The translations under genes and the position numbers were made by a program. From a virus (taxonomy: Duplodnaviria > Caudoviricetes), in the IMG/VR virus record IMGVR_UViG_3300042268_000564: DNA of 64,000 nucleotides. One strand, written 5' to 3'. Shown here piece by piece: positions 1 to 64,000 of the stretch. Under the pieces are notes generated by a model. That model saw nothing but the letters and a program-made list of their open reading frames with translations. It ran no database searches and was not told the DNA's origin. Position 1 is the first letter of the stretch, and each line of letters opens with the position of its first letter.

Positions 1-1895
1 TCACGGTTCGTGTGGCAGAGAATCGCAATGAAGAAAAAGAAAGTGGTATAACCAGTAAGTATGTTGGCGCCACTTTTATGCCTCGCAATAAGATTATTAC
101 TATAAATAAGGGTTTGGTAAACGACATTGTAAAAAATAAGGGCAAAGAAGCTGCCGGGGTCCTTATTCATGAGATGGGGCATTTTATTGTTGGCGAAAAG
201 AGAGCGAATGAGGGAACGACTTTGGCGCATGGCGGCCGCAGAGGCTTAACTCCCGCAGAGATTGCAGAAGAAATTGGTGTAGAATTGTTGGCACAATCTA
301 TGTCTGATTCAAGGAACCGAATCGGCTACGAGGCTATTATTGCTCAGGGCACAAAGGCTGTTGCTACAATGATGAACATTCCGATGAAAGATGCCGCCGA
401 AAAAATTATTAACGTTGGCTTGGCGCAAAACGCTTCAGAAGATGATACTAAACGTGTTCTTACTGGTTTAAGCATGATGAAAACATTGGGGAGAATGTCG
501 GCAGTTGAGACCGTCAAGGCAAGAGATGAAGTTCTTGATGCTGCTGTAGAAATTTTTGAGAAGAAAGGCTTTGACGTGGTCAAAGATAGGCAAAATGCTC
601 AAAAAGTTACAGAGGATTCTTTACTCACTGCAAGAGTAAGTGCGGCAGACACTCGTTGGTCGGCAGTTAACACCGCCAGACCCGATGTTGTTATGGTGTA
701 TGCTGCCAGTGGTGGATTGCCCATGAAATTTGATAGTAAAAAATTAGAGGCTGAGGCGAAGCTGGCAACTGTTCATGTTCTTACTAATAGGATGAATGCG
801 GCAGATATTTTAGTCAATCAAAATTTGCCGCAGGAATTAAAAACAAGATTAGCCGAAATGAGCTTGTTTAATCAAACGATTAGAGATGTAGCTGTGAAAG
901 GGAAAACACCGCAGGAATTGATTGCCGACAATCAGCAAACTGTTTACAACAGGTTGCTATCTAATGAGCAAATTGCAAAAGTTGTGAATACGGCTTCGTC
1001 GAAAGAGTTTATTGCGAGATATAATGTTGCCAGTTTAACGGCGTTGACGACGGCTGAGACTGTTTTCAAAGCTCCTGATGCTAACGCAAGAACGTTGGCT
1101 TACGCTTTGAAAATGGCTGGTTCTACTGGGATAGATATGGGCACTGGCATGACAAAAGACATAGAAAAAAATGCTGATTTAATTTATGCAGCAAGAACTG
1201 GTGATGCAAGTGCGCTGGCAAAGGTAAAAGAAGTGTTGCCGAAGCAGTTCCAGCAGATTAACAAGAATATCGCTGAAAATGCTGAGAAAGTTAAATTTGT
1301 AGAACAAGTTTCACAGAATGATGCAGCAAAAAAAGAACTCGACAGGGCACTGGGTGGCATGGTCTATCTTGCAAGAATGAATGCAGAACATCCTCGCAAG
1401 GTGAGCATGAAGGTTGTGGAAACAAGGATTCGTGACACCGTTTCTGCTTTGGAAAGAGCGATGATTGCGGCTACTGGCAACCCTGAATCAGGGAAACGTC
1501 TTAATGATGTCTTGAGAGATGCTTTCAGTAATGTTTCTAATATGGCAAAAAATGTTACTGCAAAAGGTAAGCCTGCTACACCTGCATCGTGGTCGGTTCC
1601 TAATGCAGGAAAACCTACTCCAACACCAAAAGTTGAACCGCCAAAGGTTGAATCGCCAAAAGTAGAGAAGCCGAAAGCAACAAGCAAGCCTCGTACGAGC
1701 AAGAAAACAGAATTTTCTATAGGTCAGCAGCACAAGGATATGTTAACAAATATTATGATGAAAACTCAGATGGGGCAAAGCACGTCGTCTTTGAAAGAGA
1801 GCAAGCCTGATACCTATAAAGAGCTTGAGGACAATGGTTTTGTCAAAGATGGGAAATTAACTGACAAAGGTCGAAATTACTTCATTAAAAAGTAA
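1..1895 (+). CDS. Large Ala/Lys-rich protein with zincin-like HExxH motif (5' probably truncated by window edge); possible virion internal protein
   Basis: VLIHEMGH followed by a downstream Glu (AEEIGVE); frame open to window start; PK-rich linker near C-terminus. Confidence 0.55.
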   Translation, partial: TVRVAENRNEEKESGITSKYVGATFMPRNKIITINKGLVNDIVKNKGKEAAGVLIHEMGHFIVGEKRANEGTTLAHGGRRGLTPAEIAEEIGVELLAQSMSDSRNRIGYEAIIAQGTKAVATMMNIPMKDAAEKIINVGLAQNASEDDTKRVLTGLSMMKTLGRMSAVETVKARDEVLDAAVEIFEKKGFDVVKDRQNAQKVTEDSLLTARVSAADTRWSAVNTARPDVVMVYAASGGLPMKFDSKKLEAEAKLATVHVLTNRMNAADILVNQNLPQELKTRLAEMSLFNQTIRDVAVKGKTPQELIADNQQTVYNRLLSNEQIAKVVNTASSKEFIARYNVASLTALTTAETVFKAPDANARTLAYALKMAGSTGIDMGTGMTKDIEKNADLIYAARTGDASALAKVKEVLPKQFQQINKNIAENAEKVKFVEQVSQNDAAKKELDRALGGMVYLARMNAEHPRKVSMKVVETRIRDTVSALERAMIAATGNPESGKRLNDVLRDAFSNVSNMAKNVTAKGKPATPASWSVPNAGKPTPTPKVEPPKVESPKVEKPKATSKPRTSKKTEFSIGQQHKDMLTNIMMKTQMGQSTSSLKESKPDTYKELEDNGFVKDGKLTDKGRNYFIKK

Positions 1896-1904
1896 TATAG
1901 TTGC

Positions 1905-3716
1905 ATGGCAAAAACAAGTAATTCAGCAACAGGGCTTTGTTTAAATTATAGAAAGCTCAAAGATGCAGAAGCAAAGATAGACGAGACTGTACCTATCCTT
2001 GATGTAATGAAAAGGATGGGGCTAAAAGTCACACGGCTGGGAAATACTTATCGGACGTTATGCTTTTATCATAACGATACCAAAGAGCCAAATCTTTCGT
2101 ATATTGCTAATGGCAAGAACTTTGTCTTTTGTTTTTGCTGTAGATTGACTCGTAGACCAGTTCGGCTTTGGCAGGATTTCTTTTCTAAGACATTCGAAGA
2201 GGCTGTTTGTGACCTTGCCCCTATGGCAGGGATTAGTCTTTCAGATTTAGAGGGTGCACCTTCACGAGAAGAGCTTCTGCACAAAGAGGCATTAGCTGTA
2301 AATCTGGAAGTGGCGAATAAGATGCATGACAATGTAAAGCTTACGCCGCAGATTATGGAACATTTAAGGACTCGGTTTTCATTGGAAGCTATTAATCAGT
2401 GGCAGATAGGTTATTGTCCTGACGGCGATGAGCTTGTAACCTATTTAAGACATAAAAAGAAATTTTCCTACGATGCCATCAAGCTTGCAGGGATAAAGCC
2501 AAAGATGTTTCATGATAGAATCATTTTCCCATTAAAGAACCTTTATGGAAATATTGTAGCGTTCAGTGCTCGTTCTTGGGGAGTAACCCCTGAAGATGAA
2601 AAGGCAAAACGCACTAATCCAGACGGGAATGATTCGCCAAAATATATCAATACTTATGCCAGTAAGATTTTTAACAAATCCTCTGAAATGTATGGATTAT
2701 GTGTCGCCAGAGAGCATGTTAAAGCAAATGACAATTCCTTGATTCTTGTAGAGGGTCATCCTGACGTTATAGCAATGCATGAAGCAGGCTTTTTAAACAC
2801 CGCAGGCGTAATGTCAGCAAGCTTTAATATTGTTGCTGCAAAGATGTTAGAAGCTGTTGGGGTTCAGAAGATTATTTTTTGTTTCGATGGTGATAGAGGT
2901 GGCAGAGAAGGAACTTTGCGGATATTAAAGCAGGAGTCTAAGATTAACCAGCAGCTTATGGAACATGGTGGCTGTTTGCGCTTTTATGCTGTTGGTATTC
3001 CGTGGGGTTGCGACCCTGAAGAATACCTTAGAAATAAAGACAATGTTATCAGTATGAAAAAGATTTTGCGCAAGCCGATGACGTGTCTTGATTTTTATAT
3101 CTACAATCTTTTAAGGACTCAAACACCCCAAACATTGTCTGAAAAATTAGATTTTATTTATAATATTCGAAAAGAGCTGCATAAAGATATTAAGCCAGCA
3201 GAACTTCAGGTTACGGAAAAGTTTTTGTGTGATTCATTTGGCTTGGATTCAATTCAACTGTGTGAATATGCTAAGTCAATGGATTACAAAGAAGAAGTCT
3301 TTAAAATGGAAGATGAATTTATTGCGGCAGTCTTGAATGATAAATTTTTCCAAAAAGTGGCATTGGAAGTTGTGCCGCCTGAGTGGATACAGGGACGGAA
3401 TAATGTAGTGTATCGAGCGATTCTTGAATTGTATAAGAATAATGATTACATTGCTTTCGAGACTATGTGGGATAAGATTGTTTATTTGGGCATGGCAGCT
3501 CATCTTGGTGTAAAAAAAGAGGAGTTGGCAAAAAGATTTAAACGTGTGCCATCAGACCCGTTGCCAATGATTGCGGATTTGAAGCGTAGGGGCAGGAAGC
3601 GTAGGGTTGCTGATACTATGGCAAGGATTTGTGCGAAAGCAAAGAATCTTACTGAGCAAGAGCTTGTGGAAGAAATAAAAAAATGTGCATTAATTTTTGA
3701 AGCAGAATTTAATTGA
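1905..3716 (+). CDS. dnaG: DNA primase, DnaG type
   Basis: Zn finger CFYH...CFCC, RIIFP..GNIVAFSAR, PKYINT, TOPRIM EGHPDV and FDGDRGG. Confidence 0.93.
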   Translation: MAKTSNSATGLCLNYRKLKDAEAKIDETVPILDVMKRMGLKVTRLGNTYRTLCFYHNDTKEPNLSYIANGKNFVFCFCCRLTRRPVRLWQDFFSKTFEEAVCDLAPMAGISLSDLEGAPSREELLHKEALAVNLEVANKMHDNVKLTPQIMEHLRTRFSLEAINQWQIGYCPDGDELVTYLRHKKKFSYDAIKLAGIKPKMFHDRIIFPLKNLYGNIVAFSARSWGVTPEDEKAKRTNPDGNDSPKYINTYASKIFNKSSEMYGLCVAREHVKANDNSLILVEGHPDVIAMHEAGFLNTAGVMSASFNIVAAKMLEAVGVQKIIFCFDGDRGGREGTLRILKQESKINQQLMEHGGCLRFYAVGIPWGCDPEEYLRNKDNVISMKKILRKPMTCLDFYIYNLLRTQTPQTLSEKLDFIYNIRKELHKDIKPAELQVTEKFLCDSFGLDSIQLCEYAKSMDYKEEVFKMEDEFIAAVLNDKFFQKVALEVVPPEWIQGRNNVVYRAILELYKNNDYIAFETMWDKIVYLGMAAHLGVKKEELAKRFKRVPSDPLPMIADLKRRGRKRRVADTMARICAKAKNLTEQELVEEIKKCALIFEAEFN

Positions 3717-3767
3717 CAAGTCTTGGCGTGCATCTATAATACGTGTATCCAATTTTGAGGTATTTTA

Positions 3768-3920
3768 ATGAACATTCAAGGTGCACGGCAAGTTTACAAG
3801 CGCAAAGGTGAGAGTCCTGTTATTTCTGGGAGACGACAGGTAACAAGGTCGTGGAAAAAGATAGTTTTTTTGTCTGTGATTATGATTATTATTCTGTGTG
3901 GAAAGGTTCTGGCAAAATAA
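3768..3920 (+). CDS. Small membrane protein (50 aa, not in ORF track)
   Basis: MNIQGARQ...WKKIVFLSVIMIIILCGKVLAK; SD GAGG; follows promoter; TAATG overlap with next gene. Confidence 0.55.
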   Translation: MNIQGARQVYKRKGESPVISGRRQVTRSWKKIVFLSVIMIIILCGKVLAK

Positions 3921-4465
3921 TGAAGACACCCTGTAGCACTGGCTGTAATATGTGTGGAACATGTTGTGTGATTTATACCATTGACGATGAAAAGCTCCAG
4001 AAAGCGTCTTTTAAACGTTGTCCGAACTTAGTTTACGAAGGAAACAAGGCTTTATGTTCTATTCATGAAACAAAAGGAAAATGTCAGCCTGATACGTGTA
4101 AAGAATATGATGCTACAAAACGTCAAAAGACGGTTTGGTATGATGATAGATTTAAGTTCTATAAGCAGCGTGAGTTTATGGAGCATTGGGCATGGTGTTC
4201 AAAGCAAGGGTATCTCAAACATTTGCCGATTATGCAAGCTATAGCGAATAAAGATTATTCTGAGAAGGTAACAGAACAAGTTTTTCGTTATTTTGTTCAT
4301 CCAGTTTGTATGGATATTGACGGTACGCTTGCAGTAGAGAAAGAATGGTTTGGGTTGTGGCAAGGATTGAAAGACTATCTTAAAACTTTGCCAGATGAGG
4401 TTAAGAGTAAGTGGTGTGCTAAGAATAATAAGAATTATCGCAAGAAGCCATTGCAAGTAATTTGA
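3920..4465 (+). CDS. CxxCxxCC (YkgJ-like) cysteine-cluster protein
   Basis: CNMCGTCC...CPNL...CSIH...PDTC; ATG at 3920 is coupled to the upstream stop. Confidence 0.65.
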   Translation: MKTPCSTGCNMCGTCCVIYTIDDEKLQKASFKRCPNLVYEGNKALCSIHETKGKCQPDTCKEYDATKRQKTVWYDDRFKFYKQREFMEHWAWCSKQGYLKHLPIMQAIANKDYSEKVTEQVFRYFVHPVCMDIDGTLAVEKEWFGLWQGLKDYLKTLPDEVKSKWCAKNNKNYRKKPLQVI

Positions 4466-4550
4466 TTGTCAAAAATAAGCAATAAAAGCCCTGATTTTAC
4501 AGGGCTTTTTTCTTTTTAAAGTATTAACCATATTAATATGGAGAAGTTTT

Positions 4551-5720
4551 ATGGTTAAAGGAACTGGCATAAAAGCGACAAAAGTTTCTGACAATAGTAT
4601 CACTCTTGGCAAACAACCAGCAGGGGTTGCGAGACGATATGGTGGCGCAGTGAGAAATGCGCTGGGACGAGCCTCAGTCAAAGGCAGTAAGCTTAATAAA
4701 ACAGCTTTACTTGCAGCTTTAACTGTTAAAGGAAGTAAATTAACGCCGGACAGGGCTAAGAAGCTTGTAGATAAGGTATTTAATGAAGCTGCGCCTCGTA
4801 AAGTGGCGGTAGCGAATCCTTTTAAGAATAAAACAAACCAGATGGCATTCTTTGATTTCTTTAAAAAGAAAGAGTCGTCGGAAGAATCTACTGAACAAAG
4901 ACTGGCGAGAGAAAAGGGACTCCAGCAAGGTGCAAGAAACGAAGTAACAGGACGTGCTGTTGGCGAAGCGAGAGTAAAACGTGACACTTATCTTCAGAAG
5001 CAGAATGAAGCTGGCAAGATAGACAAGAAGTTCCAAGATATGCCAATTTTCCAAAATAAAACGAATCAACTTTCAGGCAAGGCATTAGGCGAGACAACAC
5101 AAATATCTGGCAAGGTTGAGGCTGGAATTTTTGACGTGGCGAGGTCTAATGTTGAAAGGATTGCCAGAGAGAACGGTATGGATAATAAAGTGGCAAGGAA
5201 CATGATTAATACGCTTGCCGACCTTTCGTTGAATCAAGGTATTCAAGACCGTCAAGCATTAGAGGTCGCATTTAAAGAATCTATGCAAGCTTTTGGGAAC
5301 GATGCTAAAGCTATAAGTCGTTCTGCAAAAGAGCTGAACATTTCTAAATCGGATTTGCAAGACGCTGTTAAAAAGGCTCAAGGAATGAGTATTGACAATA
5401 TTCTTGGCAAGACCAATAGTGCATTTCAAGCATCAGTTGAATACTTCCCATCAAAAACATTGGCAGCGACTCATAAAGTGAGTCCGAAAATAATGGATTT
5501 GGTTGGTAATAACTTCCGTGACATGCTTTATAATAAAAATATGAGCAGAAAAGATATGGCTGCTGAATTCGACCGCACAAATAATGCAATGGCTCAAATG
5601 GAACAAGACAAACCAAAAGCATTTGCGAATAAAGCAAAAGAATATGGACTTACACCGAGAGAACTTTCAGACTCAGTAAGAAGATTGCAAAAACTTTCTA
5701 TTGACGATTTGTTACACTAA
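4551..5720 (+). CDS. Shared-leader family protein A (98-aa conserved N-terminus + unique helical cargo)
   Basis: N-terminus strongly similar to ORFs at 8860 and 29849. Confidence 0.8.
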   Translation: MVKGTGIKATKVSDNSITLGKQPAGVARRYGGAVRNALGRASVKGSKLNKTALLAALTVKGSKLTPDRAKKLVDKVFNEAAPRKVAVANPFKNKTNQMAFFDFFKKKESSEESTEQRLAREKGLQQGARNEVTGRAVGEARVKRDTYLQKQNEAGKIDKKFQDMPIFQNKTNQLSGKALGETTQISGKVEAGIFDVARSNVERIARENGMDNKVARNMINTLADLSLNQGIQDRQALEVAFKESMQAFGNDAKAISRSAKELNISKSDLQDAVKKAQGMSIDNILGKTNSAFQASVEYFPSKTLAATHKVSPKIMDLVGNNFRDMLYNKNMSRKDMAAEFDRTNNAMAQMEQDKPKAFANKAKEYGLTPRELSDSVRRLQKLSIDDLLH

Positions 5721-5736
5721 TAGAGGACTCTTTCAA

Positions 5737-5763
5737 GAAGCACTCCTTCGGGGGTGCTTTTTT
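5737..5763 (+). terminator. Intrinsic terminator
   Basis: AAGCACTCC-TTCG-GGGGTGCTT followed by T run. Confidence 0.85.
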
Positions 5764-5810
5764 GTTTGACATTGTTGCCTATTTCGTTATAATAAATGTG
5801 AGGTGAAAAA

Positions 5811-6209
5811 ATGTTTGTTTACAATGATGGTGGCAGGGCAAAGGCTGGTTTCAAAGGTGAGACAAGAGACTGTGTCACAAGGGCTATTGCTATTGCTACT
5901 GGGAAGCCTTATAAAACTGTTTATGATGCCCTTAATAAACTCGCTGGCAAAAGTGTAGCAAGAACTGGTGTTCCACGAAAGATTTATGAGGCTTATTTAC
6001 TAGCTGACGGGTGGCGTTGGGTTCCTACGATGCTTGTGGGCAAAGGTTGCAAGGTTCATTTGTTGGCAGATGAATTGCCAAAGGGCAAGTTGATTGTTCG
6101 GGTTTCTAAGCATATTGTTGCTGTTATTGATGGCGTAATTCATGATACAAGTGACCCAAGTAGAGGTGGCTCACGTTGCGTCTATGGTTATTTCACAAAG
6201 GAGAAGTAA
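5811..6209 (+). CDS. Conserved phage hypothetical protein
   Basis: DCVTRAIAIATG...HIVAVIDG..HDT pattern typical of phage ORFs; own promoter and SD. Confidence 0.6.
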   Translation: MFVYNDGGRAKAGFKGETRDCVTRAIAIATGKPYKTVYDALNKLAGKSVARTGVPRKIYEAYLLADGWRWVPTMLVGKGCKVHLLADELPKGKLIVRVSKHIVAVIDGVIHDTSDPSRGGSRCVYGYFTKEK

Positions 6210-6210
6210 T

Positions 6211-6405
6211 ATGAGTGCAATGAAAGATGCTCAATTAGAGGCTCAGGAAAAACTTTCTGTTGAATGGCGACAAGTTTATATGTTGTTGGATAGAGAGAAA
6301 AAAGCAAAGCGTAAAAATTACGCCGCTTTGAATGATTATATGATTCGATTACGCTCCATTGAAGAACAGGCAAAAGAGATGAATATTGAATTGATTATCA
6401 GGTGA
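6211..6405 (+). CDS. Hypothetical protein
   Basis: SD GGAG before ATG 6211. Confidence 0.55.
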   Translation: MSAMKDAQLEAQEKLSVEWRQVYMLLDREKKAKRKNYAALNDYMIRLRSIEEQAKEMNIELIIR

Positions 6406-6446
6406 GAGTAAAATATAGATAAACCATAATAGGACGGTTTATTTAT

Positions 6447-6869
6447 ATGCCAGAAAGCCTTAAAGACGGGGTTTGGTACCCCGAAATGATTCTTAAAGAC
6501 CTTGTTGACGCAGGTATCTCTGCCAAAACAGTAGGTTACGATATTGTTGATGTTACGGGCAAACGTTTTTTTTATTTTGCCGATGACGAAAAAATCCCAT
6601 TTGCAGTTGTAGCTTGGAAGCAAGATGACTATATGATTCTTGCTTTTGCACAAGAAATGCCGACTAATATAACAAAAGATATCGTAAAAGCTTTCCGTAA
6701 AGTGCTCGGTTATCCACCATTTGTTCAATACGACTCTTTTCAGCGTGGAGAAGCTTTCAAGGTATTTGAGTGGGCTAAGAATGATGAGGACGATAAATTT
6801 ATTACAATCATGACATTGCCTAACATTAAGAATGTGACAAAAGTGAAAGATGAGTATTACAATGCCTAA
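6447..6869 (+). CDS. Hypothetical protein
   Basis: ORF with SD, co-oriented with neighbours. Confidence 0.55.
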   Translation: MPESLKDGVWYPEMILKDLVDAGISAKTVGYDIVDVTGKRFFYFADDEKIPFAVVAWKQDDYMILAFAQEMPTNITKDIVKAFRKVLGYPPFVQYDSFQRGEAFKVFEWAKNDEDDKFITIMTLPNIKNVTKVKDEYYNA

Positions 6870-7323
6870 TCCACGAAAACGACTTGCTGATTTATCAGAA
6901 CAAAAACAAACATTTCTGCCTGAGAAATATGTTCTTTTAATTAAAACACCAAAAAAGGCGTTGGCGGTAGAAGGGCGCAAAGATTTTACAGAACATTCTA
7001 GCAGAGATGCGTCTACTGTTGTTTGGTTTGAGTTATTGTATAAACTCTCGCAATTAAAGGGGTTGGAAACTGTTAATCGAAAGTATAGATTAACTCATTA
7101 CAGTCCATTGCTGGCAGTGCCTGAAGGGTTCAGTGGTATGACAATTACCCATGAGCAAGATGGCACGATAACTTTTGGCGGAAGATTTTTTGCGAATTGT
7201 GCGTATTCGTCGGAGGATACAACATTAGAATTGTTTGCATATTTTGATGAAGCTTTGCAAGTGCCGGATGATGAAGTAAGAACAGTAATGCAGGAATTTT
7301 GCGTAGGGATGCATGATTTGTGA
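6850..7323 (+). CDS. Hypothetical protein
   Basis: Overlapping operon-like ORF. Confidence 0.55.
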   Translation: MSITMPNPRKRLADLSEQKQTFLPEKYVLLIKTPKKALAVEGRKDFTEHSSRDASTVVWFELLYKLSQLKGLETVNRKYRLTHYSPLLAVPEGFSGMTITHEQDGTITFGGRFFANCAYSSEDTTLELFAYFDEALQVPDDEVRTVMQEFCVGMHDL

Positions 7324-7919
7324 GGCAAAAGATGGATAATGTAGGTTTAATTTTGTGGGATGGGACAACTTCTGTAGAGAATATGACTTCACAGCACAGT
7401 ATGATGCGTGGAGCTGGCATAAATAGAATTTGTGTGGTTGGATGTGGTCAAACAGCTCGTCCAAATTCTTTGATAACATTGTATGAGAATAAGCCTATTG
7501 GGTCTTACGCAGCTCTTGTTCGAGGGGTTAATTATTGTGAGATGTCAATGTTTAATGGTTCTACAGTGAACCAAGAAGGTGTGTTTATTCATTATGCAGA
7601 TGAGCCATTAACATTGAATATTATTAATAAGATTATGCAAATATCTACTATTTGCAGCAATGGAAGCGCAGATATTGTAATGGCTCTTAGACTGGTGGAT
7701 GATAGCTCGAAGCCTAAATATGCTATAGGGCATGATGGAACAATTCAAGGGGTTCAAGAACGTTCAAGAGGGCATGAAAATTTCGGAACTCTATTTATAA
7801 AACGTGGCTTTTTAAAAGGAATGCCAACAGGCTTTACAAAAATACATGAATTTATAGATTGGGCTGTAAAGAACGATACAGCTAAGATTTACGGTGCAAT
7901 AATTAGTTGTAGTAAATAG
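7320..7919 (+). CDS. Hypothetical protein, possibly a degenerate sugar-nucleotidyltransferase-like fold
   Basis: VGLILWDG / AGINRICVV / FIHYAD spacing loosely recalls NTP_transferase; weak. Confidence 0.35.
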   Translation: MRQKMDNVGLILWDGTTSVENMTSQHSMMRGAGINRICVVGCGQTARPNSLITLYENKPIGSYAALVRGVNYCEMSMFNGSTVNQEGVFIHYADEPLTLNIINKIMQISTICSNGSADIVMALRLVDDSSKPKYAIGHDGTIQGVQERSRGHENFGTLFIKRGFLKGMPTGFTKIHEFIDWAVKNDTAKIYGAIISCSK

Positions 7920-8043
7920 CTGTTTTAAATAGATTGTAAGCCGTGCCCCCTGCTTTTTTCGCATTAGCAGGGGTTTTTTCTTGCTTTTTATAAAGTATTT
8001 ATTAGCGGCAGAGCTGGCAACGGGGACTAAAGGAGATTTTTTG

Positions 8044-8769
8044 ATGGATAATTCTAAGTTCAAGCAGGTGTCGAACGACGGCAGCGGCGTGTTGACGGTA
8101 TCTGTCGACAACGCATTAGTGTGTAGCGATATTCATGTGCCCGGTCATAGTGAATATCATATTAAAAAGATGATTAAATATGGTTTGGAACATGGCATTA
8201 AACATCTTTTTATTGCTGGCGATTTTTGGAATCATGATGCAATTTCACGATGGGAGCTTAAAGATAGAAATCTTGGGCTTGCCGATGAATTAAAAGCAGG
8301 AAAAGAGCTTTTGCACAGATTAACAAAATATTTTTATGTTTATCTGGTGTGTGGGAATCATGATGCAAGGATGCCAAGGATTTTGAAGTATGCTGTAAGT
8401 TATTCTGATTGGGTTGCGACAATCCATGCAAAGAAACTTGTAGTTACTGACTTTGATTATATGTTTCTTGAATCTGATGGTGAAATTTTCCGAATATGTC
8501 ATCCAGACATGTATAGCTTGGTAAAAAACAAAAGTGCCTCTACATTGGCACAAGACCTTCAGCAACACGTTATTATGGGGCACCAACATTACCTATCCAT
8601 AGCTACAAACAAAACGGGCAAGTATATGGCAATTGATGCAGGCTGCATGTGTGATATTAACGCCTTTGTTTACAAGAAAGCATCAACCACAAGATGCCCC
8701 GAATGGGAGAATGGTTTTTTCCATATTAAGAATGGGAAAGTAAAGATGATTTGTGATTACACCTTTTGA
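8044..8769 (+). CDS. Calcineurin-like metallophosphoesterase
   Basis: SDIH, AGDFWN, GNHD, GHQH motifs; SD AGGAG. Confidence 0.85.
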   Translation: MDNSKFKQVSNDGSGVLTVSVDNALVCSDIHVPGHSEYHIKKMIKYGLEHGIKHLFIAGDFWNHDAISRWELKDRNLGLADELKAGKELLHRLTKYFYVYLVCGNHDARMPRILKYAVSYSDWVATIHAKKLVVTDFDYMFLESDGEIFRICHPDMYSLVKNKSASTLAQDLQQHVIMGHQHYLSIATNKTGKYMAIDAGCMCDINAFVYKKASTTRCPEWENGFFHIKNGKVKMICDYTF

Positions 8770-8859
8770 CAAGGTGAGAGGTTTTCATATTTGCCCTGCG
8801 GTTGCAGGGCTTTTTTTATTGTAAAATATTGATAAAAGATTATTGCAGGAGTATTCGAT

Positions 8860-9831
8860 ATGGTCAAAGGTATTGGCATAAAAGCAACAAAGGTTTCAGA
8901 TAATAGTTTAACACTTGGCAAACAGCCAGCGGGTGTTGCCAAGCGTTACGGCAATTCTGTTAAAGCTGCGCTTGATAAGGCTTCAGCCAAGGGCAGCAAG
9001 CTTAATAAAACAGCTTTACTTGCAGCTTTGACCGTCAAAGGTAGCAAGCTTACGGCAGATAAAGCCAAGAAAATTGTTGATAAAGTTTTCGCTGATGCAA
9101 AGTCTAATAAGATAACAGTGGCGAATCCGAAGAAAAATAGAACTCTTGTGGACATGGCGACGCTTTATAACTTGCCTTCTGGCAACCCTACTGACGGCAT
9201 GACAAAGCAACAGATTGCTGATAGAGCTGCCAGAATCAGAGCTAATGCTGAAGCAATGTTGGGCAATAAAAGCAACCCTATGACGGGGGCGAAGGAATTA
9301 CCCGCCGACCTTAAAGCTCAATTCGCCAAGATGGATGCTGACCGTGCAACTTTAAGAAAAGCTACTGATGCTGAGATTGGATATATCGTTGCTCAGGGTA
9401 AAAAAGAAAATGGCAATGTTCCTGCGACTGGCACATTAGAAAAACGTGCGAATCTTAGAGTAGATGTTGACAGGCAGACGGATGAATTAAAGGCTGTAAC
9501 GCCTACCGATAAACAAGTAATGTCTAAGGGTTTTGAGCTTGCGGATGGGCAGCTTGGGAAAATGGGCACTCTTTCTAAGAATGTTCTTAATGGGGCAATA
9601 GAGATTGGGCAAATGTCGAAAGATACGTTTGAAGCTTTGAAGGCTGCTGCGCCTTATAATAGGTCTACCAATAAGCCTGCTGGCGAAAAATTCTATTTAA
9701 CCTCTGTTGGTGAAGGTGACAAAAATGAGGTTGTGCTTACACCTGCAAATACTAGAGGCAGGGTTCCAATAGAAAAGAATAGGATAGATATTGTAAAAGA
9801 TGCCAAGACAGGGAAATATGATTTGCTGTAA
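8860..9831 (+). CDS. Shared-leader family protein B
   Basis: Same ~99-aa N-terminus as 4551 and 29849; unrelated C-terminus. Confidence 0.8.
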   Translation: MVKGIGIKATKVSDNSLTLGKQPAGVAKRYGNSVKAALDKASAKGSKLNKTALLAALTVKGSKLTADKAKKIVDKVFADAKSNKITVANPKKNRTLVDMATLYNLPSGNPTDGMTKQQIADRAARIRANAEAMLGNKSNPMTGAKELPADLKAQFAKMDADRATLRKATDAEIGYIVAQGKKENGNVPATGTLEKRANLRVDVDRQTDELKAVTPTDKQVMSKGFELADGQLGKMGTLSKNVLNGAIEIGQMSKDTFEALKAAAPYNRSTNKPAGEKFYLTSVGEGDKNEVVLTPANTRGRVPIEKNRIDIVKDAKTGKYDLL

Positions 9832-9963
9832 AATCCTTTAAATAAAAGGGCTTGCTGGTATCAATCGGCAAGCCTTTTTATTTTTTGAACAGATATTAAA
9901 AAAGTTACTTATATATGTTGACAATTTTATGAGAGTTAATATAATAAGTTGAAGGTGAATTAA

Positions 9964-11406
9964 ATGATTATAAACATTAACCAGACTGAGCAAAAAATCT
10001 TTGACACCGTGCTCGCAGTAGCAAGTGTGCACGGCATCGTTCTTCGTGTGGCTGGTGGCTGGGTAAGAGATAAAATGCTCGGTAAAGACAGTCACGACAT
10101 CGACATTGCCGTAGATGGTGTAATCAGTGGTAAGCCAGTGACTGGCGCAGTATTTGCTGCTTTGGTTGCTGATGCTACAGGCAAAACATTTGCTGTGATT
10201 GATGCTAATCCAGAACAATCTAAGCACCTTGAAACAGCAACTATTGATATTCATGGTGTTTCTGTAGATTTTGTCCACCTCCGCAGTGAAACATATGGCG
10301 ATAGCCGTATTCCAACTGTGGAAGTTGGCACCCCTCAAACTGATGCAGAACGCAGAGACCTCACAATCAATTCTCTTTTCTTTAATATCAATACAGGAGA
10401 AATTGAAGATTTCACTGGCAAGGGTATTGATGATTTGAGAGCTGGCATAATCCGCACACCTCGTGAAAGTAAGAAAACTTTGCTGGACGACCCTTTGAGA
10501 GCTTTGCGTGCAATTCGTTTTGCGGCAAAATTTGGCTTTGAACTTGATGCAAGTCTTGTAGAGGCTATGCAGGATGCTGACGTTCATCATGCTTTTAACA
10601 ATAAAGTTAAAGTTGAAAGAATGATTAAGGAACTCGACAGTATAATGCAGTTTGCCCCTGTAAGAGGGGTAAAATTGATTATTGAATCAGGCTTGCTTGA
10701 CAATCATATTCCTGAACTTAAAGATATGGATTTTGACCAGCAAACAAAATATCACGATAAAACAGTGCTTGACCATACTCTTGCACTTACTGAAGAGCTG
10801 CATCAGCAGTTTCCTGATGATATTGACCTTAAGTGGGCTGCAATCCTTCATGATATTGGCAAGCCAAGTTCAGCTACCCCTCACAAGGACGGCGTAAGTC
10901 TTACCTTTGTAAATCATGAATTGGTGAGTGCCGACATTGCGGAGCGTGCTCTTACTAATCTTCGTTTCAGCAATGAAAGAGTGAGACGTATCAGACGGCT
11001 TGTTAAAAGGCATATGATTAACTTCAACCCGAAATGGTCTGACTTTAAGTTCAAGAAATGGCTCAGGGAGCACTTCGAATCAGCCGATGAGGTAATGAGC
11101 CTTGTAGCTTTGCGAGGTGCTGACATTAATGCATTGAATCCAGAACACAATGTAGAGCCAAAAAGAAACCATGACGCTCTTGTTGATAGAATCAGCAGGG
11201 TTGATGTGGCTGAAGCGATTGGCATGAAGTCTTTCGTAAATGGACACGAACTTCAGAAAATCTTTAATCGTAAGCAAGGTGAATGGATTAGAGAAGTTCA
11301 GGGCAAGATGATTGATTTGCAGCTTCAAGGTATGGTTAATAACCAACAGGAAGCTCTTGCTCGTGCTCAGAAATGGGCTGATAGGGAATTGGAACAATCT
11401 AGTTGA
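9964..11406 (+). CDS. cca: CCA-adding enzyme / tRNA nucleotidyltransferase with HD domain
   Basis: AGGWVRD..DIDI, DAERRDLTIN, DDPLRALRAIRF, HDIGK. Confidence 0.92.
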   Translation: MIININQTEQKIFDTVLAVASVHGIVLRVAGGWVRDKMLGKDSHDIDIAVDGVISGKPVTGAVFAALVADATGKTFAVIDANPEQSKHLETATIDIHGVSVDFVHLRSETYGDSRIPTVEVGTPQTDAERRDLTINSLFFNINTGEIEDFTGKGIDDLRAGIIRTPRESKKTLLDDPLRALRAIRFAAKFGFELDASLVEAMQDADVHHAFNNKVKVERMIKELDSIMQFAPVRGVKLIIESGLLDNHIPELKDMDFDQQTKYHDKTVLDHTLALTEELHQQFPDDIDLKWAAILHDIGKPSSATPHKDGVSLTFVNHELVSADIAERALTNLRFSNERVRRIRRLVKRHMINFNPKWSDFKFKKWLREHFESADEVMSLVALRGADINALNPEHNVEPKRNHDALVDRISRVDVAEAIGMKSFVNGHELQKIFNRKQGEWIREVQGKMIDLQLQGMVNNQQEALARAQKWADRELEQSS

Positions 11407-11471
11407 CAATTAAGTTCTCGGCTATATAATGAGTGTAAGTAATGACACTCTATTTTTTTGAGGAGAAACAG

Positions 11472-11825
11472 ATGAAACAACAAATAATTGACTTGATTGC
11501 GGAAAGACAAGAGCAACTTAAACAAGGTGGAAGCTTTTCTGGCAATGACCCTTTGGGGGATAAAATTGCACAGCTTTTGAAAGAAAATTTCGACTCTTTG
11601 GAATGTGATTTCATTATTGAAAGCGTGACTCACTTGGGCTGGTCGCTAAGTGTTCTATATGACGACAACGGTAGGTTCGCTGTTGTTGGTGACGGCACTC
11701 AACCTGTGGTAGCTGGCGACGACCTTCTTGAGGGGCATGTAGGCTTTTCTTTCTTCATTGAAAAGGAAGATTGGCACAGCACAATTCGGGAAGCCCTGAG
11801 ACACTATTTATTTGAAAGAGAGTAA
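11472..11825 (+). CDS. Hypothetical protein
   Basis: SD GAGGAG, upstream promoter. Confidence 0.55.
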   Translation: MKQQIIDLIAERQEQLKQGGSFSGNDPLGDKIAQLLKENFDSLECDFIIESVTHLGWSLSVLYDDNGRFAVVGDGTQPVVAGDDLLEGHVGFSFFIEKEDWHSTIREALRHYLFERE

Positions 11826-11827
11826 GT

Positions 11828-12253
11828 ATGGAATTTATTGTAAATAAAAAACCCATTAAGAAAGTAGACAAAAGAAAAGGTTTTCTTCTTGTTGTGGAAA
11901 CAATGGGAGGTGATGCAGATAGCACGGATTATGTCGAGGTAGGTGTGTTCCCCGACACTGAAAAAGGTCGGGAATACCTTGAGGAAGTGATAACTGTTTG
12001 TGATGATGCAAAAAAAGCATACCCAAGTGGCATGGCTGGCTATGATGATTACAGTCACATTAAGAATTTTGATAAATGGTTTATGGATGGTGCTACTGAA
12101 GACGAATATGAGGAAATAGAACCTTACATAACATATGAAGATGGCGACAGTATAATGTGGCCATTTTATTGTGAAACTTGCAATTCGTGTGAGGGTTATG
12201 AATTGTTTTGGTTGGAGAACGGGGAAAGATTTAAGGTTAAGATAAAAAGATGA
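11828..12253 (+). CDS. Hypothetical acidic protein
   Basis: ORF followed by terminator. Confidence 0.55.
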   Translation: MEFIVNKKPIKKVDKRKGFLLVVETMGGDADSTDYVEVGVFPDTEKGREYLEEVITVCDDAKKAYPSGMAGYDDYSHIKNFDKWFMDGATEDEYEEIEPYITYEDGDSIMWPFYCETCNSCEGYELFWLENGERFKVKIKR

Positions 12254-12273
12254 TGTTGTTGGATTTAAGATAG

Positions 12274-12302
12274 AAAGAGCCTCTTTTCGAGGCTCTTTTT
12301 TT
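12274..12302. terminator. Probable bidirectional terminator
   Basis: AAAGAGCCTC-TTTTC-GAGGCTCTTT(TT) between convergent genes. Confidence 0.75.
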
Positions 12303-12315
12303 ATTGCATAGTCTA

Positions 12316-12378
12316 GTCAGACCATCATTGGAATGGACTTGTCAGTCCATCATTGGAATGGACTTGTCAGTCCATCAT
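12316..12378. repeat. 25-bp tandem repeat, 2.5 copies
   Basis: GTCAG(A/T)CCATCATTGGAATGGACTT x2 + GTCAGTCCATCAT. Confidence 0.9.
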
Positions 12379-12615
12379 GCACCAGTAGTGAGTACAGAGA
12401 TTGTATTTATTGCAGATTTCCATTACATCACGAAGTCTGGTTCCATCGTTAAAGCTGGCTTTGATTTCAGCCCATGCCTTGGCGATGTTTCTTTTCTTTT
12501 TTGTATAGAAGGCTGGCAGGTTGTTCTGGTCAACGAAGTCTCTGCCAGAGATTTGTTTTTCATCAGGTCTGAAAGTAATTTCGGTGTTTTTGTTTTTCAG
12601 TTCTGTTCGGTTCAT
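12367..12615 (-). CDS. Hypothetical protein
   Basis: SD GGAG, coupled to upstream ORF. Confidence 0.6.
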   Translation of the reverse strand: MNRTELKNKNTEITFRPDEKQISGRDFVDQNNLPAFYTKKKRNIAKAWAEIKASFNDGTRLRDVMEICNKYNLCTHYWCMMD

Positions 12616-12857
12616 TATTTGGCTCCTTCAAGATATTTGTTCAGTCTGTTTATGAAAGAACTTGCAGCCTTCATGGTTGAGAAGGTGATATACAAACAGC
12701 ATGTTTCTGCCTCGACATTGTTTCTATGTGTAATAACTTTTGCTGCTCTGAGCTTTTTTTCAGCAGCATAGTTATCTTCACAATCGAGGACTTTTGCCAA
12801 AGAACCGATAAACATAAAGCTTTTGTCCATTTGGTGAATGTTATTTTCTGTATACAT
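12615..12857 (-). CDS. Hypothetical protein
   Basis: Own consensus promoter and SD AAGGAG. Confidence 0.65.
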   Translation of the reverse strand: MYTENNIHQMDKSFMFIGSLAKVLDCEDNYAAEKKLRAAKVITHRNNVEAETCCLYITFSTMKAASSFINRLNKYLEGAK

Positions 12858-12936
12858 TTGATTTCTCCTTACTTTTTTTTCCTATACCTTTATTATAATA
12901 AAATTCAAAAAAGTGTCAAGTGGGTAAATAAAAAGT

Positions 12937-13218
12937 TTACATTTCTCTTTCTTTTCTGGTTGCTTTCAGGTTTTCAACAATTTCTTCAGCTTCTGAGTAG
13001 ATACGAGCTTTGATTGTGTTAAGCTCTGCTTCTACTGCTTCCAAGCTTGCTATCATTCTCTTGCTGGCTTCTGCATCTTTTTCTGAAAGATTCTTTGAAA
13101 GATGCTCTTTCATTTTTTCAATCTGTCTCAAAGGTTCATGCAAAGGATTTAGTTCTCTGCTTTTCTTGTCTACTGCATCAGGGATGTAATCACCTTCTGT
13201 GTATTTAAAAGGATTCAT
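12937..13218 (-). CDS. Hypothetical coiled-coil protein
   Basis: Own consensus promoter and SD AAGGAG. Confidence 0.65.
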   Translation of the reverse strand: MNPFKYTEGDYIPDAVDKKSRELNPLHEPLRQIEKMKEHLSKNLSEKDAEASKRMIASLEAVEAELNTIKARIYSEAEEIVENLKATRKEREM

Positions 13219-13344
13219 TCTGCATTCTCCTTCGTTTCTTTCTTATGCTTTAATTATAACATAATGTAAAAAAGTGTCAAGTGGACGAGAATATTTTTTT
13301 ATATAAAGTATTGAAAAGCTTTTACAAAAGGGGCTTTTGAGACG

Positions 13345-13905
13345 ATGGGACAACAGAAGCGTATGTTCAACTTGAATAGGGGGCTTATTGCGGCTAATCA
13401 GGATGGGCAGGAAATAATTATTCGCACTAAGATTCTGAAGGATTCGCTGCAATTTTCTTTTGCGGGTGACACTGTTACAGCAAGGATAGAGAAAAAAGAA
13501 TGTTTGGCGGAATTTGAAAGAGTTAAGGATAATATGTTTGAAAAAAGAAGTTTTGAAGGAATGAAACACGCTTTAAGGCACCTTCTTAAAAATAAGTCTT
13601 TAAAGTTTGATGCAGGAATTTTAAGTGTTGGTGAGTATACTTTTTCGTTTGTTGTTGTCCAGAACGGTTTTCTTGCTCATTATGAGATTATGCCCGATAA
13701 TATTGTTTCATTTGGCGTGATTCATCAAGATGACGCCATTATGCTTGCCAAGCAACAGGGTGAATGGAATGTTAAGAAACAAGAGCAGGAGATTATTGCA
13801 CATTGCAAAGATTATTATGACGCTCTGGATAAAATAATAAAAGAGATAGAGCAAATTTTTGCAAATACAGTTAAAGACTTATCCGAAAAAAGGCAGTTGC
13901 ACTAA
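13345..13905 (+). CDS. Hypothetical protein
   Basis: Follows TAAAGTATT motif; coupled to next gene. Confidence 0.6.
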   Translation: MGQQKRMFNLNRGLIAANQDGQEIIIRTKILKDSLQFSFAGDTVTARIEKKECLAEFERVKDNMFEKRSFEGMKHALRHLLKNKSLKFDAGILSVGEYTFSFVVVQNGFLAHYEIMPDNIVSFGVIHQDDAIMLAKQQGEWNVKKQEQEIIAHCKDYYDALDKIIKEIEQIFANTVKDLSEKRQLH

Positions 13906-15275
13906 TGAGTACAAGCGGTGGTTCAAAACGACAAGGAGCAGGTGGCGGCTCAGGCAAACATAATGTTGAAAACAGAGAGCCAATTGCGCCCAGAGATGAA
14001 TGGACAAGAATCGGCAAAGAAGGTGGCGGTGGTTCAATCGCAGTTGCTTCAGCGATGGGCAACGAAGACCCTCTTTCTCAGCTCAAAAATTCAAAATATA
14101 AAAACAAAAAATTAGATAGCTTAAAAGATATAATTATCGCAAGAGATGCAAATGGTAAGCTCTTGATGTCCAACGAAGAATTTAATAAACAAGTAGCCAA
14201 GCTTGCTGTAAATAAACTCAAGAAAGCCAGAGAGATAGGGTTAATGCAGGGCGGGGTTATGCGACTCCCCAAAACAGGGAAAGCGATAGTTGTAGGCGAC
14301 TTGCATGAACAAGCAACAAATCTTACGGCGATTCTTAAACATGCGAATTTAGATAAGAACCCAAAAACAAAATTGATTTTGTTGGGTGATGTTTTGTCCG
14401 GGTCAAAAGTTGCCCGTTCTGACGAAACTGGTGGCGGCGATTCGATGCACAGAGTTATTTCATGGCTACAGGCTCGTTACCCTGACCAAGTTTTTGTTGT
14501 CAATGGGAATCATGAGATGGGCATGATGGCTGGCGTGGACAAGATGGAAGGTGGCAGCAAGGCTGCAAGTGCAATGGGACGTATGGAAGCTAGATTGTTC
14601 ACAGATAAAGAACAGGCTATAGAAAGAATAAAAGAATCACCGTTGCAGATTCAGATTGGTGATAAAGCCAAGGGGGAATATACAAGAACATTTCAACATG
14701 CCCCAGGTGCTGGCGACATTACAGAAGTTGCGAAATTGAATACCCCCGAAGATAGAAACGCAAAAGCTACGAACATATTTGAGAGCGGTGAAACTTTAAC
14801 AAAGGAAGCTTTGCAGAAGGTTAATGAAGGGAATAAGTCGGATTTAACATATTTTGGACACGTCTCGCCTGAAGCCGTCGAAAAGGGTTTACATAGTGGC
14901 GACTTGAAGCCTGAGATAAGCAAGGGTGTTGTTTCTAAGTTTGCTGGCGGCGGGATGTTTGTTGATTCGCAAAATCAGGACACAAGTGGTATTGTTGAGA
15001 TAGACCTTAATAAAGATTCAGCTCCTGAAAAGATTATTTCCATGAAGGATTTAAGGAACGAATATCAGAAATCTGCTGGCCATCTTGAAGGTTTAAGAGA
15101 ATTTGGTGGCAGCGATAAAGATACATTCAGAGGGCAGATTGCAATTAAAAATGCGGCTGAAAGAGCGGCAAAAGAAGCTGGTGAAAGGGCAAAGAAAGAA
15201 AAACCATTGACACCTGAAGAACAGGCAAAGTTGCTTGCAGACTTGATGGGCAGTGTTAAGGGTGCTGATTGGTAA
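13905..15275 (+). CDS. Metallophosphoesterase (PPP-like) with Gly-rich N-terminal extension
   Basis: VGDLHE, LGDVL, NGNHE, FGH motifs. Confidence 0.8.
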   Translation: MSTSGGSKRQGAGGGSGKHNVENREPIAPRDEWTRIGKEGGGGSIAVASAMGNEDPLSQLKNSKYKNKKLDSLKDIIIARDANGKLLMSNEEFNKQVAKLAVNKLKKAREIGLMQGGVMRLPKTGKAIVVGDLHEQATNLTAILKHANLDKNPKTKLILLGDVLSGSKVARSDETGGGDSMHRVISWLQARYPDQVFVVNGNHEMGMMAGVDKMEGGSKAASAMGRMEARLFTDKEQAIERIKESPLQIQIGDKAKGEYTRTFQHAPGAGDITEVAKLNTPEDRNAKATNIFESGETLTKEALQKVNEGNKSDLTYFGHVSPEAVEKGLHSGDLKPEISKGVVSKFAGGGMFVDSQNQDTSGIVEIDLNKDSAPEKIISMKDLRNEYQKSAGHLEGLREFGGSDKDTFRGQIAIKNAAERAAKEAGERAKKEKPLTPEEQAKLLADLMGSVKGADW

Positions 15276-15340
15276 AATGTTCTTGACATTGTTGTCTGCT
15301 TGTTTATAATAAATAAAAATAAACCAAAGGATGGCTTATT

Positions 15341-15787
15341 ATGAGAGCCGAAGATGTGAAAAATGTGATAGCCGAGTTGGTAAAGAAGCGTGACTATCTT
15401 AATCTGTTCAAGATGGTTGCAGCTATTGACAGCTATGAGCCAGAGCTTAAATTTCCTGCTATAAAAGCAGTTAGTGTTATGTATCCTGTGTTGGCAAAAA
15501 TTGCCCATGAGGGTGAGAATGTGGATGCAGTTGCTGGTTTCTATTCTGTTTATACAAGAGATTGTGGTAGCGTTGAATTCGCTTTTTGGCACGCCATGAC
15601 TTGGCTTAATACAGAATACATTAATTCAATCGGCTGTGAATGTGGAAAAGAAGTGAATCTTTTCTCTGATACGGCAGAAACAAATTACAATCACCACGCT
15701 CACAAAATTTATAGAGAGTGGGCTTATAAACATTTACCAGAAGCACGCAGGGAAGAGCTTATTCTGCCTATTGAAGAATTGATGTAG
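15341..15787 (+). CDS. Hypothetical protein
   Basis: Promoter + SD. Confidence 0.6.
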   Translation: MRAEDVKNVIAELVKKRDYLNLFKMVAAIDSYEPELKFPAIKAVSVMYPVLAKIAHEGENVDAVAGFYSVYTRDCGSVEFAFWHAMTWLNTEYINSIGCECGKEVNLFSDTAETNYNHHAHKIYREWAYKHLPEARREELILPIEELM

Positions 15788-15795
15788 GTGGGCTT

Positions 15796-16233
15796 ATGAA
15801 CCATATTTTACAGCCCCTGTTCGTTATGATAACTGTTGTTGTCGGACTCCGTGTTTTGTTTAAAAGCTTTTATATGAAGCCCGTTATCGATAACAGAGAC
15901 GCAATTATAAGTGAATTGCAGCGGAAAAATGGCTATTACGAGAAGCACATTGAGAATGTTACGGCGAGAAATCGTGAAGCTATGATTGGCGTTAGAGTCG
16001 TATCACGCTCTAACGAAGATGAACCTCTGCTAATTGGTGAATTGGTCAGGTTTGAATTCTTGTCTCAAGCAAAAAATCCTTTCCCTGTTGTAAAGTGCGA
16101 AGAAACTGGTAAGGAATGGGTGACAATGGGTATTGTTTTCCCTTACAGCGATAAAATGATGCAGGAACTTTCATCTATGTCTCCAAAAGAGCAATGGGAT
16201 AGGTTGCAAAAAACAGGATTGCGATGGGAGTAA
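15796..16233 (+). CDS. Hypothetical protein with N-terminal TM segment
   Basis: LFVMITVVVGLRVLF. Confidence 0.55.
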   Translation: MNHILQPLFVMITVVVGLRVLFKSFYMKPVIDNRDAIISELQRKNGYYEKHIENVTARNREAMIGVRVVSRSNEDEPLLIGELVRFEFLSQAKNPFPVVKCEETGKEWVTMGIVFPYSDKMMQELSSMSPKEQWDRLQKTGLRWE

Positions 16234-16853
16234 GTTCTGACATTGTTGTCCCGTTTGGTAAGCTTGAAGAAGCTACAGTAAAAGAATTGGTTCCCAATTA
16301 TTATCTTAGCAACTCCGAACCATTTGATGAATCAGATTTGAGAATTCTCAAAGAACTTTTTCGTTCCTTTTATTCTACATTGGAGCAGTTAGAGCTTGTC
16401 GAATTAACCCCCACCATTATGTATGACAAAATACAGAGTCCTGTATTGGGATTTGTATGGTTCTCAATAACAGGCGACCCGAAGATGTCGCATTTAAGGA
16501 AGATAGACAAGGGTATTATCTTGCCTATCACAAATGTTGGGGAGTTGCAGTATGGCTTAACATTAAGGGTCCCAAAGTTTAGACAGGCACTTAAAGTGAT
16601 TTATCCTAATCATAGATGGCTGAAGCGCACTGATAGGATGGAAAAGATTTTTTTAAGGCTTTATCGTAGGGAGCTTTACAGGTTCAATAGTAAAGCTGCA
16701 ACATTGCCTCAGCATAAAAGATTATGGCGTAGAGCGTTGAAAAAGGTGCAGCCGTCCCCGACAAAAACATATAGTGAGTCAGGTGTTTTTCTTTGGGGAT
16801 TAAAGAAAAAAGGTGATGCAGATTTATTGCCAGATTATAGAATCTTTCTCTGA
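16224..16853 (+). CDS. Hypothetical protein
   Basis: Overlapping co-oriented ORF. Confidence 0.55.
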   Translation: MGVSSDIVVPFGKLEEATVKELVPNYYLSNSEPFDESDLRILKELFRSFYSTLEQLELVELTPTIMYDKIQSPVLGFVWFSITGDPKMSHLRKIDKGIILPITNVGELQYGLTLRVPKFRQALKVIYPNHRWLKRTDRMEKIFLRLYRRELYRFNSKAATLPQHKRLWRRALKKVQPSPTKTYSESGVFLWGLKKKGDADLLPDYRIFL

Positions 16854-17269
16854 AGTTTTTCGGCTATCTTTTTCGCTTTTTTTATTTGAGTTGGATTAAG
16901 AAAAATTGTCTCTTGCTTTCCTTGCTCATTTTTGATTAGTTTAGGGGAGAGACACATTAGTAATTCATTATCGTCAAGAATAACCTCTTGCTCTTTTGCG
17001 ATGTCTTTGAGGATGTCTAATACAGTAATGTCAAACTGTTTGTTGCCTGTAAGGGTAAGATTCTGTTGGAATTGAGAGAGAAATCTTAATACATCTGTTG
17101 CAGAATCGCCAGTGGCTATTGCTGACATAATGGCTGTATATAGTAGTTTAGCACGTTCTGTTAGGGTTGTGTCTCTTATATCATGCAAAATTGGCGCAGG
17201 TTCATTAACAAGCTCTTTAACAGGAGGTCTTGTAGGTTGTGGGATATCTTGTTTTGTTTTCTTTCTCAT
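16835..17269 (-). CDS. Hypothetical protein
   Basis: Long ORF; -10-like TAAAAT 7 nt upstream. Confidence 0.55.
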   Translation of the reverse strand: MRKKTKQDIPQPTRPPVKELVNEPAPILHDIRDTTLTERAKLLYTAIMSAIATGDSATDVLRFLSQFQQNLTLTGNKQFDITVLDILKDIAKEQEVILDDNELLMCLSPKLIKNEQGKQETIFLNPTQIKKAKKIAEKLQRKIL

Positions 17270-17343
17270 GAATATTATTTTACTTTAAAAAGGATTTGAC
17301 AATGTAAGCCATGTTGTTATAATTCGTGTAGGAGAAAAAAACA

Positions 17344-17709
17344 ATGGCAAAAATTACAAAAAATGAAAATGGACAATTACAAATTGAAGACGGGATAAAT
17401 AGAGTTCAGAGGACGCAGATTCAAAAAGCGATTAATGATGTAATTTCCGAAATATTCTCTGAAGAAAGTGTTCACGCAGCAGACTATATGTCTAATGCTG
17501 AAATTTCTTTGGCTGCCGAGAAAATCCAAATGTCGATTAAAGAAGGCAAGGTGGCAGAGAGTGACATTGTAAAAGATACGCTATTGCTTGGAAATAAAAT
17601 TGTGCATGAGCGGCTTGATGATAGCGAAGCGAGGCAAATGTTTCGCAGAGGGTATGAATTGATTACATTGCTTACCGACCCCGATGCCACAACGCATGTG
17701 ATAAACTAA
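17344..17709 (+). CDS. Hypothetical protein
   Basis: Promoter + SD AGGAG. Confidence 0.6.
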   Translation: MAKITKNENGQLQIEDGINRVQRTQIQKAINDVISEIFSEESVHAADYMSNAEISLAAEKIQMSIKEGKVAESDIVKDTLLLGNKIVHERLDDSEARQMFRRGYELITLLTDPDATTHVIN

Positions 17710-17820
17710 ATTTTTCATCTCCTCAAAAATCCTGATGCAATTTTATAAATGTTAAAAATAGCGGGACTAAAAAAGGCTCAGAATCAATATCTGAGCCTTT
17801 TGCTTTTTAGACTGTTTGGA

Positions 17821-18237
17821 TTATGCCCACTTTATTGTGAGCTTAAATCCGTTTGGAGCTTTTTCTAGCAGCTTCTTGAGGGTGGCTTTTGAGTTGACTA
17901 CATCTAAGATTTTATCTTTATTGATATCTTTAAAGGCATTGCCAACAAGGATGCATCCGAGTATGTCAGAATAATAATTGCCGCCATGAATCAAAATCCA
18001 TGTGCGCCCCGGAACATCTTTCACATGAAAGTGATTGCCATACTTGGGCGAGTTTCTTAAAACGCAATCATATTCTGCGGCGGGAATACATGAGATTCTG
18101 CGTTTATTGTCTTTCCACGCAAGTTCAAGAGTTTTGCAGGAAAAGATTTTTTCATCATTTTTGTAGAGAGTAAGTTCACCAAGTGTTTGCTTCTCGGAAC
18201 TTGGTTGACGAATCAGAACAGCTTCAAATTTGTCCAT
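17821..18237 (-). CDS. DUF5675-family protein (candidate cell-wall/lysis enzyme)
   Basis: TLGEL...CKTLE..W..N...SCIP...VPGR..ILIH.GN....GCILVG pattern. Confidence 0.75.
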   Translation of the reverse strand: MDKFEAVLIRQPSSEKQTLGELTLYKNDEKIFSCKTLELAWKDNKRRISCIPAAEYDCVLRNSPKYGNHFHVKDVPGRTWILIHGGNYYSDILGCILVGNAFKDINKDKILDVVNSKATLKKLLEKAPNGFKLTIKWA

Positions 18238-18303
18238 AAGACACCTCCTGTTATATAACACTTTAAAGGTAGAATATAAGAAACTCTAATTAAGGGATTT
18301 GAT

Positions 18304-18999
18304 ATGACAATTATTCCAATGGTTACAGATGTCACCAGACGCACGAACGACATTTACTCTCGCCTTTTGCAAGACCGTGTTATCTTTTTGGCTGATGAGA
18401 TTACAGATGAGACGGCGAATCTTGTTGTTGCGCAATTGTTATTTCTTGCGGCAGAAGACCCGAACAAAGAAATTTCGCTTTACATAATGAGTCCGGGTGG
18501 CATGGTTACGGCAGGCATGGCAATTTATGACACGATACAGCATATTAAGCCAGATGTTTCTACCTGTTGTATCGGTGCAGCCGCCAGTATGGGTGCATTT
18601 TTGTTGGCAGCAGGAACAAAGGGTAAGAGATATGCCCTCCCTAATGTTGAAATCATGATTCATCAGGTTCTCGGTGGTGCTATGGGGCAAGAGTCTGACA
18701 TTCAGATTACAGCGCAGCAGATGGCAAAAACAAAGGCTCGTATCAACCAAATTTTGGCTAAACATACTGGACAGCCTTTGGACAAGGTGACGGCAGATTG
18801 TGATAGGGATTATTATTTGACAGCAGAAGAAGCTGTGGAATACGGTTTGATTGACAAGATTCTTTATCCTCGTGAAAAAAGTAATACAAAAAAAACAAAA
18901 ATGACTGAGGTTGAAGATAAGAATGGTAAGAAAAAGCTTTCTCAGGAGTCTCTTGAAAAGAAATATGGAAAATTTAAACCAGCAGGAAAGAAAAAGTAA
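18304..18999 (+). CDS. clpP: ClpP protease proteolytic subunit with basic C-terminal tail
   Basis: DIYSRLL.DRVIFL, SPGG, AASMG (Ser), IMIHQ (His), DRDY (Asp). Confidence 0.95.
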
Positions 19000-19032
19000 T
19001 TGACAATATTAACGTAGTTGTTACAATAATAT

Positions 19033-19153
19033 TAGCAATATTGAAGATTATATACAGCAAACAAATGAACGCTGAAAAACTGTCAATTTTCTTAGCGGAA
19101 AATCTATAATCTGAGGTTGCTATTTAAAAAGCTGCGATTAAGCAGCTTTTTTT
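19033..19153 (+). ncRNA. Candidate small RNA 1 (stem + CAGCAAAC motif)
   Basis: Promoter 19000-19027, nested stems TAGCAAT/GTTGCTA and AGATTATA/TATAATCT, terminator AAAAAGCTGC/GCAGCTTTTT; no ORF. Confidence 0.6.
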
Positions 19154-19166
19154 ATCGGAGGTAATT

Positions 19167-19550
19167 ATGTTGTTCACTTTTCACGCATTAATAGTAGTGT
19201 CGTCGCTGTTGTTTTATCATTATGGCAAATCTGGGCGGAAATTTTATCGATATGCAGGTTATGTCTCTGTATTTCTGCTTTGTTTCACTTATGGGCATCA
19301 AAACTATTATTTTACTAAAGCGTTGGAACGAGAAAAGCAGTTAGCGACGGCAACTTTGAAATATGACGAAAATTTAAGAAAGCTTACCGCCACAGTCCAT
19401 GAATATTTGCAGATGGTTAAAAGCAGTCAAAAATGGGACGATGTTGCGTCGTCTACTTCTTTGCAGGAATATACCTTTACTGTGGGTGGCGTAGACAAAG
19501 AGACCATTGTTGCAACTGAACCTTTGATTGAGGTGGGAGGAAAAAATTAA
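19167..19550 (+). CDS. Membrane protein
   Basis: Two N-terminal hydrophobic segments; SD GGAGG. Confidence 0.6.
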   Translation: MLFTFHALIVVSSLLFYHYGKSGRKFYRYAGYVSVFLLCFTYGHQNYYFTKALEREKQLATATLKYDENLRKLTATVHEYLQMVKSSQKWDDVASSTSLQEYTFTVGGVDKETIVATEPLIEVGGKN

Positions 19551-20032
19551 TGTCTAATTTTTCTGCCGCCTTTGGTGTCGCCTTTATCGTAGGTGTTTTG
19601 CATGTGATTTTTCAAGTTTTGCTTTCAGACAACAAAAAGTCTAGTTTCAGGATGTCGACTATTTTCTTGACGGTTGCCTGTGTTTCATTATGTATTATTG
19701 CGTCTGAGGCTGACAGGGAAAAGGCTATACACACCGCCAGACGAGACCAGTTTAATTCTAAAATAGCGAATATTACACAGGAAAGAGACTCTTATAAGAA
19801 GTTGTATAAGGATACTGCACTCGAATATCAAAAGGATGTTGTAGAGCAACGAAACCTTTGTGAGAAAAAACTTGCAGATATGGAAGCGGAATGTGCAAAA
19901 CAGATAGCTGAAATAAGAGAACGTGCTGTTGCCGCTGGCTTAGGAGAATGGAAAGAGGAAGTAGTTGCTACGAACAAGGTTTTTTACTTTAAGGGTGAAA
20001 AGCTTCTTGCAGAGCAGATTGAAAAAAAATAA
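19550..20032 (+). CDS. Membrane-anchored coiled-coil protein
   Basis: Two TM segments then a charged helix. Confidence 0.6.
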   Translation: MSNFSAAFGVAFIVGVLHVIFQVLLSDNKKSSFRMSTIFLTVACVSLCIIASEADREKAIHTARRDQFNSKIANITQERDSYKKLYKDTALEYQKDVVEQRNLCEKKLADMEAECAKQIAEIRERAVAAGLGEWKEEVVATNKVFYFKGEKLLAEQIEKK

Positions 20033-20076
20033 AAATATTTTGTTGACAATGTTGAGGTCAAAGTTATAATACGAAT

Positions 20077-20250
20077 ATAACGATTTTGAAGGTTGCTTGC
20101 AGCAAACCAACAAGCAAAATACTTTTAATCTTTACCGCTAACGTAACCTGTAAATCATTAATCTCGGAGCAATCCGGCGCAATCTCGGTAGGCTGTTGCT
20201 ACCGGGTCGATTATGGTGAACAGGTTAGAAGAAATTCTAACCTGTTTTTT
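20077..20250 (+). ncRNA. Candidate small RNA 2 / structured leader of the Ro60-related gene
   Basis: Promoter 20043-20070; AGGTTGC/GTAACCT stem with TGCAGCAAAC; two further hairpins; terminator AACAGGTTAGAA-GAAA-TTCTAACCTGTT-TTTT. Confidence 0.6.
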
Positions 20251-20274
20251 ATTTGGGAAAAAAGGAGGCTGAAA

Positions 20275-21849
20275 ATGCCAAGAAAAGTAAGAAAAGTTGT
20301 AACTGGTAACGATGGTACTCACTACGAAAACACTGGCAATCCACTGGTGGACTTTTTCTCTGCTGCTGGTTCCATGCTTAAAGGTGGAACGGCACCAATA
20401 TTCAGTTCAGCATTGACTGCTGACAAGCTGCGTGCAATGCAATTGCTGTTCTGGCTGCGTGATATTCGTGGCGGGGCTGGTAATCGTTCAGGCTTTAAAG
20501 ATTGTCTGAATCTGCTCGCCAAAGAAGCTACTGAATGGGCAAGAGAAAACATGGACATCATCCCTGAACTCGGCAGATGGGACGACCTGACAGCTTTCAT
20601 TGGCACACCTCTCGAAAAAGAAGCCATTGATATGTGGGCAAAAGCAATTGCCGACGGGAATGGTCTTGCTGCAAAGTGGGCACCAAGGGCAACTAACAAA
20701 GCCAAGAAGCCTGTATTTGACGCTCTCCGCAAGTCGCTGAAAATGTCACCAAAAGACTTCAGAAAAACTTTGGCGCAGAATACGAATGTTATTGAAACCG
20801 CAATGTGTAACAAGGAATTTGATAAAATCAATTACAACCATGTTCCATCTGTTGCAATGAGCCGTTACAAGAAAACATTCTCAAAGCATGACTGCACAAG
20901 ATTCGGCGAATGGATTAACGAAGTCAAGGAAGCTGTCGCAACTGGCAAAAAGGGCAAAGGTGTTGCAAAAATGAACACAAAAGCTTTGTTTCCTCATGAC
21001 ATCGTGAGACAGGTTATGGATGAGCTTGGTGGTCGAGTTAGTTGCTACGGCGGTGGCAGATATGATACTAAGTTCAAGTCAGAATTTGCTGATACTGCAT
21101 TTGCTTCTTTGCCAGATTATATCGGCGACAAAGACCAGAAGATTCTTTGCATCGTAGATTGTAGCGGCTCAATGACAAGTGTTACGAGTGGTTCTGTGTC
21201 CATGATGGATATTGCTCATGGCTTGGGTATGTATTGTTCTGCAAGAATTGCGGAAGATAACCCTTTCCACAAGCTTATTGTGCCATTCTCAAGGACTGCC
21301 AGATTCTTTTCATGGAAAAATCTGCCGTTCAGTAATGCTCTATTCAAGCTGCGTGTCACTGAGAGTGAAGTTGCGTCAACTGACATGTCTGCGACTTTGA
21401 GCCTGATTCTTGACACTGCGAAGCAGTATAAGCTTAAGGCTGAAGATATGCCAACGACTTTAATGATTCTTTCCGACATGCAGTTCAATGGTGCAGTTCA
21501 TTCTGGTGATGATACTGTTTTTGAAAGATTCAAGAAAGAATTCAAGGCTGCTGGTTATAAATTTCCAAAAGTAATTTTTTGGAATCTCAATTCTGGCATG
21601 GGCAACGGCAAACCAACTACAGCTACAGCAAAGAATATGGTGCTTATCAGTGGTTTCTCAGCGAATATTCTTACCTCTGCTCTTAAGGGTGGTGGAATTA
21701 CACCTGAGTCTATCATGATGGACACTATTGGTAAGTATGAAAACTTGGTTAAAATTCCTGCCTCTGAACAGGCTCCTGTAAAAAAGGTAAAGCGGGTAAC
21801 TAAAACTACCGCAACAACTGCCAAAGCAAAAACTACGACCAAAGCGTAA
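20275..21849 (+). CDS. DUF2828-type protein with C-terminal vWA domain (TROVE/Ro60-related)
   Basis: RDIRGGAG.R, GRWDDL, AKWAPR, VPSVAM, PHDIV, MIDAS DCSGSM, SDMQF, FWNL, SGFS; SD AGGAGG before ATG 20275. Confidence 0.85.
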   Translation: MPRKVRKVVTGNDGTHYENTGNPLVDFFSAAGSMLKGGTAPIFSSALTADKLRAMQLLFWLRDIRGGAGNRSGFKDCLNLLAKEATEWARENMDIIPELGRWDDLTAFIGTPLEKEAIDMWAKAIADGNGLAAKWAPRATNKAKKPVFDALRKSLKMSPKDFRKTLAQNTNVIETAMCNKEFDKINYNHVPSVAMSRYKKTFSKHDCTRFGEWINEVKEAVATGKKGKGVAKMNTKALFPHDIVRQVMDELGGRVSCYGGGRYDTKFKSEFADTAFASLPDYIGDKDQKILCIVDCSGSMTSVTSGSVSMMDIAHGLGMYCSARIAEDNPFHKLIVPFSRTARFFSWKNLPFSNALFKLRVTESEVASTDMSATLSLILDTAKQYKLKAEDMPTTLMILSDMQFNGAVHSGDDTVFERFKKEFKAAGYKFPKVIFWNLNSGMGNGKPTTATAKNMVLISGFSANILTSALKGGGITPESIMMDTIGKYENLVKIPASEQAPVKKVKRVTKTTATTAKAKTTTKA

Positions 21850-21855
21850 TTGATT

Positions 21856-21880
21856 GGGCACCTTCGGGTGCCCTTTCTCT
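21856..21880 (+). terminator. Intrinsic terminator
   Basis: GGGCACC-TTCG-GGTGCCC-TTTCT. Confidence 0.75.
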
Positions 21881-21893
21881 AAGGGGATATAGC

Positions 21894-22271
21894 ATGACAT
21901 TGAATATTTGGAATAATATAATTGTCGAGCAAGCTTACGGTGTGTCTACGCCACCATTTGTTGCATTGCACGGTATTTTAAATTCCAGAGACTTGCGGGA
22001 CTTTGTTTTTGTAGATAAAAAGCTTTCTAAAGGTGCCATTATCTTGACCTTTTTGAAATATATGCCAATCACGGTAGAAGGTTTAACAAGAGACGGCAGA
22101 GAAAAAGTTCTCACAATGGTCTTGCGTGGTGAAAAAGTTCGAGTGCGTTCTAAGTTTTTGGACTACAGTGAAACGTATGACATACATGACATGCGATTAA
22201 AAGATGATGTGTTGCTTTTATTGCATAAATCCTTACCGAACAGGTTCTCAGCGGAGCTTGAACTTTTGTAA
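21894..22271 (+). CDS. Hypothetical protein
   Basis: ORF with SD; ends RFSAELELL. Confidence 0.55.
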   Translation: MTLNIWNNIIVEQAYGVSTPPFVALHGILNSRDLRDFVFVDKKLSKGAIILTFLKYMPITVEGLTRDGREKVLTMVLRGEKVRVRSKFLDYSETYDIHDMRLKDDVLLLLHKSLPNRFSAELELL

Positions 22272-22346
22272 TTTTTTTTATTAAAATTTCTTTCTGGCTA
22301 TAAAATATGAATCGGGTAATAAAAAATTCTTGCAGGAGAGCAAACA

Positions 22347-22637
22347 ATGATTAACTATGACGAGCTTTACAATCAACCCTTTCCAGTTTCAGCCATGTCC
22401 TATGATGAGGACGAAGACTTTGACGATGAAGATGACCTCGAAGAGTGGGGCGACGACGAAGAGGACGAAGATTACATGGATGACGAAGATGAGGACGAGG
22501 ACTTTTTCGATGATGAGGATGAAGTTGTAGAATACGATGACGATGATGACCTTGACGACGAAGACCCTGATGATATGGACGATGAGGATTTTGAGGACGA
22601 TGACGAGGACTGGGACGATATAGACGACGATTACTAA
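22347..22637 (+). CDS. Extremely acidic small protein
   Basis: About 61 of 96 residues D/E, no K/R; SD AGGAG; terminator follows. Confidence 0.75.
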   Translation: MINYDELYNQPFPVSAMSYDEDEDFDDEDDLEEWGDDEEDEDYMDDEDEDEDFFDDEDEVVEYDDDDDLDDEDPDDMDDEDFEDDDEDWDDIDDDY

Positions 22638-22736
22638 TTACAGTAAGCCCCTGTAAAATGGGGCTTATTTTTTATAATGCCGCTTGACAATTTTCTGCAT
22701 TTTGATATAATAAAATATAAATGAGGAGGTTAAGTA

Positions 22737-23159
22737 ATGGCTAAGTATGATGTGGTTTATGCCTGTGGCTGTAAGAAGGTTGTTAACCTTTTCGGAAAAA
22801 ATACTGAGAGACAGCGGAAGCTTACTTGGATGACTACTCAAAAGTGCTGGGATTGTCATAAAGCTGAAGAAAGCAGGGAGGCTGCTGAGAAAACAAGCGA
22901 AATGAACCTTGTCTCTCTTGAGGGGTCTGAGAAGCAGGTAGCGTGGGCAAATAAAATTAGAATAGACATGATTAAAGCTTTGCCACCAATTAAGCCAGAA
23001 CATAAAAAAATGATGTTTGGCTATATCAACGAAATCACTAATGCTGCAAAATGGATTAATATGAGATTCACTCCTCTTTACGAAGAAATCAAAACAATGC
23101 ATAAGGCAAAAATGGAAGCTGCTGCAAGACGAGAGAAAGAACCACCCGACATGCTTTAA
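22737..23159 (+). CDS. Phage hypothetical protein
   Basis: LEGSEKQVAWA motif, CxC/CxxC; own promoter. Confidence 0.65.
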   Translation: MAKYDVVYACGCKKVVNLFGKNTERQRKLTWMTTQKCWDCHKAEESREAAEKTSEMNLVSLEGSEKQVAWANKIRIDMIKALPPIKPEHKKMMFGYINEITNAAKWINMRFTPLYEEIKTMHKAKMEAAARREKEPPDML

Positions 23160-23236
23160 TTTTTTTATTTTTTCACTTGACACTTTTTTGTTTTTCATTA
23201 TAATAAAAGTATAGATAAAAAACAAAGGAGCCGAGT

Positions 23237-23572
23237 ATGTATAATCAGGAAAACGCAACCGAAACCCTCAGACAGCTTACCATGAGCAATAATCCTGTTG
23301 GAACACTTACAATGTTCTTGGGTGCTTATCATATCGCTTTCAGTAGTAAAGAATACAATGTAAGCTTCAAATTCAAAGCGAGAGCAAAGAATAGCGTTAA
23401 TTACTGCAAAATCACGTTGACTGCAATGGACGACTACACAATGGAGCTTGGCAGAATCAGAGACAAGCAGGGTGTTCCTACATACAAAAAGGTCGAAGAA
23501 ATCGACGGACTCTACTGGGAAGACCTGAAAGGTGCATTCGAAAGACATACTGGTTTGTATCTCAGCCTGTAA
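23237..23572 (+). CDS. Conserved phage hypothetical protein
   Basis: Own promoter/SD; C-terminal FE.HTGLY.SL. Confidence 0.65.
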   Translation: MYNQENATETLRQLTMSNNPVGTLTMFLGAYHIAFSSKEYNVSFKFKARAKNSVNYCKITLTAMDDYTMELGRIRDKQGVPTYKKVEEIDGLYWEDLKGAFERHTGLYLSL

Positions 23573-23582
23573 GAGGAAAGTT

Positions 23583-23822
23583 ATGGAAAAACTCAATAAA
23601 GAGCTGACCGAACGTATGAGCAAAGCTCTTGAGAATGGTAGATATAGTATAAGGATTGATGCAAAAACACTCCTGATAGAAATCAACCCATTTTCTACTG
23701 TTGAAGCAATGAATAAAGCCGTTGTTGAGGTGTCTGCAAAATGCCCCTGTTGCGCAAAAAAGCGTCTGGCTTACATAGAAACCGGCGAAGAAATAATTTT
23801 GTGCGAGATTGCACCCGACTAA
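23583..23822 (+). CDS. Hypothetical protein (CPCC)
   Basis: SD GAGG. Confidence 0.5.
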   Translation: MEKLNKELTERMSKALENGRYSIRIDAKTLLIEINPFSTVEAMNKAVVEVSAKCPCCAKKRLAYIETGEEIILCEIAPD

Positions 23823-23897
23823 AAATGTAATTGCATAAAATCGCACCTGCGATTATAATAGCTCGTGGGTGTGATTTTTATTTTATTGGAGGTCGGG

Positions 23898-24269
23898 ATG
23901 AACTTGACTACTTTTTGTAATGATGTGCAAGGCAGGACTTATACAGATGTGATTAATGATAGCCGTTTTGATTTTGAGGAAATCTTACATTTTTTCAATT
24001 CTCAGGAACGAATAGACAGAATTTTGGTAGCGCAAGAACATTTCAAGCTTCCCCCTCTTGGCGGCGTGGCTGTTGAAATTGAGCAACATTCCGCTTTTAA
24101 GGTGTTGCAGGAGTCGCCTCGAACTTGCCACCGATTGAAACAAGCTATTGGGGTGATAGTGAGAATTATAATGGAGCAGAATGGTTGGGAAAAGACTGCC
24201 GAAGATGGTTCCATGCTCTCAATTACCAAGCTTTTCAAAAAGGCTAAACTTTATAGGAGGAACGCATGA
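23898..24269 (+). CDS. Hypothetical protein
   Basis: SD GGAGG; TTGCAT-N17-TATAAT upstream. Confidence 0.6.
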   Translation: MNLTTFCNDVQGRTYTDVINDSRFDFEEILHFFNSQERIDRILVAQEHFKLPPLGGVAVEIEQHSAFKVLQESPRTCHRLKQAIGVIVRIIMEQNGWEKTAEDGSMLSITKLFKKAKLYRRNA

Positions 24270-24469
24270 CAAAGGGACAGAAACAAGAAGAGTTGATGAC
24301 AGACATGAAAAATGCACTTGATATTTTGTGGGTGCTGGCGATATCGCTTGAGCACAATACAAAAAGAGAGAACTTTCTGGCACAAAGGGACGCAAAAGAT
24401 GGACAAAAACTCTGCAAAGAATTGCTCAAAAAATACGAAACCGAGTTTGGCAGACTCGGGGTTGGTTAA
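24266..24469 (+). CDS. Hypothetical protein
   Basis: ATGA overlap, SD AGGAGG. Confidence 0.55.
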   Translation: MTKGQKQEELMTDMKNALDILWVLAISLEHNTKRENFLAQRDAKDGQKLCKELLKKYETEFGRLGVG

Positions 24470-24540
24470 TTTTTTTAAAATCGCTTGACATTTTTTTGTA
24501 TTTTATTATAATAAAAGTATAAAGACAAAGGAGCCGAGCG

Positions 24541-24786
24541 ATGAACGAAGCGAAGGAAATCAGAGTCGAGCTTAAAAATAAATTGGGTTATAATTCACGG
24601 CAGGTATCAGTAAGGACTGATGGCTGTGCTATAAGGGTAAATGTTAAAGATAAAAGCATAGACCTTAAGCCTATTAAGGAAATTGCACGGAAATACGAAG
24701 ATATAAGTCGTTGCGAGTATACTCACGAGATTCTTTCTGGTGGCAACACTTTTGTATTTGTTAACTACTCGTGGGATGCTAAATAA
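24541..24786 (+). CDS. Phage hypothetical protein
   Basis: Own promoter/SD. Confidence 0.65.
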   Translation: MNEAKEIRVELKNKLGYNSRQVSVRTDGCAIRVNVKDKSIDLKPIKEIARKYEDISRCEYTHEILSGGNTFVFVNYSWDAK

Positions 24787-24804
24787 GGGATAAGGAGTTT
24801 AACA

Positions 24805-25077
24805 ATGTTAGAGCCGAAATTTGAAGTATTTGAAACTACCGAAGACCTTGTGAACCTTGACAAGCCCTATCGCCATATTATGGTTGAGGGTGTTAAATAT
24901 CGTGCCTCGTCAAATTCCTGCAAAGGTGTTACATTGTTCTACAATGAAGAGACGGGTAAAGCTTACTTCAGATATGAACTTATGGTGCATGACGGAGAAA
25001 ATCTCAGGCTGTGGAACGAAAAAAATCTTCCAAGAGAAATGGAAATTGCAATCGACTTTCAGTTTAAGGTGGTGTGA
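24805..25077 (+). CDS. Hypothetical protein
   Basis: SD AAGGAG. Confidence 0.6.
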   Translation: MLEPKFEVFETTEDLVNLDKPYRHIMVEGVKYRASSNSCKGVTLFYNEETGKAYFRYELMVHDGENLRLWNEKNLPREMEIAIDFQFKVV

Positions 25078-25499
25078 AAATGCGCTTTCATAATTGGAAA
25101 GACATATTCATTGGCACTATTATTGTGTCGTTATTTGTTACCGTTGTGGCAGGTGTTGTTTATGTTTGCATGAATACTGGCACTTACAGAGAGCTTGGCA
25201 GTATTTATGTTGTTGATAAAGAATATGTGAGAGCTTACACGGAAACCAGAACAGAGACTAAATCTTATACTGAGAATGGGAAGACCAAAACGAGACTTGT
25301 AACCCGCAAAATTTATCACCCTGCCGAATACAATGTAACATTCAGGGACGTCAAATATCAGTATCGTTGCGTTGTGAATGACAGTCGTTTTTATGACAAA
25401 GTAAGAACTGACTGCAAATATGACGGTTGTGTTGTATACCGCACTTGGAAAAAAGAAATTGCAGGATTGTGGGGTTTTGAATTTATTGAAAGGAACTGA
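25074..25499 (+). CDS. Membrane-anchored hypothetical protein
   Basis: N-terminal TM, beta-rich domain. Confidence 0.6.
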   Translation: MKMRFHNWKDIFIGTIIVSLFVTVVAGVVYVCMNTGTYRELGSIYVVDKEYVRAYTETRTETKSYTENGKTKTRLVTRKIYHPAEYNVTFRDVKYQYRCVVNDSRFYDKVRTDCKYDGCVVYRTWKKEIAGLWGFEFIERN

Positions 25500-25501
25500 T
25501 T

Positions 25502-26011
25502 ATGTGGAACTTCGTAAATGTGTCGATGGTGACTCGTAGTGGATTAAAGATAAACTACAACTATCGTTTAAAGATAAGTTCAGACCTTGAGTTGGTTAAT
25601 CTTTTTTTTAATACACCATTTGGTCGAGAAAATTATGCAGGTGGTTTTATTGCTCATAAATTAGAAAAGGTTCGTCCCGGCAAGTTATGCGAATGGACTG
25701 GGTCACGCTGTTTGTTCGACATGCAAGCAAGACTCGAAGAATTTAGGGTCATGGACGCAAAAGCAACCTTTGCCGCAGAAAGCCCTTTCGCTACACCAGA
25801 CCAACTCGAACTCTTGAAAAAAGACGCTCGTAAGCGTACGGCTTTGGAAATTGATACAAGTATTACTATCACCGTGTTTAAACAAATGAGTGAAGCCATA
25901 AAAAAGTATGGAGCGATTTATTTGGCTGAAGAAGGTGCCTATTTCCCCCATTCTGAGGATATAATAATTCATAAGCAGAAAAAATCTAAGGAACTAAAAT
26001 GGGACTTTTAA
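25502..26011 (+). CDS. Hypothetical protein
   Basis: Operon-like ORF. Confidence 0.55.
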   Translation: MWNFVNVSMVTRSGLKINYNYRLKISSDLELVNLFFNTPFGRENYAGGFIAHKLEKVRPGKLCEWTGSRCLFDMQARLEEFRVMDAKATFAAESPFATPDQLELLKKDARKRTALEIDTSITITVFKQMSEAIKKYGAIYLAEEGAYFPHSEDIIIHKQKKSKELKWDF

Positions 26012-26581
26012 ATGCAGCTCTATACTTGGCAAGCTATTGATTTTAACCTTGTTTCTGACAAGTCTGACTTAAACTTGTCGCCCTGTTACATGGATGAACA
26101 TAAAGAATTCCGAGAAACATTCCAAAAAGCTTATGATTATCTTTTTGACAGGATTGGCAGACGAGACAATATTTGGTGCTATGGTGCACCAATAATTAAC
26201 GCCAACAAAAATAATAAATTACAATCGTTTAAAAATGAGCGGCTTTGGGTATTAGATGTGCCCGACAAACATATTATTGCCATTGATTCTGATATTTGGG
26301 ACTTTGCTCTGAACAATTGGTATTATCTCAAAGACGAAGTCTACGATGCTCTTTATGGGCATGTTGATGAAAAAGATGAAGATAGGATTGATGAGGCACT
26401 TGCCAGTATTTATGATAAAGACCCTAGAAAATCCTACAAGGATTTGATAAAGCCACTGAAGAAGGCTAACCAATTTCACGACCAGTTTTTAATTCCTTCT
26501 CCCATTAAGAAGAGTTGGGTGGTAAGGACTTTTGTTGTTAATGCAGAGGAGCGAATTTGTGGCGGCAAAAAAAGAAAATAA
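26012..26581 (+). CDS. Hypothetical protein, DUF3841-like
   Basis: LYTWQ...AYDYL...IWC...LDVPD...WD..LN.W...I.KSWV pattern. Confidence 0.5.
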   Translation: MQLYTWQAIDFNLVSDKSDLNLSPCYMDEHKEFRETFQKAYDYLFDRIGRRDNIWCYGAPIINANKNNKLQSFKNERLWVLDVPDKHIIAIDSDIWDFALNNWYYLKDEVYDALYGHVDEKDEDRIDEALASIYDKDPRKSYKDLIKPLKKANQFHDQFLIPSPIKKSWVVRTFVVNAEERICGGKKRK

Positions 26582-26915
26582 GGACATTAGGGCTGATTTC
26601 ATCACTAACATCATGAAAGACTGGAAAGACCTTGACGACGCTTTCATGACTCGAAGGCTAGACAAGACAGAGAAAGAAAAACTCTATGATTATATCGGCA
26701 AACATTTTACAGAGGCGATAAATAAGCTTGATGAATTTGAGCAACTTTTTTATGTTGCGATTGGTTATTACGCCGTAGTAACTAATAATCCGAAAGTGAT
26801 GTTGGATACAGCACGTTATATTATGAATAATAAAGATTTGAATGATGAGCTTCGGCAATTAGCGGCAAAGAAATACAGCGAATGGCTGAAAGCCTCTTAC
26901 ATCAAAGTACAATAG
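26532..26915 (+). CDS. Hypothetical protein
   Basis: Co-oriented ORF; exact start uncertain. Confidence 0.5.
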   Translation: MLLMQRSEFVAAKKENKDIRADFITNIMKDWKDLDDAFMTRRLDKTEKEKLYDYIGKHFTEAINKLDEFEQLFYVAIGYYAVVTNNPKVMLDTARYIMNNKDLNDELRQLAAKKYSEWLKASYIKVQ

Positions 26916-26941
26916 ATATAAATCAAGGCAAGGGAAACAGA

Positions 26942-27265
26942 ATGGATTTAATTAATTGCGAACATTGTAGTAGAGCATTTCGACCACATACATCATTGCA
27001 AAGATATTGTCCTGATAAGTTGTGTCAAAGAGCAAGAAAAACAAATGCCGCACATTTAAGAGCGCAGCGGGTTGATTTGCCAGAAGAAAAGTCTGACAAT
27101 GCCGGATTCATAAAGTTAAAAGCTGAGAATGAACAATTAAAGACAGAGAATGAGCAGCTTAAAAAGGGACTGGCAGATTATAAAGGCAGGTTCGAGCTTT
27201 GCTATAGCAAGTTTGTTATGGTGCATGGTGCTTATAAATATGCTGTTGAGGTAGGCAATGTATGA
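26942..27265 (+). CDS. Zn-finger/coiled-coil hypothetical protein
   Basis: CEHC...YC...C then coiled coil. Confidence 0.55.
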   Translation: MDLINCEHCSRAFRPHTSLQRYCPDKLCQRARKTNAAHLRAQRVDLPEEKSDNAGFIKLKAENEQLKTENEQLKKGLADYKGRFELCYSKFVMVHGAYKYAVEVGNV

Positions 27266-27597
27266 ATGTGTTAAAAGATTGGACTATTGAAGAGCATGGG
27301 AAAGGTTGGGCACTTTATTCAGGCAGAGGCATACCTTGTTTTAGCGACATTCCCGGAGTTGGCATTGCCTGTGGTTCTCACGGAATGAATCTTGTTTATT
27401 TGACTGAGCCAGATAGAAATTTCCCAGAAGTAAAAAAATTGATTGAAGGTGCGCCAGAATTGTTGCAAGCACTTTATGCGACTCATCGTTCATTGCTGGA
27501 AAATCCAGATTATTTAAAAAGCAAACAAGGACAAGACAATGCCAAGCTATTAGCAGGTTTGTCTGATTGTCTTGCGAAACAAGGAGTAAAACCATGA
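27262..27597 (+). CDS. Hypothetical protein
   Basis: LIEGAPELLQAL phage motif. Confidence 0.55.
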   Translation: MNVLKDWTIEEHGKGWALYSGRGIPCFSDIPGVGIACGSHGMNLVYLTEPDRNFPEVKKLIEGAPELLQALYATHRSLLENPDYLKSKQGQDNAKLLAGLSDCLAKQGVKP

Positions 27598-27842
27598 TTT
27601 TTACTGTAAGATTTGAACATCCACAAGTAGGTAACAAAGGGTCAGCAGTTTATTTGAATGTGGATGCTACAGATATGGCAGATGCAATTAAAAAGGCCAG
27701 AGCCGATAAAAGATTTGCAGAAGCTGTTGAAGAATATAACCACCCAGATTCCCCCATAACAGATTCGTTATTTATTGCTTATGCTTCGCCTACTCGTAAA
27801 GCTGGTGAGTTTATGCATTTTGATGGTGACCCTCGACTATGA
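27594..27842 (+). CDS. Hypothetical protein
   Basis: ATGA overlap, SD AAGGAG. Confidence 0.55.
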   Translation: MIFTVRFEHPQVGNKGSAVYLNVDATDMADAIKKARADKRFAEAVEEYNHPDSPITDSLFIAYASPTRKAGEFMHFDGDPRL

Positions 27843-28129
27843 CTTTGATGGCACTGTTTTTTTTATTGTTCATCGTTTATTGCGTGAGAGAAATTGTTCT
27901 CTCTCGGCGTTCTTATAAGTTTTGGGTGGACATTAGAAAAGAGATGGTCGAGAAATACGAAGAATATTACAATGATGTTACTGTTATAGATGCAGCATTC
28001 TCCACGTCAAATGATTCTGACGAGAAAAAGGTTCTTGCTGGCAAAAGAATGGCTAGGATGGATGAATATGATGAATACCTTAGAGGTGTGGACAAACGTA
28101 TGCAAGAAAAGTTGAGCGGCAAAAGATGA
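27839..28129 (+). CDS. Membrane-anchored hypothetical protein
   Basis: N-terminal TM; ATGA overlap. Confidence 0.55.
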   Translation: MTLMALFFLLFIVYCVREIVLSRRSYKFWVDIRKEMVEKYEEYYNDVTVIDAAFSTSNDSDEKKVLAGKRMARMDEYDEYLRGVDKRMQEKLSGKR

Positions 28130-28299
28130 AAAAAGTTGTAATTGAAAATCTGATGTTGGAAAAAACAAATGATGATTATTTCAGCATTAACACCCATGAC
28201 AGAAAGGGTAATTCAATTAAGATTGAAATCACTGCGAAGACAGCTCTTGAAATCGCAAGAGTGTTTCTTAATTGGGTGTGTGCAGCGTGGTTAGAATAA
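28126..28299 (+). CDS. Small hypothetical protein (57 aa, not in ORF track)
   Basis: ATGA overlap; fills the gap. Confidence 0.5.
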   Translation: MKKVVIENLMLEKTNDDYFSINTHDRKGNSIKIEITAKTALEIARVFLNWVCAAWLE

Positions 28300-28303
28300 G
28301 AGC

Positions 28304-28495
28304 ATGACATGCAATAAATGTGGTAGCACACTGACTGCGCCGACTAGAAACGGCTTGCTCACAGAAATGATGTGTCATAAACATCTGCAAGGTGACAAGT
28401 CTCACACAGCTTTTCAGGTTTTTGACCCTGAAGGCAAAATATTTGACACATTCTGTCCAAGAATGGAATTTTTCGTAGTAGAACGCAAGGAGTGA
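28304..28495 (+). CDS. Small Cys-containing protein
   Basis: CNKC...C..H...C. Confidence 0.5.
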   Translation: MTCNKCGSTLTAPTRNGLLTEMMCHKHLQGDKSHTAFQVFDPEGKIFDTFCPRMEFFVVERKE

Positions 28496-28499
28496 TGAG

Positions 28500-29519
28500 A
28501 TGAAAGTTTATAAGACGCCTGCGGGTGAACATGGATTGATTTTGCAGGAGGGGACAGATGATTTTCGTTTGTTTCAGAATTTTCTGGCAACAACGGGTAA
28601 GAATTTGCCTGATACCAGATTAAAGATGCTATTTGAAAAGATGCAGTCTGCTTATCAGAATGCCGAAAATAAGACCGACGCTCCAGCAACGCCAGCAAAT
28701 GTTGTGAGTCAGGGGTATTCAACTCAAACAAATCAGAAGCTTGATGTTATAAGTCAGAAGATTGATTCGGTGATTCGTGCTATCGGTGGCATTGGGAATA
28801 TTAATCCTGCTGCTGCGAAAATTGACTTGTCAGCTCTTGAAGGTGCGATTGCTCGCATGGAAAAAACTATTGGCAATCAACTTGTTGTAAAGATGGAAGC
28901 CCTAACCGAGGGTGTAAGTTTTAACAATCTTTGTGTCGACATTAAAGATATCGTAAAGAAAGAGGTTGCTGAAATAAAATCAACCGTTCAGCAATTATCT
29001 GCATATCACAAACAGATTGACGCAATTAATAATATTGATATTGGTTCGACTCAGTTGCTGCCATCTGCTACGCAAGTGGAATCTATTGTGACTCAGGCTG
29101 CTGCTGATGAATATAAGGCGACAAAAAGGGCAATTGAAGAAGCCAGAACTGAACATGCAAGTGTTGATGAGATAAAAAAGGAAGATGAGGATAAAACCCT
29201 TCCTCGACTTAACCCCGGCGAATCTGTTGATAAAGTAACAATGGAAGATTTTACTAATCCTGCCGAAGATGAAGCAGTTGTACAGGAAGATATTATTCGC
29301 TATCCTGCCAGAAAGAAAAAGAATACTAGACCAAAGTGTTATGGGAATTTTGATTCTACTGATGAATCCCCTTGCAGGTCTTGCGCTTGGGTGAATGATT
29401 GTTCGCTGAATGAGCCAGTTAAGGAAACAAATAAGCCGGGATGTTATGGGCAGTATAAAGCTGATTTGAGGTGTGGTAGCTGTCCTGAAAGTAATGGCTG
29501 CATGAACGACTCGATGTGA
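28500..29519 (+). CDS. Coiled-coil protein with two C-terminal Cys4 motifs
   Basis: PKCYG..CRSC...C and PGCYG..CGSC...C. Confidence 0.65.
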   Translation: MKVYKTPAGEHGLILQEGTDDFRLFQNFLATTGKNLPDTRLKMLFEKMQSAYQNAENKTDAPATPANVVSQGYSTQTNQKLDVISQKIDSVIRAIGGIGNINPAAAKIDLSALEGAIARMEKTIGNQLVVKMEALTEGVSFNNLCVDIKDIVKKEVAEIKSTVQQLSAYHKQIDAINNIDIGSTQLLPSATQVESIVTQAAADEYKATKRAIEEARTEHASVDEIKKEDEDKTLPRLNPGESVDKVTMEDFTNPAEDEAVVQEDIIRYPARKKKNTRPKCYGNFDSTDESPCRSCAWVNDCSLNEPVKETNKPGCYGQYKADLRCGSCPESNGCMNDSM

Positions 29520-29526
29520 GGTGCTT

Positions 29527-29763
29527 ATGACTACAAAAATCATATTTAATGACAATGTAGATGTTGTAGTTATCAGGAAAGCAATGGGGCTTGGTGTAGA
29601 CTCATTTGCAGCTATTATGGGTGTTTCAAAGCGTATGGTTGATGATTGGGAAAAAGGCAGAAAGTCGCCAAAGGGAGCAGCTAAGAATCTTTTGATTGTT
29701 GCCAGAGAAAATCCTGATATGGTGAAAGAAGTATTGTTAAATACAGTAAAAATTGAACGGTAA
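29527..29763 (+). CDS. XRE-family HTH protein
   Basis: IRKAMGL...FAAIMGVS..MV..WE.GR..P.GAA..LL. Confidence 0.85.
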   Translation: MTTKIIFNDNVDVVVIRKAMGLGVDSFAAIMGVSKRMVDDWEKGRKSPKGAAKNLLIVARENPDMVKEVLLNTVKIER

Positions 29764-29848
29764 TTATTGATATAATTAAAAGCCCTGCGATTGCGGGGCT
29801 TTTTTTATTGTAAAGTATTGACTAAAGAATGTTACAGGAGTGTTCAGT

Positions 29849-30601
29849 ATGGTCAAAGGTGACATAAAAGCTACGAAGGTTTCTGATAATAGTATCACTC
29901 TTGGCAAGCAACCAGCGGGTGTAGCCAAGAGATATGGTGCGCCAGTTAAAGCTGCGCTTGATAAAGCCGCAGCTAAGGGCAGCAAGCTTAATAAAACAGC
30001 ACTTATGGCTCTTTTGACTACAAGGGGTAGTAAACTTACTCCTGAGAAGGCGGCTAAAATTGTATTGCAAGTGTTTAAAAATGCAAAACCTACTATAAAG
30101 ATTAATACTTCCGCTATTTTTAAGAACAAAACTAATCAAATGAGCGTGAATGAGATTATTGGAAATAATAGTAAGGTTCAACAGAAAGAATATGACCAAA
30201 AGTTGATGATGGGTAAATATGTGGATAGTCTTTCTAGGAATGAACAACGACGCATGTTACAGGTTTTGCATGATGGTTTTAACGGTGACAAACTTGATAT
30301 GGCAGGACTTTCTAAGAATATTAATGAGACAGCAACGATTCTTAAAGGTTTATATAAAAATAGTGGCTTAGACCCTTTGCAATATCAGGGAGCTGTGCAA
30401 GTTGACTTGTTTAAAGCATTGGGCGGGAGATTTGAGGGGAAAAAAGCAGTAATGCCGGGGAAGCTAGTAACGTCATCATCTGAGTCACCTTTTAAAAATG
30501 TTAATATGACATCTTATAAGACAGACCCATTTAAGGCTTTTGCAGAACGCATGGCATCTTTAGCGACAAAAACTGCTGTTAAAAAAAACAGAAATGACTG
30601 A
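29849..30601 (+). CDS. Shared-leader family protein C
   Basis: Same N-terminus as 4551 and 8860; SD AGGAG. Confidence 0.8.
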   Translation: MVKGDIKATKVSDNSITLGKQPAGVAKRYGAPVKAALDKAAAKGSKLNKTALMALLTTRGSKLTPEKAAKIVLQVFKNAKPTIKINTSAIFKNKTNQMSVNEIIGNNSKVQQKEYDQKLMMGKYVDSLSRNEQRRMLQVLHDGFNGDKLDMAGLSKNINETATILKGLYKNSGLDPLQYQGAVQVDLFKALGGRFEGKKAVMPGKLVTSSSESPFKNVNMTSYKTDPFKAFAERMASLATKTAVKKNRND

Positions 30602-31262
30602 TGAACAAAAAGCTATTGCTATGGGACAAGTAATGAAGGCTACTAGTAAGTTATTGGGTGAGAAGATTGAAGGCAATTTCAATAAAAGTGTAACAGGTGA
30701 AAATAAAGGTCGACCTTTCGATAAAGGGATGAAAATTGATTTTGAGAAGAATATAGCTACAGAGATAGAGAGAGCGGTAGCTGCTATGAACAAAGAAAAG
30801 GGCACAACGAAACAGGAAAATCTTGGTGAGAGACTGGATAGATTGGCAAAAGAAAGAGATAACAAAAAATCCAAGGACGAAAAGAGTAGCGATAGAAAAT
30901 TATGGTCTGACAAAAAATTAGCGTCTACTCTTAAACGGACAATAAGTCGCAGGCAAACTATTGTGAATAAGAATGAGCAGAATCAAACTGTTGACCATTA
31001 TAAAGTGCAGGACGGGACGGTAACAAATAAGTGGGGCGAAGCACAGTCTAGTGCAGAAACCATGCAGGGAATATTGGAGAGCATTTCAAAAGGTGTGGGT
31101 GGGAACAGCCCTAAGATGGTAGCATTGAGAGAAAAGGCTAGACAATGGGCTTACGATTTCTTTGATTCGTCAAGCCAACATACTGATAAACAAGTGCAGG
31201 ATAAGCTTGCAAAATCCGCAGAAGCTATAAGGAAAGAATTTGATTCGTTAACTAAAAAATAA
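30594..31262 (+). CDS. Lys-rich hypothetical protein (possible frameshifted continuation of the 29849 ORF)
   Basis: Overlaps previous stop, follows an A8 run, no clear SD. Confidence 0.6.
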   Translation: MTDEQKAIAMGQVMKATSKLLGEKIEGNFNKSVTGENKGRPFDKGMKIDFEKNIATEIERAVAAMNKEKGTTKQENLGERLDRLAKERDNKKSKDEKSSDRKLWSDKKLASTLKRTISRRQTIVNKNEQNQTVDHYKVQDGTVTNKWGEAQSSAETMQGILESISKGVGGNSPKMVALREKARQWAYDFFDSSSQHTDKQVQDKLAKSAEAIRKEFDSLTKK

Positions 31263-31445
31263 GTTGACAGATTGTAATAACTCTTTTATTTTTGACCTAT
31301 GACCTTGGGGCTATGTTTTACCAAAGGACGGAGAAAAGATGAAAGATTTGACAAAATTACAAAATCAACTGGTTAAGGATATTTACAAGCAATTAAGCTG
31401 TAAAAAAGACAAAAACGGCACTATTGTCGTAGGCAAGAGCTAAAG

Positions 31446-31479
31446 CAAAAAGAGAGGCATGAAAAGCCTCTCTTTTTTT
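31446..31479. terminator. Bidirectional terminator
   Basis: AAAAAGAGAGGC-ATGAAAA-GCCTCTCTTTTTT. Confidence 0.8.
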
Positions 31480-31489
31480 ATCGGACGAA

Positions 31490-31774
31490 TTATTTGGTGA
31501 TAATCTGTCTGAAGCTTGCCTGATTTTTTTCAAGGTCGGCAATGATTGCTCTTACATCAAGAGCTTTCGTATCCAAAGTAGCTTTTTGCTTCTTTAAATT
31601 TTCCAACAAAGTTTCTTCTGCCTGCTTTTCTTTTGAAAGGCGGGCGATGTTAGTTTCAGCGGTTTTGATTTTTTCCTCAACTTCCGTGATTGCATTTGCG
31701 GTGTCTTTATTGAGTGTCCTGAAATACTGGTAAGTATCACTATTGATAGTGCTTACTTCAAAATCATTTGGCAT
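31490..31774 (-). CDS. Coiled-coil hypothetical protein
   Basis: SD AAGGAG. Confidence 0.6.
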   Translation of the reverse strand: MPNDFEVSTINSDTYQYFRTLNKDTANAITEVEEKIKTAETNIARLSKEKQAEETLLENLKKQKATLDTKALDVRAIIADLEKNQASFRQIITK

Positions 31775-31815
31775 GATTATTTCTCCTTTTAAGGTTGACT
31801 CTCTTTATAATACCA

Positions 31816-34074
31816 TTATGGATTTTTCATAAAATCAATTACAGGCTGTAGTTCATAACAGATTCCACATTCAGGCAGCGAATCCAACACAGCGTTGCTA
31901 TAACCCTTTTTGAACCTGCTACTTGGATTAAGTCTTGAATCAAGTATTACTACCACGCCTCTGTCTCGCTTTGTTCTTATAAGTCTTCCAAAGCCTTGTC
32001 GAATCATAGTTGTTGCCCGTGGCAAATCGCAGTCTTTAAAGTAGTTCCTGCCCTGAGCTTCCAGATATTCTTTCATTGCTTCGTTAAATGGCTCGTCAGG
32101 ACGCTCAAAAGGCATCTTTGTGATGATTACACAGGATAGGGCATCACCTTGTATATCAACGCCAACCCAGAAGCTGGACACGCCAAGCAGTATCCCATTT
32201 TTTGCTTTACGGAATTTTTGTGTTAATACATTTTTGGGACCATCTTCACCCTGCACGAATACGGGACGACCTTTCGCTTCCATTTCGGCTCTTATATCCT
32301 GCGACACCTTTGTCATGGATTGGTAAGAGGTGAACAATACGAATATCCCGCCATCAATATGAGGCTCTATTTCTCTTATTTGTTTCGCAATCTGCTGGTC
32401 GAAATCGGGTGCCGATGGAATAGGCATATTCGGCATATACAGTAAGCAATTCTGCAAGTAATTGAATGGCGAGTCAAGAATGCTCTGGTGAGTATCTTTC
32501 GCATCCAAATCAACTCCTACAGCTCTTGAGAAATAACTTAGCCCTTCATCCGACGCGAGCGTAGCGGATGTGTAACTTACATAAAGCCCTTTGCAAAACT
32601 TCTGAATCATCTCAGCCGTGTTTAAGGGAATAGCCGTCACTGTGACTTTTTTACCATACTTTGTTTGCTTCTGTGAACATTGGGCGAAGTAGCAGGTATC
32701 ATTTTTAATGTCGCTTGTGGTTTCGAGCAACCGTTTTTTAAAGCCAGTGAAATGTTTAAAGAAGCCTTCACCTACAGTTTCCAGTTCCTTATTTCCTGCT
32801 GCTGTGTGGTGAACTTTAGCTTTGCGGATGTAGTTGATAATGATTCCGAGGTATTTATCCACTTCGCTTCTATCGGCTGGTAAATCAGTTTTGAATCTTT
32901 TACTGCTTTTGTTACCAATGAATTTCTGAATTTGAGCAAAGTAAGCCTTTGAGGCTTTTAAAAGTTCATTAACAGTAAGTGTCACTTCTTTTTGTTCTGT
33001 CGCATTAAGAACACTGCCGAGAAAGCCCTTGCTGGATATCTCAGGCAAGAACCTGTCAGCCATATAAGGAACCCAGCTTGATGTTATTTCAGTGCCAAAG
33101 AAATTCGCAGCAACACCCGGAACATGGTCAGCCTCATCAAATACGACGGTCTTAGTTTCAGGCAAGAACCCCTTCCCATTTGCAGCGATAACACTGCGAT
33201 TGGCAAAGAATAAAGCATGATTCACAATACACAAATCTGCATCTGCCCATGCTTTTTGTGCTTTGGCGAAATAACAGCTTTGAAAGTAAGGACATTGCCA
33301 TCTCATACAGTCATCACCGTCAGAACAAACCTTTGCCCACATGCCCGCTATTGCACCTTTGTTTACCTCCACGCCTAGTTCTACGGTGTCGCCGATTTGA
33401 GGGTCGGTAATGTACCAGTCCATAAGAACATCGAAGGCTGCCTTTTCTTCTTTTGTCTTGAGTTTATTGCGCACTTCTTGACGTTTGAGGGCAAGCTGGA
33501 ATGACTCAGGCAGGTCGGCGGCTTCATTCGCCATGTCGGCGAACATATCCACTTCCTCTGCTTTTTTCTTTTTAGATTTACGTTTCTTTTTACTCATTTG
33601 CAGGTCAAGAAAGCGATGCCATCTACGCAGGCAGAGGTAATTTGCACGTCCCTTGCATAAAGCGAAAGAGAAAGATATTTTCAGATATTTTTTAAAGATT
33701 TTTTGCAGTAAGGGCAAGTCTTTCTCAGTGAGCTGTGCCTGTAGATTCTTTGTGGAGGTAGAGATGATTACAGGGGCTTCCATCATCTTGCTGGCAATGA
33801 TTGCAGGGATAGAGTAAGCCATGCTTTTCCCTGAGCCTGTAGGGGCTTCAATGATGGCATTTTGTTTGAGATGCAGCATAACATCTGACAAAAGAGTTGA
33901 CATGATTTCTTGTGCCATGCGTGGCTCATAATTTTTTAATGTCTGTTCGAGATAGCCGTTTGCGCTTAAAATGTCGCTGATAAGCTTTTTAATTACTGCT
34001 GGTTTGTCAATGGCTCCGCTATTGAGACGTTGTGTAACATCCAATGCCTTTTTTGTTTTCTTTTTGGCGTGCAT
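31816..34074 (-). CDS. DinG/YoaA-family SF2 helicase
   Basis: EAPTGSGKS, KGRANYLC, Fe-S Cys cluster, DEAD(H), SATL, GVDIQG, QGFGRLIR. Confidence 0.92.
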   Translation of the reverse strand: MHAKKKTKKALDVTQRLNSGAIDKPAVIKKLISDILSANGYLEQTLKNYEPRMAQEIMSTLLSDVMLHLKQNAIIEAPTGSGKSMAYSIPAIIASKMMEAPVIISTSTKNLQAQLTEKDLPLLQKIFKKYLKISFSFALCKGRANYLCLRRWHRFLDLQMSKKKRKSKKKKAEEVDMFADMANEAADLPESFQLALKRQEVRNKLKTKEEKAAFDVLMDWYITDPQIGDTVELGVEVNKGAIAGMWAKVCSDGDDCMRWQCPYFQSCYFAKAQKAWADADLCIVNHALFFANRSVIAANGKGFLPETKTVVFDEADHVPGVAANFFGTEITSSWVPYMADRFLPEISSKGFLGSVLNATEQKEVTLTVNELLKASKAYFAQIQKFIGNKSSKRFKTDLPADRSEVDKYLGIIINYIRKAKVHHTAAGNKELETVGEGFFKHFTGFKKRLLETTSDIKNDTCYFAQCSQKQTKYGKKVTVTAIPLNTAEMIQKFCKGLYVSYTSATLASDEGLSYFSRAVGVDLDAKDTHQSILDSPFNYLQNCLLYMPNMPIPSAPDFDQQIAKQIREIEPHIDGGIFVLFTSYQSMTKVSQDIRAEMEAKGRPVFVQGEDGPKNVLTQKFRKAKNGILLGVSSFWVGVDIQGDALSCVIITKMPFERPDEPFNEAMKEYLEAQGRNYFKDCDLPRATTMIRQGFGRLIRTKRDRGVVVILDSRLNPSSRFKKGYSNAVLDSLPECGICYELQPVIDFMKNP

Positions 34075-34177
34075 AAGGTTCCTCGTGTCTTTTGGTATAT
34101 CTTTATAATGCCGTGAGAAAAGAAATAAGAGGGCGAAAAGCCCCCTTATTTACAGAAAAAGATTGAGAGATAGGTGA

Positions 34178-34819
34178 CTACAGGCTGGAAGCCTCTAATT
34201 CGTTTATTTGACGTTGTACAACCTTAGTAATGTCGCAAGTGCCGTCTTCCTGAATGTAGCCTTCATATTTGCCGCCTTCAGCGAAAAGAGCGTCTTTCAG
34301 GAATTCTTTTTCGTCCTCATCGATGTCTGTTCTAGCATAGATGGCTTCTACATCAGCAAGCATTTCAGGGGTAAGTTCAATATCCAGTGAATCAGGCATG
34401 TTGTCTTCATAAGACAGATATTCCTCTACCCAAGCTTTGTTGATTTTGCCTGTTTCGTTGTCGTAAAGCCCGTAGAATTCGCCTTCTTCATCGAACATTC
34501 CCGCCAAGATACGATTGCGTTGCTCTTGTGTCATGTTAGGAAATTCTCTGTTGTATTCTTGCATTCTTTCCTCAATTTTGGCAAGAATAATTGGTGGCGG
34601 TTCTTCCTGTGTAAGGTCTTGCTTATTCATTTCGTCTTCAACTTCGCCACGCATTACAATCAGATTCTGCAAATATCTTGCAGCCCTGTTAATATATTGG
34701 TCAAGCTCATACCTGTAAGCCAGACGCTGGTAAATGGTTGGGTTTTCAATCTGTTGGAATTTTTCAAGGGTGTCAATAAAAGCACGTTTTTCATTAATTA
34801 CATACAAAATGTTACTCAT
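34178..34819 (-). CDS. Acidic hypothetical protein
   Basis: Shares a motif with the adjacent ORF. Confidence 0.6.
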   Translation of the reverse strand: MSNILYVINEKRAFIDTLEKFQQIENPTIYQRLAYRYELDQYINRAARYLQNLIVMRGEVEDEMNKQDLTQEEPPPIILAKIEERMQEYNREFPNMTQEQRNRILAGMFDEEGEFYGLYDNETGKINKAWVEEYLSYEDNMPDSLDIELTPEMLADVEAIYARTDIDEDEKEFLKDALFAEGGKYEGYIQEDGTCDITKVVQRQINELEASSL

Positions 34820-34840
34820 ATTCTTTGGCTTCCTCTCTGA

Positions 34841-35260
34841 TTAAAATACATCGTCGTCGGCTTTTAAAATTTTGCCTTGACCCTTGCCAATTTTCTTTTG
34901 GAATTTGGCGACTGCGTCTCTGTCAATGGTGTCGTCGGCTTTAACGATGTCTTTAAGCACGCCACTTTCAAAAAGCTTGATAATATCAGCGGCAGTGCTG
35001 ATTTTGTCAGAATCAATCTGTTCATCAATGTAATCAAGAATTACAGGTGGAATTTCAGTTTGAGCGATGCCGTTTTCGTGCATTAATTCGTCCCATTTGG
35101 TAATCATGTTTGCAATGGCAAGCTGGCATTCGTCAATTTTGTCCATTGTATTCACAATTCTGAAGCATTTTTGTTCAAAATCTTCATCTTTCCCAGCCAT
35201 GTCCCTGATAACTTTGATTGAGGAATCAATGCTATCCATATCAATAATGTCAATACTCAT
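34841..35260 (-). CDS. Acidic hypothetical protein
   Basis: Promoter 35304-35331 upstream. Confidence 0.6.
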   Translation of the reverse strand: MSIDIIDMDSIDSSIKVIRDMAGKDEDFEQKCFRIVNTMDKIDECQLAIANMITKWDELMHENGIAQTEIPPVILDYIDEQIDSDKISTAADIIKLFESGVLKDIVKADDTIDRDAVAKFQKKIGKGQGKILKADDDVF

Positions 35261-35334
35261 ACGCTACCTATCTCCCATGTTAAATTTAAAATTAACTACA
35301 TGTATTATATACAGAGTTTTGCTTTCGTCAAAAA

Positions 35335-35571
35335 TTATTTCATTTTTTTGAACAAATCTTCTGGCATGTCGTCAGCTCGCTTGTCCCACTGTATTTCCTT
35401 GTAATCGCTAGGAACACCCTGCATAGGCGTATTATTGGGAATCTCGTGCAGGCACATTGCCTTTTTAATCAAATTAATATCCTTTTGTAGGTTATTCAGT
35501 ATGATTGCATTATTGCGTGCCTGCTCGAATGTTAATTCCATCAGCTCTATCAAGCTGTCAATATTGCTCAT
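35335..35571 (-). CDS. Hypothetical protein
   Basis: SD GGAGG after dnaX. Confidence 0.55.
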   Translation of the reverse strand: MSNIDSLIELMELTFEQARNNAIILNNLQKDINLIKKAMCLHEIPNNTPMQGVPSDYKEIQWDKRADDMPEDLFKKMK

Positions 35572-35573
35572 GT

Positions 35574-36998
35574 TCAGCCTCCGAAAAAGCTTTCACTGCT
35601 TACTGTTTGCGGTTTGTTCTGCGGGAATAATTCAATCCTTGTTCCCAAGTTGTGCTTCTGTAGTGCCGATTTGATTTGTTCCTTGAGCATCTTCAACAGG
35701 TCTTTTTCTGCACCCGACAGTCTTTCACATTGTTCAAGACAAAGTCCGTTCTCATCGGCTGACACTTCAATCTTGTTGAGTATAAAACTGGCTTGTGGTG
35801 GGAGCCATGTTTTTATTTCATCCCAAGTAGCGGCAGCTTTGGTCTGCTCTGGCTGAGGCTGCGCAACAGTTTCTTTGACTATGACTTGTTGAACGGGCTT
35901 TTCTGTTTGCAAGTTTGATACAGAGAGAGCCATTGTTTCCAGTGCAATTCGACCTTTTGCCGAATCAATCAGGTTGCCATATTTGAGAAGCTGTTCCATT
36001 ACAGCAAGGAACCAATCTGTGCTTTTTTTGCTGGATTGTTCTTTCAGCCTCGCATTAGTGCTGTCACCATAATCTAATCCATCGATATAATCAGGTGATG
36101 TAGACGCTACCATGAGAGTGTCGAAGTATCTGAGGATTTCCATATATACAGGCTGTAACATCGCAGAATTATCTACGATATGTCCTATCTGCTGCAAAAT
36201 GGCTGCTGTATTATTGTCGATAATGGCATCAGCTAAAGTGCCTATAGATTCAATTCCGATAGTGCCAAGCACCTTTGAGGCAACAGACAAGGTAATATGA
36301 TTGCCATCCGCTACATTGATAGCAGAGTCAAGCTTTCCAATCGCATCCCTTGCTCCACCTTCACTATTTCTTGCAATCGCCATTGCTGCATCATTGTCTA
36401 ATTCTACATTTTCATTCTTGGCGATATAGAGCAAGCGTTCTGCAAGCTTGCTTGCGGGGATTCTATGGAACTGATGGACCTGAGTTCTTGATACGATAGT
36501 TTCCTTCAACTTGTCAGGCTCTGTAGTGCAAAGAATAAAAACCACATTTGGTGGCGGCTCCTCAAGCGTCTTGAGAAAGGCGTTTTGCGCCTGATTGGTA
36601 AGCATGTGAACTTCGTCCATGATATAGAACTTGGTTCTTACTTGTGAGGGCACAACTGCTGCTGATTCCTGTAAAGCTCTGATGTCATTTACGCCATTCT
36701 TGGTCGCACAGTCTACCTCTACAATGTCGATACATCTATTATCGATGATATCTCTGCAAGACTGACATTCACCGCAAGGTTCAGGGGTAAGTCCTTTATC
36801 GCAGTTGAAAGCCATTGCCAATATGCGTGATGATGTTGTTTTCCCAGAACCACGAGTTCCACACATCAGGAAAGCATGATTTACTCTGCCATTGGCTAAC
36901 CCCTTGGTTAACACGAGAGAAATATGTTCCTGTCCAATTAAATCGGAAAAACTGCGGGGTCTATACTTATTATAAAGTGATTGAATATTGCCTTTCAT
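35574..36998 (-). CDS. dnaX: DNA polymerase III subunit gamma/tau (clamp loader)
   Basis: KYRP..F.DLIGQ, GTRGSGKTT, PCGECQSC, DEVHML, NAFLKTLEEPP. Confidence 0.93.
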   Translation of the reverse strand: MKGNIQSLYNKYRPRSFSDLIGQEHISLVLTKGLANGRVNHAFLMCGTRGSGKTTSSRILAMAFNCDKGLTPEPCGECQSCRDIIDNRCIDIVEVDCATKNGVNDIRALQESAAVVPSQVRTKFYIMDEVHMLTNQAQNAFLKTLEEPPPNVVFILCTTEPDKLKETIVSRTQVHQFHRIPASKLAERLLYIAKNENVELDNDAAMAIARNSEGGARDAIGKLDSAINVADGNHITLSVASKVLGTIGIESIGTLADAIIDNNTAAILQQIGHIVDNSAMLQPVYMEILRYFDTLMVASTSPDYIDGLDYGDSTNARLKEQSSKKSTDWFLAVMEQLLKYGNLIDSAKGRIALETMALSVSNLQTEKPVQQVIVKETVAQPQPEQTKAAATWDEIKTWLPPQASFILNKIEVSADENGLCLEQCERLSGAEKDLLKMLKEQIKSALQKHNLGTRIELFPQNKPQTVSSESFFGG

Positions 36999-37000
36999 CT

Positions 37001-37504
37001 TTACTCCTGCTCTTTCGGTTCCGCCACATTACTGATTGTAGCTTCTTTGCTTGTAGCCAAGCCTATAAATGTTCCGCAAGTCGCACCAAAAGCGACACTT
37101 GAAAAAAATAATGATATTATAGTCAGCAAGTTTAACTTCGAGTCAGGTGCTTGCGCCAGCATCGCAAAATTTCCGTTACCTTCTGAAAATGTTATCAAAC
37201 ATATTATACCGTTGCCCAATATTGCATGACTCCAAGTTTCCACTTTTTGAACGATTTCACGACTCGCAGTGGCTTTTATCAGGTCAATAATAACGCCTGT
37301 GTAAAAACACAAAATTAATCCGCACGCTATAGCTGCTTTGCCATTCAACCATGCCAAACTTTTTGCAAGTGTGAGCATAAGGATTGTTGCAGAGAAGTTC
37401 AAGAGATGTCGTCTTAATGGCACATTTTCAGGCAGGTCGGAATAAAAACGCTTTAATTGCCCTACAAAAGTAAGAACAATTAAAGCGTAGCTTATGTATA
37501 GCAT
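37001..37504 (-). CDS. Multi-pass membrane protein
   Basis: Several hydrophobic segments. Confidence 0.6.
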   Translation of the reverse strand: MLYISYALIVLTFVGQLKRFYSDLPENVPLRRHLLNFSATILMLTLAKSLAWLNGKAAIACGLILCFYTGVIIDLIKATASREIVQKVETWSHAILGNGIICLITFSEGNGNFAMLAQAPDSKLNLLTIISLFFSSVAFGATCGTFIGLATSKEATISNVAEPKEQE

Positions 37505-38874
37505 TATTTATCTGCTGTTGCTTCTTGCCCGTCAATGATATCTTCGATACTGTCGGATGTAGATGGGATAGCGTCTACTACTTTGCGATATTTTTCATTG
37601 TTGGTGTCGAACAAAGGTGTAATAAATGATTGCAGGTGCTTGTAAAGAGTGTCATTAATGCAGTTTTGATAAGCCGTCCAGTAAGAGGTATTTTTGTTTG
37701 CCGATTTAAGTTTTTCTTTAACCTGTTCATCAGTTACTTCATCAAGTTCATTCTCGAATCTATTTATAAGAGAGCAGAGCACGATGTCTTGATAAATTCC
37801 TTTGGCAATTCTGTTACTGGTGTTCTGAATCAGTTTTTCTCTGGCTTCTTTTTCCATGCCGAGTAATTGCTGCTGGTATTGCGACAAGAACATGTTAAGA
37901 CGATGGTCAAGCACTACGGGGGTAACTTCCTTGGAGAGAATGGTTTCATTTTCTTCAATAAGTTTTTCAATAAGCTTTTCAACTAAGTAATTTTCGTCTT
38001 TTATTCTTTTTAATTTTTGCTCTTCAACAAGGCTTTCATATAGCTCCTTATAAGAGGCTTTGCCCATCTTTGTTGCAAGTTCTTCATCCGATGGATGCTT
38101 GCGTTCTTTTACTTCATGCAGGGTTACAGTAAATTCTACTTCTGTGCCAGCATGAGCCGCAGCTTGCTTATTGTTGGGCAACAATTCAGCAAGATTTTCT
38201 GGGAGCTTGCAAGTGATTGTTTTAGTCTCGTCTACAGCCATGTCTACCAAGCCTTGTTCAATCTCAGGAATAACAATAGCATGATTTCCTACAACAACCG
38301 TGATTTCTTTGCCACAAAGAGCAGGAATCACAGAATCAGCACCAACTGGCTTGCCGTCAAATGAAAATTTTGCAATATCACCCCACTGGAGCTTGCGGTC
38401 AACAACCAGAAATTCAATATTAGATTGACGTAGGTTATGAAGCTGCTGTCCCACATCATTAACAACTGCTTCTGTAACATCAATACTGTAATCGTCGCTC
38501 ATTGCCAAATCCACGGGCGCAAGCGTGTTCGTAGACACTGTAAAACTGATAGAACCATCAATATTAACTTGAATATTATTCAATGTGTTGGTAGAGGCGA
38601 CTAATACGTTATTTTTTGTGATAAATTCATTCCAGTTTTCAGAAATGACATCACTATAGAGTGCTTCTTTTCCTACCTGATTTTCAATCACTTTTCTTGG
38701 GGCTTTGCCCTGTCTGAAGCCATGAATTTTGACTTGGTTCTGAACTTTTTTAATTGCTTTGTCGGCAGTATTTGGTGCAGTTACAAGCGTAAAAGCCTGT
38801 AAAACAGAATCAATCTCATCCCCTGCATTAGTGGTATATTTGGTAGGGATATTTTTTACATCAACAAGTTCCAT
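37504..38874 (-). CDS. tig: Trigger factor-like chaperone
   Basis: GFRQGKAP ribosome-binding motif; FKBP-like GD...F.G...IPEIEQGL..M...E.K....P...AG.EV.F.VTLHEVKER. Confidence 0.85.
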   Translation of the reverse strand: MELVDVKNIPTKYTTNAGDEIDSVLQAFTLVTAPNTADKAIKKVQNQVKIHGFRQGKAPRKVIENQVGKEALYSDVISENWNEFITKNNVLVASTNTLNNIQVNIDGSISFTVSTNTLAPVDLAMSDDYSIDVTEAVVNDVGQQLHNLRQSNIEFLVVDRKLQWGDIAKFSFDGKPVGADSVIPALCGKEITVVVGNHAIVIPEIEQGLVDMAVDETKTITCKLPENLAELLPNNKQAAAHAGTEVEFTVTLHEVKERKHPSDEELATKMGKASYKELYESLVEEQKLKRIKDENYLVEKLIEKLIEENETILSKEVTPVVLDHRLNMFLSQYQQQLLGMEKEAREKLIQNTSNRIAKGIYQDIVLCSLINRFENELDEVTDEQVKEKLKSANKNTSYWTAYQNCINDTLYKHLQSFITPLFDTNNEKYRKVVDAIPSTSDSIEDIIDGQEATADK

Positions 38875-38925
38875 TAGTGAAACACTCCTATCGTAAGGTT
38901 ATTTTCAAAGATATGTTTATATTAC

Positions 38926-39492
38926 CTATGCAGCGCACAAAACTTTTATTAAATTTTGTCCTGCTTCTGTGATTGCTTCCTCAGAAAAGAGAGAAATGGC
39001 ATCGCCGACTTTAATAAGGTCGATTACGTCGGGGGTTTCTTTACGAATGAATTTTACTCTCAGTCCGAAAGCCATATTGTTATCACCGCCGAGCACACAG
39101 GTCACTCTCGCTGCCATTTGGTCTGCTATGTCATGAATCATTGCAGCAAAGTTTTTTGGGATATACCCTGCCTGTGTTCCGTCAAGCATTTTTACCGCTA
39201 CAGCATTGGGGTCATATTGATTGTCTGGCTCTGGTTGTAATTCAAGGATGTCACCTTCTTGAATCGTTTTAAGAACGTCTTGACGACCTTCAAAGGTTAC
39301 ACCCACGATTTTATGTTCTTGTCCACCAAGCACGAGTGCCCTGATACGTTCCTGATTGATTTCATCCTGTGGAACAGAGTTAGGTGTTACTTGTTCCAGT
39401 ATCTTCTCTATTAAGAGGTATTGGTCAACGTTTATATTTGTTACGTTTTTTATAATTGTGTGAACTTCTTCTACGGTAAGAGGAACCCGCAT
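38926..39492 (-). CDS. HIRAN domain protein
   Basis: IVGVTF.GR..L..EPDN.YDPNAV.V...GYIP; start after SD GGAG. Confidence 0.85.
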   Translation of the reverse strand: MRVPLTVEEVHTIIKNVTNINVDQYLLIEKILEQVTPNSVPQDEINQERIRALVLGGQEHKIVGVTFEGRQDVLKTIQEGDILELQPEPDNQYDPNAVAVKMLDGTQAGYIPKNFAAMIHDIADQMAARVTCVLGGDNNMAFGLRVKFIRKETPDVIDLIKVGDAISLFSEEAITEAGQNLIKVLCAA

Positions 39493-39658
39493 TTTTCTTT
39501 CTCCTGTATTTTTGAGATTTATTTTGCCAAGCAATAAAAAAGACAATGGCAAGAAATAATATCCATTTAGTAAAATCATGCCATTCAGTCCCTTGAGCTT
39601 GCCATGTTAGCGAAACAAGGAAAATAAAAACGATTGTAGTTATTAGCCCTTCTAACAT
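39425..39658 (-). CDS. Small two-TM protein with basic tail
   Basis: Two hydrophobic segments; ATG 6 nt after a -10 box. Confidence 0.5.
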   Translation of the reverse strand: MLEGLITTIVFIFLVSLTWQAQGTEWHDFTKWILFLAIVFFIAWQNKSQKYRRKKNAGSSYRRRSSHNYKKRNKYKR

Positions 39659-39702
39659 ATTGGTATTATATGAGGTAAGATACCAATGTCAATGAGAAAA
39701 AA

Positions 39703-40161
39703 ATGATTGTATTAACCTCTTTCAGAAAAGCGAAACATTATCAAGGGCAAAAGTTTTCTATTGCAAGATTTCAACCTGCGGGGTTTGCATACCCTGAATT
39801 AGACTTCCTCGCTGCAACGGACGAGCATGGTGACAAGTTATTGTTAAGTCAGTTTAATAATCCCCTGCCAGATTATGAGCAAGCTCTGGCAAAAGGATAT
39901 AAGCAAAGATGGGCTAAGATAAAAGCATGGCTGGAATCTTTGACAGAGAAGGAAACAATTGTGTTATGTTGTTGGTGTCCTTATAGCCAATCTACAAAAA
40001 ATCAAATACGAGATTTCGGCAGTTTTTGCTGCCACAGTGGCATCATAGGCCAGATGGTGAATAAATACCGTCCTGATATTTCTATATTGATGGACGAAGA
40101 TAGAAAATATAAATTGGTAGAACGGTGGAAACCGATATACATAGAAGATGAAATTTTGTAA
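39703..40161 (+). CDS. Hypothetical protein, DUF488-like
   Basis: TS....FSIAR..P...Y...L...VLCCW..FCH-like pattern. Confidence 0.5.
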   Translation: MIVLTSFRKAKHYQGQKFSIARFQPAGFAYPELDFLAATDEHGDKLLLSQFNNPLPDYEQALAKGYKQRWAKIKAWLESLTEKETIVLCCWCPYSQSTKNQIRDFGSFCCHSGIIGQMVNKYRPDISILMDEDRKYKLVERWKPIYIEDEIL

Positions 40162-40181
40162 CAGGAGAATTGTAAGTTCAA

Positions 40182-40499
40182 ATGAGCAGTGCAAGGCTGT
40201 ATCTAAATGGTAGTGACGATTTCGACGGTGGTTCAGTAGTAAGATTCAAAAACAATAAAGGCTCCAAAAAGCCAATGATTGAAAAGCCAACAATTCACAT
40301 TAAAGGCACACACGAAACGCCTGATGAATTGGGCAAGGATATTTTTAAGGCTTTAAAAAAAGAGGGCTTTAAACAGCAGGCTCAAAATTTCAGACAAGAT
40401 GTGAATCGGTTATTGGAAACAAATGAAAATGCAACAGATTCTGACGTAATGCAGGTGGCTTACAAGCACTGTATATGCCATGTTGTGAGACATTCCTGA
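40182..40499 (+). CDS. Hypothetical protein
   Basis: SD AGGAG. Confidence 0.55.
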   Translation: MSSARLYLNGSDDFDGGSVVRFKNNKGSKKPMIEKPTIHIKGTHETPDELGKDIFKALKKEGFKQQAQNFRQDVNRLLETNENATDSDVMQVAYKHCICHVVRHS

Positions 40500-40665
40500 G
40501 TTCTAAAAAAGTCCAAAAATAATACTTTTTTGGCAAAAATTGGATAAATAATAAGGTGTGGCTTTTTTGCCACACTTTGTGCTGTACATTTGGAAAGTAT
40601 TTAATATAATAAACTTAGGATGTGCATAATGTTGTAGGCACTTACAAACAAGTTCTTGGAGGGGA

Positions 40666-40986
40666 TTGATTATGTGGATAGGATTTTTAAAAACTTATCA
40701 TATCCGTCAGACCTTTCCTGAAGTGTCTTCTCACAAATTTTTAAATAAACGTGCAGCCTATAAATGGTTCAGTAATACACAGACATTGATTGCAGGGAAA
40801 ATTGCGAAAATTATTAAGGTGCTTTATGAGGTGCCGGATGATTTGGTATTGCCAGATGATGTGATTCTTTCTTTGCCATTGCCAGTTCATAAAGAACATC
40901 TTTATGAGACATTTTTCTCTATTCATGCTGTAAATAAAAAATATGTTGTATTAGAACCGCCAAGTTCTTACAAAAAAAGTAAATAA
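40666..40986 (+). CDS. Hypothetical protein
   Basis: SD GGAGG; AAAGTATT upstream. Confidence 0.5.
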   Translation: MIMWIGFLKTYHIRQTFPEVSSHKFLNKRAAYKWFSNTQTLIAGKIAKIIKVLYEVPDDLVLPDDVILSLPLPVHKEHLYETFFSIHAVNKKYVVLEPPSSYKKSK

Positions 40987-41052
40987 TTGACAAGTCCACT
41001 TCTGCTTATATAATACGTAAGCAGAAGTTATTTTTTAAAAGGACATTTGTCA

Positions 41053-43674
41053 ATGAATTTAAGCTTTGAACCAATCGTTGTAGAAAGGTCGCAAGAATTC
41101 TCAGAAGCTCAATTCACAATAGGTGATATGGGTATAGTATTGGAAATATTGCGCAGTAAACTTTATTCTAACGCCATTCAGGCTTTTGTAAGAGAAATAG
41201 GCTGTAACGCAAAAGATGCCAATAAAGAAGCTGGACGAGAGAATATTCCCGTAAAGATTAAATTGCCAACAAAAGCAAGCCCAACATGTGACTTTATTGA
41301 TTGCGGGGTGGGAATTAATCAATCCAGAATGTATGATGTTTTTATCAATTATGGTAAAAGCACTAAGCGTAAAGACAAAGATGCAATAGGTGAATTTGGA
41401 ATCGGGGCAAAAACACCGTTCGCCTATACCAATGCTTTTACAATTATTACGACTGCTGCGGAGCCTGATGGCAAAGTTTATCGCTCGACTTATTCATCTT
41501 ATATTGATGAAAGCCGTTGCGGGAAATTGGCACTTATAAGTAGAGATGAGGTGCACGGTGATGCAACTACTGGCACTACGATTTCTATTCCAATACTGCC
41601 TGATGATTTTTCATCTGTAAAAAGTTTGGTTGAAAAGAATCTAAGATTTTGGGCAGTGCCACCTATTCTGATTGATGATGGAAAAGAATATCAGCTTGAG
41701 GGTGCTAATAAGACTCTTGCTCCTTACAAAGGGCTTAAAGCTGATTTCTACATTTTGAGTGGTGCCAGTAATGCCACTGTGTTAGCAGGGGAAATGCAAT
41801 ACCCCTTGAGGATAGAGGAGTTGTCAGGGGGTTTTAATAGTATTCCTGCTGAAAAATTCAAAATAACTGAATGGCAATTTACAGCTTTGAATGCAATGTT
41901 GAATTCAGGCATAATTCTCGCTTATCCCAATAAAGGTGTAGCTGTAGCAGCAAATAGAGAACAGCTTGATTACACTAATTACACGACTCAAACGATTGTG
42001 AATGATATGTTGCATTATATGAATCAGTATTTCGAGAATATTGGTCAGGATTTCAAAAAGCATTGCAATTCTTTGAATGAGGCTTATCAGTTTGTGATAG
42101 ATGCAAGAAATGCAAGTGGGCACCTGTTTGAAGCTTATTGTAAAAAAACTGAGGACAGCCCATTCGTTTATAAGCATTTAGACTTATTAAAAGTGCTTAA
42201 AAGTGCTGGTAAGATTAGCTTGGCTGATTTTATTGCGCCCGATGATATAGAGGCATTTAAAGAATGTTTTGAGGACAATAAAGAAAATGTCAAAGTAATC
42301 AGTGCTAAGGGTTTGCTTGTGAATGTGAAGTTAAAAACTTTTTTTAAAAGCATAGAAACTTTGAGCGGTTTTAAAAGCAGGGTTACGCAGCAAATCCCAC
42401 TCACAGAACAGATAATTTTGCTGGATAGAACTGCTAACAGAAACAAATATCTCAGGAAAATAGAGCATTACATAGCGACTACAGGAAAATACTCTGTAGT
42501 AATTGTCGATGCAGGTGGGATGTATTCTTTTGGTGATAAGTTGCTTGCCAAGCTTTTCTCAAGCCCGATAGCCAAAGAGTTCGGGGTGCTAACTATAGAC
42601 GACCTGCCAGACCCACCAGCTAGACCAAAACTTGTAAAGGAAAAAAGCAGAGCAAATAAACGGAATTTGGCTGCAACAACGATATTTGGTTATAGTTTTC
42701 GACAAGCTGATTTGCCTGATGAGGGTGAAGTTATTTATGCTTTGCGTAGTGGTTCTCAGTGCACTTTTAATATTTCTAAGGATTTGAAAAAGAAACGTCT
42801 TGAAGACATTAGTGTCGATATAGGCATTGAACCTGCCAAGCTATATTTGCATGGGCTTAAAGAATTGCTTGGGCAAAAAAGCATGATGCCTTATTTCCTT
42901 ACCAAGACAAGTATTCATCATATTCAAGAGACGGGTGACGAAAGATTCCTGACATGGTCTGAATATATAACCAGAGAATTTAGAAACAACGCAAGAACAA
43001 GACGCAGAATTATGCGTTTTATGATAAGTTCAGTCTTTAAACTTGCGGCAGTTTATTTCGACAATAATCATGCAGATTTTTTGAAACACATGTATTCAGC
43101 GGACGGCAAGAATAAAAAGTTATTGGGTAACTTTTGGTTGCTTTTGCAGATGTGGGAGTCAGCAGAAGCTGAACTGGACAAGTCTGCATATGGATATTAC
43201 AAAAACAATTTTAAAGCCAGTAAGATTTATATGGATAGAGCCGAGTTTGTGTCCGACAAGAAAGCTCGCCGTGCCACAGTGCCATTTATTTTTGGGATTA
43301 GACATCATCAATTTAATTCTAATGACATAGCAAGAATGAGAGATAAATCTGAGTTCCTGACTTTGTTAATGAATCTGTTAAAAAATGAGCCAGAGATAAA
43401 AGCCCTTAAAAAGGTATACAAAATAGCCAAAGAGCGGGACAAATGGACACCAGAATTATTAGCTAAAATCCCTGTATTCTTCAACGGAAAAGCCGTGTCG
43501 AGGTATTATAAAATAGACATGAAAAAGATTGCGAGATTTACCAAAAAGAACAAATTAAAAATCGCATCACATTTTGCAGTGTCACATGCAAGGAATTACA
43601 GTGGCGGCTTCACTCGCAAGGAGCCTGTTATCACATACCAATTGATAGATTTTTTTGAAAAACTGGAGGGCTGA
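41053..43674 (+). CDS. rIIA-like protein with GHKL ATPase domain
   Basis: ILRSKLYSN...VREIGCNA.DA, D.GVGI, YG.STK, IGEFGIGAK.PFAY, TGTTI. Confidence 0.85.
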   Translation: MNLSFEPIVVERSQEFSEAQFTIGDMGIVLEILRSKLYSNAIQAFVREIGCNAKDANKEAGRENIPVKIKLPTKASPTCDFIDCGVGINQSRMYDVFINYGKSTKRKDKDAIGEFGIGAKTPFAYTNAFTIITTAAEPDGKVYRSTYSSYIDESRCGKLALISRDEVHGDATTGTTISIPILPDDFSSVKSLVEKNLRFWAVPPILIDDGKEYQLEGANKTLAPYKGLKADFYILSGASNATVLAGEMQYPLRIEELSGGFNSIPAEKFKITEWQFTALNAMLNSGIILAYPNKGVAVAANREQLDYTNYTTQTIVNDMLHYMNQYFENIGQDFKKHCNSLNEAYQFVIDARNASGHLFEAYCKKTEDSPFVYKHLDLLKVLKSAGKISLADFIAPDDIEAFKECFEDNKENVKVISAKGLLVNVKLKTFFKSIETLSGFKSRVTQQIPLTEQIILLDRTANRNKYLRKIEHYIATTGKYSVVIVDAGGMYSFGDKLLAKLFSSPIAKEFGVLTIDDLPDPPARPKLVKEKSRANKRNLAATTIFGYSFRQADLPDEGEVIYALRSGSQCTFNISKDLKKKRLEDISVDIGIEPAKLYLHGLKELLGQKSMMPYFLTKTSIHHIQETGDERFLTWSEYITREFRNNARTRRRIMRFMISSVFKLAAVYFDNNHADFLKHMYSADGKNKKLLGNFWLLLQMWESAEAELDKSAYGYYKNNFKASKIYMDRAEFVSDKKARRATVPFIFGIRHHQFNSNDIARMRDKSEFLTLLMNLLKNEPEIKALKKVYKIAKERDKWTPELLAKIPVFFNGKAVSRYYKIDMKKIARFTKKNKLKIASHFAVSHARNYSGGFTRKEPVITYQLIDFFEKLEG

Positions 43675-43676
43675 CG

Positions 43677-44894
43677 ATGGTATTTAAAAATTTTATTCGT
43701 ACCGCAAAGCATATCATGATTGCTTTCGACACAAAGGTCTGGACTATCCCAAAAGGTGACCCGTATTTTGAAGCTGCAAATCGTTTCATCAATGAAGGAC
43801 AGACAGATGAATTGTCAGCCCTCTGCAAGTTGGCAGGGGAACACATAGAACCTGTTAAAATTCAGATATCTTCAGAGCAAGGACAAGCCAAGCCTGAGCC
43901 TAAAACAGTTATAAGCCGCACAGAAGATAAGGCTTATATCGTAGTAGACGGAATCAAAATGCCAGCAGTGCTTGGTAAGGCGATGCTGACTCTCATTACC
44001 AAAGGTGAATCTGTAGAATATTTGAAGAATTTCTGGAATCGTTTGAGAAAGAATCCTGATGAAAGCTCAAAGCAGCAGTTATACGGTTTTTTGAAAAATC
44101 ATCACATTACAATTCTTGATGACGGTTGCCTCTTGCTTTATAAAAGGGTAAGAGATGATTTCAGAGATTTTTACACTGGCAAAATGGACAATAGCCCCGG
44201 CATGGTTGTAAAGATGCCTCGTGAGAAGGTATTGAATGACCCGTCAAGGCATTGTGGTGAAGGACTGCATTGTGCATCGTTTGATTATATGCCTATTTAT
44301 CATGGTGGTCAGGGTAAGATTATTGAGCTGAGACTTGACCCGAAACATGTTGTGAGTATCCCTACCGATTGCAATGGCGACAAGTTGAGGGTTTGTGAAT
44401 ACAAGGTGCTGCGATTGTTCCTTGGTGGCGGTGTTAATGAGCCAGTGAGTAAAGAGCCAAAAGTTGTAAAATCGTCAAAACCGAAAAAGTCTAAGATGGA
44501 TAAACTCTTGAACGGCAAAGCTCGCAAGAAAGCAAGGTATGAGGCAAAACAGGCAATGCAGACTAAGCCAGTAGTTAAGCAGGGATTAAAGCCTGATACG
44601 AAGTTGCCGAAGATTAAGCTTAATTCTGACACTAATCGTGGCAGAGTGAGAATCCCAAGCAAGCTTATTATTGCGATTGGCGGGTCTTTTGGGGATACAA
44701 TTTACTGTGAATATACAAGAGGCAAAATTGTTCTCAGAAAAGAGCAGACCGCTGATTCGTCAAAATATGCATATACTATTAACAAGGACAACGGTTTCAA
44801 GCTTTCCAAAGATGTGCTTGTAGCCAGTGGGCTAAATAATGGCGAACTTTACGCTGAAGTTGTTGGCGATGTAATCCTTATCAAAGCCAAGTAA
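43677..44894 (+). CDS. rIIB-like protein
   Basis: FW.RL..NP...QLYGFL...DG..L.YK.VR.D...MPRE.V..DP...C..GLH...P..VVSIP.D...K.RVC.Y. Confidence 0.85.
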   Translation: MVFKNFIRTAKHIMIAFDTKVWTIPKGDPYFEAANRFINEGQTDELSALCKLAGEHIEPVKIQISSEQGQAKPEPKTVISRTEDKAYIVVDGIKMPAVLGKAMLTLITKGESVEYLKNFWNRLRKNPDESSKQQLYGFLKNHHITILDDGCLLLYKRVRDDFRDFYTGKMDNSPGMVVKMPREKVLNDPSRHCGEGLHCASFDYMPIYHGGQGKIIELRLDPKHVVSIPTDCNGDKLRVCEYKVLRLFLGGGVNEPVSKEPKVVKSSKPKKSKMDKLLNGKARKKARYEAKQAMQTKPVVKQGLKPDTKLPKIKLNSDTNRGRVRIPSKLIIAIGGSFGDTIYCEYTRGKIVLRKEQTADSSKYAYTINKDNGFKLSKDVLVASGLNNGELYAEVVGDVILIKAK

Positions 44895-44903
44895 AGCTTG
44901 CAA

Positions 44904-44938
44904 GAAAAAAGCCCCGACTAAGGGGCTTTTTTCTTTTT
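44904..44938. terminator. Bidirectional terminator
   Basis: GAAAAAAGCCCC-GACTAA-GGGGCTTTTTTC. Confidence 0.8.
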
Positions 44939-45371
44939 AGCCAATAAGTAGTAAAATAAATGGGTTCTGCGGGGTAAGCCACGGTAATAATTCATTGTAT
45001 AACACTTCCAAATAGCTTTGGGAAAGCAAAAATGCGTTGTCGATTGCCAAACATGAAAGTTTTGTCCCCCGTTTGTTCGATAAAGCGTCTGCGATAGTTT
45101 TTTTCTTATTGAAACGGATTTCACCATTTGCATTTTTAGTGAGAATGATTGTTGCTTGCGCTTCAGGAGCGTCTTTTTCAAATTTCTGAATGGACAAAGT
45201 ATGTCCCATCTCACGAGGGGCTTGCAGCCTGATTGTGGCATGTTCTCTGAGCCATGTAACAGAATCCATTGATTTGCGTGCCAACATGCCGTCAGGCGAC
45301 TGTTGTTGACGAATAGTTTCTCTGATGAGCGGAACGAGAGCTGTGTATATCAAGTTTCCTTTAAAAATCAT
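44937..45371 (-). CDS. Hypothetical protein
   Basis: SD AAGGAG. Confidence 0.6.
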   Translation of the reverse strand: MIFKGNLIYTALVPLIRETIRQQQSPDGMLARKSMDSVTWLREHATIRLQAPREMGHTLSIQKFEKDAPEAQATIILTKNANGEIRFNKKKTIADALSNKRGTKLSCLAIDNAFLLSQSYLEVLYNELLPWLTPQNPFILLLIG

Positions 45372-45431
45372 TTATAAAACTCCTTTGTTTTATCTTTATA
45401 TTACTTTGCAAAGATAAAGTGTTAGAGAGAG

Positions 45432-45677
45432 GTGTTTGAGATGGATGAGTTTGAAAATGATGATTTCGTTTTGGAACAAATCGAGTATGTGCGAGAGGTT
45501 GCAGCTTGCGCTAAAACTAACAAGCACTGGGACTCTTTGATTGGCTTCATGGCACGAATCATGTTTGCCTGTAGTGTGGAAGTTAAGCCAGCAGTAAAAG
45601 AGAAGTTTACAATATTATTTAATGAATATAAAAAGTGGAGACTGAAACAGAAGGCAGGAAAAGATGGGCAAGCGTAA
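45432..45677 (+). CDS. Hypothetical protein
   Basis: TAAAGTGTT upstream. Confidence 0.55.
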   Translation: MFEMDEFENDDFVLEQIEYVREVAACAKTNKHWDSLIGFMARIMFACSVEVKPAVKEKFTILFNEYKKWRLKQKAGKDGQA

Positions 45678-46059
45678 ACAAAAAAAGATAGTTTCGGGGA
45701 AAGATGTCTTAGCTATGCAGCTCGGACAAAAGTTTGCTGACGTGGTAATGAAGGCACTGTTTAATTATGCAAATAAATTAGCAGATGATAATCCCGAAGG
45801 TGTTGCAGCCGTAGTGATTAACGAAGGGGCAGGAAATTTCGCAATAGTTTCGGATGACACTATTGAAGTCTTTGATAGTATCAAGACGCCTGTTGCCTTG
45901 ATTAAGGATGTTGCTGGTGACGGAGAGCTTGCATGGCGTATTTGGCGTATATTTCAATCACATGGTGAGAAGGTTGCGAAGGGATTGGTGCCAGCTATAT
46001 TGTTCAGTAATTTTCATGGTGAATTTATAGCTATTGATAATGAAGAATCTGATGATTGA
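45664..46059 (+). CDS. Hypothetical protein
   Basis: Overlapping co-oriented ORF. Confidence 0.55.
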   Translation: MGKRKQKKIVSGKDVLAMQLGQKFADVVMKALFNYANKLADDNPEGVAAVVINEGAGNFAIVSDDTIEVFDSIKTPVALIKDVAGDGELAWRIWRIFQSHGEKVAKGLVPAILFSNFHGEFIAIDNEESDD

Positions 46060-46089
46060 CAAGTTATAAGTTGCATATATAATGAGTAT

Positions 46090-48037
46090 ATGAAAACTTA
46101 TCGTATGGAAGCAAATGGGGATAATCCTGTGCTTGTTGAGGATTTTTATGAAGACGCAATGGAGTCCTTGGATGTGAGAGACGAAGCCATTCCCGATGAT
46201 GCATTGGATTGTGATTTTGTTATTTATGCGTCTTATTTGAGCAATATGTTTACGTTCCATAAGGTAAAAATTTTTGATTGGTGTCGATACGAAACACGTA
46301 AAATACAGGAAAGAACATTAGACTTGTTATAGGAGGATACATGAACCCTAAACACTATAGACAATATGATGCGTCGGATATAGAATTTACCGTTGATACT
46401 GAATCTCTGCGTTCATGGGCTAAAGCTTGTGAGGGTGTTGGTGTAGCTGTCAAAGACGTTGAACAGGCTTTTCGGTTATTAAGTGACCATGTTAAGGGGA
46501 ATGTTTTTACCTTTGACTCTTATCCTTCTGTTCAAAAGGCTGAAATTCCTGCGCCTGACAAACGTGCGATTGAGATGATGTAAGATGCCAATATCGCCAT
46601 CAAGCGACCGAGCCACATTGTCCGAGATTCGAGTTAAGATATTAGCCGATTTATTCCAAAATGGATGTATTTCAAAACATTCATTGTTGGATTTTATGGG
46701 TTTTGAGGGTTTTAAAGGGATGAAAGCAAACTGTTGTTTTATTGATGATTGCTTTGAGTTCGGCAATAATAGACGTTCTTTGGAAGAGCAAGTTTGGGAT
46801 ATGTTGTGACCAAAAATTTTGACATTGATATTGTTGGTGAATTGGATTCCTCTGCCAGAGCCGAAATGCAGAAAGATGCAGAGGATATTATTGCTGCAAG
46901 AAAAGAAGCAAAGCTCAGACAAGAATTTCCAGACGAGTATGCGACTACTGGTTATGTTGATGTAGCAGCGCAAGGTTTAACATTTATATCATCTAGTGCA
47001 GTGCCTGCATTGCCGCAAGCGGGAATGGCGTATTATGATAATAATACAGGCAATATCCATATTTTTGATGGGAAAGATTGGCAGACATTAGCCTCTACGC
47101 CATGAAAAACTTTGATATCGAGTTGGCAAAAGAGTGTAATGCTGCTGCCGACAAATTACTGAGAGAGCTTGCAGCAGACATAATTTTGAAAAAAAGTTTA
47201 TTCCCAAGCTTGACAGAGATAAATCTTGAAAGCGGTATTCCAGCTCCAGTGAATAATAAGTGGAAATTTGTAGATTGGGCAAGTCCTATAATTATCCATA
47301 GAGGGAATGTCGATGTTTGACATTGATTTCGTTAGAGAGAATGATAAAGAGTTGCGTGATGCAATAAGGGATGAAATGTCCAAGATTTCCAAGCCAAGTG
47401 AACCTGAATTTGAGGAAGTGAATTTTAAGGGGCATCACCCTATTGTATTTCTTAATGGCGTGATGCAGATAGAGGGAACTGATTATGAACCTGTAATGTC
47501 GCCGGATGGGACTTTTACGGGGATTACTTTAACTACTTTCCCTGATGCTAATGATGAGCTTATAGTTAAATGGATTGATACAGACGACAAGGCTACCCCG
47601 CCCGTCGAGACGATGTTCTTTGCTTGTGTTCGAGGACGAGATATGAAAATTAATAGAATTCTATTTAAGGATTATAAAATATGAACGTGCCAATAAAAAT
47701 TAAACAAGATATCAAAGTTTTATATTTGCCAAAAGACAGGCTGCTGAACGGAGAATATGAAATAGAATTTTATCAAAATGGTCTATTGTTAAGTCTTGGC
47801 GAGGAATATAAATTAGTGCTGAGAGACACTAAACTTTACGCTGAATTTCTTTATCCTAATGATGGCGATGTGTTCAAAATGAGAATCCAGAGTCGTGTTA
47901 TTGATAGTTCTAATTTTGGAGCTTATATCTGTTGCTCGATGTTTTGTAAAAGATTTCATAACAAATCTAACTTGTTTTTTTCAGGGATTGTGTTAATAGA
48001 TGATGAAATAGCTAATATTGAAATGGACTTACTCTAA
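46090..48037 (+). CDS. Operon of seven small hypothetical ORFs (46090, 46341, 46585, ~46800, 47102, 47307, 47681)
   Basis: Tightly coupled ORFs after promoter 46056-46083. Confidence 0.55.
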
Positions 48038-49224
48038 TCCATTAAGCAAAAATCCAGCTCATTATCATAGAATTTTTTAATTCTATTCTCTGCAATCTTT
48101 ACATATTCAGGGCTAAGTTCTATTCCGATAAAGTTTTTATTTTGCTCCATTGCTACGATACCAGTAGTCCCAGAGCCAAAGAATGGGTCGAGCACGGTTC
48201 CACCTTCAGGACAGCCAGCAAGAATACATGGCGTTATTAATTCACGAGGATAAGAAGCGTAGTGTTTTTCATTATTGCCTTTAACAGCAATTGTCCAAAC
48301 GTCTCTGCGATTGCGCATCTCATCTACGTGCCTTTTCCCTAATTCCTTTAGACCATCTTTGTTGTGTCCGCCACATTCTGACCAAGTGAAATGATTTTGT
48401 CCGCCGGGCAGGTCACCAGCTCTTACTGATGGCTCTTTGATTGCATCATTGTTGAAATAATATTTTGGCTTTTTGCTGAAAAGGAAAATGTATTCGTGAG
48501 CACGGCTACAACGGTCTTGAACTGATTCAGGCATTGGGTTCCCGCTCCAGCCATGTTTGCAGGCATCGCCAGAAACACCTTTTGCCCAAATGATGTCTTG
48601 ACGTAAAATCCAGCCATCATCTTGTAGTGCAAATGCCACCCTCCAAGGAATTCCCAACAAATTCTTTGCAGGCAATTCTTTGGTCGTTTTTGTTAAGGTA
48701 CCAGTTGTAGAACCTTTATTTGTTTTTTGCATCTCAGAGCCGACTATTGAACCGTCGCTCATCATTCCCTTACCACTGCCAGCATAAGAATCACCTAAAT
48801 TGAGCCATAAAGTGCCTGATGGTTTTAATACCCTACGTATCTCTCTGAATACCACAGTGAGCTTTTCAAGGTATTCTTTCATTGTAAATTCAAGACCAAT
48901 TTGTTTGTCGATTCTTTTTGCGCCACATTTCTCACAGATATCTTTGTAATAGTAGCCATCTATTTTTGTTTCTTCTCGACTCGGACGATTTTGATTAAAC
49001 TCAGGATTGCCAAATTTCTTTGTTCTTGTTGGGTCAGCTACGTGGTCGCAATCAAGCGAACCACCCTCCCACGTAGACGTTCCATAATCACGAAGCCCAA
49101 GGTAGGGAGGCGAGGTTACACAGCAATCAACAGAGTTGTCTGGTAGTTGTTTTAAGACCTCTATGCAGTCACCGTTGATGATGGAGTTGGGTTCAATCGT
49201 GGGTGTTGTAGTGACGTTTATCAT
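48034..49224 (-). CDS. Beta-class DNA methyltransferase (SPPY, likely N4-C)
   Basis: TSPPY precedes DPFFGSGTTG. Confidence 0.92.
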   Translation of the reverse strand: MINVTTTPTIEPNSIINGDCIEVLKQLPDNSVDCCVTSPPYLGLRDYGTSTWEGGSLDCDHVADPTRTKKFGNPEFNQNRPSREETKIDGYYYKDICEKCGAKRIDKQIGLEFTMKEYLEKLTVVFREIRRVLKPSGTLWLNLGDSYAGSGKGMMSDGSIVGSEMQKTNKGSTTGTLTKTTKELPAKNLLGIPWRVAFALQDDGWILRQDIIWAKGVSGDACKHGWSGNPMPESVQDRCSRAHEYIFLFSKKPKYYFNNDAIKEPSVRAGDLPGGQNHFTWSECGGHNKDGLKELGKRHVDEMRNRRDVWTIAVKGNNEKHYASYPRELITPCILAGCPEGGTVLDPFFGSGTTGIVAMEQNKNFIGIELSPEYVKIAENRIKKFYDNELDFCLMD

Positions 49225-49265
49225 TTAAACATATCCAATTCTTCAAATTTGTATACTTTTGCCAT
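49221..49265 (-). CDS. 14-aa micro-ORF MAKVYKFEELDMFK
   Basis: SD GAGGT; its TGA overlaps the MTase ATG. Confidence 0.45.
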   Translation of the reverse strand: MAKVYKFEELDMFK

Positions 49266-49291
49266 ACAATCGTTTACCTCTGCTATACAAT

Positions 49292-49351
49292 CTTGTTCAT
49301 TTTTTAATTTTGTTCACAAAAAATGAACAAGCATTTTTTGTGAACAAAATT
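49292..49351. repeat. Two overlapping perfect inverted repeats (14 and 20 bp)
   Basis: 49292-305/49318-331 and 49306-325/49332-351. Confidence 0.85.
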
Positions 49352-50775
49352 TAATCGAACATGTCTATTTCTTGCATTTGAATAGCAGGGAATTGACTAT
49401 TGCTGGACAGGGGAACTTTTTCTTTTTTATGAACATTAGCCGTAGCGCAGGTTTCATTGGCTACAATCTCAAGTCTGGCTTTTGCAGTGCCGAATGATTC
49501 CTTTTCTTTCTCAATACCAATAAAATATCTACCTTCCATCAAGCAGCCAATGCCTGTAGAGCCACTTCCCATAAATGGGTCTAATACAATGCCCCCAGTT
49601 GGCGTTTTTGTTAATTTAGCAAGGTAAGACATGAGGTTGCGATTTTTTACAGCAGGATGTTTGTTTTCTACTTGTCCATCGCACGTCCTATCTCGTTTTG
49701 AGGCTTTCGCACAATAATAGAATCTTGCAATGGAGCCTGAATCGCCATGTTGGTTTTGCGGGTTGCTTTTACCTCGCAAGAGGGTGGTGTTGCTGTCGCC
49801 ATCATAAGCATTTACATCTTTCTTTGTTGCACCTGATTTGGTTTTGCCATATTTATTAAATTCTTGCATTACATCATCAGAGCCGTCGTGAATCACGTTA
49901 CTGGGGAAACGACCATTCTCGCTATTTTTTATGATTTGTTCAGGAGGGAGTATGGGACTGACATTGAAATCAATATTTGCACTTTTGTTTGTTTTCACAC
50001 TTTTAAAGCTGTGCCTTTTTTGTTCATATTTTTCTCTGTCAGATAGACCTATTGGCACTCTGCACTCCTCAATGTTTAAGCCAGCCACACCCCATTTAAG
50101 AGCATTATCAACATAACTGCCCTCATTAGGCTTCGTCATTACCAAAATTGGCTCAAAGGCAGGTTTAAGTGCGTGACTATGCCAACCATTCCATAGTTCG
50201 GCTTCAGGACTTGCTGGTTTTGTAATTTGGATAACATTGCCATGTTCATTGTAGTTATTAGGTCTATGTCCTTGTACCACATTTGCTTTGTTGACATTTG
50301 CCATTCCGCCAGACTTTGTAATGGTCTCAGATATAACCTCTCGTTCAAGCCCTTTTGTCTTGTCTATTTTTTTTGAAATGTTAAGCGATTTGGGAAATCC
50401 TTCTGAGTGAAGAAAGAATATACAATCCTTGAATGTAAAGCCTGCGAGCTGCATAGAGATTGCCATCAAGTCGAAGGTTCTAGTCCCAGCAAATACCAGC
50501 GCAGTACCTCCCGGCTTTAAAACACGACAAACTTCTTTCCAGATAGCAGGAGGTGGAACGCTGCTGTCCCATTCTTTACTCATAAAACCTTTAGCCCCCA
50601 CTTTGTCGGCAGAATGTTGTCCCAAATCAAGCCATTCCTGTAACAAGCCAGCGAGGTCTTTTATCTCGCCTAGCCCGTATGGTGGGTCGGAAATTACAGT
50701 GTCGACAGAGTTGTCGTCCATTTTTTTAAGCTCGTCGTAACAATCGCCGTGGATGAGTTGGTATTTTTCCTGCAT
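49351..50775 (-). CDS. Beta-class DNA methyltransferase (DPPY, likely N6-A)
   Basis: SDPPY, LKPAFEPI, GRFPSN, HPAVK, DPFMGSGSTG. Confidence 0.92.
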   Translation of the reverse strand: MQEKYQLIHGDCYDELKKMDDNSVDTVISDPPYGLGEIKDLAGLLQEWLDLGQHSADKVGAKGFMSKEWDSSVPPPAIWKEVCRVLKPGGTALVFAGTRTFDLMAISMQLAGFTFKDCIFFLHSEGFPKSLNISKKIDKTKGLEREVISETITKSGGMANVNKANVVQGHRPNNYNEHGNVIQITKPASPEAELWNGWHSHALKPAFEPILVMTKPNEGSYVDNALKWGVAGLNIEECRVPIGLSDREKYEQKRHSFKSVKTNKSANIDFNVSPILPPEQIIKNSENGRFPSNVIHDGSDDVMQEFNKYGKTKSGATKKDVNAYDGDSNTTLLRGKSNPQNQHGDSGSIARFYYCAKASKRDRTCDGQVENKHPAVKNRNLMSYLAKLTKTPTGGIVLDPFMGSGSTGIGCLMEGRYFIGIEKEKESFGTAKARLEIVANETCATANVHKKEKVPLSSNSQFPAIQMQEIDMFD

Positions 50776-50832
50776 AATTTTCCCATTGACAATATTGATT
50801 CGCTATTTATAATACCTTTGACGGGAGAAAAT

Positions 50833-51180
50833 ATGACAGAGATATTCTTAAAAGACATGCGCCGCAAGCTTGAATCTGTTGGCGTATTGACAAGAAAAGA
50901 GCAGATGCAATTATTGGACATTGCAGAACAACAAAGGTTGACAAATAAAGAGTTGAAGTTACTAGAGTATTTCCTTGATGATTACGGGAATGATTTAAGT
51001 AACAGGGGGTGTAATGACGTGCCTGAGAACGTTTGGAAGGATTGGTCAATAGATGAGCGCAAAAACTTTGTAAAGGCTTATCATGATTACAATGGTGGCA
51101 CCGAAGAATTTGATGAAAACTTTTTACATTTGCCTGATTATTGTATTGTCAGTTTTTTAAGACATAAATTAAAAGGTTGA
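50833..51180 (+). CDS. Hypothetical protein
   Basis: Promoter + SD GGGAG. Confidence 0.6.
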   Translation: MTEIFLKDMRRKLESVGVLTRKEQMQLLDIAEQQRLTNKELKLLEYFLDDYGNDLSNRGCNDVPENVWKDWSIDERKNFVKAYHDYNGGTEEFDENFLHLPDYCIVSFLRHKLKG

Positions 51181-51183
51181 AAA

Positions 51184-51813
51184 ATGATTTCAGTGATTAC
51201 TAACTTCGGGTGTGATGAGGGATGTTCTTATTGCATAATGCGAGGACATCCTTTTGAACATGTAAAAACAACTGTTCAATCCACTGATTGGGAAGAATTA
51301 AAACGGGTTTTGCAAGGGCAGATAAGAATTTCTGTTTCTGGTGGTGGCGACCCTTTATATCAACTTGAGCAAAATATGGACTGGTGGGAACATTTCTTTG
51401 ACGTTGCACAAGGTCTTGAAATTGACTTACACACAGCAAAACTATCGCCAGTCAGCTTTGCAAGGAATTTCGCAAAGTATGTTTGGCATGTTAAAGACAT
51501 AACAAAACCAATAGCGTTAGAATATAAACAACTGGTTGACTATGGAATACCTGTAAGAATGGTAGCTGTGGGAGAAGAAAGATACACTGAGGATGATTAT
51601 CTGCGTTTCGCAAGGCAAGTTGTGATGATGGGGTTTCAATGTTCTTTCCGTGAATTGGTTGTTGATGGTGAAGCAAAGAATATCGCTTTGACAAGTTTTT
51701 TGGAGACAGAGCGTTGGTGGAAATTTGTTCGGCAAGCTGATTATAATACGTATTTCATGCCCGATAATAATCTTTATGATAAGTTCTTGATAGGAGAAAC
51801 CTCTCATGCTTAA
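51184..51813 (+). CDS. Radical SAM protein
   Basis: CDEGCSYC, SGGGDPL. Confidence 0.8.
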   Translation: MISVITNFGCDEGCSYCIMRGHPFEHVKTTVQSTDWEELKRVLQGQIRISVSGGGDPLYQLEQNMDWWEHFFDVAQGLEIDLHTAKLSPVSFARNFAKYVWHVKDITKPIALEYKQLVDYGIPVRMVAVGEERYTEDDYLRFARQVVMMGFQCSFRELVVDGEAKNIALTSFLETERWWKFVRQADYNTYFMPDNNLYDKFLIGETSHA

Positions 51814-53860
51814 ATTTAAAAATGCATTTTATTTGCCTTCTGGACGAATTTTTCTGCTCGAAACAGGTGACGGTTATCCCATTGAATGTACTGAAATGAG
51901 AGACGTGATGGTTGATAGCAAGCAACATGATGCAGTAAGAACCAGTATCGACCCGAAAGTTATTTGGCAGCATTTGCGCCCGTATGACAAGAAATGGCTT
52001 CTCACTGTGAGCACTCAGAAAGGTTGTCCGCATAATTGTCAATTTTGTTTGGTACCCGGTTCGCCAATATTGATGCAAAACTTTAATTCAATACCGATAG
52101 AAGAAGTGAAATTAAATGATATTGTTTGGGTTCCAACCCCGTCTAATGAGTTCTGCAAATATCCTGCACAATATGCAACAAAAAAATATGTTAGCCTGAG
52201 CAAGGTAACTGGTTTAATTAAACGGGTTTATAGTGGAGAAGTCTTTTCTATCAAAACTAAGTCGGGTTTATGTATAGAATGGATAACACAAGAACACCCT
52301 GTTTATGTGTTACGAAAAGGGCGTTTTAAAGCAACTCCAGCAAATGAGCTTAGTGTTGGTGACACAGTTCTTTCTTTTAAGTCTGCAAGTCTTTCCCCTA
52401 CGAATATTAATTGGGAAAGGGGATGGCTTGCTGGCATGGCGGATGGTGATATGTATAGAGGTTTTTATACAAATACTATGATGCCAAGAATGTCATTAAT
52501 GCAAAATAATATTGAAGTTGTGGCTTTTGCAAAAAGCATTCTAGACAAATATGGGATTAATACGAGTGCAATAAACCCGGTAAAAAACAAGGGAAACGGG
52601 GGCTATATAGTTACATGGGGTGGCAAAGCTGTTGTTGAATTTGATAATTTTATTAATGATGGCGAACAAGATGAGGATTATATGAGAGGGTATATCGCAG
52701 GTTTTTGGGACGCTGAAGGGGCTAACTTGTCTAATGGCGATTGTGTTAGAGCTTATAATAAAAATATAGCTTTTTTAAACAAAGCAGAAAGCTATTGTCA
52801 TCGACTTGGATATATTTCTGCACATGTAGTGCATTCTTCTGGCTGTAGCTACATACAAACAGGAATTCGAAAATTTGATTTTATTACTAAATTTAGACCA
52901 CAGCATCCAAAATCTTTTTTTTGGCGCAATCAAAACAAGACAAGATGGGCGGCTGACACTTATGGAGTGGATACGATTATAGAAATTCAAAAAAAGCAGT
53001 ATTGTGGAGTCGTTCACAATATAGAAACTGAAATGCATTCATACTTTACTGGCGGGGTTGCAAACCATAATTGTGACGTCGCGCCGCTCCCATTCGAGGG
53101 GAATTTAACGAGGAACGAAATTCTTGCTCAGGTGCAATTTTTGATAAGAACGACACCGTATGCAGTTGGCAGCCAAAAGGTTAAGATTGGTTTCGCTCGA
53201 ATGGGCGAGCCTGCCCACAACCTGCAAAACGTATTGGATGCCATACGAGAACTTTTGCCGCCATATGAAAAAGGGAAAACAGTGGAAATTGTTGGCGGGA
53301 CAATGCCATTCTGTAATTTTAAGTGGCTCCCATGCTTTAATTCTATTCTGCCACGAAAAACTATAGAGGGATTAAGCGGTGAAGATGTTCTGAAGCGTGT
53401 TATTGAGTTTAAAGAGACTGTCTGTCATGGTTTTTTGCATTTACAGATAAGTTGTAATTCCACAGATGAGACCAAGCGCAAAGAATTGTTTGGTGGGGCG
53501 GATGTTCTTTCCTTGCCAGAAATAGTTGAAATAGTCAACAAAACTGAAATAACCGACAGAACTATTACTTTGAATTTTATTGTGATGAAGGGGGTAGAGG
53601 TCGATGTTCAGAAGCTTGTAAAAATGGGCTTGAATCCCAACAAGTTCGCAGTGAAACTTATTCCGTTGAATCAGACTAACAATAGCAGTGAGAATGGTCT
53701 TGAAACATTTGCCAATTACGACAACTATGATGATTTGAAAAAGTTGGCAGATGAATTTAAAAGCCATAATATCCCTGTAGTTTTTGATGCAATTGCCAAG
53801 TGCGAAGAAGCTGGACTCTGCTGTGGGCAGTTGGCACATATTTTTATAAAAAATGCTTGA
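51806..53860 (+). CDS. RlmN/Cfr-like radical SAM protein containing an intein
   Basis: VSTQKGCPHNCQF[intein]C, MGEP..N, C-terminal CGQL. Confidence 0.82.
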   Translation: MLKFKNAFYLPSGRIFLLETGDGYPIECTEMRDVMVDSKQHDAVRTSIDPKVIWQHLRPYDKKWLLTVSTQKGCPHNCQFCLVPGSPILMQNFNSIPIEEVKLNDIVWVPTPSNEFCKYPAQYATKKYVSLSKVTGLIKRVYSGEVFSIKTKSGLCIEWITQEHPVYVLRKGRFKATPANELSVGDTVLSFKSASLSPTNINWERGWLAGMADGDMYRGFYTNTMMPRMSLMQNNIEVVAFAKSILDKYGINTSAINPVKNKGNGGYIVTWGGKAVVEFDNFINDGEQDEDYMRGYIAGFWDAEGANLSNGDCVRAYNKNIAFLNKAESYCHRLGYISAHVVHSSGCSYIQTGIRKFDFITKFRPQHPKSFFWRNQNKTRWAADTYGVDTIIEIQKKQYCGVVHNIETEMHSYFTGGVANHNCDVAPLPFEGNLTRNEILAQVQFLIRTTPYAVGSQKVKIGFARMGEPAHNLQNVLDAIRELLPPYEKGKTVEIVGGTMPFCNFKWLPCFNSILPRKTIEGLSGEDVLKRVIEFKETVCHGFLHLQISCNSTDETKRKELFGGADVLSLPEIVEIVNKTEITDRTITLNFIVMKGVEVDVQKLVKMGLNPNKFAVKLIPLNQTNNSSENGLETFANYDNYDDLKKLADEFKSHNIPVVFDAIAKCEEAGLCCGQLAHIFIKNA
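52046..53071 (+). mobile_element. Intein (342 aa) with LAGLIDADG homing endonuclease
   Basis: Block A CLVPGSPI, T.EHP, LAGMADGD and IAGFWDAEG, VHNIET..HSY...HN/C. Confidence 0.9.
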
Positions 53861-53912
53861 CAATAGTCCAACTCTTTTTATAATAAAAGAAACTACATTT
53901 GAGGTGTGATTT

Positions 53913-54122
53913 ATGCCAGACAGCCGAAAAGAAAAACTGTTGCAAGCCCTGATTGATGAAAGGGCACGTCTTTTGAACAGTCGAGGAGCTTCTACTGAGC
54001 ATGATGCTGCAATAGAATACTTGCAGACAGGCAAAACAGATGTAAGCCCTGACGATGATGAAATGCTCTATGCGGTGATGGAAGATTTTGACTGCATATG
54101 CAGCGACTACGGGATTGAATAA
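53913..54122 (+). CDS. Hypothetical protein
   Basis: Promoter + SD GAGGTG. Confidence 0.6.
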   Translation: MPDSRKEKLLQALIDERARLLNSRGASTEHDAAIEYLQTGKTDVSPDDDEMLYAVMEDFDCICSDYGIE

Positions 54123-54134
54123 TGGAGGGATAAT

Positions 54135-54554
54135 ATGATTCCAAAAACATTATCTGACCTGCGAAACGGGAAGTGGGGCACCATGTGTGGTGTTGGTGGG
54201 AACGAGTGCTTTACCCCAAAAGTTATTGATACTCTGGAACTCTTTTTCGAGCAAGAAATTGAGTATGAATTTGAAGAGGCAGAGAACAGGGCTTGTATTG
54301 TAGACGACCAGTGCGATATTTCAGCTATTGGTTCTGTTTATCTACAGGCAAAAGACGGTGTTGAACTAACCGATGAAATGATGCAGGAATACGACATCCT
54401 TCATCAGAAATATCACGGCGAACCTGACGACATTCTGTCCGAACGGGAACCATTGGAAATCGTTGCCAGATACATTTCCTTGTTGATAGACGATGGTGAT
54501 GGTTCTTGGCGACCAGATGTTTGTGGAAACAGGGTTTATTTTGAAACAGAATAG
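54135..54554 (+). CDS. Acidic hypothetical protein
   Basis: SD GGAGG. Confidence 0.6.
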   Translation: MIPKTLSDLRNGKWGTMCGVGGNECFTPKVIDTLELFFEQEIEYEFEEAENRACIVDDQCDISAIGSVYLQAKDGVELTDEMMQEYDILHQKYHGEPDDILSEREPLEIVARYISLLIDDGDGSWRPDVCGNRVYFETE

Positions 54555-54563
54555 AGGACAAAA

Positions 54564-55028
54564 ATGACTATTCCAGATTGGGTATTCGACATTGAATATA
54601 AAGCTATGACGCTCAATAATGATTGGGTTCATGGCTCTTATGTCAAACAGCTCAATGACAAAGGGGAAATATCTCATTGGATGATTCCTTTAAACGCAAC
54701 TGCTGGCGTAGAGATTCGTCTTGAATCTCTCTGCCTTTATACTGGACGCAAAGACCGTAGAGGTAGACGAATCTATCAGAATGACTTGATAGGCAAAGAT
54801 GATGGTAGCGCAGCCCTTGTTGTGTATATGCCAACTACAGGCTTTTTTCTGCGTTGGGGTGAAGGGCGAGGGAGAGCTACATTTTCTCATGTTGGGCGTG
54901 ATAGCGGATTTTTCGTGATAGGCAATATTTGTGAAAATCCTAAACTTGTTGGGCAAATTAGTCGTTGGGGGAAAAGCTATTATAAACAAAAAGTAGCAGC
55001 AGACGATGAAATTCCCGTAATTGCATAA
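54564..55028 (+). CDS. YopX-family protein
   Basis: WVHG...YTG.KD..G..IY.ND.I...VIGNI.ENP.L. Confidence 0.8.
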   Translation: MTIPDWVFDIEYKAMTLNNDWVHGSYVKQLNDKGEISHWMIPLNATAGVEIRLESLCLYTGRKDRRGRRIYQNDLIGKDDGSAALVVYMPTTGFFLRWGEGRGRATFSHVGRDSGFFVIGNICENPKLVGQISRWGKSYYKQKVAADDEIPVIA

Positions 55029-55226
55029 GAAGCAGTATGAACCCGAATCAGGACATTATAAAGCAAGAGGGTATCGTTCGCCAGTTGTGCAGGCGAGATT
55101 AAGAGCAAAACAAAGAATGCTAACAAGGTTGTTTTATGGGTTCAGTAGCAAGAGGCTGGAAAGGAAACATTTTGAAAATTTGGAACGCTTGGAGCAAGAG
55201 CGGACTCAGCGTCGGGAGGCTATGAA

Positions 55227-55424
55227 ATGGCAGTCACCGCAGTAACAATAGGTAAGCTCATTGAAGGGCATCTCGAAAAAGATGAAAAGAAATTTCTGGC
55301 TTATGCAAATTTTATTGCCGATGAATATGAAAAAACAGGTGATGAGAGAGCTGCACGTATTATAAGAGAACGGCTTGATGGAAGTTATAAAGCCAAGCCA
55401 AAACTTGTGGTGCTGGACGAGTAA
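55227..55424 (+). CDS. Hypothetical protein
   Basis: SD GGAGG. Confidence 0.55.
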   Translation: MAVTAVTIGKLIEGHLEKDEKKFLAYANFIADEYEKTGDERAARIIRERLDGSYKAKPKLVVLDE

Positions 55425-55863
55425 AACAATGACTCAGAATTGGTGTCTTAATGTGACAAATGGTTTCAAAGAGTTTAAAGGTAAAGAATTTGACATGGTT
55501 CCTGTAAAGATTTTTTCTAATAATGGCAAAGAATTGGTCGCCGCTGGCGAAGCCGCACGCAGCGTTATTAATAACCCGCAAGCTTTTTTGCAGGATTTTT
55601 GCAAAGAGGTGCCAGAGGCTTCTAAGCTTGTTATAATGAATGTTTATTGTGAAACGCCATACACGCCTGATGATTTAGTGGTATTCTATCGGGACGATGA
55701 TGGGCAATGGTGTTTGACGTGAGCAAAAAGAGATTTACAACTGTTATTCCACAGTATATCAATGATTATTTTGATTTACCTTACACGGACAGGCATTTAA
55801 AAGACGGTGAAGCAGTAGATACTACTGATGGTTTAAAGATTATCAAGAAAGAGCAACAAGACG

Positions 55864-56643
55864 ATGACAGCGCAGATAAATGAAGGCATTTTAAGAATGA
55901 CAATTCGCAAGGCTAATAAAGAGTATGCCTTGATTGATTATAAATGTGTTTTTATGTCCCACACGATTAATTCCGCTGATGGCGAATATGTCCCCTCTTA
56001 TGAGGAAATTGTTGACGAGCGGATTGATGAGGATATTTTCAAGCCTCTTTTAAGGGAAATAAAGACACGTAAGCATCATGTTTTGTTTGAAGTTGTGGGT
56101 GATGTGAGATTTGAGAATGGTAAATGTATTTTTTCTTTGATATCCAAAAAAGAAATTGCTCAATGTGATAATCTTTATCATGATGCCAAGCATCTAGTCC
56201 GGGGCAAAAAAAATATTCAACATCGTAAATATCTCGAAGAGCTTGGTCAAGAGTTCTCAAACTTTGAAGAGAATTGGAACCCTCTTGATGTAAGAAATGG
56301 CAGGTGGGCTAAAGACCGTGCCTTATATGGCTTTGATGAGAGAGAAACATGGGATTTGGGGCGCACGGTGAAGCGTAGGCTTTATGAGCGGCTTGTAATG
56401 TTTAAAGAAGTGGCCGGGAAAGTTATTAAACTTGATAGCAAAGAGGATTATGCATTGATTGAAGTTGGCGGCAAGAAGCTTACTTTAAAACAATGTCTGG
56501 ATAGAATGATTCAGGGCTTAAAGCTTGACATGACATTGGACGAGGATTTTGATAGCGTGAAGCGTTCTGACCCAAAAATAAAGAAAAAAATAGATGATGT
56601 ATTCGTGATATTCAAAGAATGCTGTAACGCTTTGTGGTGGTAG
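55864..56643 (+). CDS. Hypothetical protein
   Basis: GFD.RETWDL...LWW phage-type C-terminus. Confidence 0.55.
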   Translation: MTAQINEGILRMTIRKANKEYALIDYKCVFMSHTINSADGEYVPSYEEIVDERIDEDIFKPLLREIKTRKHHVLFEVVGDVRFENGKCIFSLISKKEIAQCDNLYHDAKHLVRGKKNIQHRKYLEELGQEFSNFEENWNPLDVRNGRWAKDRALYGFDERETWDLGRTVKRRLYERLVMFKEVAGKVIKLDSKEDYALIEVGGKKLTLKQCLDRMIQGLKLDMTLDEDFDSVKRSDPKIKKKIDDVFVIFKECCNALWW

Positions 56644-56653
56644 GAAGTCAATT

Positions 56654-57310
56654 ATGTTTTGGGATACAAAAAAAGATGTAAAATGCACTCACCCAAAATG
56701 GGAAGTGGTAAAAGAGATTGAATTGCCTTCGGTAGTAGAGCAGATGGGGCTTGATTCTTTGTCGCAAGAGGACAAGATGAAAATGCTGCAACAATTGCAG
56801 CCTCAAGATTTTAACAAGAAAAGTCTGACAATAATGACCTGCCAATTTTGTGGGGAAACCAGAGAGGCCAGTGTCGAACAAAATTATTCAAAACGGGCGT
56901 GCCAGCACCAGTGGGAAATTAATGATGTGCATATTCCATCTAATTTTGAGATGCAGTGTGGTATTGACGCTACATTTGAACAAAGGCAGCGAGTTGCGTC
57001 AAAAATGGTCGCAGAGGACTTTGCGAATGCCATAATAAGACGAACAACCTGCAAGCTTTGTGGTGAATATGATGAATCAAAGATTACAGTTATAAAAGAT
57101 GGAAGTAGCGAGCGATGTGCTCACCAATGGAAGGTTCTAATCGGTGATATGGTTGAGGCTGATACGGATAAGTTTACCGCTTATGGGAAGCAATATAAAT
57201 TCATGGAAATCCGGCAACAAGTTATGTTAACATGTGAAATTTGCGGGATGATATCTCGGCAGGACATGTATTCTACACTTTCTTTGTATAAGGAAGTGCC
57301 TGTAAGATAA
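56654..57310 (+). CDS. Protein with three CxH..W...CxxCG Zn-binding repeats
   Basis: CTHPKW/CQFCG, CQHQW/CKLCG, CAHQW/CEICG. Confidence 0.7.
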   Translation: MFWDTKKDVKCTHPKWEVVKEIELPSVVEQMGLDSLSQEDKMKMLQQLQPQDFNKKSLTIMTCQFCGETREASVEQNYSKRACQHQWEINDVHIPSNFEMQCGIDATFEQRQRVASKMVAEDFANAIIRRTTCKLCGEYDESKITVIKDGSSERCAHQWKVLIGDMVEADTDKFTAYGKQYKFMEIRQQVMLTCEICGMISRQDMYSTLSLYKEVPVR

Positions 57311-57319
57311 TATAATGGC

Positions 57320-58489
57320 ATGGAATTCAAAACAAAACATGCTTATGTCTTATTTGGCAATGCTTTACAACGATTAAAAGAGATTCCTGACGAATCCGTA
57401 CATTGCTGTGTCACAAGCCCCCCTTATTATGGCTTGCGTTCATATTTGCCTGACGAACATCCTGACAAGGTGGATGAAATTGGGCTTGAACAATCACCAA
57501 AAGATTATATCAATAATTTGGTAATGATTTTCAGGGAAATTAGACGTATTTTGCGACCCGACGGCTCGGTCTGGGTGAACATAGGTGACTGTTATGTAGC
57601 TGGGAAAGGGACAGCAAGCCCTACAACTACAGATAGCAAAGCTTTGTTAAAAGAAATGAATGTAAAGCCGAAAGATTTGCTTGGAATCCCTTGGATGTTG
57701 GCTTTTGCCTTAAGAGATGATGGGTGGTATTTGCGTCAAGAAGTCATTTGGTCAAAGGTTTCTGCAATGCCTGAATCAGTGACTGATAGATTTACAAAAG
57801 CGCATGAACAAGTGTTTCTTTTGACAAAAAATGCGAAATATTTTTTTGATAATGAAGCGGTAAAAGAGAAGGCTGTATCGAATAAAAAAGGTTCCAGAGT
57901 ATTTGGCTCAAAAGAACAAGTTGGAACTTTAAGAAATGATATAGGCAGAGAATTTGTTGATAATGGCAAGAGGAATAAACGGTCAGTCTGGCATATTGCA
58001 CCTGAATCGTATAGTGGGGCACATTTTGCTGTTATGCCAAAGAAATTAGTAGAGCCATGTATTCTTGCAGGCACGTCCGAAAAGGGATGTTGTTCTGTTT
58101 GCGGGAATCCTATTGTTAGACTTACAGAAAGACAAGTTGCAACATCAAAGTCTTGTCCTAAAACAGAAGAGGCACACAAGGCTAGAGGCGGTCAAGGTGA
58201 GCCTTCTGGTACCGTGGGGAAGTCGGGCAGTGGAAGGGTTGACGGTTATACTATAACGGTTGGATGGGAGCCAACATGTAGTTGTGGCAAAGGAATTTCG
58301 CCATGCAAAGTAATAGACCCATTCGCTGGCTCTGGAACTGTTGGCGAGGTTGCCTTGAAGTTTGGACGTGATTTTGTCGGCATTGAGCTTAATGGTGAGT
58401 ATTATTCTTTAATAGAGAAGAGATTGCAAGAGGCAGAGCTTGTGGCAAGCATGAAAACAGTGAGCTACGAAGAATTGGAAATGGAATGA
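57320..58489 (+). CDS. Beta-class DNA methyltransferase (SPPY)
   Basis: TSPPY, HFAVMP, DPFAGSGT. Confidence 0.92.
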   Translation: MEFKTKHAYVLFGNALQRLKEIPDESVHCCVTSPPYYGLRSYLPDEHPDKVDEIGLEQSPKDYINNLVMIFREIRRILRPDGSVWVNIGDCYVAGKGTASPTTTDSKALLKEMNVKPKDLLGIPWMLAFALRDDGWYLRQEVIWSKVSAMPESVTDRFTKAHEQVFLLTKNAKYFFDNEAVKEKAVSNKKGSRVFGSKEQVGTLRNDIGREFVDNGKRNKRSVWHIAPESYSGAHFAVMPKKLVEPCILAGTSEKGCCSVCGNPIVRLTERQVATSKSCPKTEEAHKARGGQGEPSGTVGKSGSGRVDGYTITVGWEPTCSCGKGISPCKVIDPFAGSGTVGEVALKFGRDFVGIELNGEYYSLIEKRLQEAELVASMKTVSYEELEME

Positions 58490-58824
58490 AATTCTCAGTT
58501 AAAAAATCAGTCAAAAAACGTACGGGTGTTTATCAAATAAAGAATCTTAAAACAAATGAGATTTATATTGGTAGCACTGGCAATAGTTTTTATCAGCGAT
58601 ATCATCAGCACATGTGCGATTATCGAACCAGACGCAGAAAGACAAAAAAGCTTTTTGATGCTTTTGATGAGTATGGGATAGAGAATTTTGAATTTAAAGT
58701 TATTTGTTTGTGTAAAAAAGAATATTGTGTAACGGCAGAACAATTTTTTCTTGATAGAGGCACAGATTACAATATTATGCCTCAAGCGGGAAATTTTGCT
58801 GATTTTTATGGCAGTTCGAAATAG
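58486..58824 (+). CDS. GIY-YIG nuclease domain protein
   Basis: GVYQI.N....IYIGST...R..QH...YG.ENF...EQ...YN. Confidence 0.85.
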   Translation: MKFSVKKSVKKRTGVYQIKNLKTNEIYIGSTGNSFYQRYHQHMCDYRTRRRKTKKLFDAFDEYGIENFEFKVICLCKKEYCVTAEQFFLDRGTDYNIMPQAGNFADFYGSSK

Positions 58825-58889
58825 ACGTGCTCTCCCGTTGAGAAAGTATTAAATAGCAGCTTTTAAATCCCACAAGGAGGTCTATCTAT

Positions 58890-60560
58890 ATGGCTGGTCC
58901 TGTAAGAATTACTTTTTTTGATTATACTGATTCTCAAAATCCCGAACAATGTTTTGAGATTTCAGGCCCCAATGGTTATTTCGTTCCCGACGCTAATGGA
59001 AAGCAAGCGATTCTTTATCTTTCTATCTACAAAGCATTGCCAAGCAATCTTGCCAATTTGCAAGTTGAGCAGTCTGGTATTATGGATGACATTGTAAATG
59101 TGCAGGGTGGGAATGACCAGACAGTCGGCGATTATTATTACGACAGTTATGCTTATACTGAAGGTTATGGAGCATCAAATACTGTTTCATTTCCGCAGGC
59201 ATTACTTGTTTTAAAGACAGGTAGAAGCCCATTAGATGAACCTGTATTGGCAGATGCAATTCCTCATATAAACAATATTATTTCGTCAGATGGCTTTATA
59301 TATATGGCTCCGCTGTATTTTGAGACTGTGGCAGTTGAGGAACCCACAGAAATCAGAGTTCTGATGAGCGGAGACAGTATTTTGGGTGATGATTTTGGAT
59401 TCCTAGCGTCTTATACACCTGAAGCAGTGTCAGAAGAGCCGGGTGATTTTACTGTTGAAGAGGTAGCATATTTTGACGATGGCCCAACTTGTTTAGAACC
59501 TGAAAATGCTAATGTTCTTGTAGGGCTGTACACGCCTGAAATGGTTAACGGCGAAGTTGATGTTAATGGGGTCATGGTATATGACGGTGCAAATATTTCT
59601 CAACTTGGTACTGGTTTGGTAGAGGACGGGTCTGGAAATTGTGCCGTGTGGGGAATTAATTATAATACAACAACTAATAAAACCCTTATCGTTGGCGACT
59701 TCGGTGGCGCAAGTGGTGTTGCAAGTGAAGACGTTATTGTGTGGAATGGAAATACTTCTCAATATGAAGCAGTAACTATTAATGGACTTCCCGGTATTCC
59801 TTATGCGTTCCAATATGTATCTATAGAGCATGGGGTTCTTGCCTGTGAGTTTGGTACTAATGGCGAGGCTGTTTTGGAATGGGACGGTAACAATACTCTA
59901 TCAATGGTAGGGGATGCTGTTTATGGATTAAATATCAATTGTGTGGCAAAAGATTTGGCGACAAATGATTACTACATACTGTTGAATCAAAATACCATTA
60001 TGAAATGGGATGCCGCTAGAGGCTGGGAAACTATCTTTAATACGGGAGACGGTGATTTTTATGGCATGACAATTTATAATAGGGTGCTGTATGCCTGTGG
60101 TGACGGGCTTGTTGAGACAGGCTACAACTCTATTAATGATGAGGACGTGCTTGGATTAGCTGGACTTTTGCGAATAGACTTAGCTAGTGGCGACATGGCG
60201 TCTTTTGGCGAGATGTTTGCCGATTTTGGATATGGAAACGAAGCATATGGAAACCGTATGCGAGTGACTGAAGATGGCGTTCTTTATCTGGCAGGTAGTT
60301 TCTCTGAAATATCTCACAATGGAATTACTGTAGTGAGTGGCTCTTTGCAAAAGTATGACATAGCGAATGATACATGGTCAGAAGTTGTGGGTGCTGGCAT
60401 GTCAAATGATTATGATTACTGTCCTGACGTTATTGACGTGGCGTTTGTGGGAAATGATGTGTATTTCTCTGTGTGGGATGTTGGTTATATTGATGGCGTG
60501 GCTACGGAATATGGTGCAGACTACGCTTCTCTGCTTATCAGACTAGCAAACGCATTATAA
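58890..60560 (+). CDS. Acidic beta-propeller-like protein (possibly structural)
   Basis: Repeated V.xW(D/N)G...W units; AAAGTATT upstream. Confidence 0.6.
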   Translation: MAGPVRITFFDYTDSQNPEQCFEISGPNGYFVPDANGKQAILYLSIYKALPSNLANLQVEQSGIMDDIVNVQGGNDQTVGDYYYDSYAYTEGYGASNTVSFPQALLVLKTGRSPLDEPVLADAIPHINNIISSDGFIYMAPLYFETVAVEEPTEIRVLMSGDSILGDDFGFLASYTPEAVSEEPGDFTVEEVAYFDDGPTCLEPENANVLVGLYTPEMVNGEVDVNGVMVYDGANISQLGTGLVEDGSGNCAVWGINYNTTTNKTLIVGDFGGASGVASEDVIVWNGNTSQYEAVTINGLPGIPYAFQYVSIEHGVLACEFGTNGEAVLEWDGNNTLSMVGDAVYGLNINCVAKDLATNDYYILLNQNTIMKWDAARGWETIFNTGDGDFYGMTIYNRVLYACGDGLVETGYNSINDEDVLGLAGLLRIDLASGDMASFGEMFADFGYGNEAYGNRMRVTEDGVLYLAGSFSEISHNGITVVSGSLQKYDIANDTWSEVVGAGMSNDYDYCPDVIDVAFVGNDVYFSVWDVGYIDGVATEYGADYASLLIRLANAL

Positions 60561-60570
60561 GGAGGTAGAT

Positions 60571-60840
60571 ATGAATATTCAAGAAATAAGAACTGTAATG
60601 TTCGACAAAGTTAATGCACTTTTGGTTGACGACTCGATAAAAGCAAAAATGCATCTAACAGTTACAGGGGTGTGTGAAAAAATGGCTGGACTTGATTTTG
60701 AAGCAACGTCTGTATCTTATAACGGGAAAAGTGCGATAAAAATTACTTTCTCTACCAGTTTCGTGAAAGTAATTCAAGTTCTCGCAAAAAAGATTAAGCT
60801 TATTTCAGCTCTCGAAGGAAATAATCTTTACATTTTTTAA
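60571..60840 (+). CDS. Hypothetical protein
   Basis: SD AAGGAGGT. Confidence 0.6.
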   Translation: MNIQEIRTVMFDKVNALLVDDSIKAKMHLTVTGVCEKMAGLDFEATSVSYNGKSAIKITFSTSFVKVIQVLAKKIKLISALEGNNLYIF

Positions 60841-61045
60841 GCTTAAAAATGTGCCTTTTTGACAAAGCCCTGACGGGCACCCGTCAGGGCTTTGTTTTTT
60901 TAAAGTATTTAATAAGCCGTCAAGAAATTTATGTTTTTCTTAATGAGATATCTTGCGACGACCTGAAATTTTGGATTGGCTTAAAAATGTTTCGTTAAGG
61001 CAATATATTATTGCCTTAAAATTTAAAAAAACAGGAGAAAATGAA

Positions 61046-61312
61046 ATGGCAAGCAGTGATGTTCTAAGTTTCAAAAACGCAATGCTGGCGAAAGCCAGTA
61101 GCTTGTACTCCGGCGCAAGACTGGCAAGCAAAACAAAAATAATTGATGATGCTTGTTCTTATCTTGGCGAAAAAGACGCAGACAATGCCGTTACTTTTGG
61201 TAGCGGGATAATTGATTTCGACAATAGACCCAGTATGAGTTTGTTTGTTCGAGGTCTTGGCGACATTCTTAACGTGAGTAGCGTACAGTTAAGAGTATCT
61301 ATCAAGGAGTAA
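61046..61312 (+). CDS. Hypothetical protein
   Basis: SD AGGAG; TAAAGTATT upstream. Confidence 0.55.
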   Translation: MASSDVLSFKNAMLAKASSLYSGARLASKTKIIDDACSYLGEKDADNAVTFGSGIIDFDNRPSMSLFVRGLGDILNVSSVQLRVSIKE

Positions 61313-61318
61313 AACAAA

Positions 61319-62545
61319 ATGGCTGAAATTTATGTAGACGAAAACGGGTATATTGTTAATGTTGGTGGCGGATTAGTGGAGAGTGCCGCAGCAGCACCCA
61401 GCCAGCCAGTTGGCGAAGGTGTGGCGGTTGGTTTTTCTATGCTGGATAATTCCGAAGATGATGCAATTGCTCACATCCTTAAAACTACTCTTGACGGAAC
61501 TAAGATGATTACTTGTGTTGAAAGCTCAGACGCTTCTCAAGCATTGGGCTTCTGGAATCCTGATACTGATACCTTCACGTCTATGGCGGGTGGACATGCT
61601 GACCCTTGGGTTTGGGTATGGGATGTTGCTGAAGACGCAGATAAAATATATCTTTTTGGCTATGTGTGGAGCTTGATACCTCTTGGTGGCGGCACGCCGA
61701 TAGAGTGCGATGGTATCGCCGTTTACGACAAAGCGACAAACGATTGGGATGCAGTTCAGCCAATGGGTGTTAATGCAAACTTATATCATGGGCAATATAT
61801 TTTTGTGAACGAAAACGGAATCAAAAGAGTGTATTTTCCAGAAGTCAACCCTGATAATCAACAGCCTGACTATTTGGCTTATTGGGACTTTAACACTGGC
61901 ACAAGAGGTTACGCTACTGGCACTAGCACAGTATTCGGTGATTCAATTGTTAAGTCTGGTGATTATATCTATGGTTATTACTCAAATGTCAGCATAGGCA
62001 ATACTTTTACAGGCAACGTGTATAAGTATGACATAATCAATGATACAATATCGCTTGATGGAAATGTGCCGCCGCTCGTGTCGCCATATACGACTGAGAC
62101 AGGCTGGAAACGTCCACCAAATGGCGGCAGAATCAATTTTGCCCACAATGGACAAATTTGTTTTGCGAACATAGTAAATATGAGCGACCCGTCTGGCAAC
62201 TACGTGACAAATCCTTGGACGTGGGATTCAGAGAATCATATATATGGTGGATTTCTTGGCGTCGACTCTACTCATCCATACGGATGGCTTCTTGACGGGG
62301 GGAGCGGCCTAAGTGATATCTTGACATTTTCCGTCGATAGCCAACCACTTATATCAAGTAATAATAATCTTAATGTGTATAAACTGGTAGAAGGTGAATG
62401 GACGAAAGCCCTCAATGACGATTTTGACCCTGACTGGTTCTGGGGCATTTACGGAGCAACAAAATTTGGGCAAGACTATTATTTTGCTGGCTATATCTAT
62501 CGTTATAAAGGACAGGTAGCTAATGTTGTAAAAGTGAAAATATAA
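61319..62545 (+). CDS. Acidic beta-propeller-like protein (possibly structural)
   Basis: IAVYD....W, LAYWD, YKYDI repeats. Confidence 0.6.
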   Translation: MAEIYVDENGYIVNVGGGLVESAAAAPSQPVGEGVAVGFSMLDNSEDDAIAHILKTTLDGTKMITCVESSDASQALGFWNPDTDTFTSMAGGHADPWVWVWDVAEDADKIYLFGYVWSLIPLGGGTPIECDGIAVYDKATNDWDAVQPMGVNANLYHGQYIFVNENGIKRVYFPEVNPDNQQPDYLAYWDFNTGTRGYATGTSTVFGDSIVKSGDYIYGYYSNVSIGNTFTGNVYKYDIINDTISLDGNVPPLVSPYTTETGWKRPPNGGRINFAHNGQICFANIVNMSDPSGNYVTNPWTWDSENHIYGGFLGVDSTHPYGWLLDGGSGLSDILTFSVDSQPLISSNNNLNVYKLVEGEWTKALNDDFDPDWFWGIYGATKFGQDYYFAGYIYRYKGQVANVVKVKI

Positions 62546-62647
62546 AAATATTATTTACAGTGAATCAATGAGAGAGGGGAATACCTCCCCTCTCTTTTTA
62601 TTTGACAATTTCCTTTTGCTCTATACAATATATGCAAAGGAAAAAAT

Positions 62648-63187
62648 ATGCAAAGCGATAAAAATTTAAGTAAATATCTGAGTCTTATACTTCGACACGC
62701 ACCTGAGCAAATCGGGTTAAACCTTGATTCAGAGGGTTGGGGCAACGTTGATTTTATTGTGGGGAAAGTTGTTGGGCTTACCAGAGAGCGGTTGGAAAAG
62801 ATAGTGGCAGAGGATAATAAGCAACGTTATTCTTTTAATAAAGACCGTACAATGATTCGAGCCAATCAAGGGCATAGTGTTGCTGTTGACTTGAAGCTGG
62901 AACCAGTTGAACCGCCAGTGTGGCTTTTTCATGGCACTGCCGCAAGAAATGTTAAGAACATCGTTACGCATGGACTCAAGAAAATGAGTCGCCAACATGT
63001 TCATTTAAGTGCGGACGAAGAAACAGCCTACAAAGTGGGTGCAAGACATGGAAATCCTGTTGTATTTCACATTCCTGCAAAAGTGATGCACATGCAGGGA
63101 CATAAATTTTATTTGTCGAAAAATGGCGTCTGGCTGGCAGAATCAATCCCGTCAGAATATTTGCAGAAAATAGTTTATTCGATTTAG
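62648..63187 (+). CDS. kptA: RNA 2'-phosphotransferase Tpt1/KptA
   Basis: SKYLSLILRH, KQRY, IRANQGHS, FHGT, MSRQHVHLS, NGVWL. Confidence 0.93.
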   Translation: MQSDKNLSKYLSLILRHAPEQIGLNLDSEGWGNVDFIVGKVVGLTRERLEKIVAEDNKQRYSFNKDRTMIRANQGHSVAVDLKLEPVEPPVWLFHGTAARNVKNIVTHGLKKMSRQHVHLSADEETAYKVGARHGNPVVFHIPAKVMHMQGHKFYLSKNGVWLAESIPSEYLQKIVYSI

Positions 63188-63193
63188 GAGGGT

Positions 63194-63565
63194 TTGATGG
63201 CAGATTCTGATTTTGTTAGAGAATTTAATTATCGTCTTGTCAAAGCTTGTGATTGTCAATTTACGCCAGAGTACATAGACGAATATGGCACTTGTATGAC
63301 AGGTAACGATGGTGTGCTATATTGCATAAAGTGTGATAAGGCTTGGAAGAAAGAGTCTATCCCTGATGTTAAAGCGAATATAGATGATTTTATTGCTGGC
63401 AAACAGTATGATAAAGTTAAAGATAGGTTTATTGACGCTTTGCAGGATAATTTTCTGGTGGATATAAAAATGCGGCCTCTCAGGGAAGTAAATAATCTTG
63501 TAGAAACAAATATTGATGCTTTCGCCAAAAGGATAATAAAAGATTATTGTGAGGCAAATAAATGA
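63194..63565 (+). CDS. Hypothetical protein
   Basis: SD AGGAGG. Confidence 0.55.
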   Translation: MMADSDFVREFNYRLVKACDCQFTPEYIDEYGTCMTGNDGVLYCIKCDKAWKKESIPDVKANIDDFIAGKQYDKVKDRFIDALQDNFLVDIKMRPLREVNNLVETNIDAFAKRIIKDYCEANK

Positions 63566-64000
63566 GCGAAACAAAGCGACCTGTTATTTTAATCCATGAA
63601 TCTTTTTTTGGGGCTGACCGCTCACATCCTTACACAATTTCATCTTTTATTCGAGAACTGCAATCTGTTGCTTCCTTATTCATCATTATTGTTGGTGAGG
63701 GATTTGGGAAGAGCGAGGTAGAATCTGCTTTTCATCGAGATTCTAAATGTTTATACAGAATAAGTCACGTCAAAGAATCAAGTTTTGATTTGAGACCAGA
63801 ATTTGTCGAGTATTTTTCAAAGGCTTCTAATATTAATTTTTCCCGTTACATGACAGTTACAACCAAAAGAACTGCTGGAACAAAGAATAATATCGTATTG
63901 CCGATTAAAGCTACGGATGCGCAGGTTACAAAATTCATAAAAAGAATTTTGAAATTTTACAACATTCTATTCAAGACGAAAGATTGTTCTGAGTGCTTAG
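63562..64000 (+). CDS. Hypothetical protein, runs off window end
   Basis: ATGA overlap; frame open to the end. Confidence 0.5.
   Translation, partial: MSETKRPVILIHESFFGADRSHPYTISSFIRELQSVASLFIIIVGEGFGKSEVESAFHRDSKCLYRISHVKESSFDLRPEFVEYFSKASNINFSRYMTVTTKRTAGTKNNIVLPIKATDAQVTKFIKRILKFYNILFKTKDCSECL

Follow-up and report, generated by a model that had tools for sequence, protein, structure and literature searches.

The window, a 64,000-nucleotide stretch of the 394-kb genome of an uncultured jumbo phage, contains three open reading frames with a common basic leader and upstream cassette, as well as the 3' part of a further leader gene whose start codon lies 450 bp ahead of window position 1.

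1-1895, + strand, 3' part of the P0019 gene (781 aa; full gene at genome positions 286617-288959)
4488-4505, + strand, terminator-like hairpin of cassette A (GCCCTG-loop-CAGGGC, then a T-run)
4517-4525, + strand, promoter-like element TAAAGTATT of cassette A, 34 nt ahead of the ATG
4551-5720, + strand, P0001, called ORF of 389 aa, cassette A
4551-4805, + strand, leader of P0001
8793-8810, + strand, terminator-like hairpin of cassette B (GCCCTG..C(A/G)GGGC and a T-run)
8822-8830, + strand, promoter-like element TAAAATATT of cassette B
8860-9831, + strand, P0002, 323 aa, cassette B, C terminus YDLL
8860-9114, + strand, leader of P0002
29782-29799, + strand, terminator-like hairpin of cassette C (GCCCTG..C(A/G)GGGC and a T-run)
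29811-29819, + strand, promoter-like element TAAAGTATT of cassette C
29849-30601, + strand, P0003, 250 aa with a 152-aa cargo, cassette C
29849-30100, + strand, leader of P0003

The ORFs at 4551, 8860, and 29849 exist as an earlier note had described them, with N termini (residues 1 to ~98) that share 73-77% pairwise amino acid identity. The sequences that follow appear unrelated, as had been claimed, since BLASTP among the C-terminal parts of P0001-P0003 detected no similarity (E = 0.16-4.5). These cargos are basic, helical, and of low complexity, no Pfam domains were found in them, and that of P0001 contains two ~90-aa repeats. At the DNA level, the three units are 70-74% identical over leader codons 1-240, compared with a mean of 47% and a maximum of 52.5% for random 240-bp pairs from the window. 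The homology was also said to reach upstream, and indeed the hairpin, TAAA(G/A)TATT, and the RBS are common to all three units, with 63-80% identity over the 70 bp ahead of the leaders; further upstream, and downstream of the leaders, identity is at the background level of 42-53%.

TAAA(G/A)TATT forms a genome-wide promoter-like class of ~20 sites, including sites ahead of tail-fibre-type genes. Within the 160-280 kb virion block, TAAAGTATT precedes tail and tail-fibre-type genes, and it is also present ahead of two metallophosphoesterases, a dNMP kinase, and an endonuclease, which are non-structural. Perfect sigma-70-type promoters number 93 in the genome versus at most one in shuffles, and only one of the 93 falls inside the virion block. 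The proposal that the reused unit brings its own promoter for late expression thus holds insofar as the class differs from that of the neighbours, but the motif also occurs outside the cassette.

The leader itself comprises ~85 residues with a net charge of +14 and a pI above 10. Its dN/dS of 0.07-0.20 at a dS of 1.2-2.2 indicates long-standing copies maintained by purifying selection, as opposed to a recent duplication. AlphaFold2, run with 17 sequences, predicts a beta-hairpin and four helices for leader residues 5-82 (pLDDT 87-95), whereas residues 85-108, which hold the motif described below, have pLDDT values below 50 and so look like an exposed, disordered linker. No relatives of the leader were found in Pfam, PHROG, or the PDB, and structural comparison yielded no fold match (Foldseek E >3; best VIA Z of 3.8). 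The charge, the pI, and the predicted helical core would suit a histone-like DNA-binding domain that covers or compacts phage DNA while the cargo rides on the genome, a role that could be compatible with packaging or purely intracellular. T4 internal proteins bind DNA, and the leader stretch LNKTAL..LT..A.K.VD.VF bears what we take to be a superficial resemblance to the first two helices of HU. However, there is no Pfam Bac_DNA_binding match, an HMM of the 17 leaders against the PDB retrieved no HU/IHF chain even at E <=10, and the absence of a fold match adds to this, making such a role decidedly improbable. We know of no folded protein able to pass the portal with DNA during packaging, and therefore even a DNA-binding leader would need to be loaded into the prohead.

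In the linker after the leader lies a junction motif with the consensus N-P-[LF]-K-[ND]-K-[ST]-[SN]-[KQ]-[MIFL], which was aligned from 26 instances.

4809-4844, + strand, junction motif of P0001, VANPFKNKTNQM
5037-5075, + strand, second motif of P0001, DMPIFQNKTNQLS, separated from the first by a helical spacer
9118-9159, + strand, degenerate junction motif of P0002, VANPKKNRTLVDMA
9250-9285, + strand, second motif of P0002, EAMLGNKSNPMT
30107-30142, + strand, junction motif of P0003, TSAIFKNKTNQM

The earlier note had similarity stop abruptly at a Met. The break exists, but the boundary is this conserved motif of ~10 residues, which ends in Met, Ile, Phe, or Leu and recurs within P0001 and P0002; the junction Met codons, formerly placed at 4844, 9156, and 30142, are 4842-4844, 9157-9159, and 30140-30142. 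The scan found one to four copies per protein, and a fifth, degenerate copy closes the leader of P0013, a protein built of ~48-residue tandem units bounded by the motif. The spacer module of P0002 (LVDMATLYNLPS...) is also found in P0012 and in an L014 polyprotein, and the last module of P0012 is 57% identical to the second module of P0024 (E = 7e-33). Judged from these sequences, the motif marks the borders of independently shuffled modules.

The family is larger than the three cargo proteins originally envisaged. This genome encodes six leader proteins, namely the type-A members P0001-P0003, the longer type-B members P0005 and P0019, and the diverged P0020, while P0021 carries the junction motif without a leader. 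An exhaustive search of 1.84 billion proteins with the leader HMM gave 14 matches, including P0001 itself and 11 relatives from other samples, all from uncultured phages of digester or wastewater. An HMM search for more cargos had been suggested earlier, and the count now stands at six leader proteins here and about a dozen relatives elsewhere. The leader is N-terminal in 12/12 proteins (the 11 relatives and P0001), which range from 206 to 700 aa. Among the cargos of the family are PolyA_pol + HD (a CCA-adding enzyme), BspA-type leucine-rich repeats (LRR_5, two cargos), HExxH proteins, and a weak HD-like match. P0019 combines a type-B leader, the junction motif SAVFGNKSNPY, and a HEMGH...AEEIGVE cargo (HExxH/gluzincin-like), and P0018 is its orthologue, with a primase directly downstream of each; no match was found between the HExxH cargo and the Pfam peptidase families. 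The type-B members P0005 and P0019 have no private cassette.

Could one ancestral gene simply have been duplicated, its C termini then diverging past recognition with no modular exchange? For P0001-P0003 taken alone, deep divergence is possible because their cargos are all basic, helical, of low complexity, and lacking a Pfam domain, and type-A leaders group by genome, as lineage-specific duplication would yield. Among the relatives, however, clearly unrelated cargo folds (PolyA_pol + HD, LRR_5, and HExxH) follow the same leader, modules have recombined between proteins, and matching positions hold different cargos: P0010 is the positional counterpart of P0002 ahead of the CCA gene, and P0006, on a digester phage contig, that of P0003. 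Since leaderless orthologues of the cargos also exist, ordinary paralogy is highly improbable. The distinct Pfam domains in the relatives, together with the BLASTP result, instead suggest that the C termini are not homologous, and the idea of a portable tag gains from the same leader standing ahead of unrelated cargos here and in the relatives and from cargo orthologues that occur with and without it.

Two such leaderless orthologues lie in the window, each behind a perfect TTGACA-N16-TATAAT.

9918-9945, + strand, sigma-70-type promoter ahead of the CCA gene
9964-11406, + strand, leaderless CCA-adding tRNA nucleotidyltransferase, 70% identical to P0022 residues 100-572
23177-23204, + strand, sigma-70-type promoter ahead of the gene for a 111-aa protein
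23237-23572, + strand, stand-alone 111-aa protein, matching the final module of the leader polyprotein P0024 at 63% identity

In P0022, from a related phage, the same CCA enzyme follows a leader and INPLKNKGAKM, and the stand-alone enzyme starts two residues past this motif. Likewise, the 111-aa protein starts seven residues past the last P0024 motif, ALGNKSSKM. The fused versions of both cargos are within units headed by the late-type motif. A protein can be present at the onset of infection by two routes, early expression or pre-packaging.

We infer that the leader is a late-expressed virion-loading domain with putative processing sites, a reading to which we assign a probability of roughly 45%. 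The layout is fixed: a basic, folded leader, a disordered motif linker, and one or more cargo modules, each behind another copy of the motif. The leader would carry the precursor into the assembling virion, most likely into the acidic procapsid interior, as for T4 internal proteins; the motifs would be cut by a phage protease to set the modules free; and the freed enzymes and binders would enter the next host along with the DNA. Charge complementarity favours loading, given that the HK97-family MCP (348 aa) has a net charge of -10 and the 1111-aa product of the gene upstream of it a coiled-coil tail of -14, against +14 for the leader. Searches for a prohead protease gave no recognisable candidate, with neither PF03420 nor PF04586 detected and no protease match for the 1111-aa gene. 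Nor does the motif occur in the portal-sized protein, the putative protease-scaffold, the 161-aa protein, or the MCP, although if a prohead protease acted on it, cleavage of the scaffold, at least, might be anticipated there. Replication and tRNA genes, rather than the head module, surround the leader genes; this, the non-structural genes behind TAAAGTATT, and the cassette-free type-B members count against loading. The motif could also be a docking peptide, which the tandem copies of P0013 would fit as multivalent binding. Encapsulin cargo-loading peptides are short and conserved, can occur as repeats within a disordered N terminus, and dock unrelated enzymes inside an HK97-fold shell; however, they are uncleaved, the shell holds no genome, and nothing is delivered to another cell.

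The proteases that the phage does encode raise the option of a role outside the virion. A bona fide ClpP is encoded at 18304-18999 in the window (266 bits), P0005 has an M16 peptidase gene 6 kb upstream, and the family itself includes HExxH proteins. The leader may accordingly be an intracellular handling domain of late proteins, either a recognition or adaptor domain for phage ClpP(X), M16, or HExxH or a chaperone or localisation tag, with the motif as a cytoplasmic processing or degradation signal; the final Met, Leu, Ile, or Phe of the motif and the acid-Leu-Leu tail at the P0002 C terminus would suit this. However, ClpP by itself is not site-specific, and this explanation, which we consider rather unlikely, accounts neither for early leaderless and late leader-fused forms of the same enzyme nor for the use of a late-made CCA enzyme in a cell near lysis.

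The leader might also be a shared anchor for accessory proteins, such as adhesins and enzymes, on the tail, fibre, neck, or capsid surface, with the motif as a flexible joint or docking strand. Many jumbo-phage fibres have N-terminal adaptor domains in common, and fibre genes here are driven by the TAAAGTATT class. P0020 and its orthologue P0011 are each the last gene of a fibre-type operon, with a tail protein and a phrog_10356 virion protein in the former and Laminin_G_3 and Big_5 in the relative. The two BspA-type LRR cargos, typical of surface adhesins, would suit an external virion location. However, it is hard to see what the CCA-adding enzyme and the weak HD-like cargo would do outside the particle, charge computation shows cargos to be strongly basic like the leader, as for internal proteins, and the 'beads on a string' of P0013 are unlike fibre architecture. 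The stand-alone orthologues on early-type promoters, moreover, point to a role inside the cell at the onset of infection, which leaves an external anchor unlikely.

Loading into the virion has several known parallels. T4 internal proteins (IPI-III and Alt) are diverse and have only a capsid-targeting sequence in common, which guides them into the prohead scaffolding core, is then removed, and can be transferred to foreign proteins; the internal proteins are injected together with the DNA (PMC3012670, PMC9026906). The present family is similarly a set of diverse, basic, fast-evolving proteins united only by an N-terminal tag. However, the T4 tag has ~10 residues and the S77 protease gp21 cuts after Glu, whereas here an ~85-residue folded domain precedes a 10-residue motif that lacks Glu and recurs between modules, the S77 protease is absent, and packaging is putative. 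The leader is indeed much longer than the T4 tag, as had been noted, but this is less new than implied. The SPN3US ejection proteins gp53 and gp54 have propeptides of 111-254 residues with several cut sites (PMC10052503, PMC5694885), and the prohead protease removes a ~9-kDa N-terminal fragment from P1 DarA (PMC12810830). In SPN3US, a giant phage, the long propeptides belong to proteins that are abundant inside the head, with several cleavage motifs each and paralogue families. Those phiKZ-like paralogues are homologous over their full length and are cut at (A/S/G)-x-E by a T4-type protease, whereas the cargos here are unrelated and this phage, with its small HK97-type MCP of 348 aa, is not phiKZ-like. 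In P1, several unrelated Dar proteins enter the head and are co-ejected, and basic surfaces touch the DNA (PMC12810830, PMC9024508), but they have no common leader and are loaded hierarchically via DarA/Hdf on the capsid wall. MuF/portal-fused effectors and polyvalent proteins likewise pair a constant head-association module with variable effectors (PMC5512222; PMC3482391), and they share domain shuffling, stand-alone versions, HExxH domains proposed to release domains, and delivery with the DNA; polyvalent proteins include zincin-type processing peptidases (PMC5512222). No MuF or other known packaging domain was detectable in the leader family, and its HExxH cargo is outside the Pfam peptidase families. 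Rather than forming one giant polypeptide, the modules here come from numerous small genes with separate promoters, and a conserved linear motif lies at every joint.

The window spans bases 287068-351067 of a 393,839-bp IMG/VR virus record whose G+C content is 39.6%. The three ORFs singled out in an earlier note, P0001 (4551-5720), P0002 (8860-9831), and P0003 (29849-30601), all translate as described there, and residues 1 to ~98 of their products align at 73-77% identity, in keeping with the common N-terminus it had claimed. The abrupt end of similarity that it reported was also found, as BLASTP between the remainders gave E values of 0.16-4.5 and detected no relationship. We refer to the shared basic N-terminal domain (~85 residues) as the leader and to the part that follows as the cargo. 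At the DNA level, similarity covers the leader codons and 70 bp upstream of each gene.

Pairwise DNA identity among the three leader genes and their surroundings
Leader codons 1-240: 70-74%
70 bp upstream of the leader genes: 63-80%
Flanks beyond these segments, on either side: 42-53%
Random 240-bp pairs drawn from the window: mean 47%, maximum 52.5%

The 70 bp contains a GCCCTG..C(A/G)GGGC hairpin with a T-run, the TAAA(G/A)TATT element, and the RBS, which matches the proposal that the upstream unit was reused together with the coding sequence. The dN/dS of the leader is 0.07-0.20 and its synonymous sites are saturated (dS 1.2-2.2), from which we conclude that the copies are old and that selection acts on the protein; the same dS values rule out that the three window copies underwent gene conversion recently. 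The noncoding 70 bp is probably under selection as well, since it is conserved beyond what the synonymous sites predict. Each type-A leader gene in the window forms an insulated unit of terminator, promoter-like element TAAAGTATT, and gene, and these units are wedged among early-type units encoding primase, phosphoesterase, and CCA enzyme. Overall, the observation is confirmed, and the family extends beyond three ORFs. Of the interpretation first attached to it, portability and a distinct expression class stood, whereas delivery into the virion is a step that we infer.

A search of the whole record added P0005 (427 aa, genome 283058-284341), a fourth member that is divergent, the 781-aa P0019, whose gene begins 450 bp ahead of the window and occupies window positions 1-1895, and P0020 (196 aa, genome 75753-76343; E = 1.8e-17 against a 17-sequence profile). 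A further protein, P0021 (447 aa, genome 263403-264743), carries only the junction motif described below, near its N terminus. When 1.84 billion representative proteins were searched exhaustively with an HMM, 14 matches were returned, 11 of which are relatives from other samples and one of which is P0004, that is, P0001 with another start; P0014 and P0016 were rejected as spurious repeat proteins. The leader sits at residue 1 in all real matches, whose total lengths are 206-700 aa. The contigs that we traced belong to JGI samples 3300076254/55/87, to an anaerobic-digester metagenome, and to Logan runs; ERZ941568 is among the sources of relatives as well. Megablast and tblastn against INPHARED phage records gave no relatives and no cultured phage matches, none were found among IMG/VR contigs and JGI metagenome contigs, and a word-index protein search recovered nothing beyond the query and P0004. 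P0001, P0002, and P0003 gave nothing above threshold when scanned with Pfam and PHROG, and the leader has no match among Pfam, PHROG, or PDB entries. By sequence, the leader and its motif are an undescribed domain and motif, so far confined to a handful of uncultured digester phages.

In the leader tree, a type-B clade (P0005/P0015/P0017 and P0018/P0019/P0022) stands apart from type A. P0005, P0015, and P0017 are orthologous across phages, and likewise P0018 and P0019. Within type A, the three window copies cluster (93/97), as do the five copies of a relative (92/87); in the relative on L012, the leader copies hardly differ from one another, even across 40 nt upstream. Genomic slots are also shared between phages: P0002 and P0010 each immediately precede the CCA gene, P0003 and P0006 are found next to a divergent helicase/clamp-loader block, and P0019 and P0018 are both upstream of primase. 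The combination of the same slot, the same leader type, and different cargo fits cassette-level replacement or episodic homogenization, and it also fits a situation in which all leaders of one phage track a single partner.

No other linear element of the family is as conserved as N-P-[LF]-K-[ND]-K-[ST]-[SN]-[KQ]-[MIFL], which was defined from 26 aligned instances and is located in a disordered stretch. In this phage, it takes the forms VANPFKNKTNQM, TSAIFKNKTNQM, VANPLKSKANPI, and SAVFGNKSNPY. Each leader ends in the motif, and further copies occur inside the proteins to give one to five per protein: two in P0001, two in P0002, three in P0012, and four in P0024, while P0013 has four clear copies and a fifth, degenerate one where its leader ends. 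The segments between motifs act as modules independent of one another. P0012 ends in a module that shares 57% identity (E = 7e-33) with the second one of P0024, and the spacer of P0002 (LVDMATLYNLPS...) is also present in P0012 and in another polyprotein, on contig L014. Scanning the head-module proteins did not reveal the motif, and a weak match in the N terminus of tubulin was treated as chance. A sortase-B-like reading of NP.K / NKTN was dropped as there is no C-terminal membrane anchor, and the junction Met was dropped as an internal translation start as no Shine-Dalgarno sequence is visible ahead of it. We consider it slightly more likely than not that the motif is a cleavage site. As separate observations, P0002 ends in ...KYDLL (window 9817-9831) and P0001 in ...SIDDLLH (5703-5720), and an internal repeat of P0001 ends in SIDNIL directly ahead of a degenerate motif, GKTNS.

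Most telling is the comparison of two cargos that occur both with and without the leader. The CCA enzyme of this phage (window 9964-11406) is leaderless, is 70% identical to residues 100-572 of the leader protein P0022, and begins two residues past the P0022 motif INPLKNKGAKM. The second case is a 111-aa protein (window 23237-23572), which shares 63% identity with the final module of P0024 and begins seven residues past the last ALGNKSSKM motif of that protein. A perfect TTGACA-N16-TATAAT promoter lies ahead of both stand-alone genes (2/2; 9918-9945 and 23177-23204), whereas the fused versions are found in units headed by GTAAAATATCA after a terminator. On L012, five leader genes within 14.5 kb are preceded by this arrangement in near-identical form, as is P0006 on L028. 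As the promoter class differs between the fused and free versions, the same protein is made early on its own or leader-fused in the other class.

Perfect sigma-70-type promoters number 93 in the genome versus 1 or fewer in shuffles, and only one falls between 160 and 280 kb, an interval that contains TerL, the HK97-type MCP, two sheath genes, a tape-measure-sized gene, and the baseplate. Ten letter-perfect TTGACA-N16-TATAAT copies lie on the plus strand in 32 kb, at window positions 3713, 5766, 9918, 11403, 15283, 17296, 20043, 22684, 23177, and 24485. The raw count of TAAAGTATT is not enriched; it is positioned 25-60 nt before an RBS-ATG at ~20 sites. Some of these sites precede tail or tail-fibre-type genes (phrog_7440, 8745, 31460), and others are found inside the virion block and ahead of an operon ending in P0020. 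Two calcineurin-type metallophosphoesterase units (7981-8769 and 13345-15275) follow TAAAGTATT at 7991 and 13304, so the class is not limited to structural and leader genes. We therefore regard the TAAAGTATT class as likely late rather than proven late, because it precedes some nonstructural genes too. Two small membrane proteins directly upstream of P0005 (genome 282078-282964; L004:506-1392) also follow TAAAGTATT; one has an N-terminal TM segment and a Lys/Glu-rich tail, and the other is hydrophobic at both ends.

The AlphaFold2 model of P0002, built from a 17-sequence alignment, places residues 5-82 at pLDDT 87-95 and predicts a beta-hairpin followed by four helices for the leader. Residues 85-108 fall below pLDDT 50, and a helix follows at 116-138. 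An HU-like leader was dropped as a homology claim because there was no PF00216 match and no PDB-HMM support, with no HU/IHF chain at an E value of 10 or below in the search of the leader HMM against PDB. Foldseek of the leader model against PDB gave nothing below E = 3.7, and the wide VIA search gave a best Z of 3.8, to unrelated chains. Atlas structure neighbours, including PqqD-like and DnaB-N-like rows, reached TM ~0.5 over short stretches and were uninformative. Net charge is +14 for the leader, -10 for the MCP, and -14 for the coiled-coil tail of the 1111-aa gene that lies upstream of the MCP. A complex prediction of leader residues 1-110 (17-row alignment) with the MCP and the acidic C-terminal 217 residues of this upstream gene scored 0.00, which gives no verdict and was not counted. 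The 1111-aa gene in question shows a zinc-ribbon match only and no PDB relative; from its position and composition alone, its product is a putative protease-scaffold.

The cargos themselves are diverse. Those of the three window proteins contain no known domain, those of P0010 and P0013 are BspA-type LRRs, and that of P0023 matches an HD-like domain weakly, under the Pfam cut-off. The P0022 cargo is a complete CCA-adding tRNA nucleotidyltransferase, with PolyA_pol at 124-261 and then HD. P0019, P0018, and P0008 share HExxH and a downstream AEExxVE, and P0021 has HExxH only. By sequence, HExxH...AEExxVE is a gluzincin-like signature. The P0019-type cargo has no Pfam or PDB sequence match, the PDB-HMM search returned nothing relevant, and the AF2 model of the domain, from 4 sequences, had a mean pLDDT of 53 and was unusable, so that we treat this cargo as a candidate protease only. 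In a related phage, two tandem paralogues of the P0019-type cargo are encoded at L015:2-1564 and 1573-3675; the upstream gene of the two is truncated and shares 31% identity with residues 163-669 of the P0019 cargo. In contigs of related phages, a ferritin-like gene (L030:7505-7996 / L031:2655-3146) lies directly before P0011, inside a Laminin_G_3/Big_5 fibre-type operon.

Taken together, a basic folded head-piece, an exposed, conserved joint ahead of each module, and cargos that start where the free protein starts have the look of a load-then-cut arrangement. Members of the M16 peptidase family are known to remove basic presequences, and an M16 (insulinase-type) peptidase of 714 aa is encoded ~10.5 kb ahead of the window (genome 274446-276590; L017:2447-4591), 6 kb upstream of P0005. 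A full-length ClpP (PF00574, 266 bits) is encoded at window 18304-18999, between leader genes. Either phage enzyme could process the leader proteins in the cytoplasm, and ClpP might conceivably degrade them. LRR cargos would also fit a site on the outside of the virion. We tentatively prefer the virion interior as the destination of the leader proteins, at slightly under even odds; these alternatives weaken that reading, and so do the lack of the motif in the head-module proteins and the failure to find a recognizable prohead protease.

Known systems offer partial parallels. The T4 capsid-targeting sequence is ~10 aa and ends in (L/I)-x-E, whereas here a leader of ~85 aa is joined to the motif NP[LF]K[ND]K[ST][SN][KQ][MI], with no conserved Glu at the junction. 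Within the whole 394-kb record, no S77 (gp21-type) prohead protease was found with PF03420 at an E value of 1 or below, and PF04586 had no match in the genome. SPN3US has propeptides that are cut at several sites (PMC10052503), whereas here a long leader is combined with one to five copies of a motif that differs from (A/S/G)-x-E. Pfam scans of leader-family proteins and relatives (P0001-3, P0005, P0008, P0010, P0012, P0017-19, and P0021-25) revealed no MuF or portal domain. The effectors of MuF-fused and polyvalent proteins are exchanged with stand-alone versions, as are the CCA enzyme and the 111-aa module here. Polyvalent proteins carry zincin-type processing peptidases (PMC5512222); here, the HExxH motif of P0019, P0018, P0008, and P0021 is at most a candidate for such a domain. 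Encapsulin-type loading needs an HK97-fold shell, and the 348-aa MCP of this phage (genome 198405-199451) matches PF05065 at 27.2 bits versus a cut-off of 24.2. By analogy, the proposed load-then-cut mechanism parallels SPN3US propeptides and polyvalent proteins.

A more far-reaching reading, to which we assign a probability of roughly 0.3, is that this small clade of digester jumbo phages possesses a general-purpose protein delivery system with a loading leader, a protease-cut joint, and exchange between early and prepackaged forms. The new folded leader domain would load any downstream module into the particle, and a family-encoded HExxH protease, itself leader-tagged, would cut the universal 10-residue joint and release each module. 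The same enzyme could then switch freely between an "express early" and a "pre-package and inject" version, and an injected CCA-adding enzyme might repair tRNA 3' ends upon entry of the DNA into the host.

If the leader truly loads cargo, it would offer a natural means of tagging any chosen enzyme for the inside of a large phage head, the design rule being leader, motif, and then the protein from its own Met. To our knowledge, such a tag has until now been offered by the T4 capsid-targeting sequence alone. The system would also name the activities that a jumbo phage needs in the very first second of infection, namely tRNA CCA repair, a metalloprotease, LRR binders, and perhaps an HD-type hydrolase, which would point to host defences acting ahead of phage gene expression. 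Packaged effectors of uncultured phages could be sought by the pattern in which one enzyme lies either behind an early promoter or in a leader fusion behind a late one. Should packaging prove wrong, the leader and joint motif remain undescribed conserved elements in a genome with a clear two-class promoter architecture. Elsewhere in this genome, the large terminase (987 aa, genome 188061-191024; L006:7062-10025) has a middle part that also matches helicase, HNH, and endonuclease families, a hint that an element such as an intein or a homing endonuclease has been inserted there.
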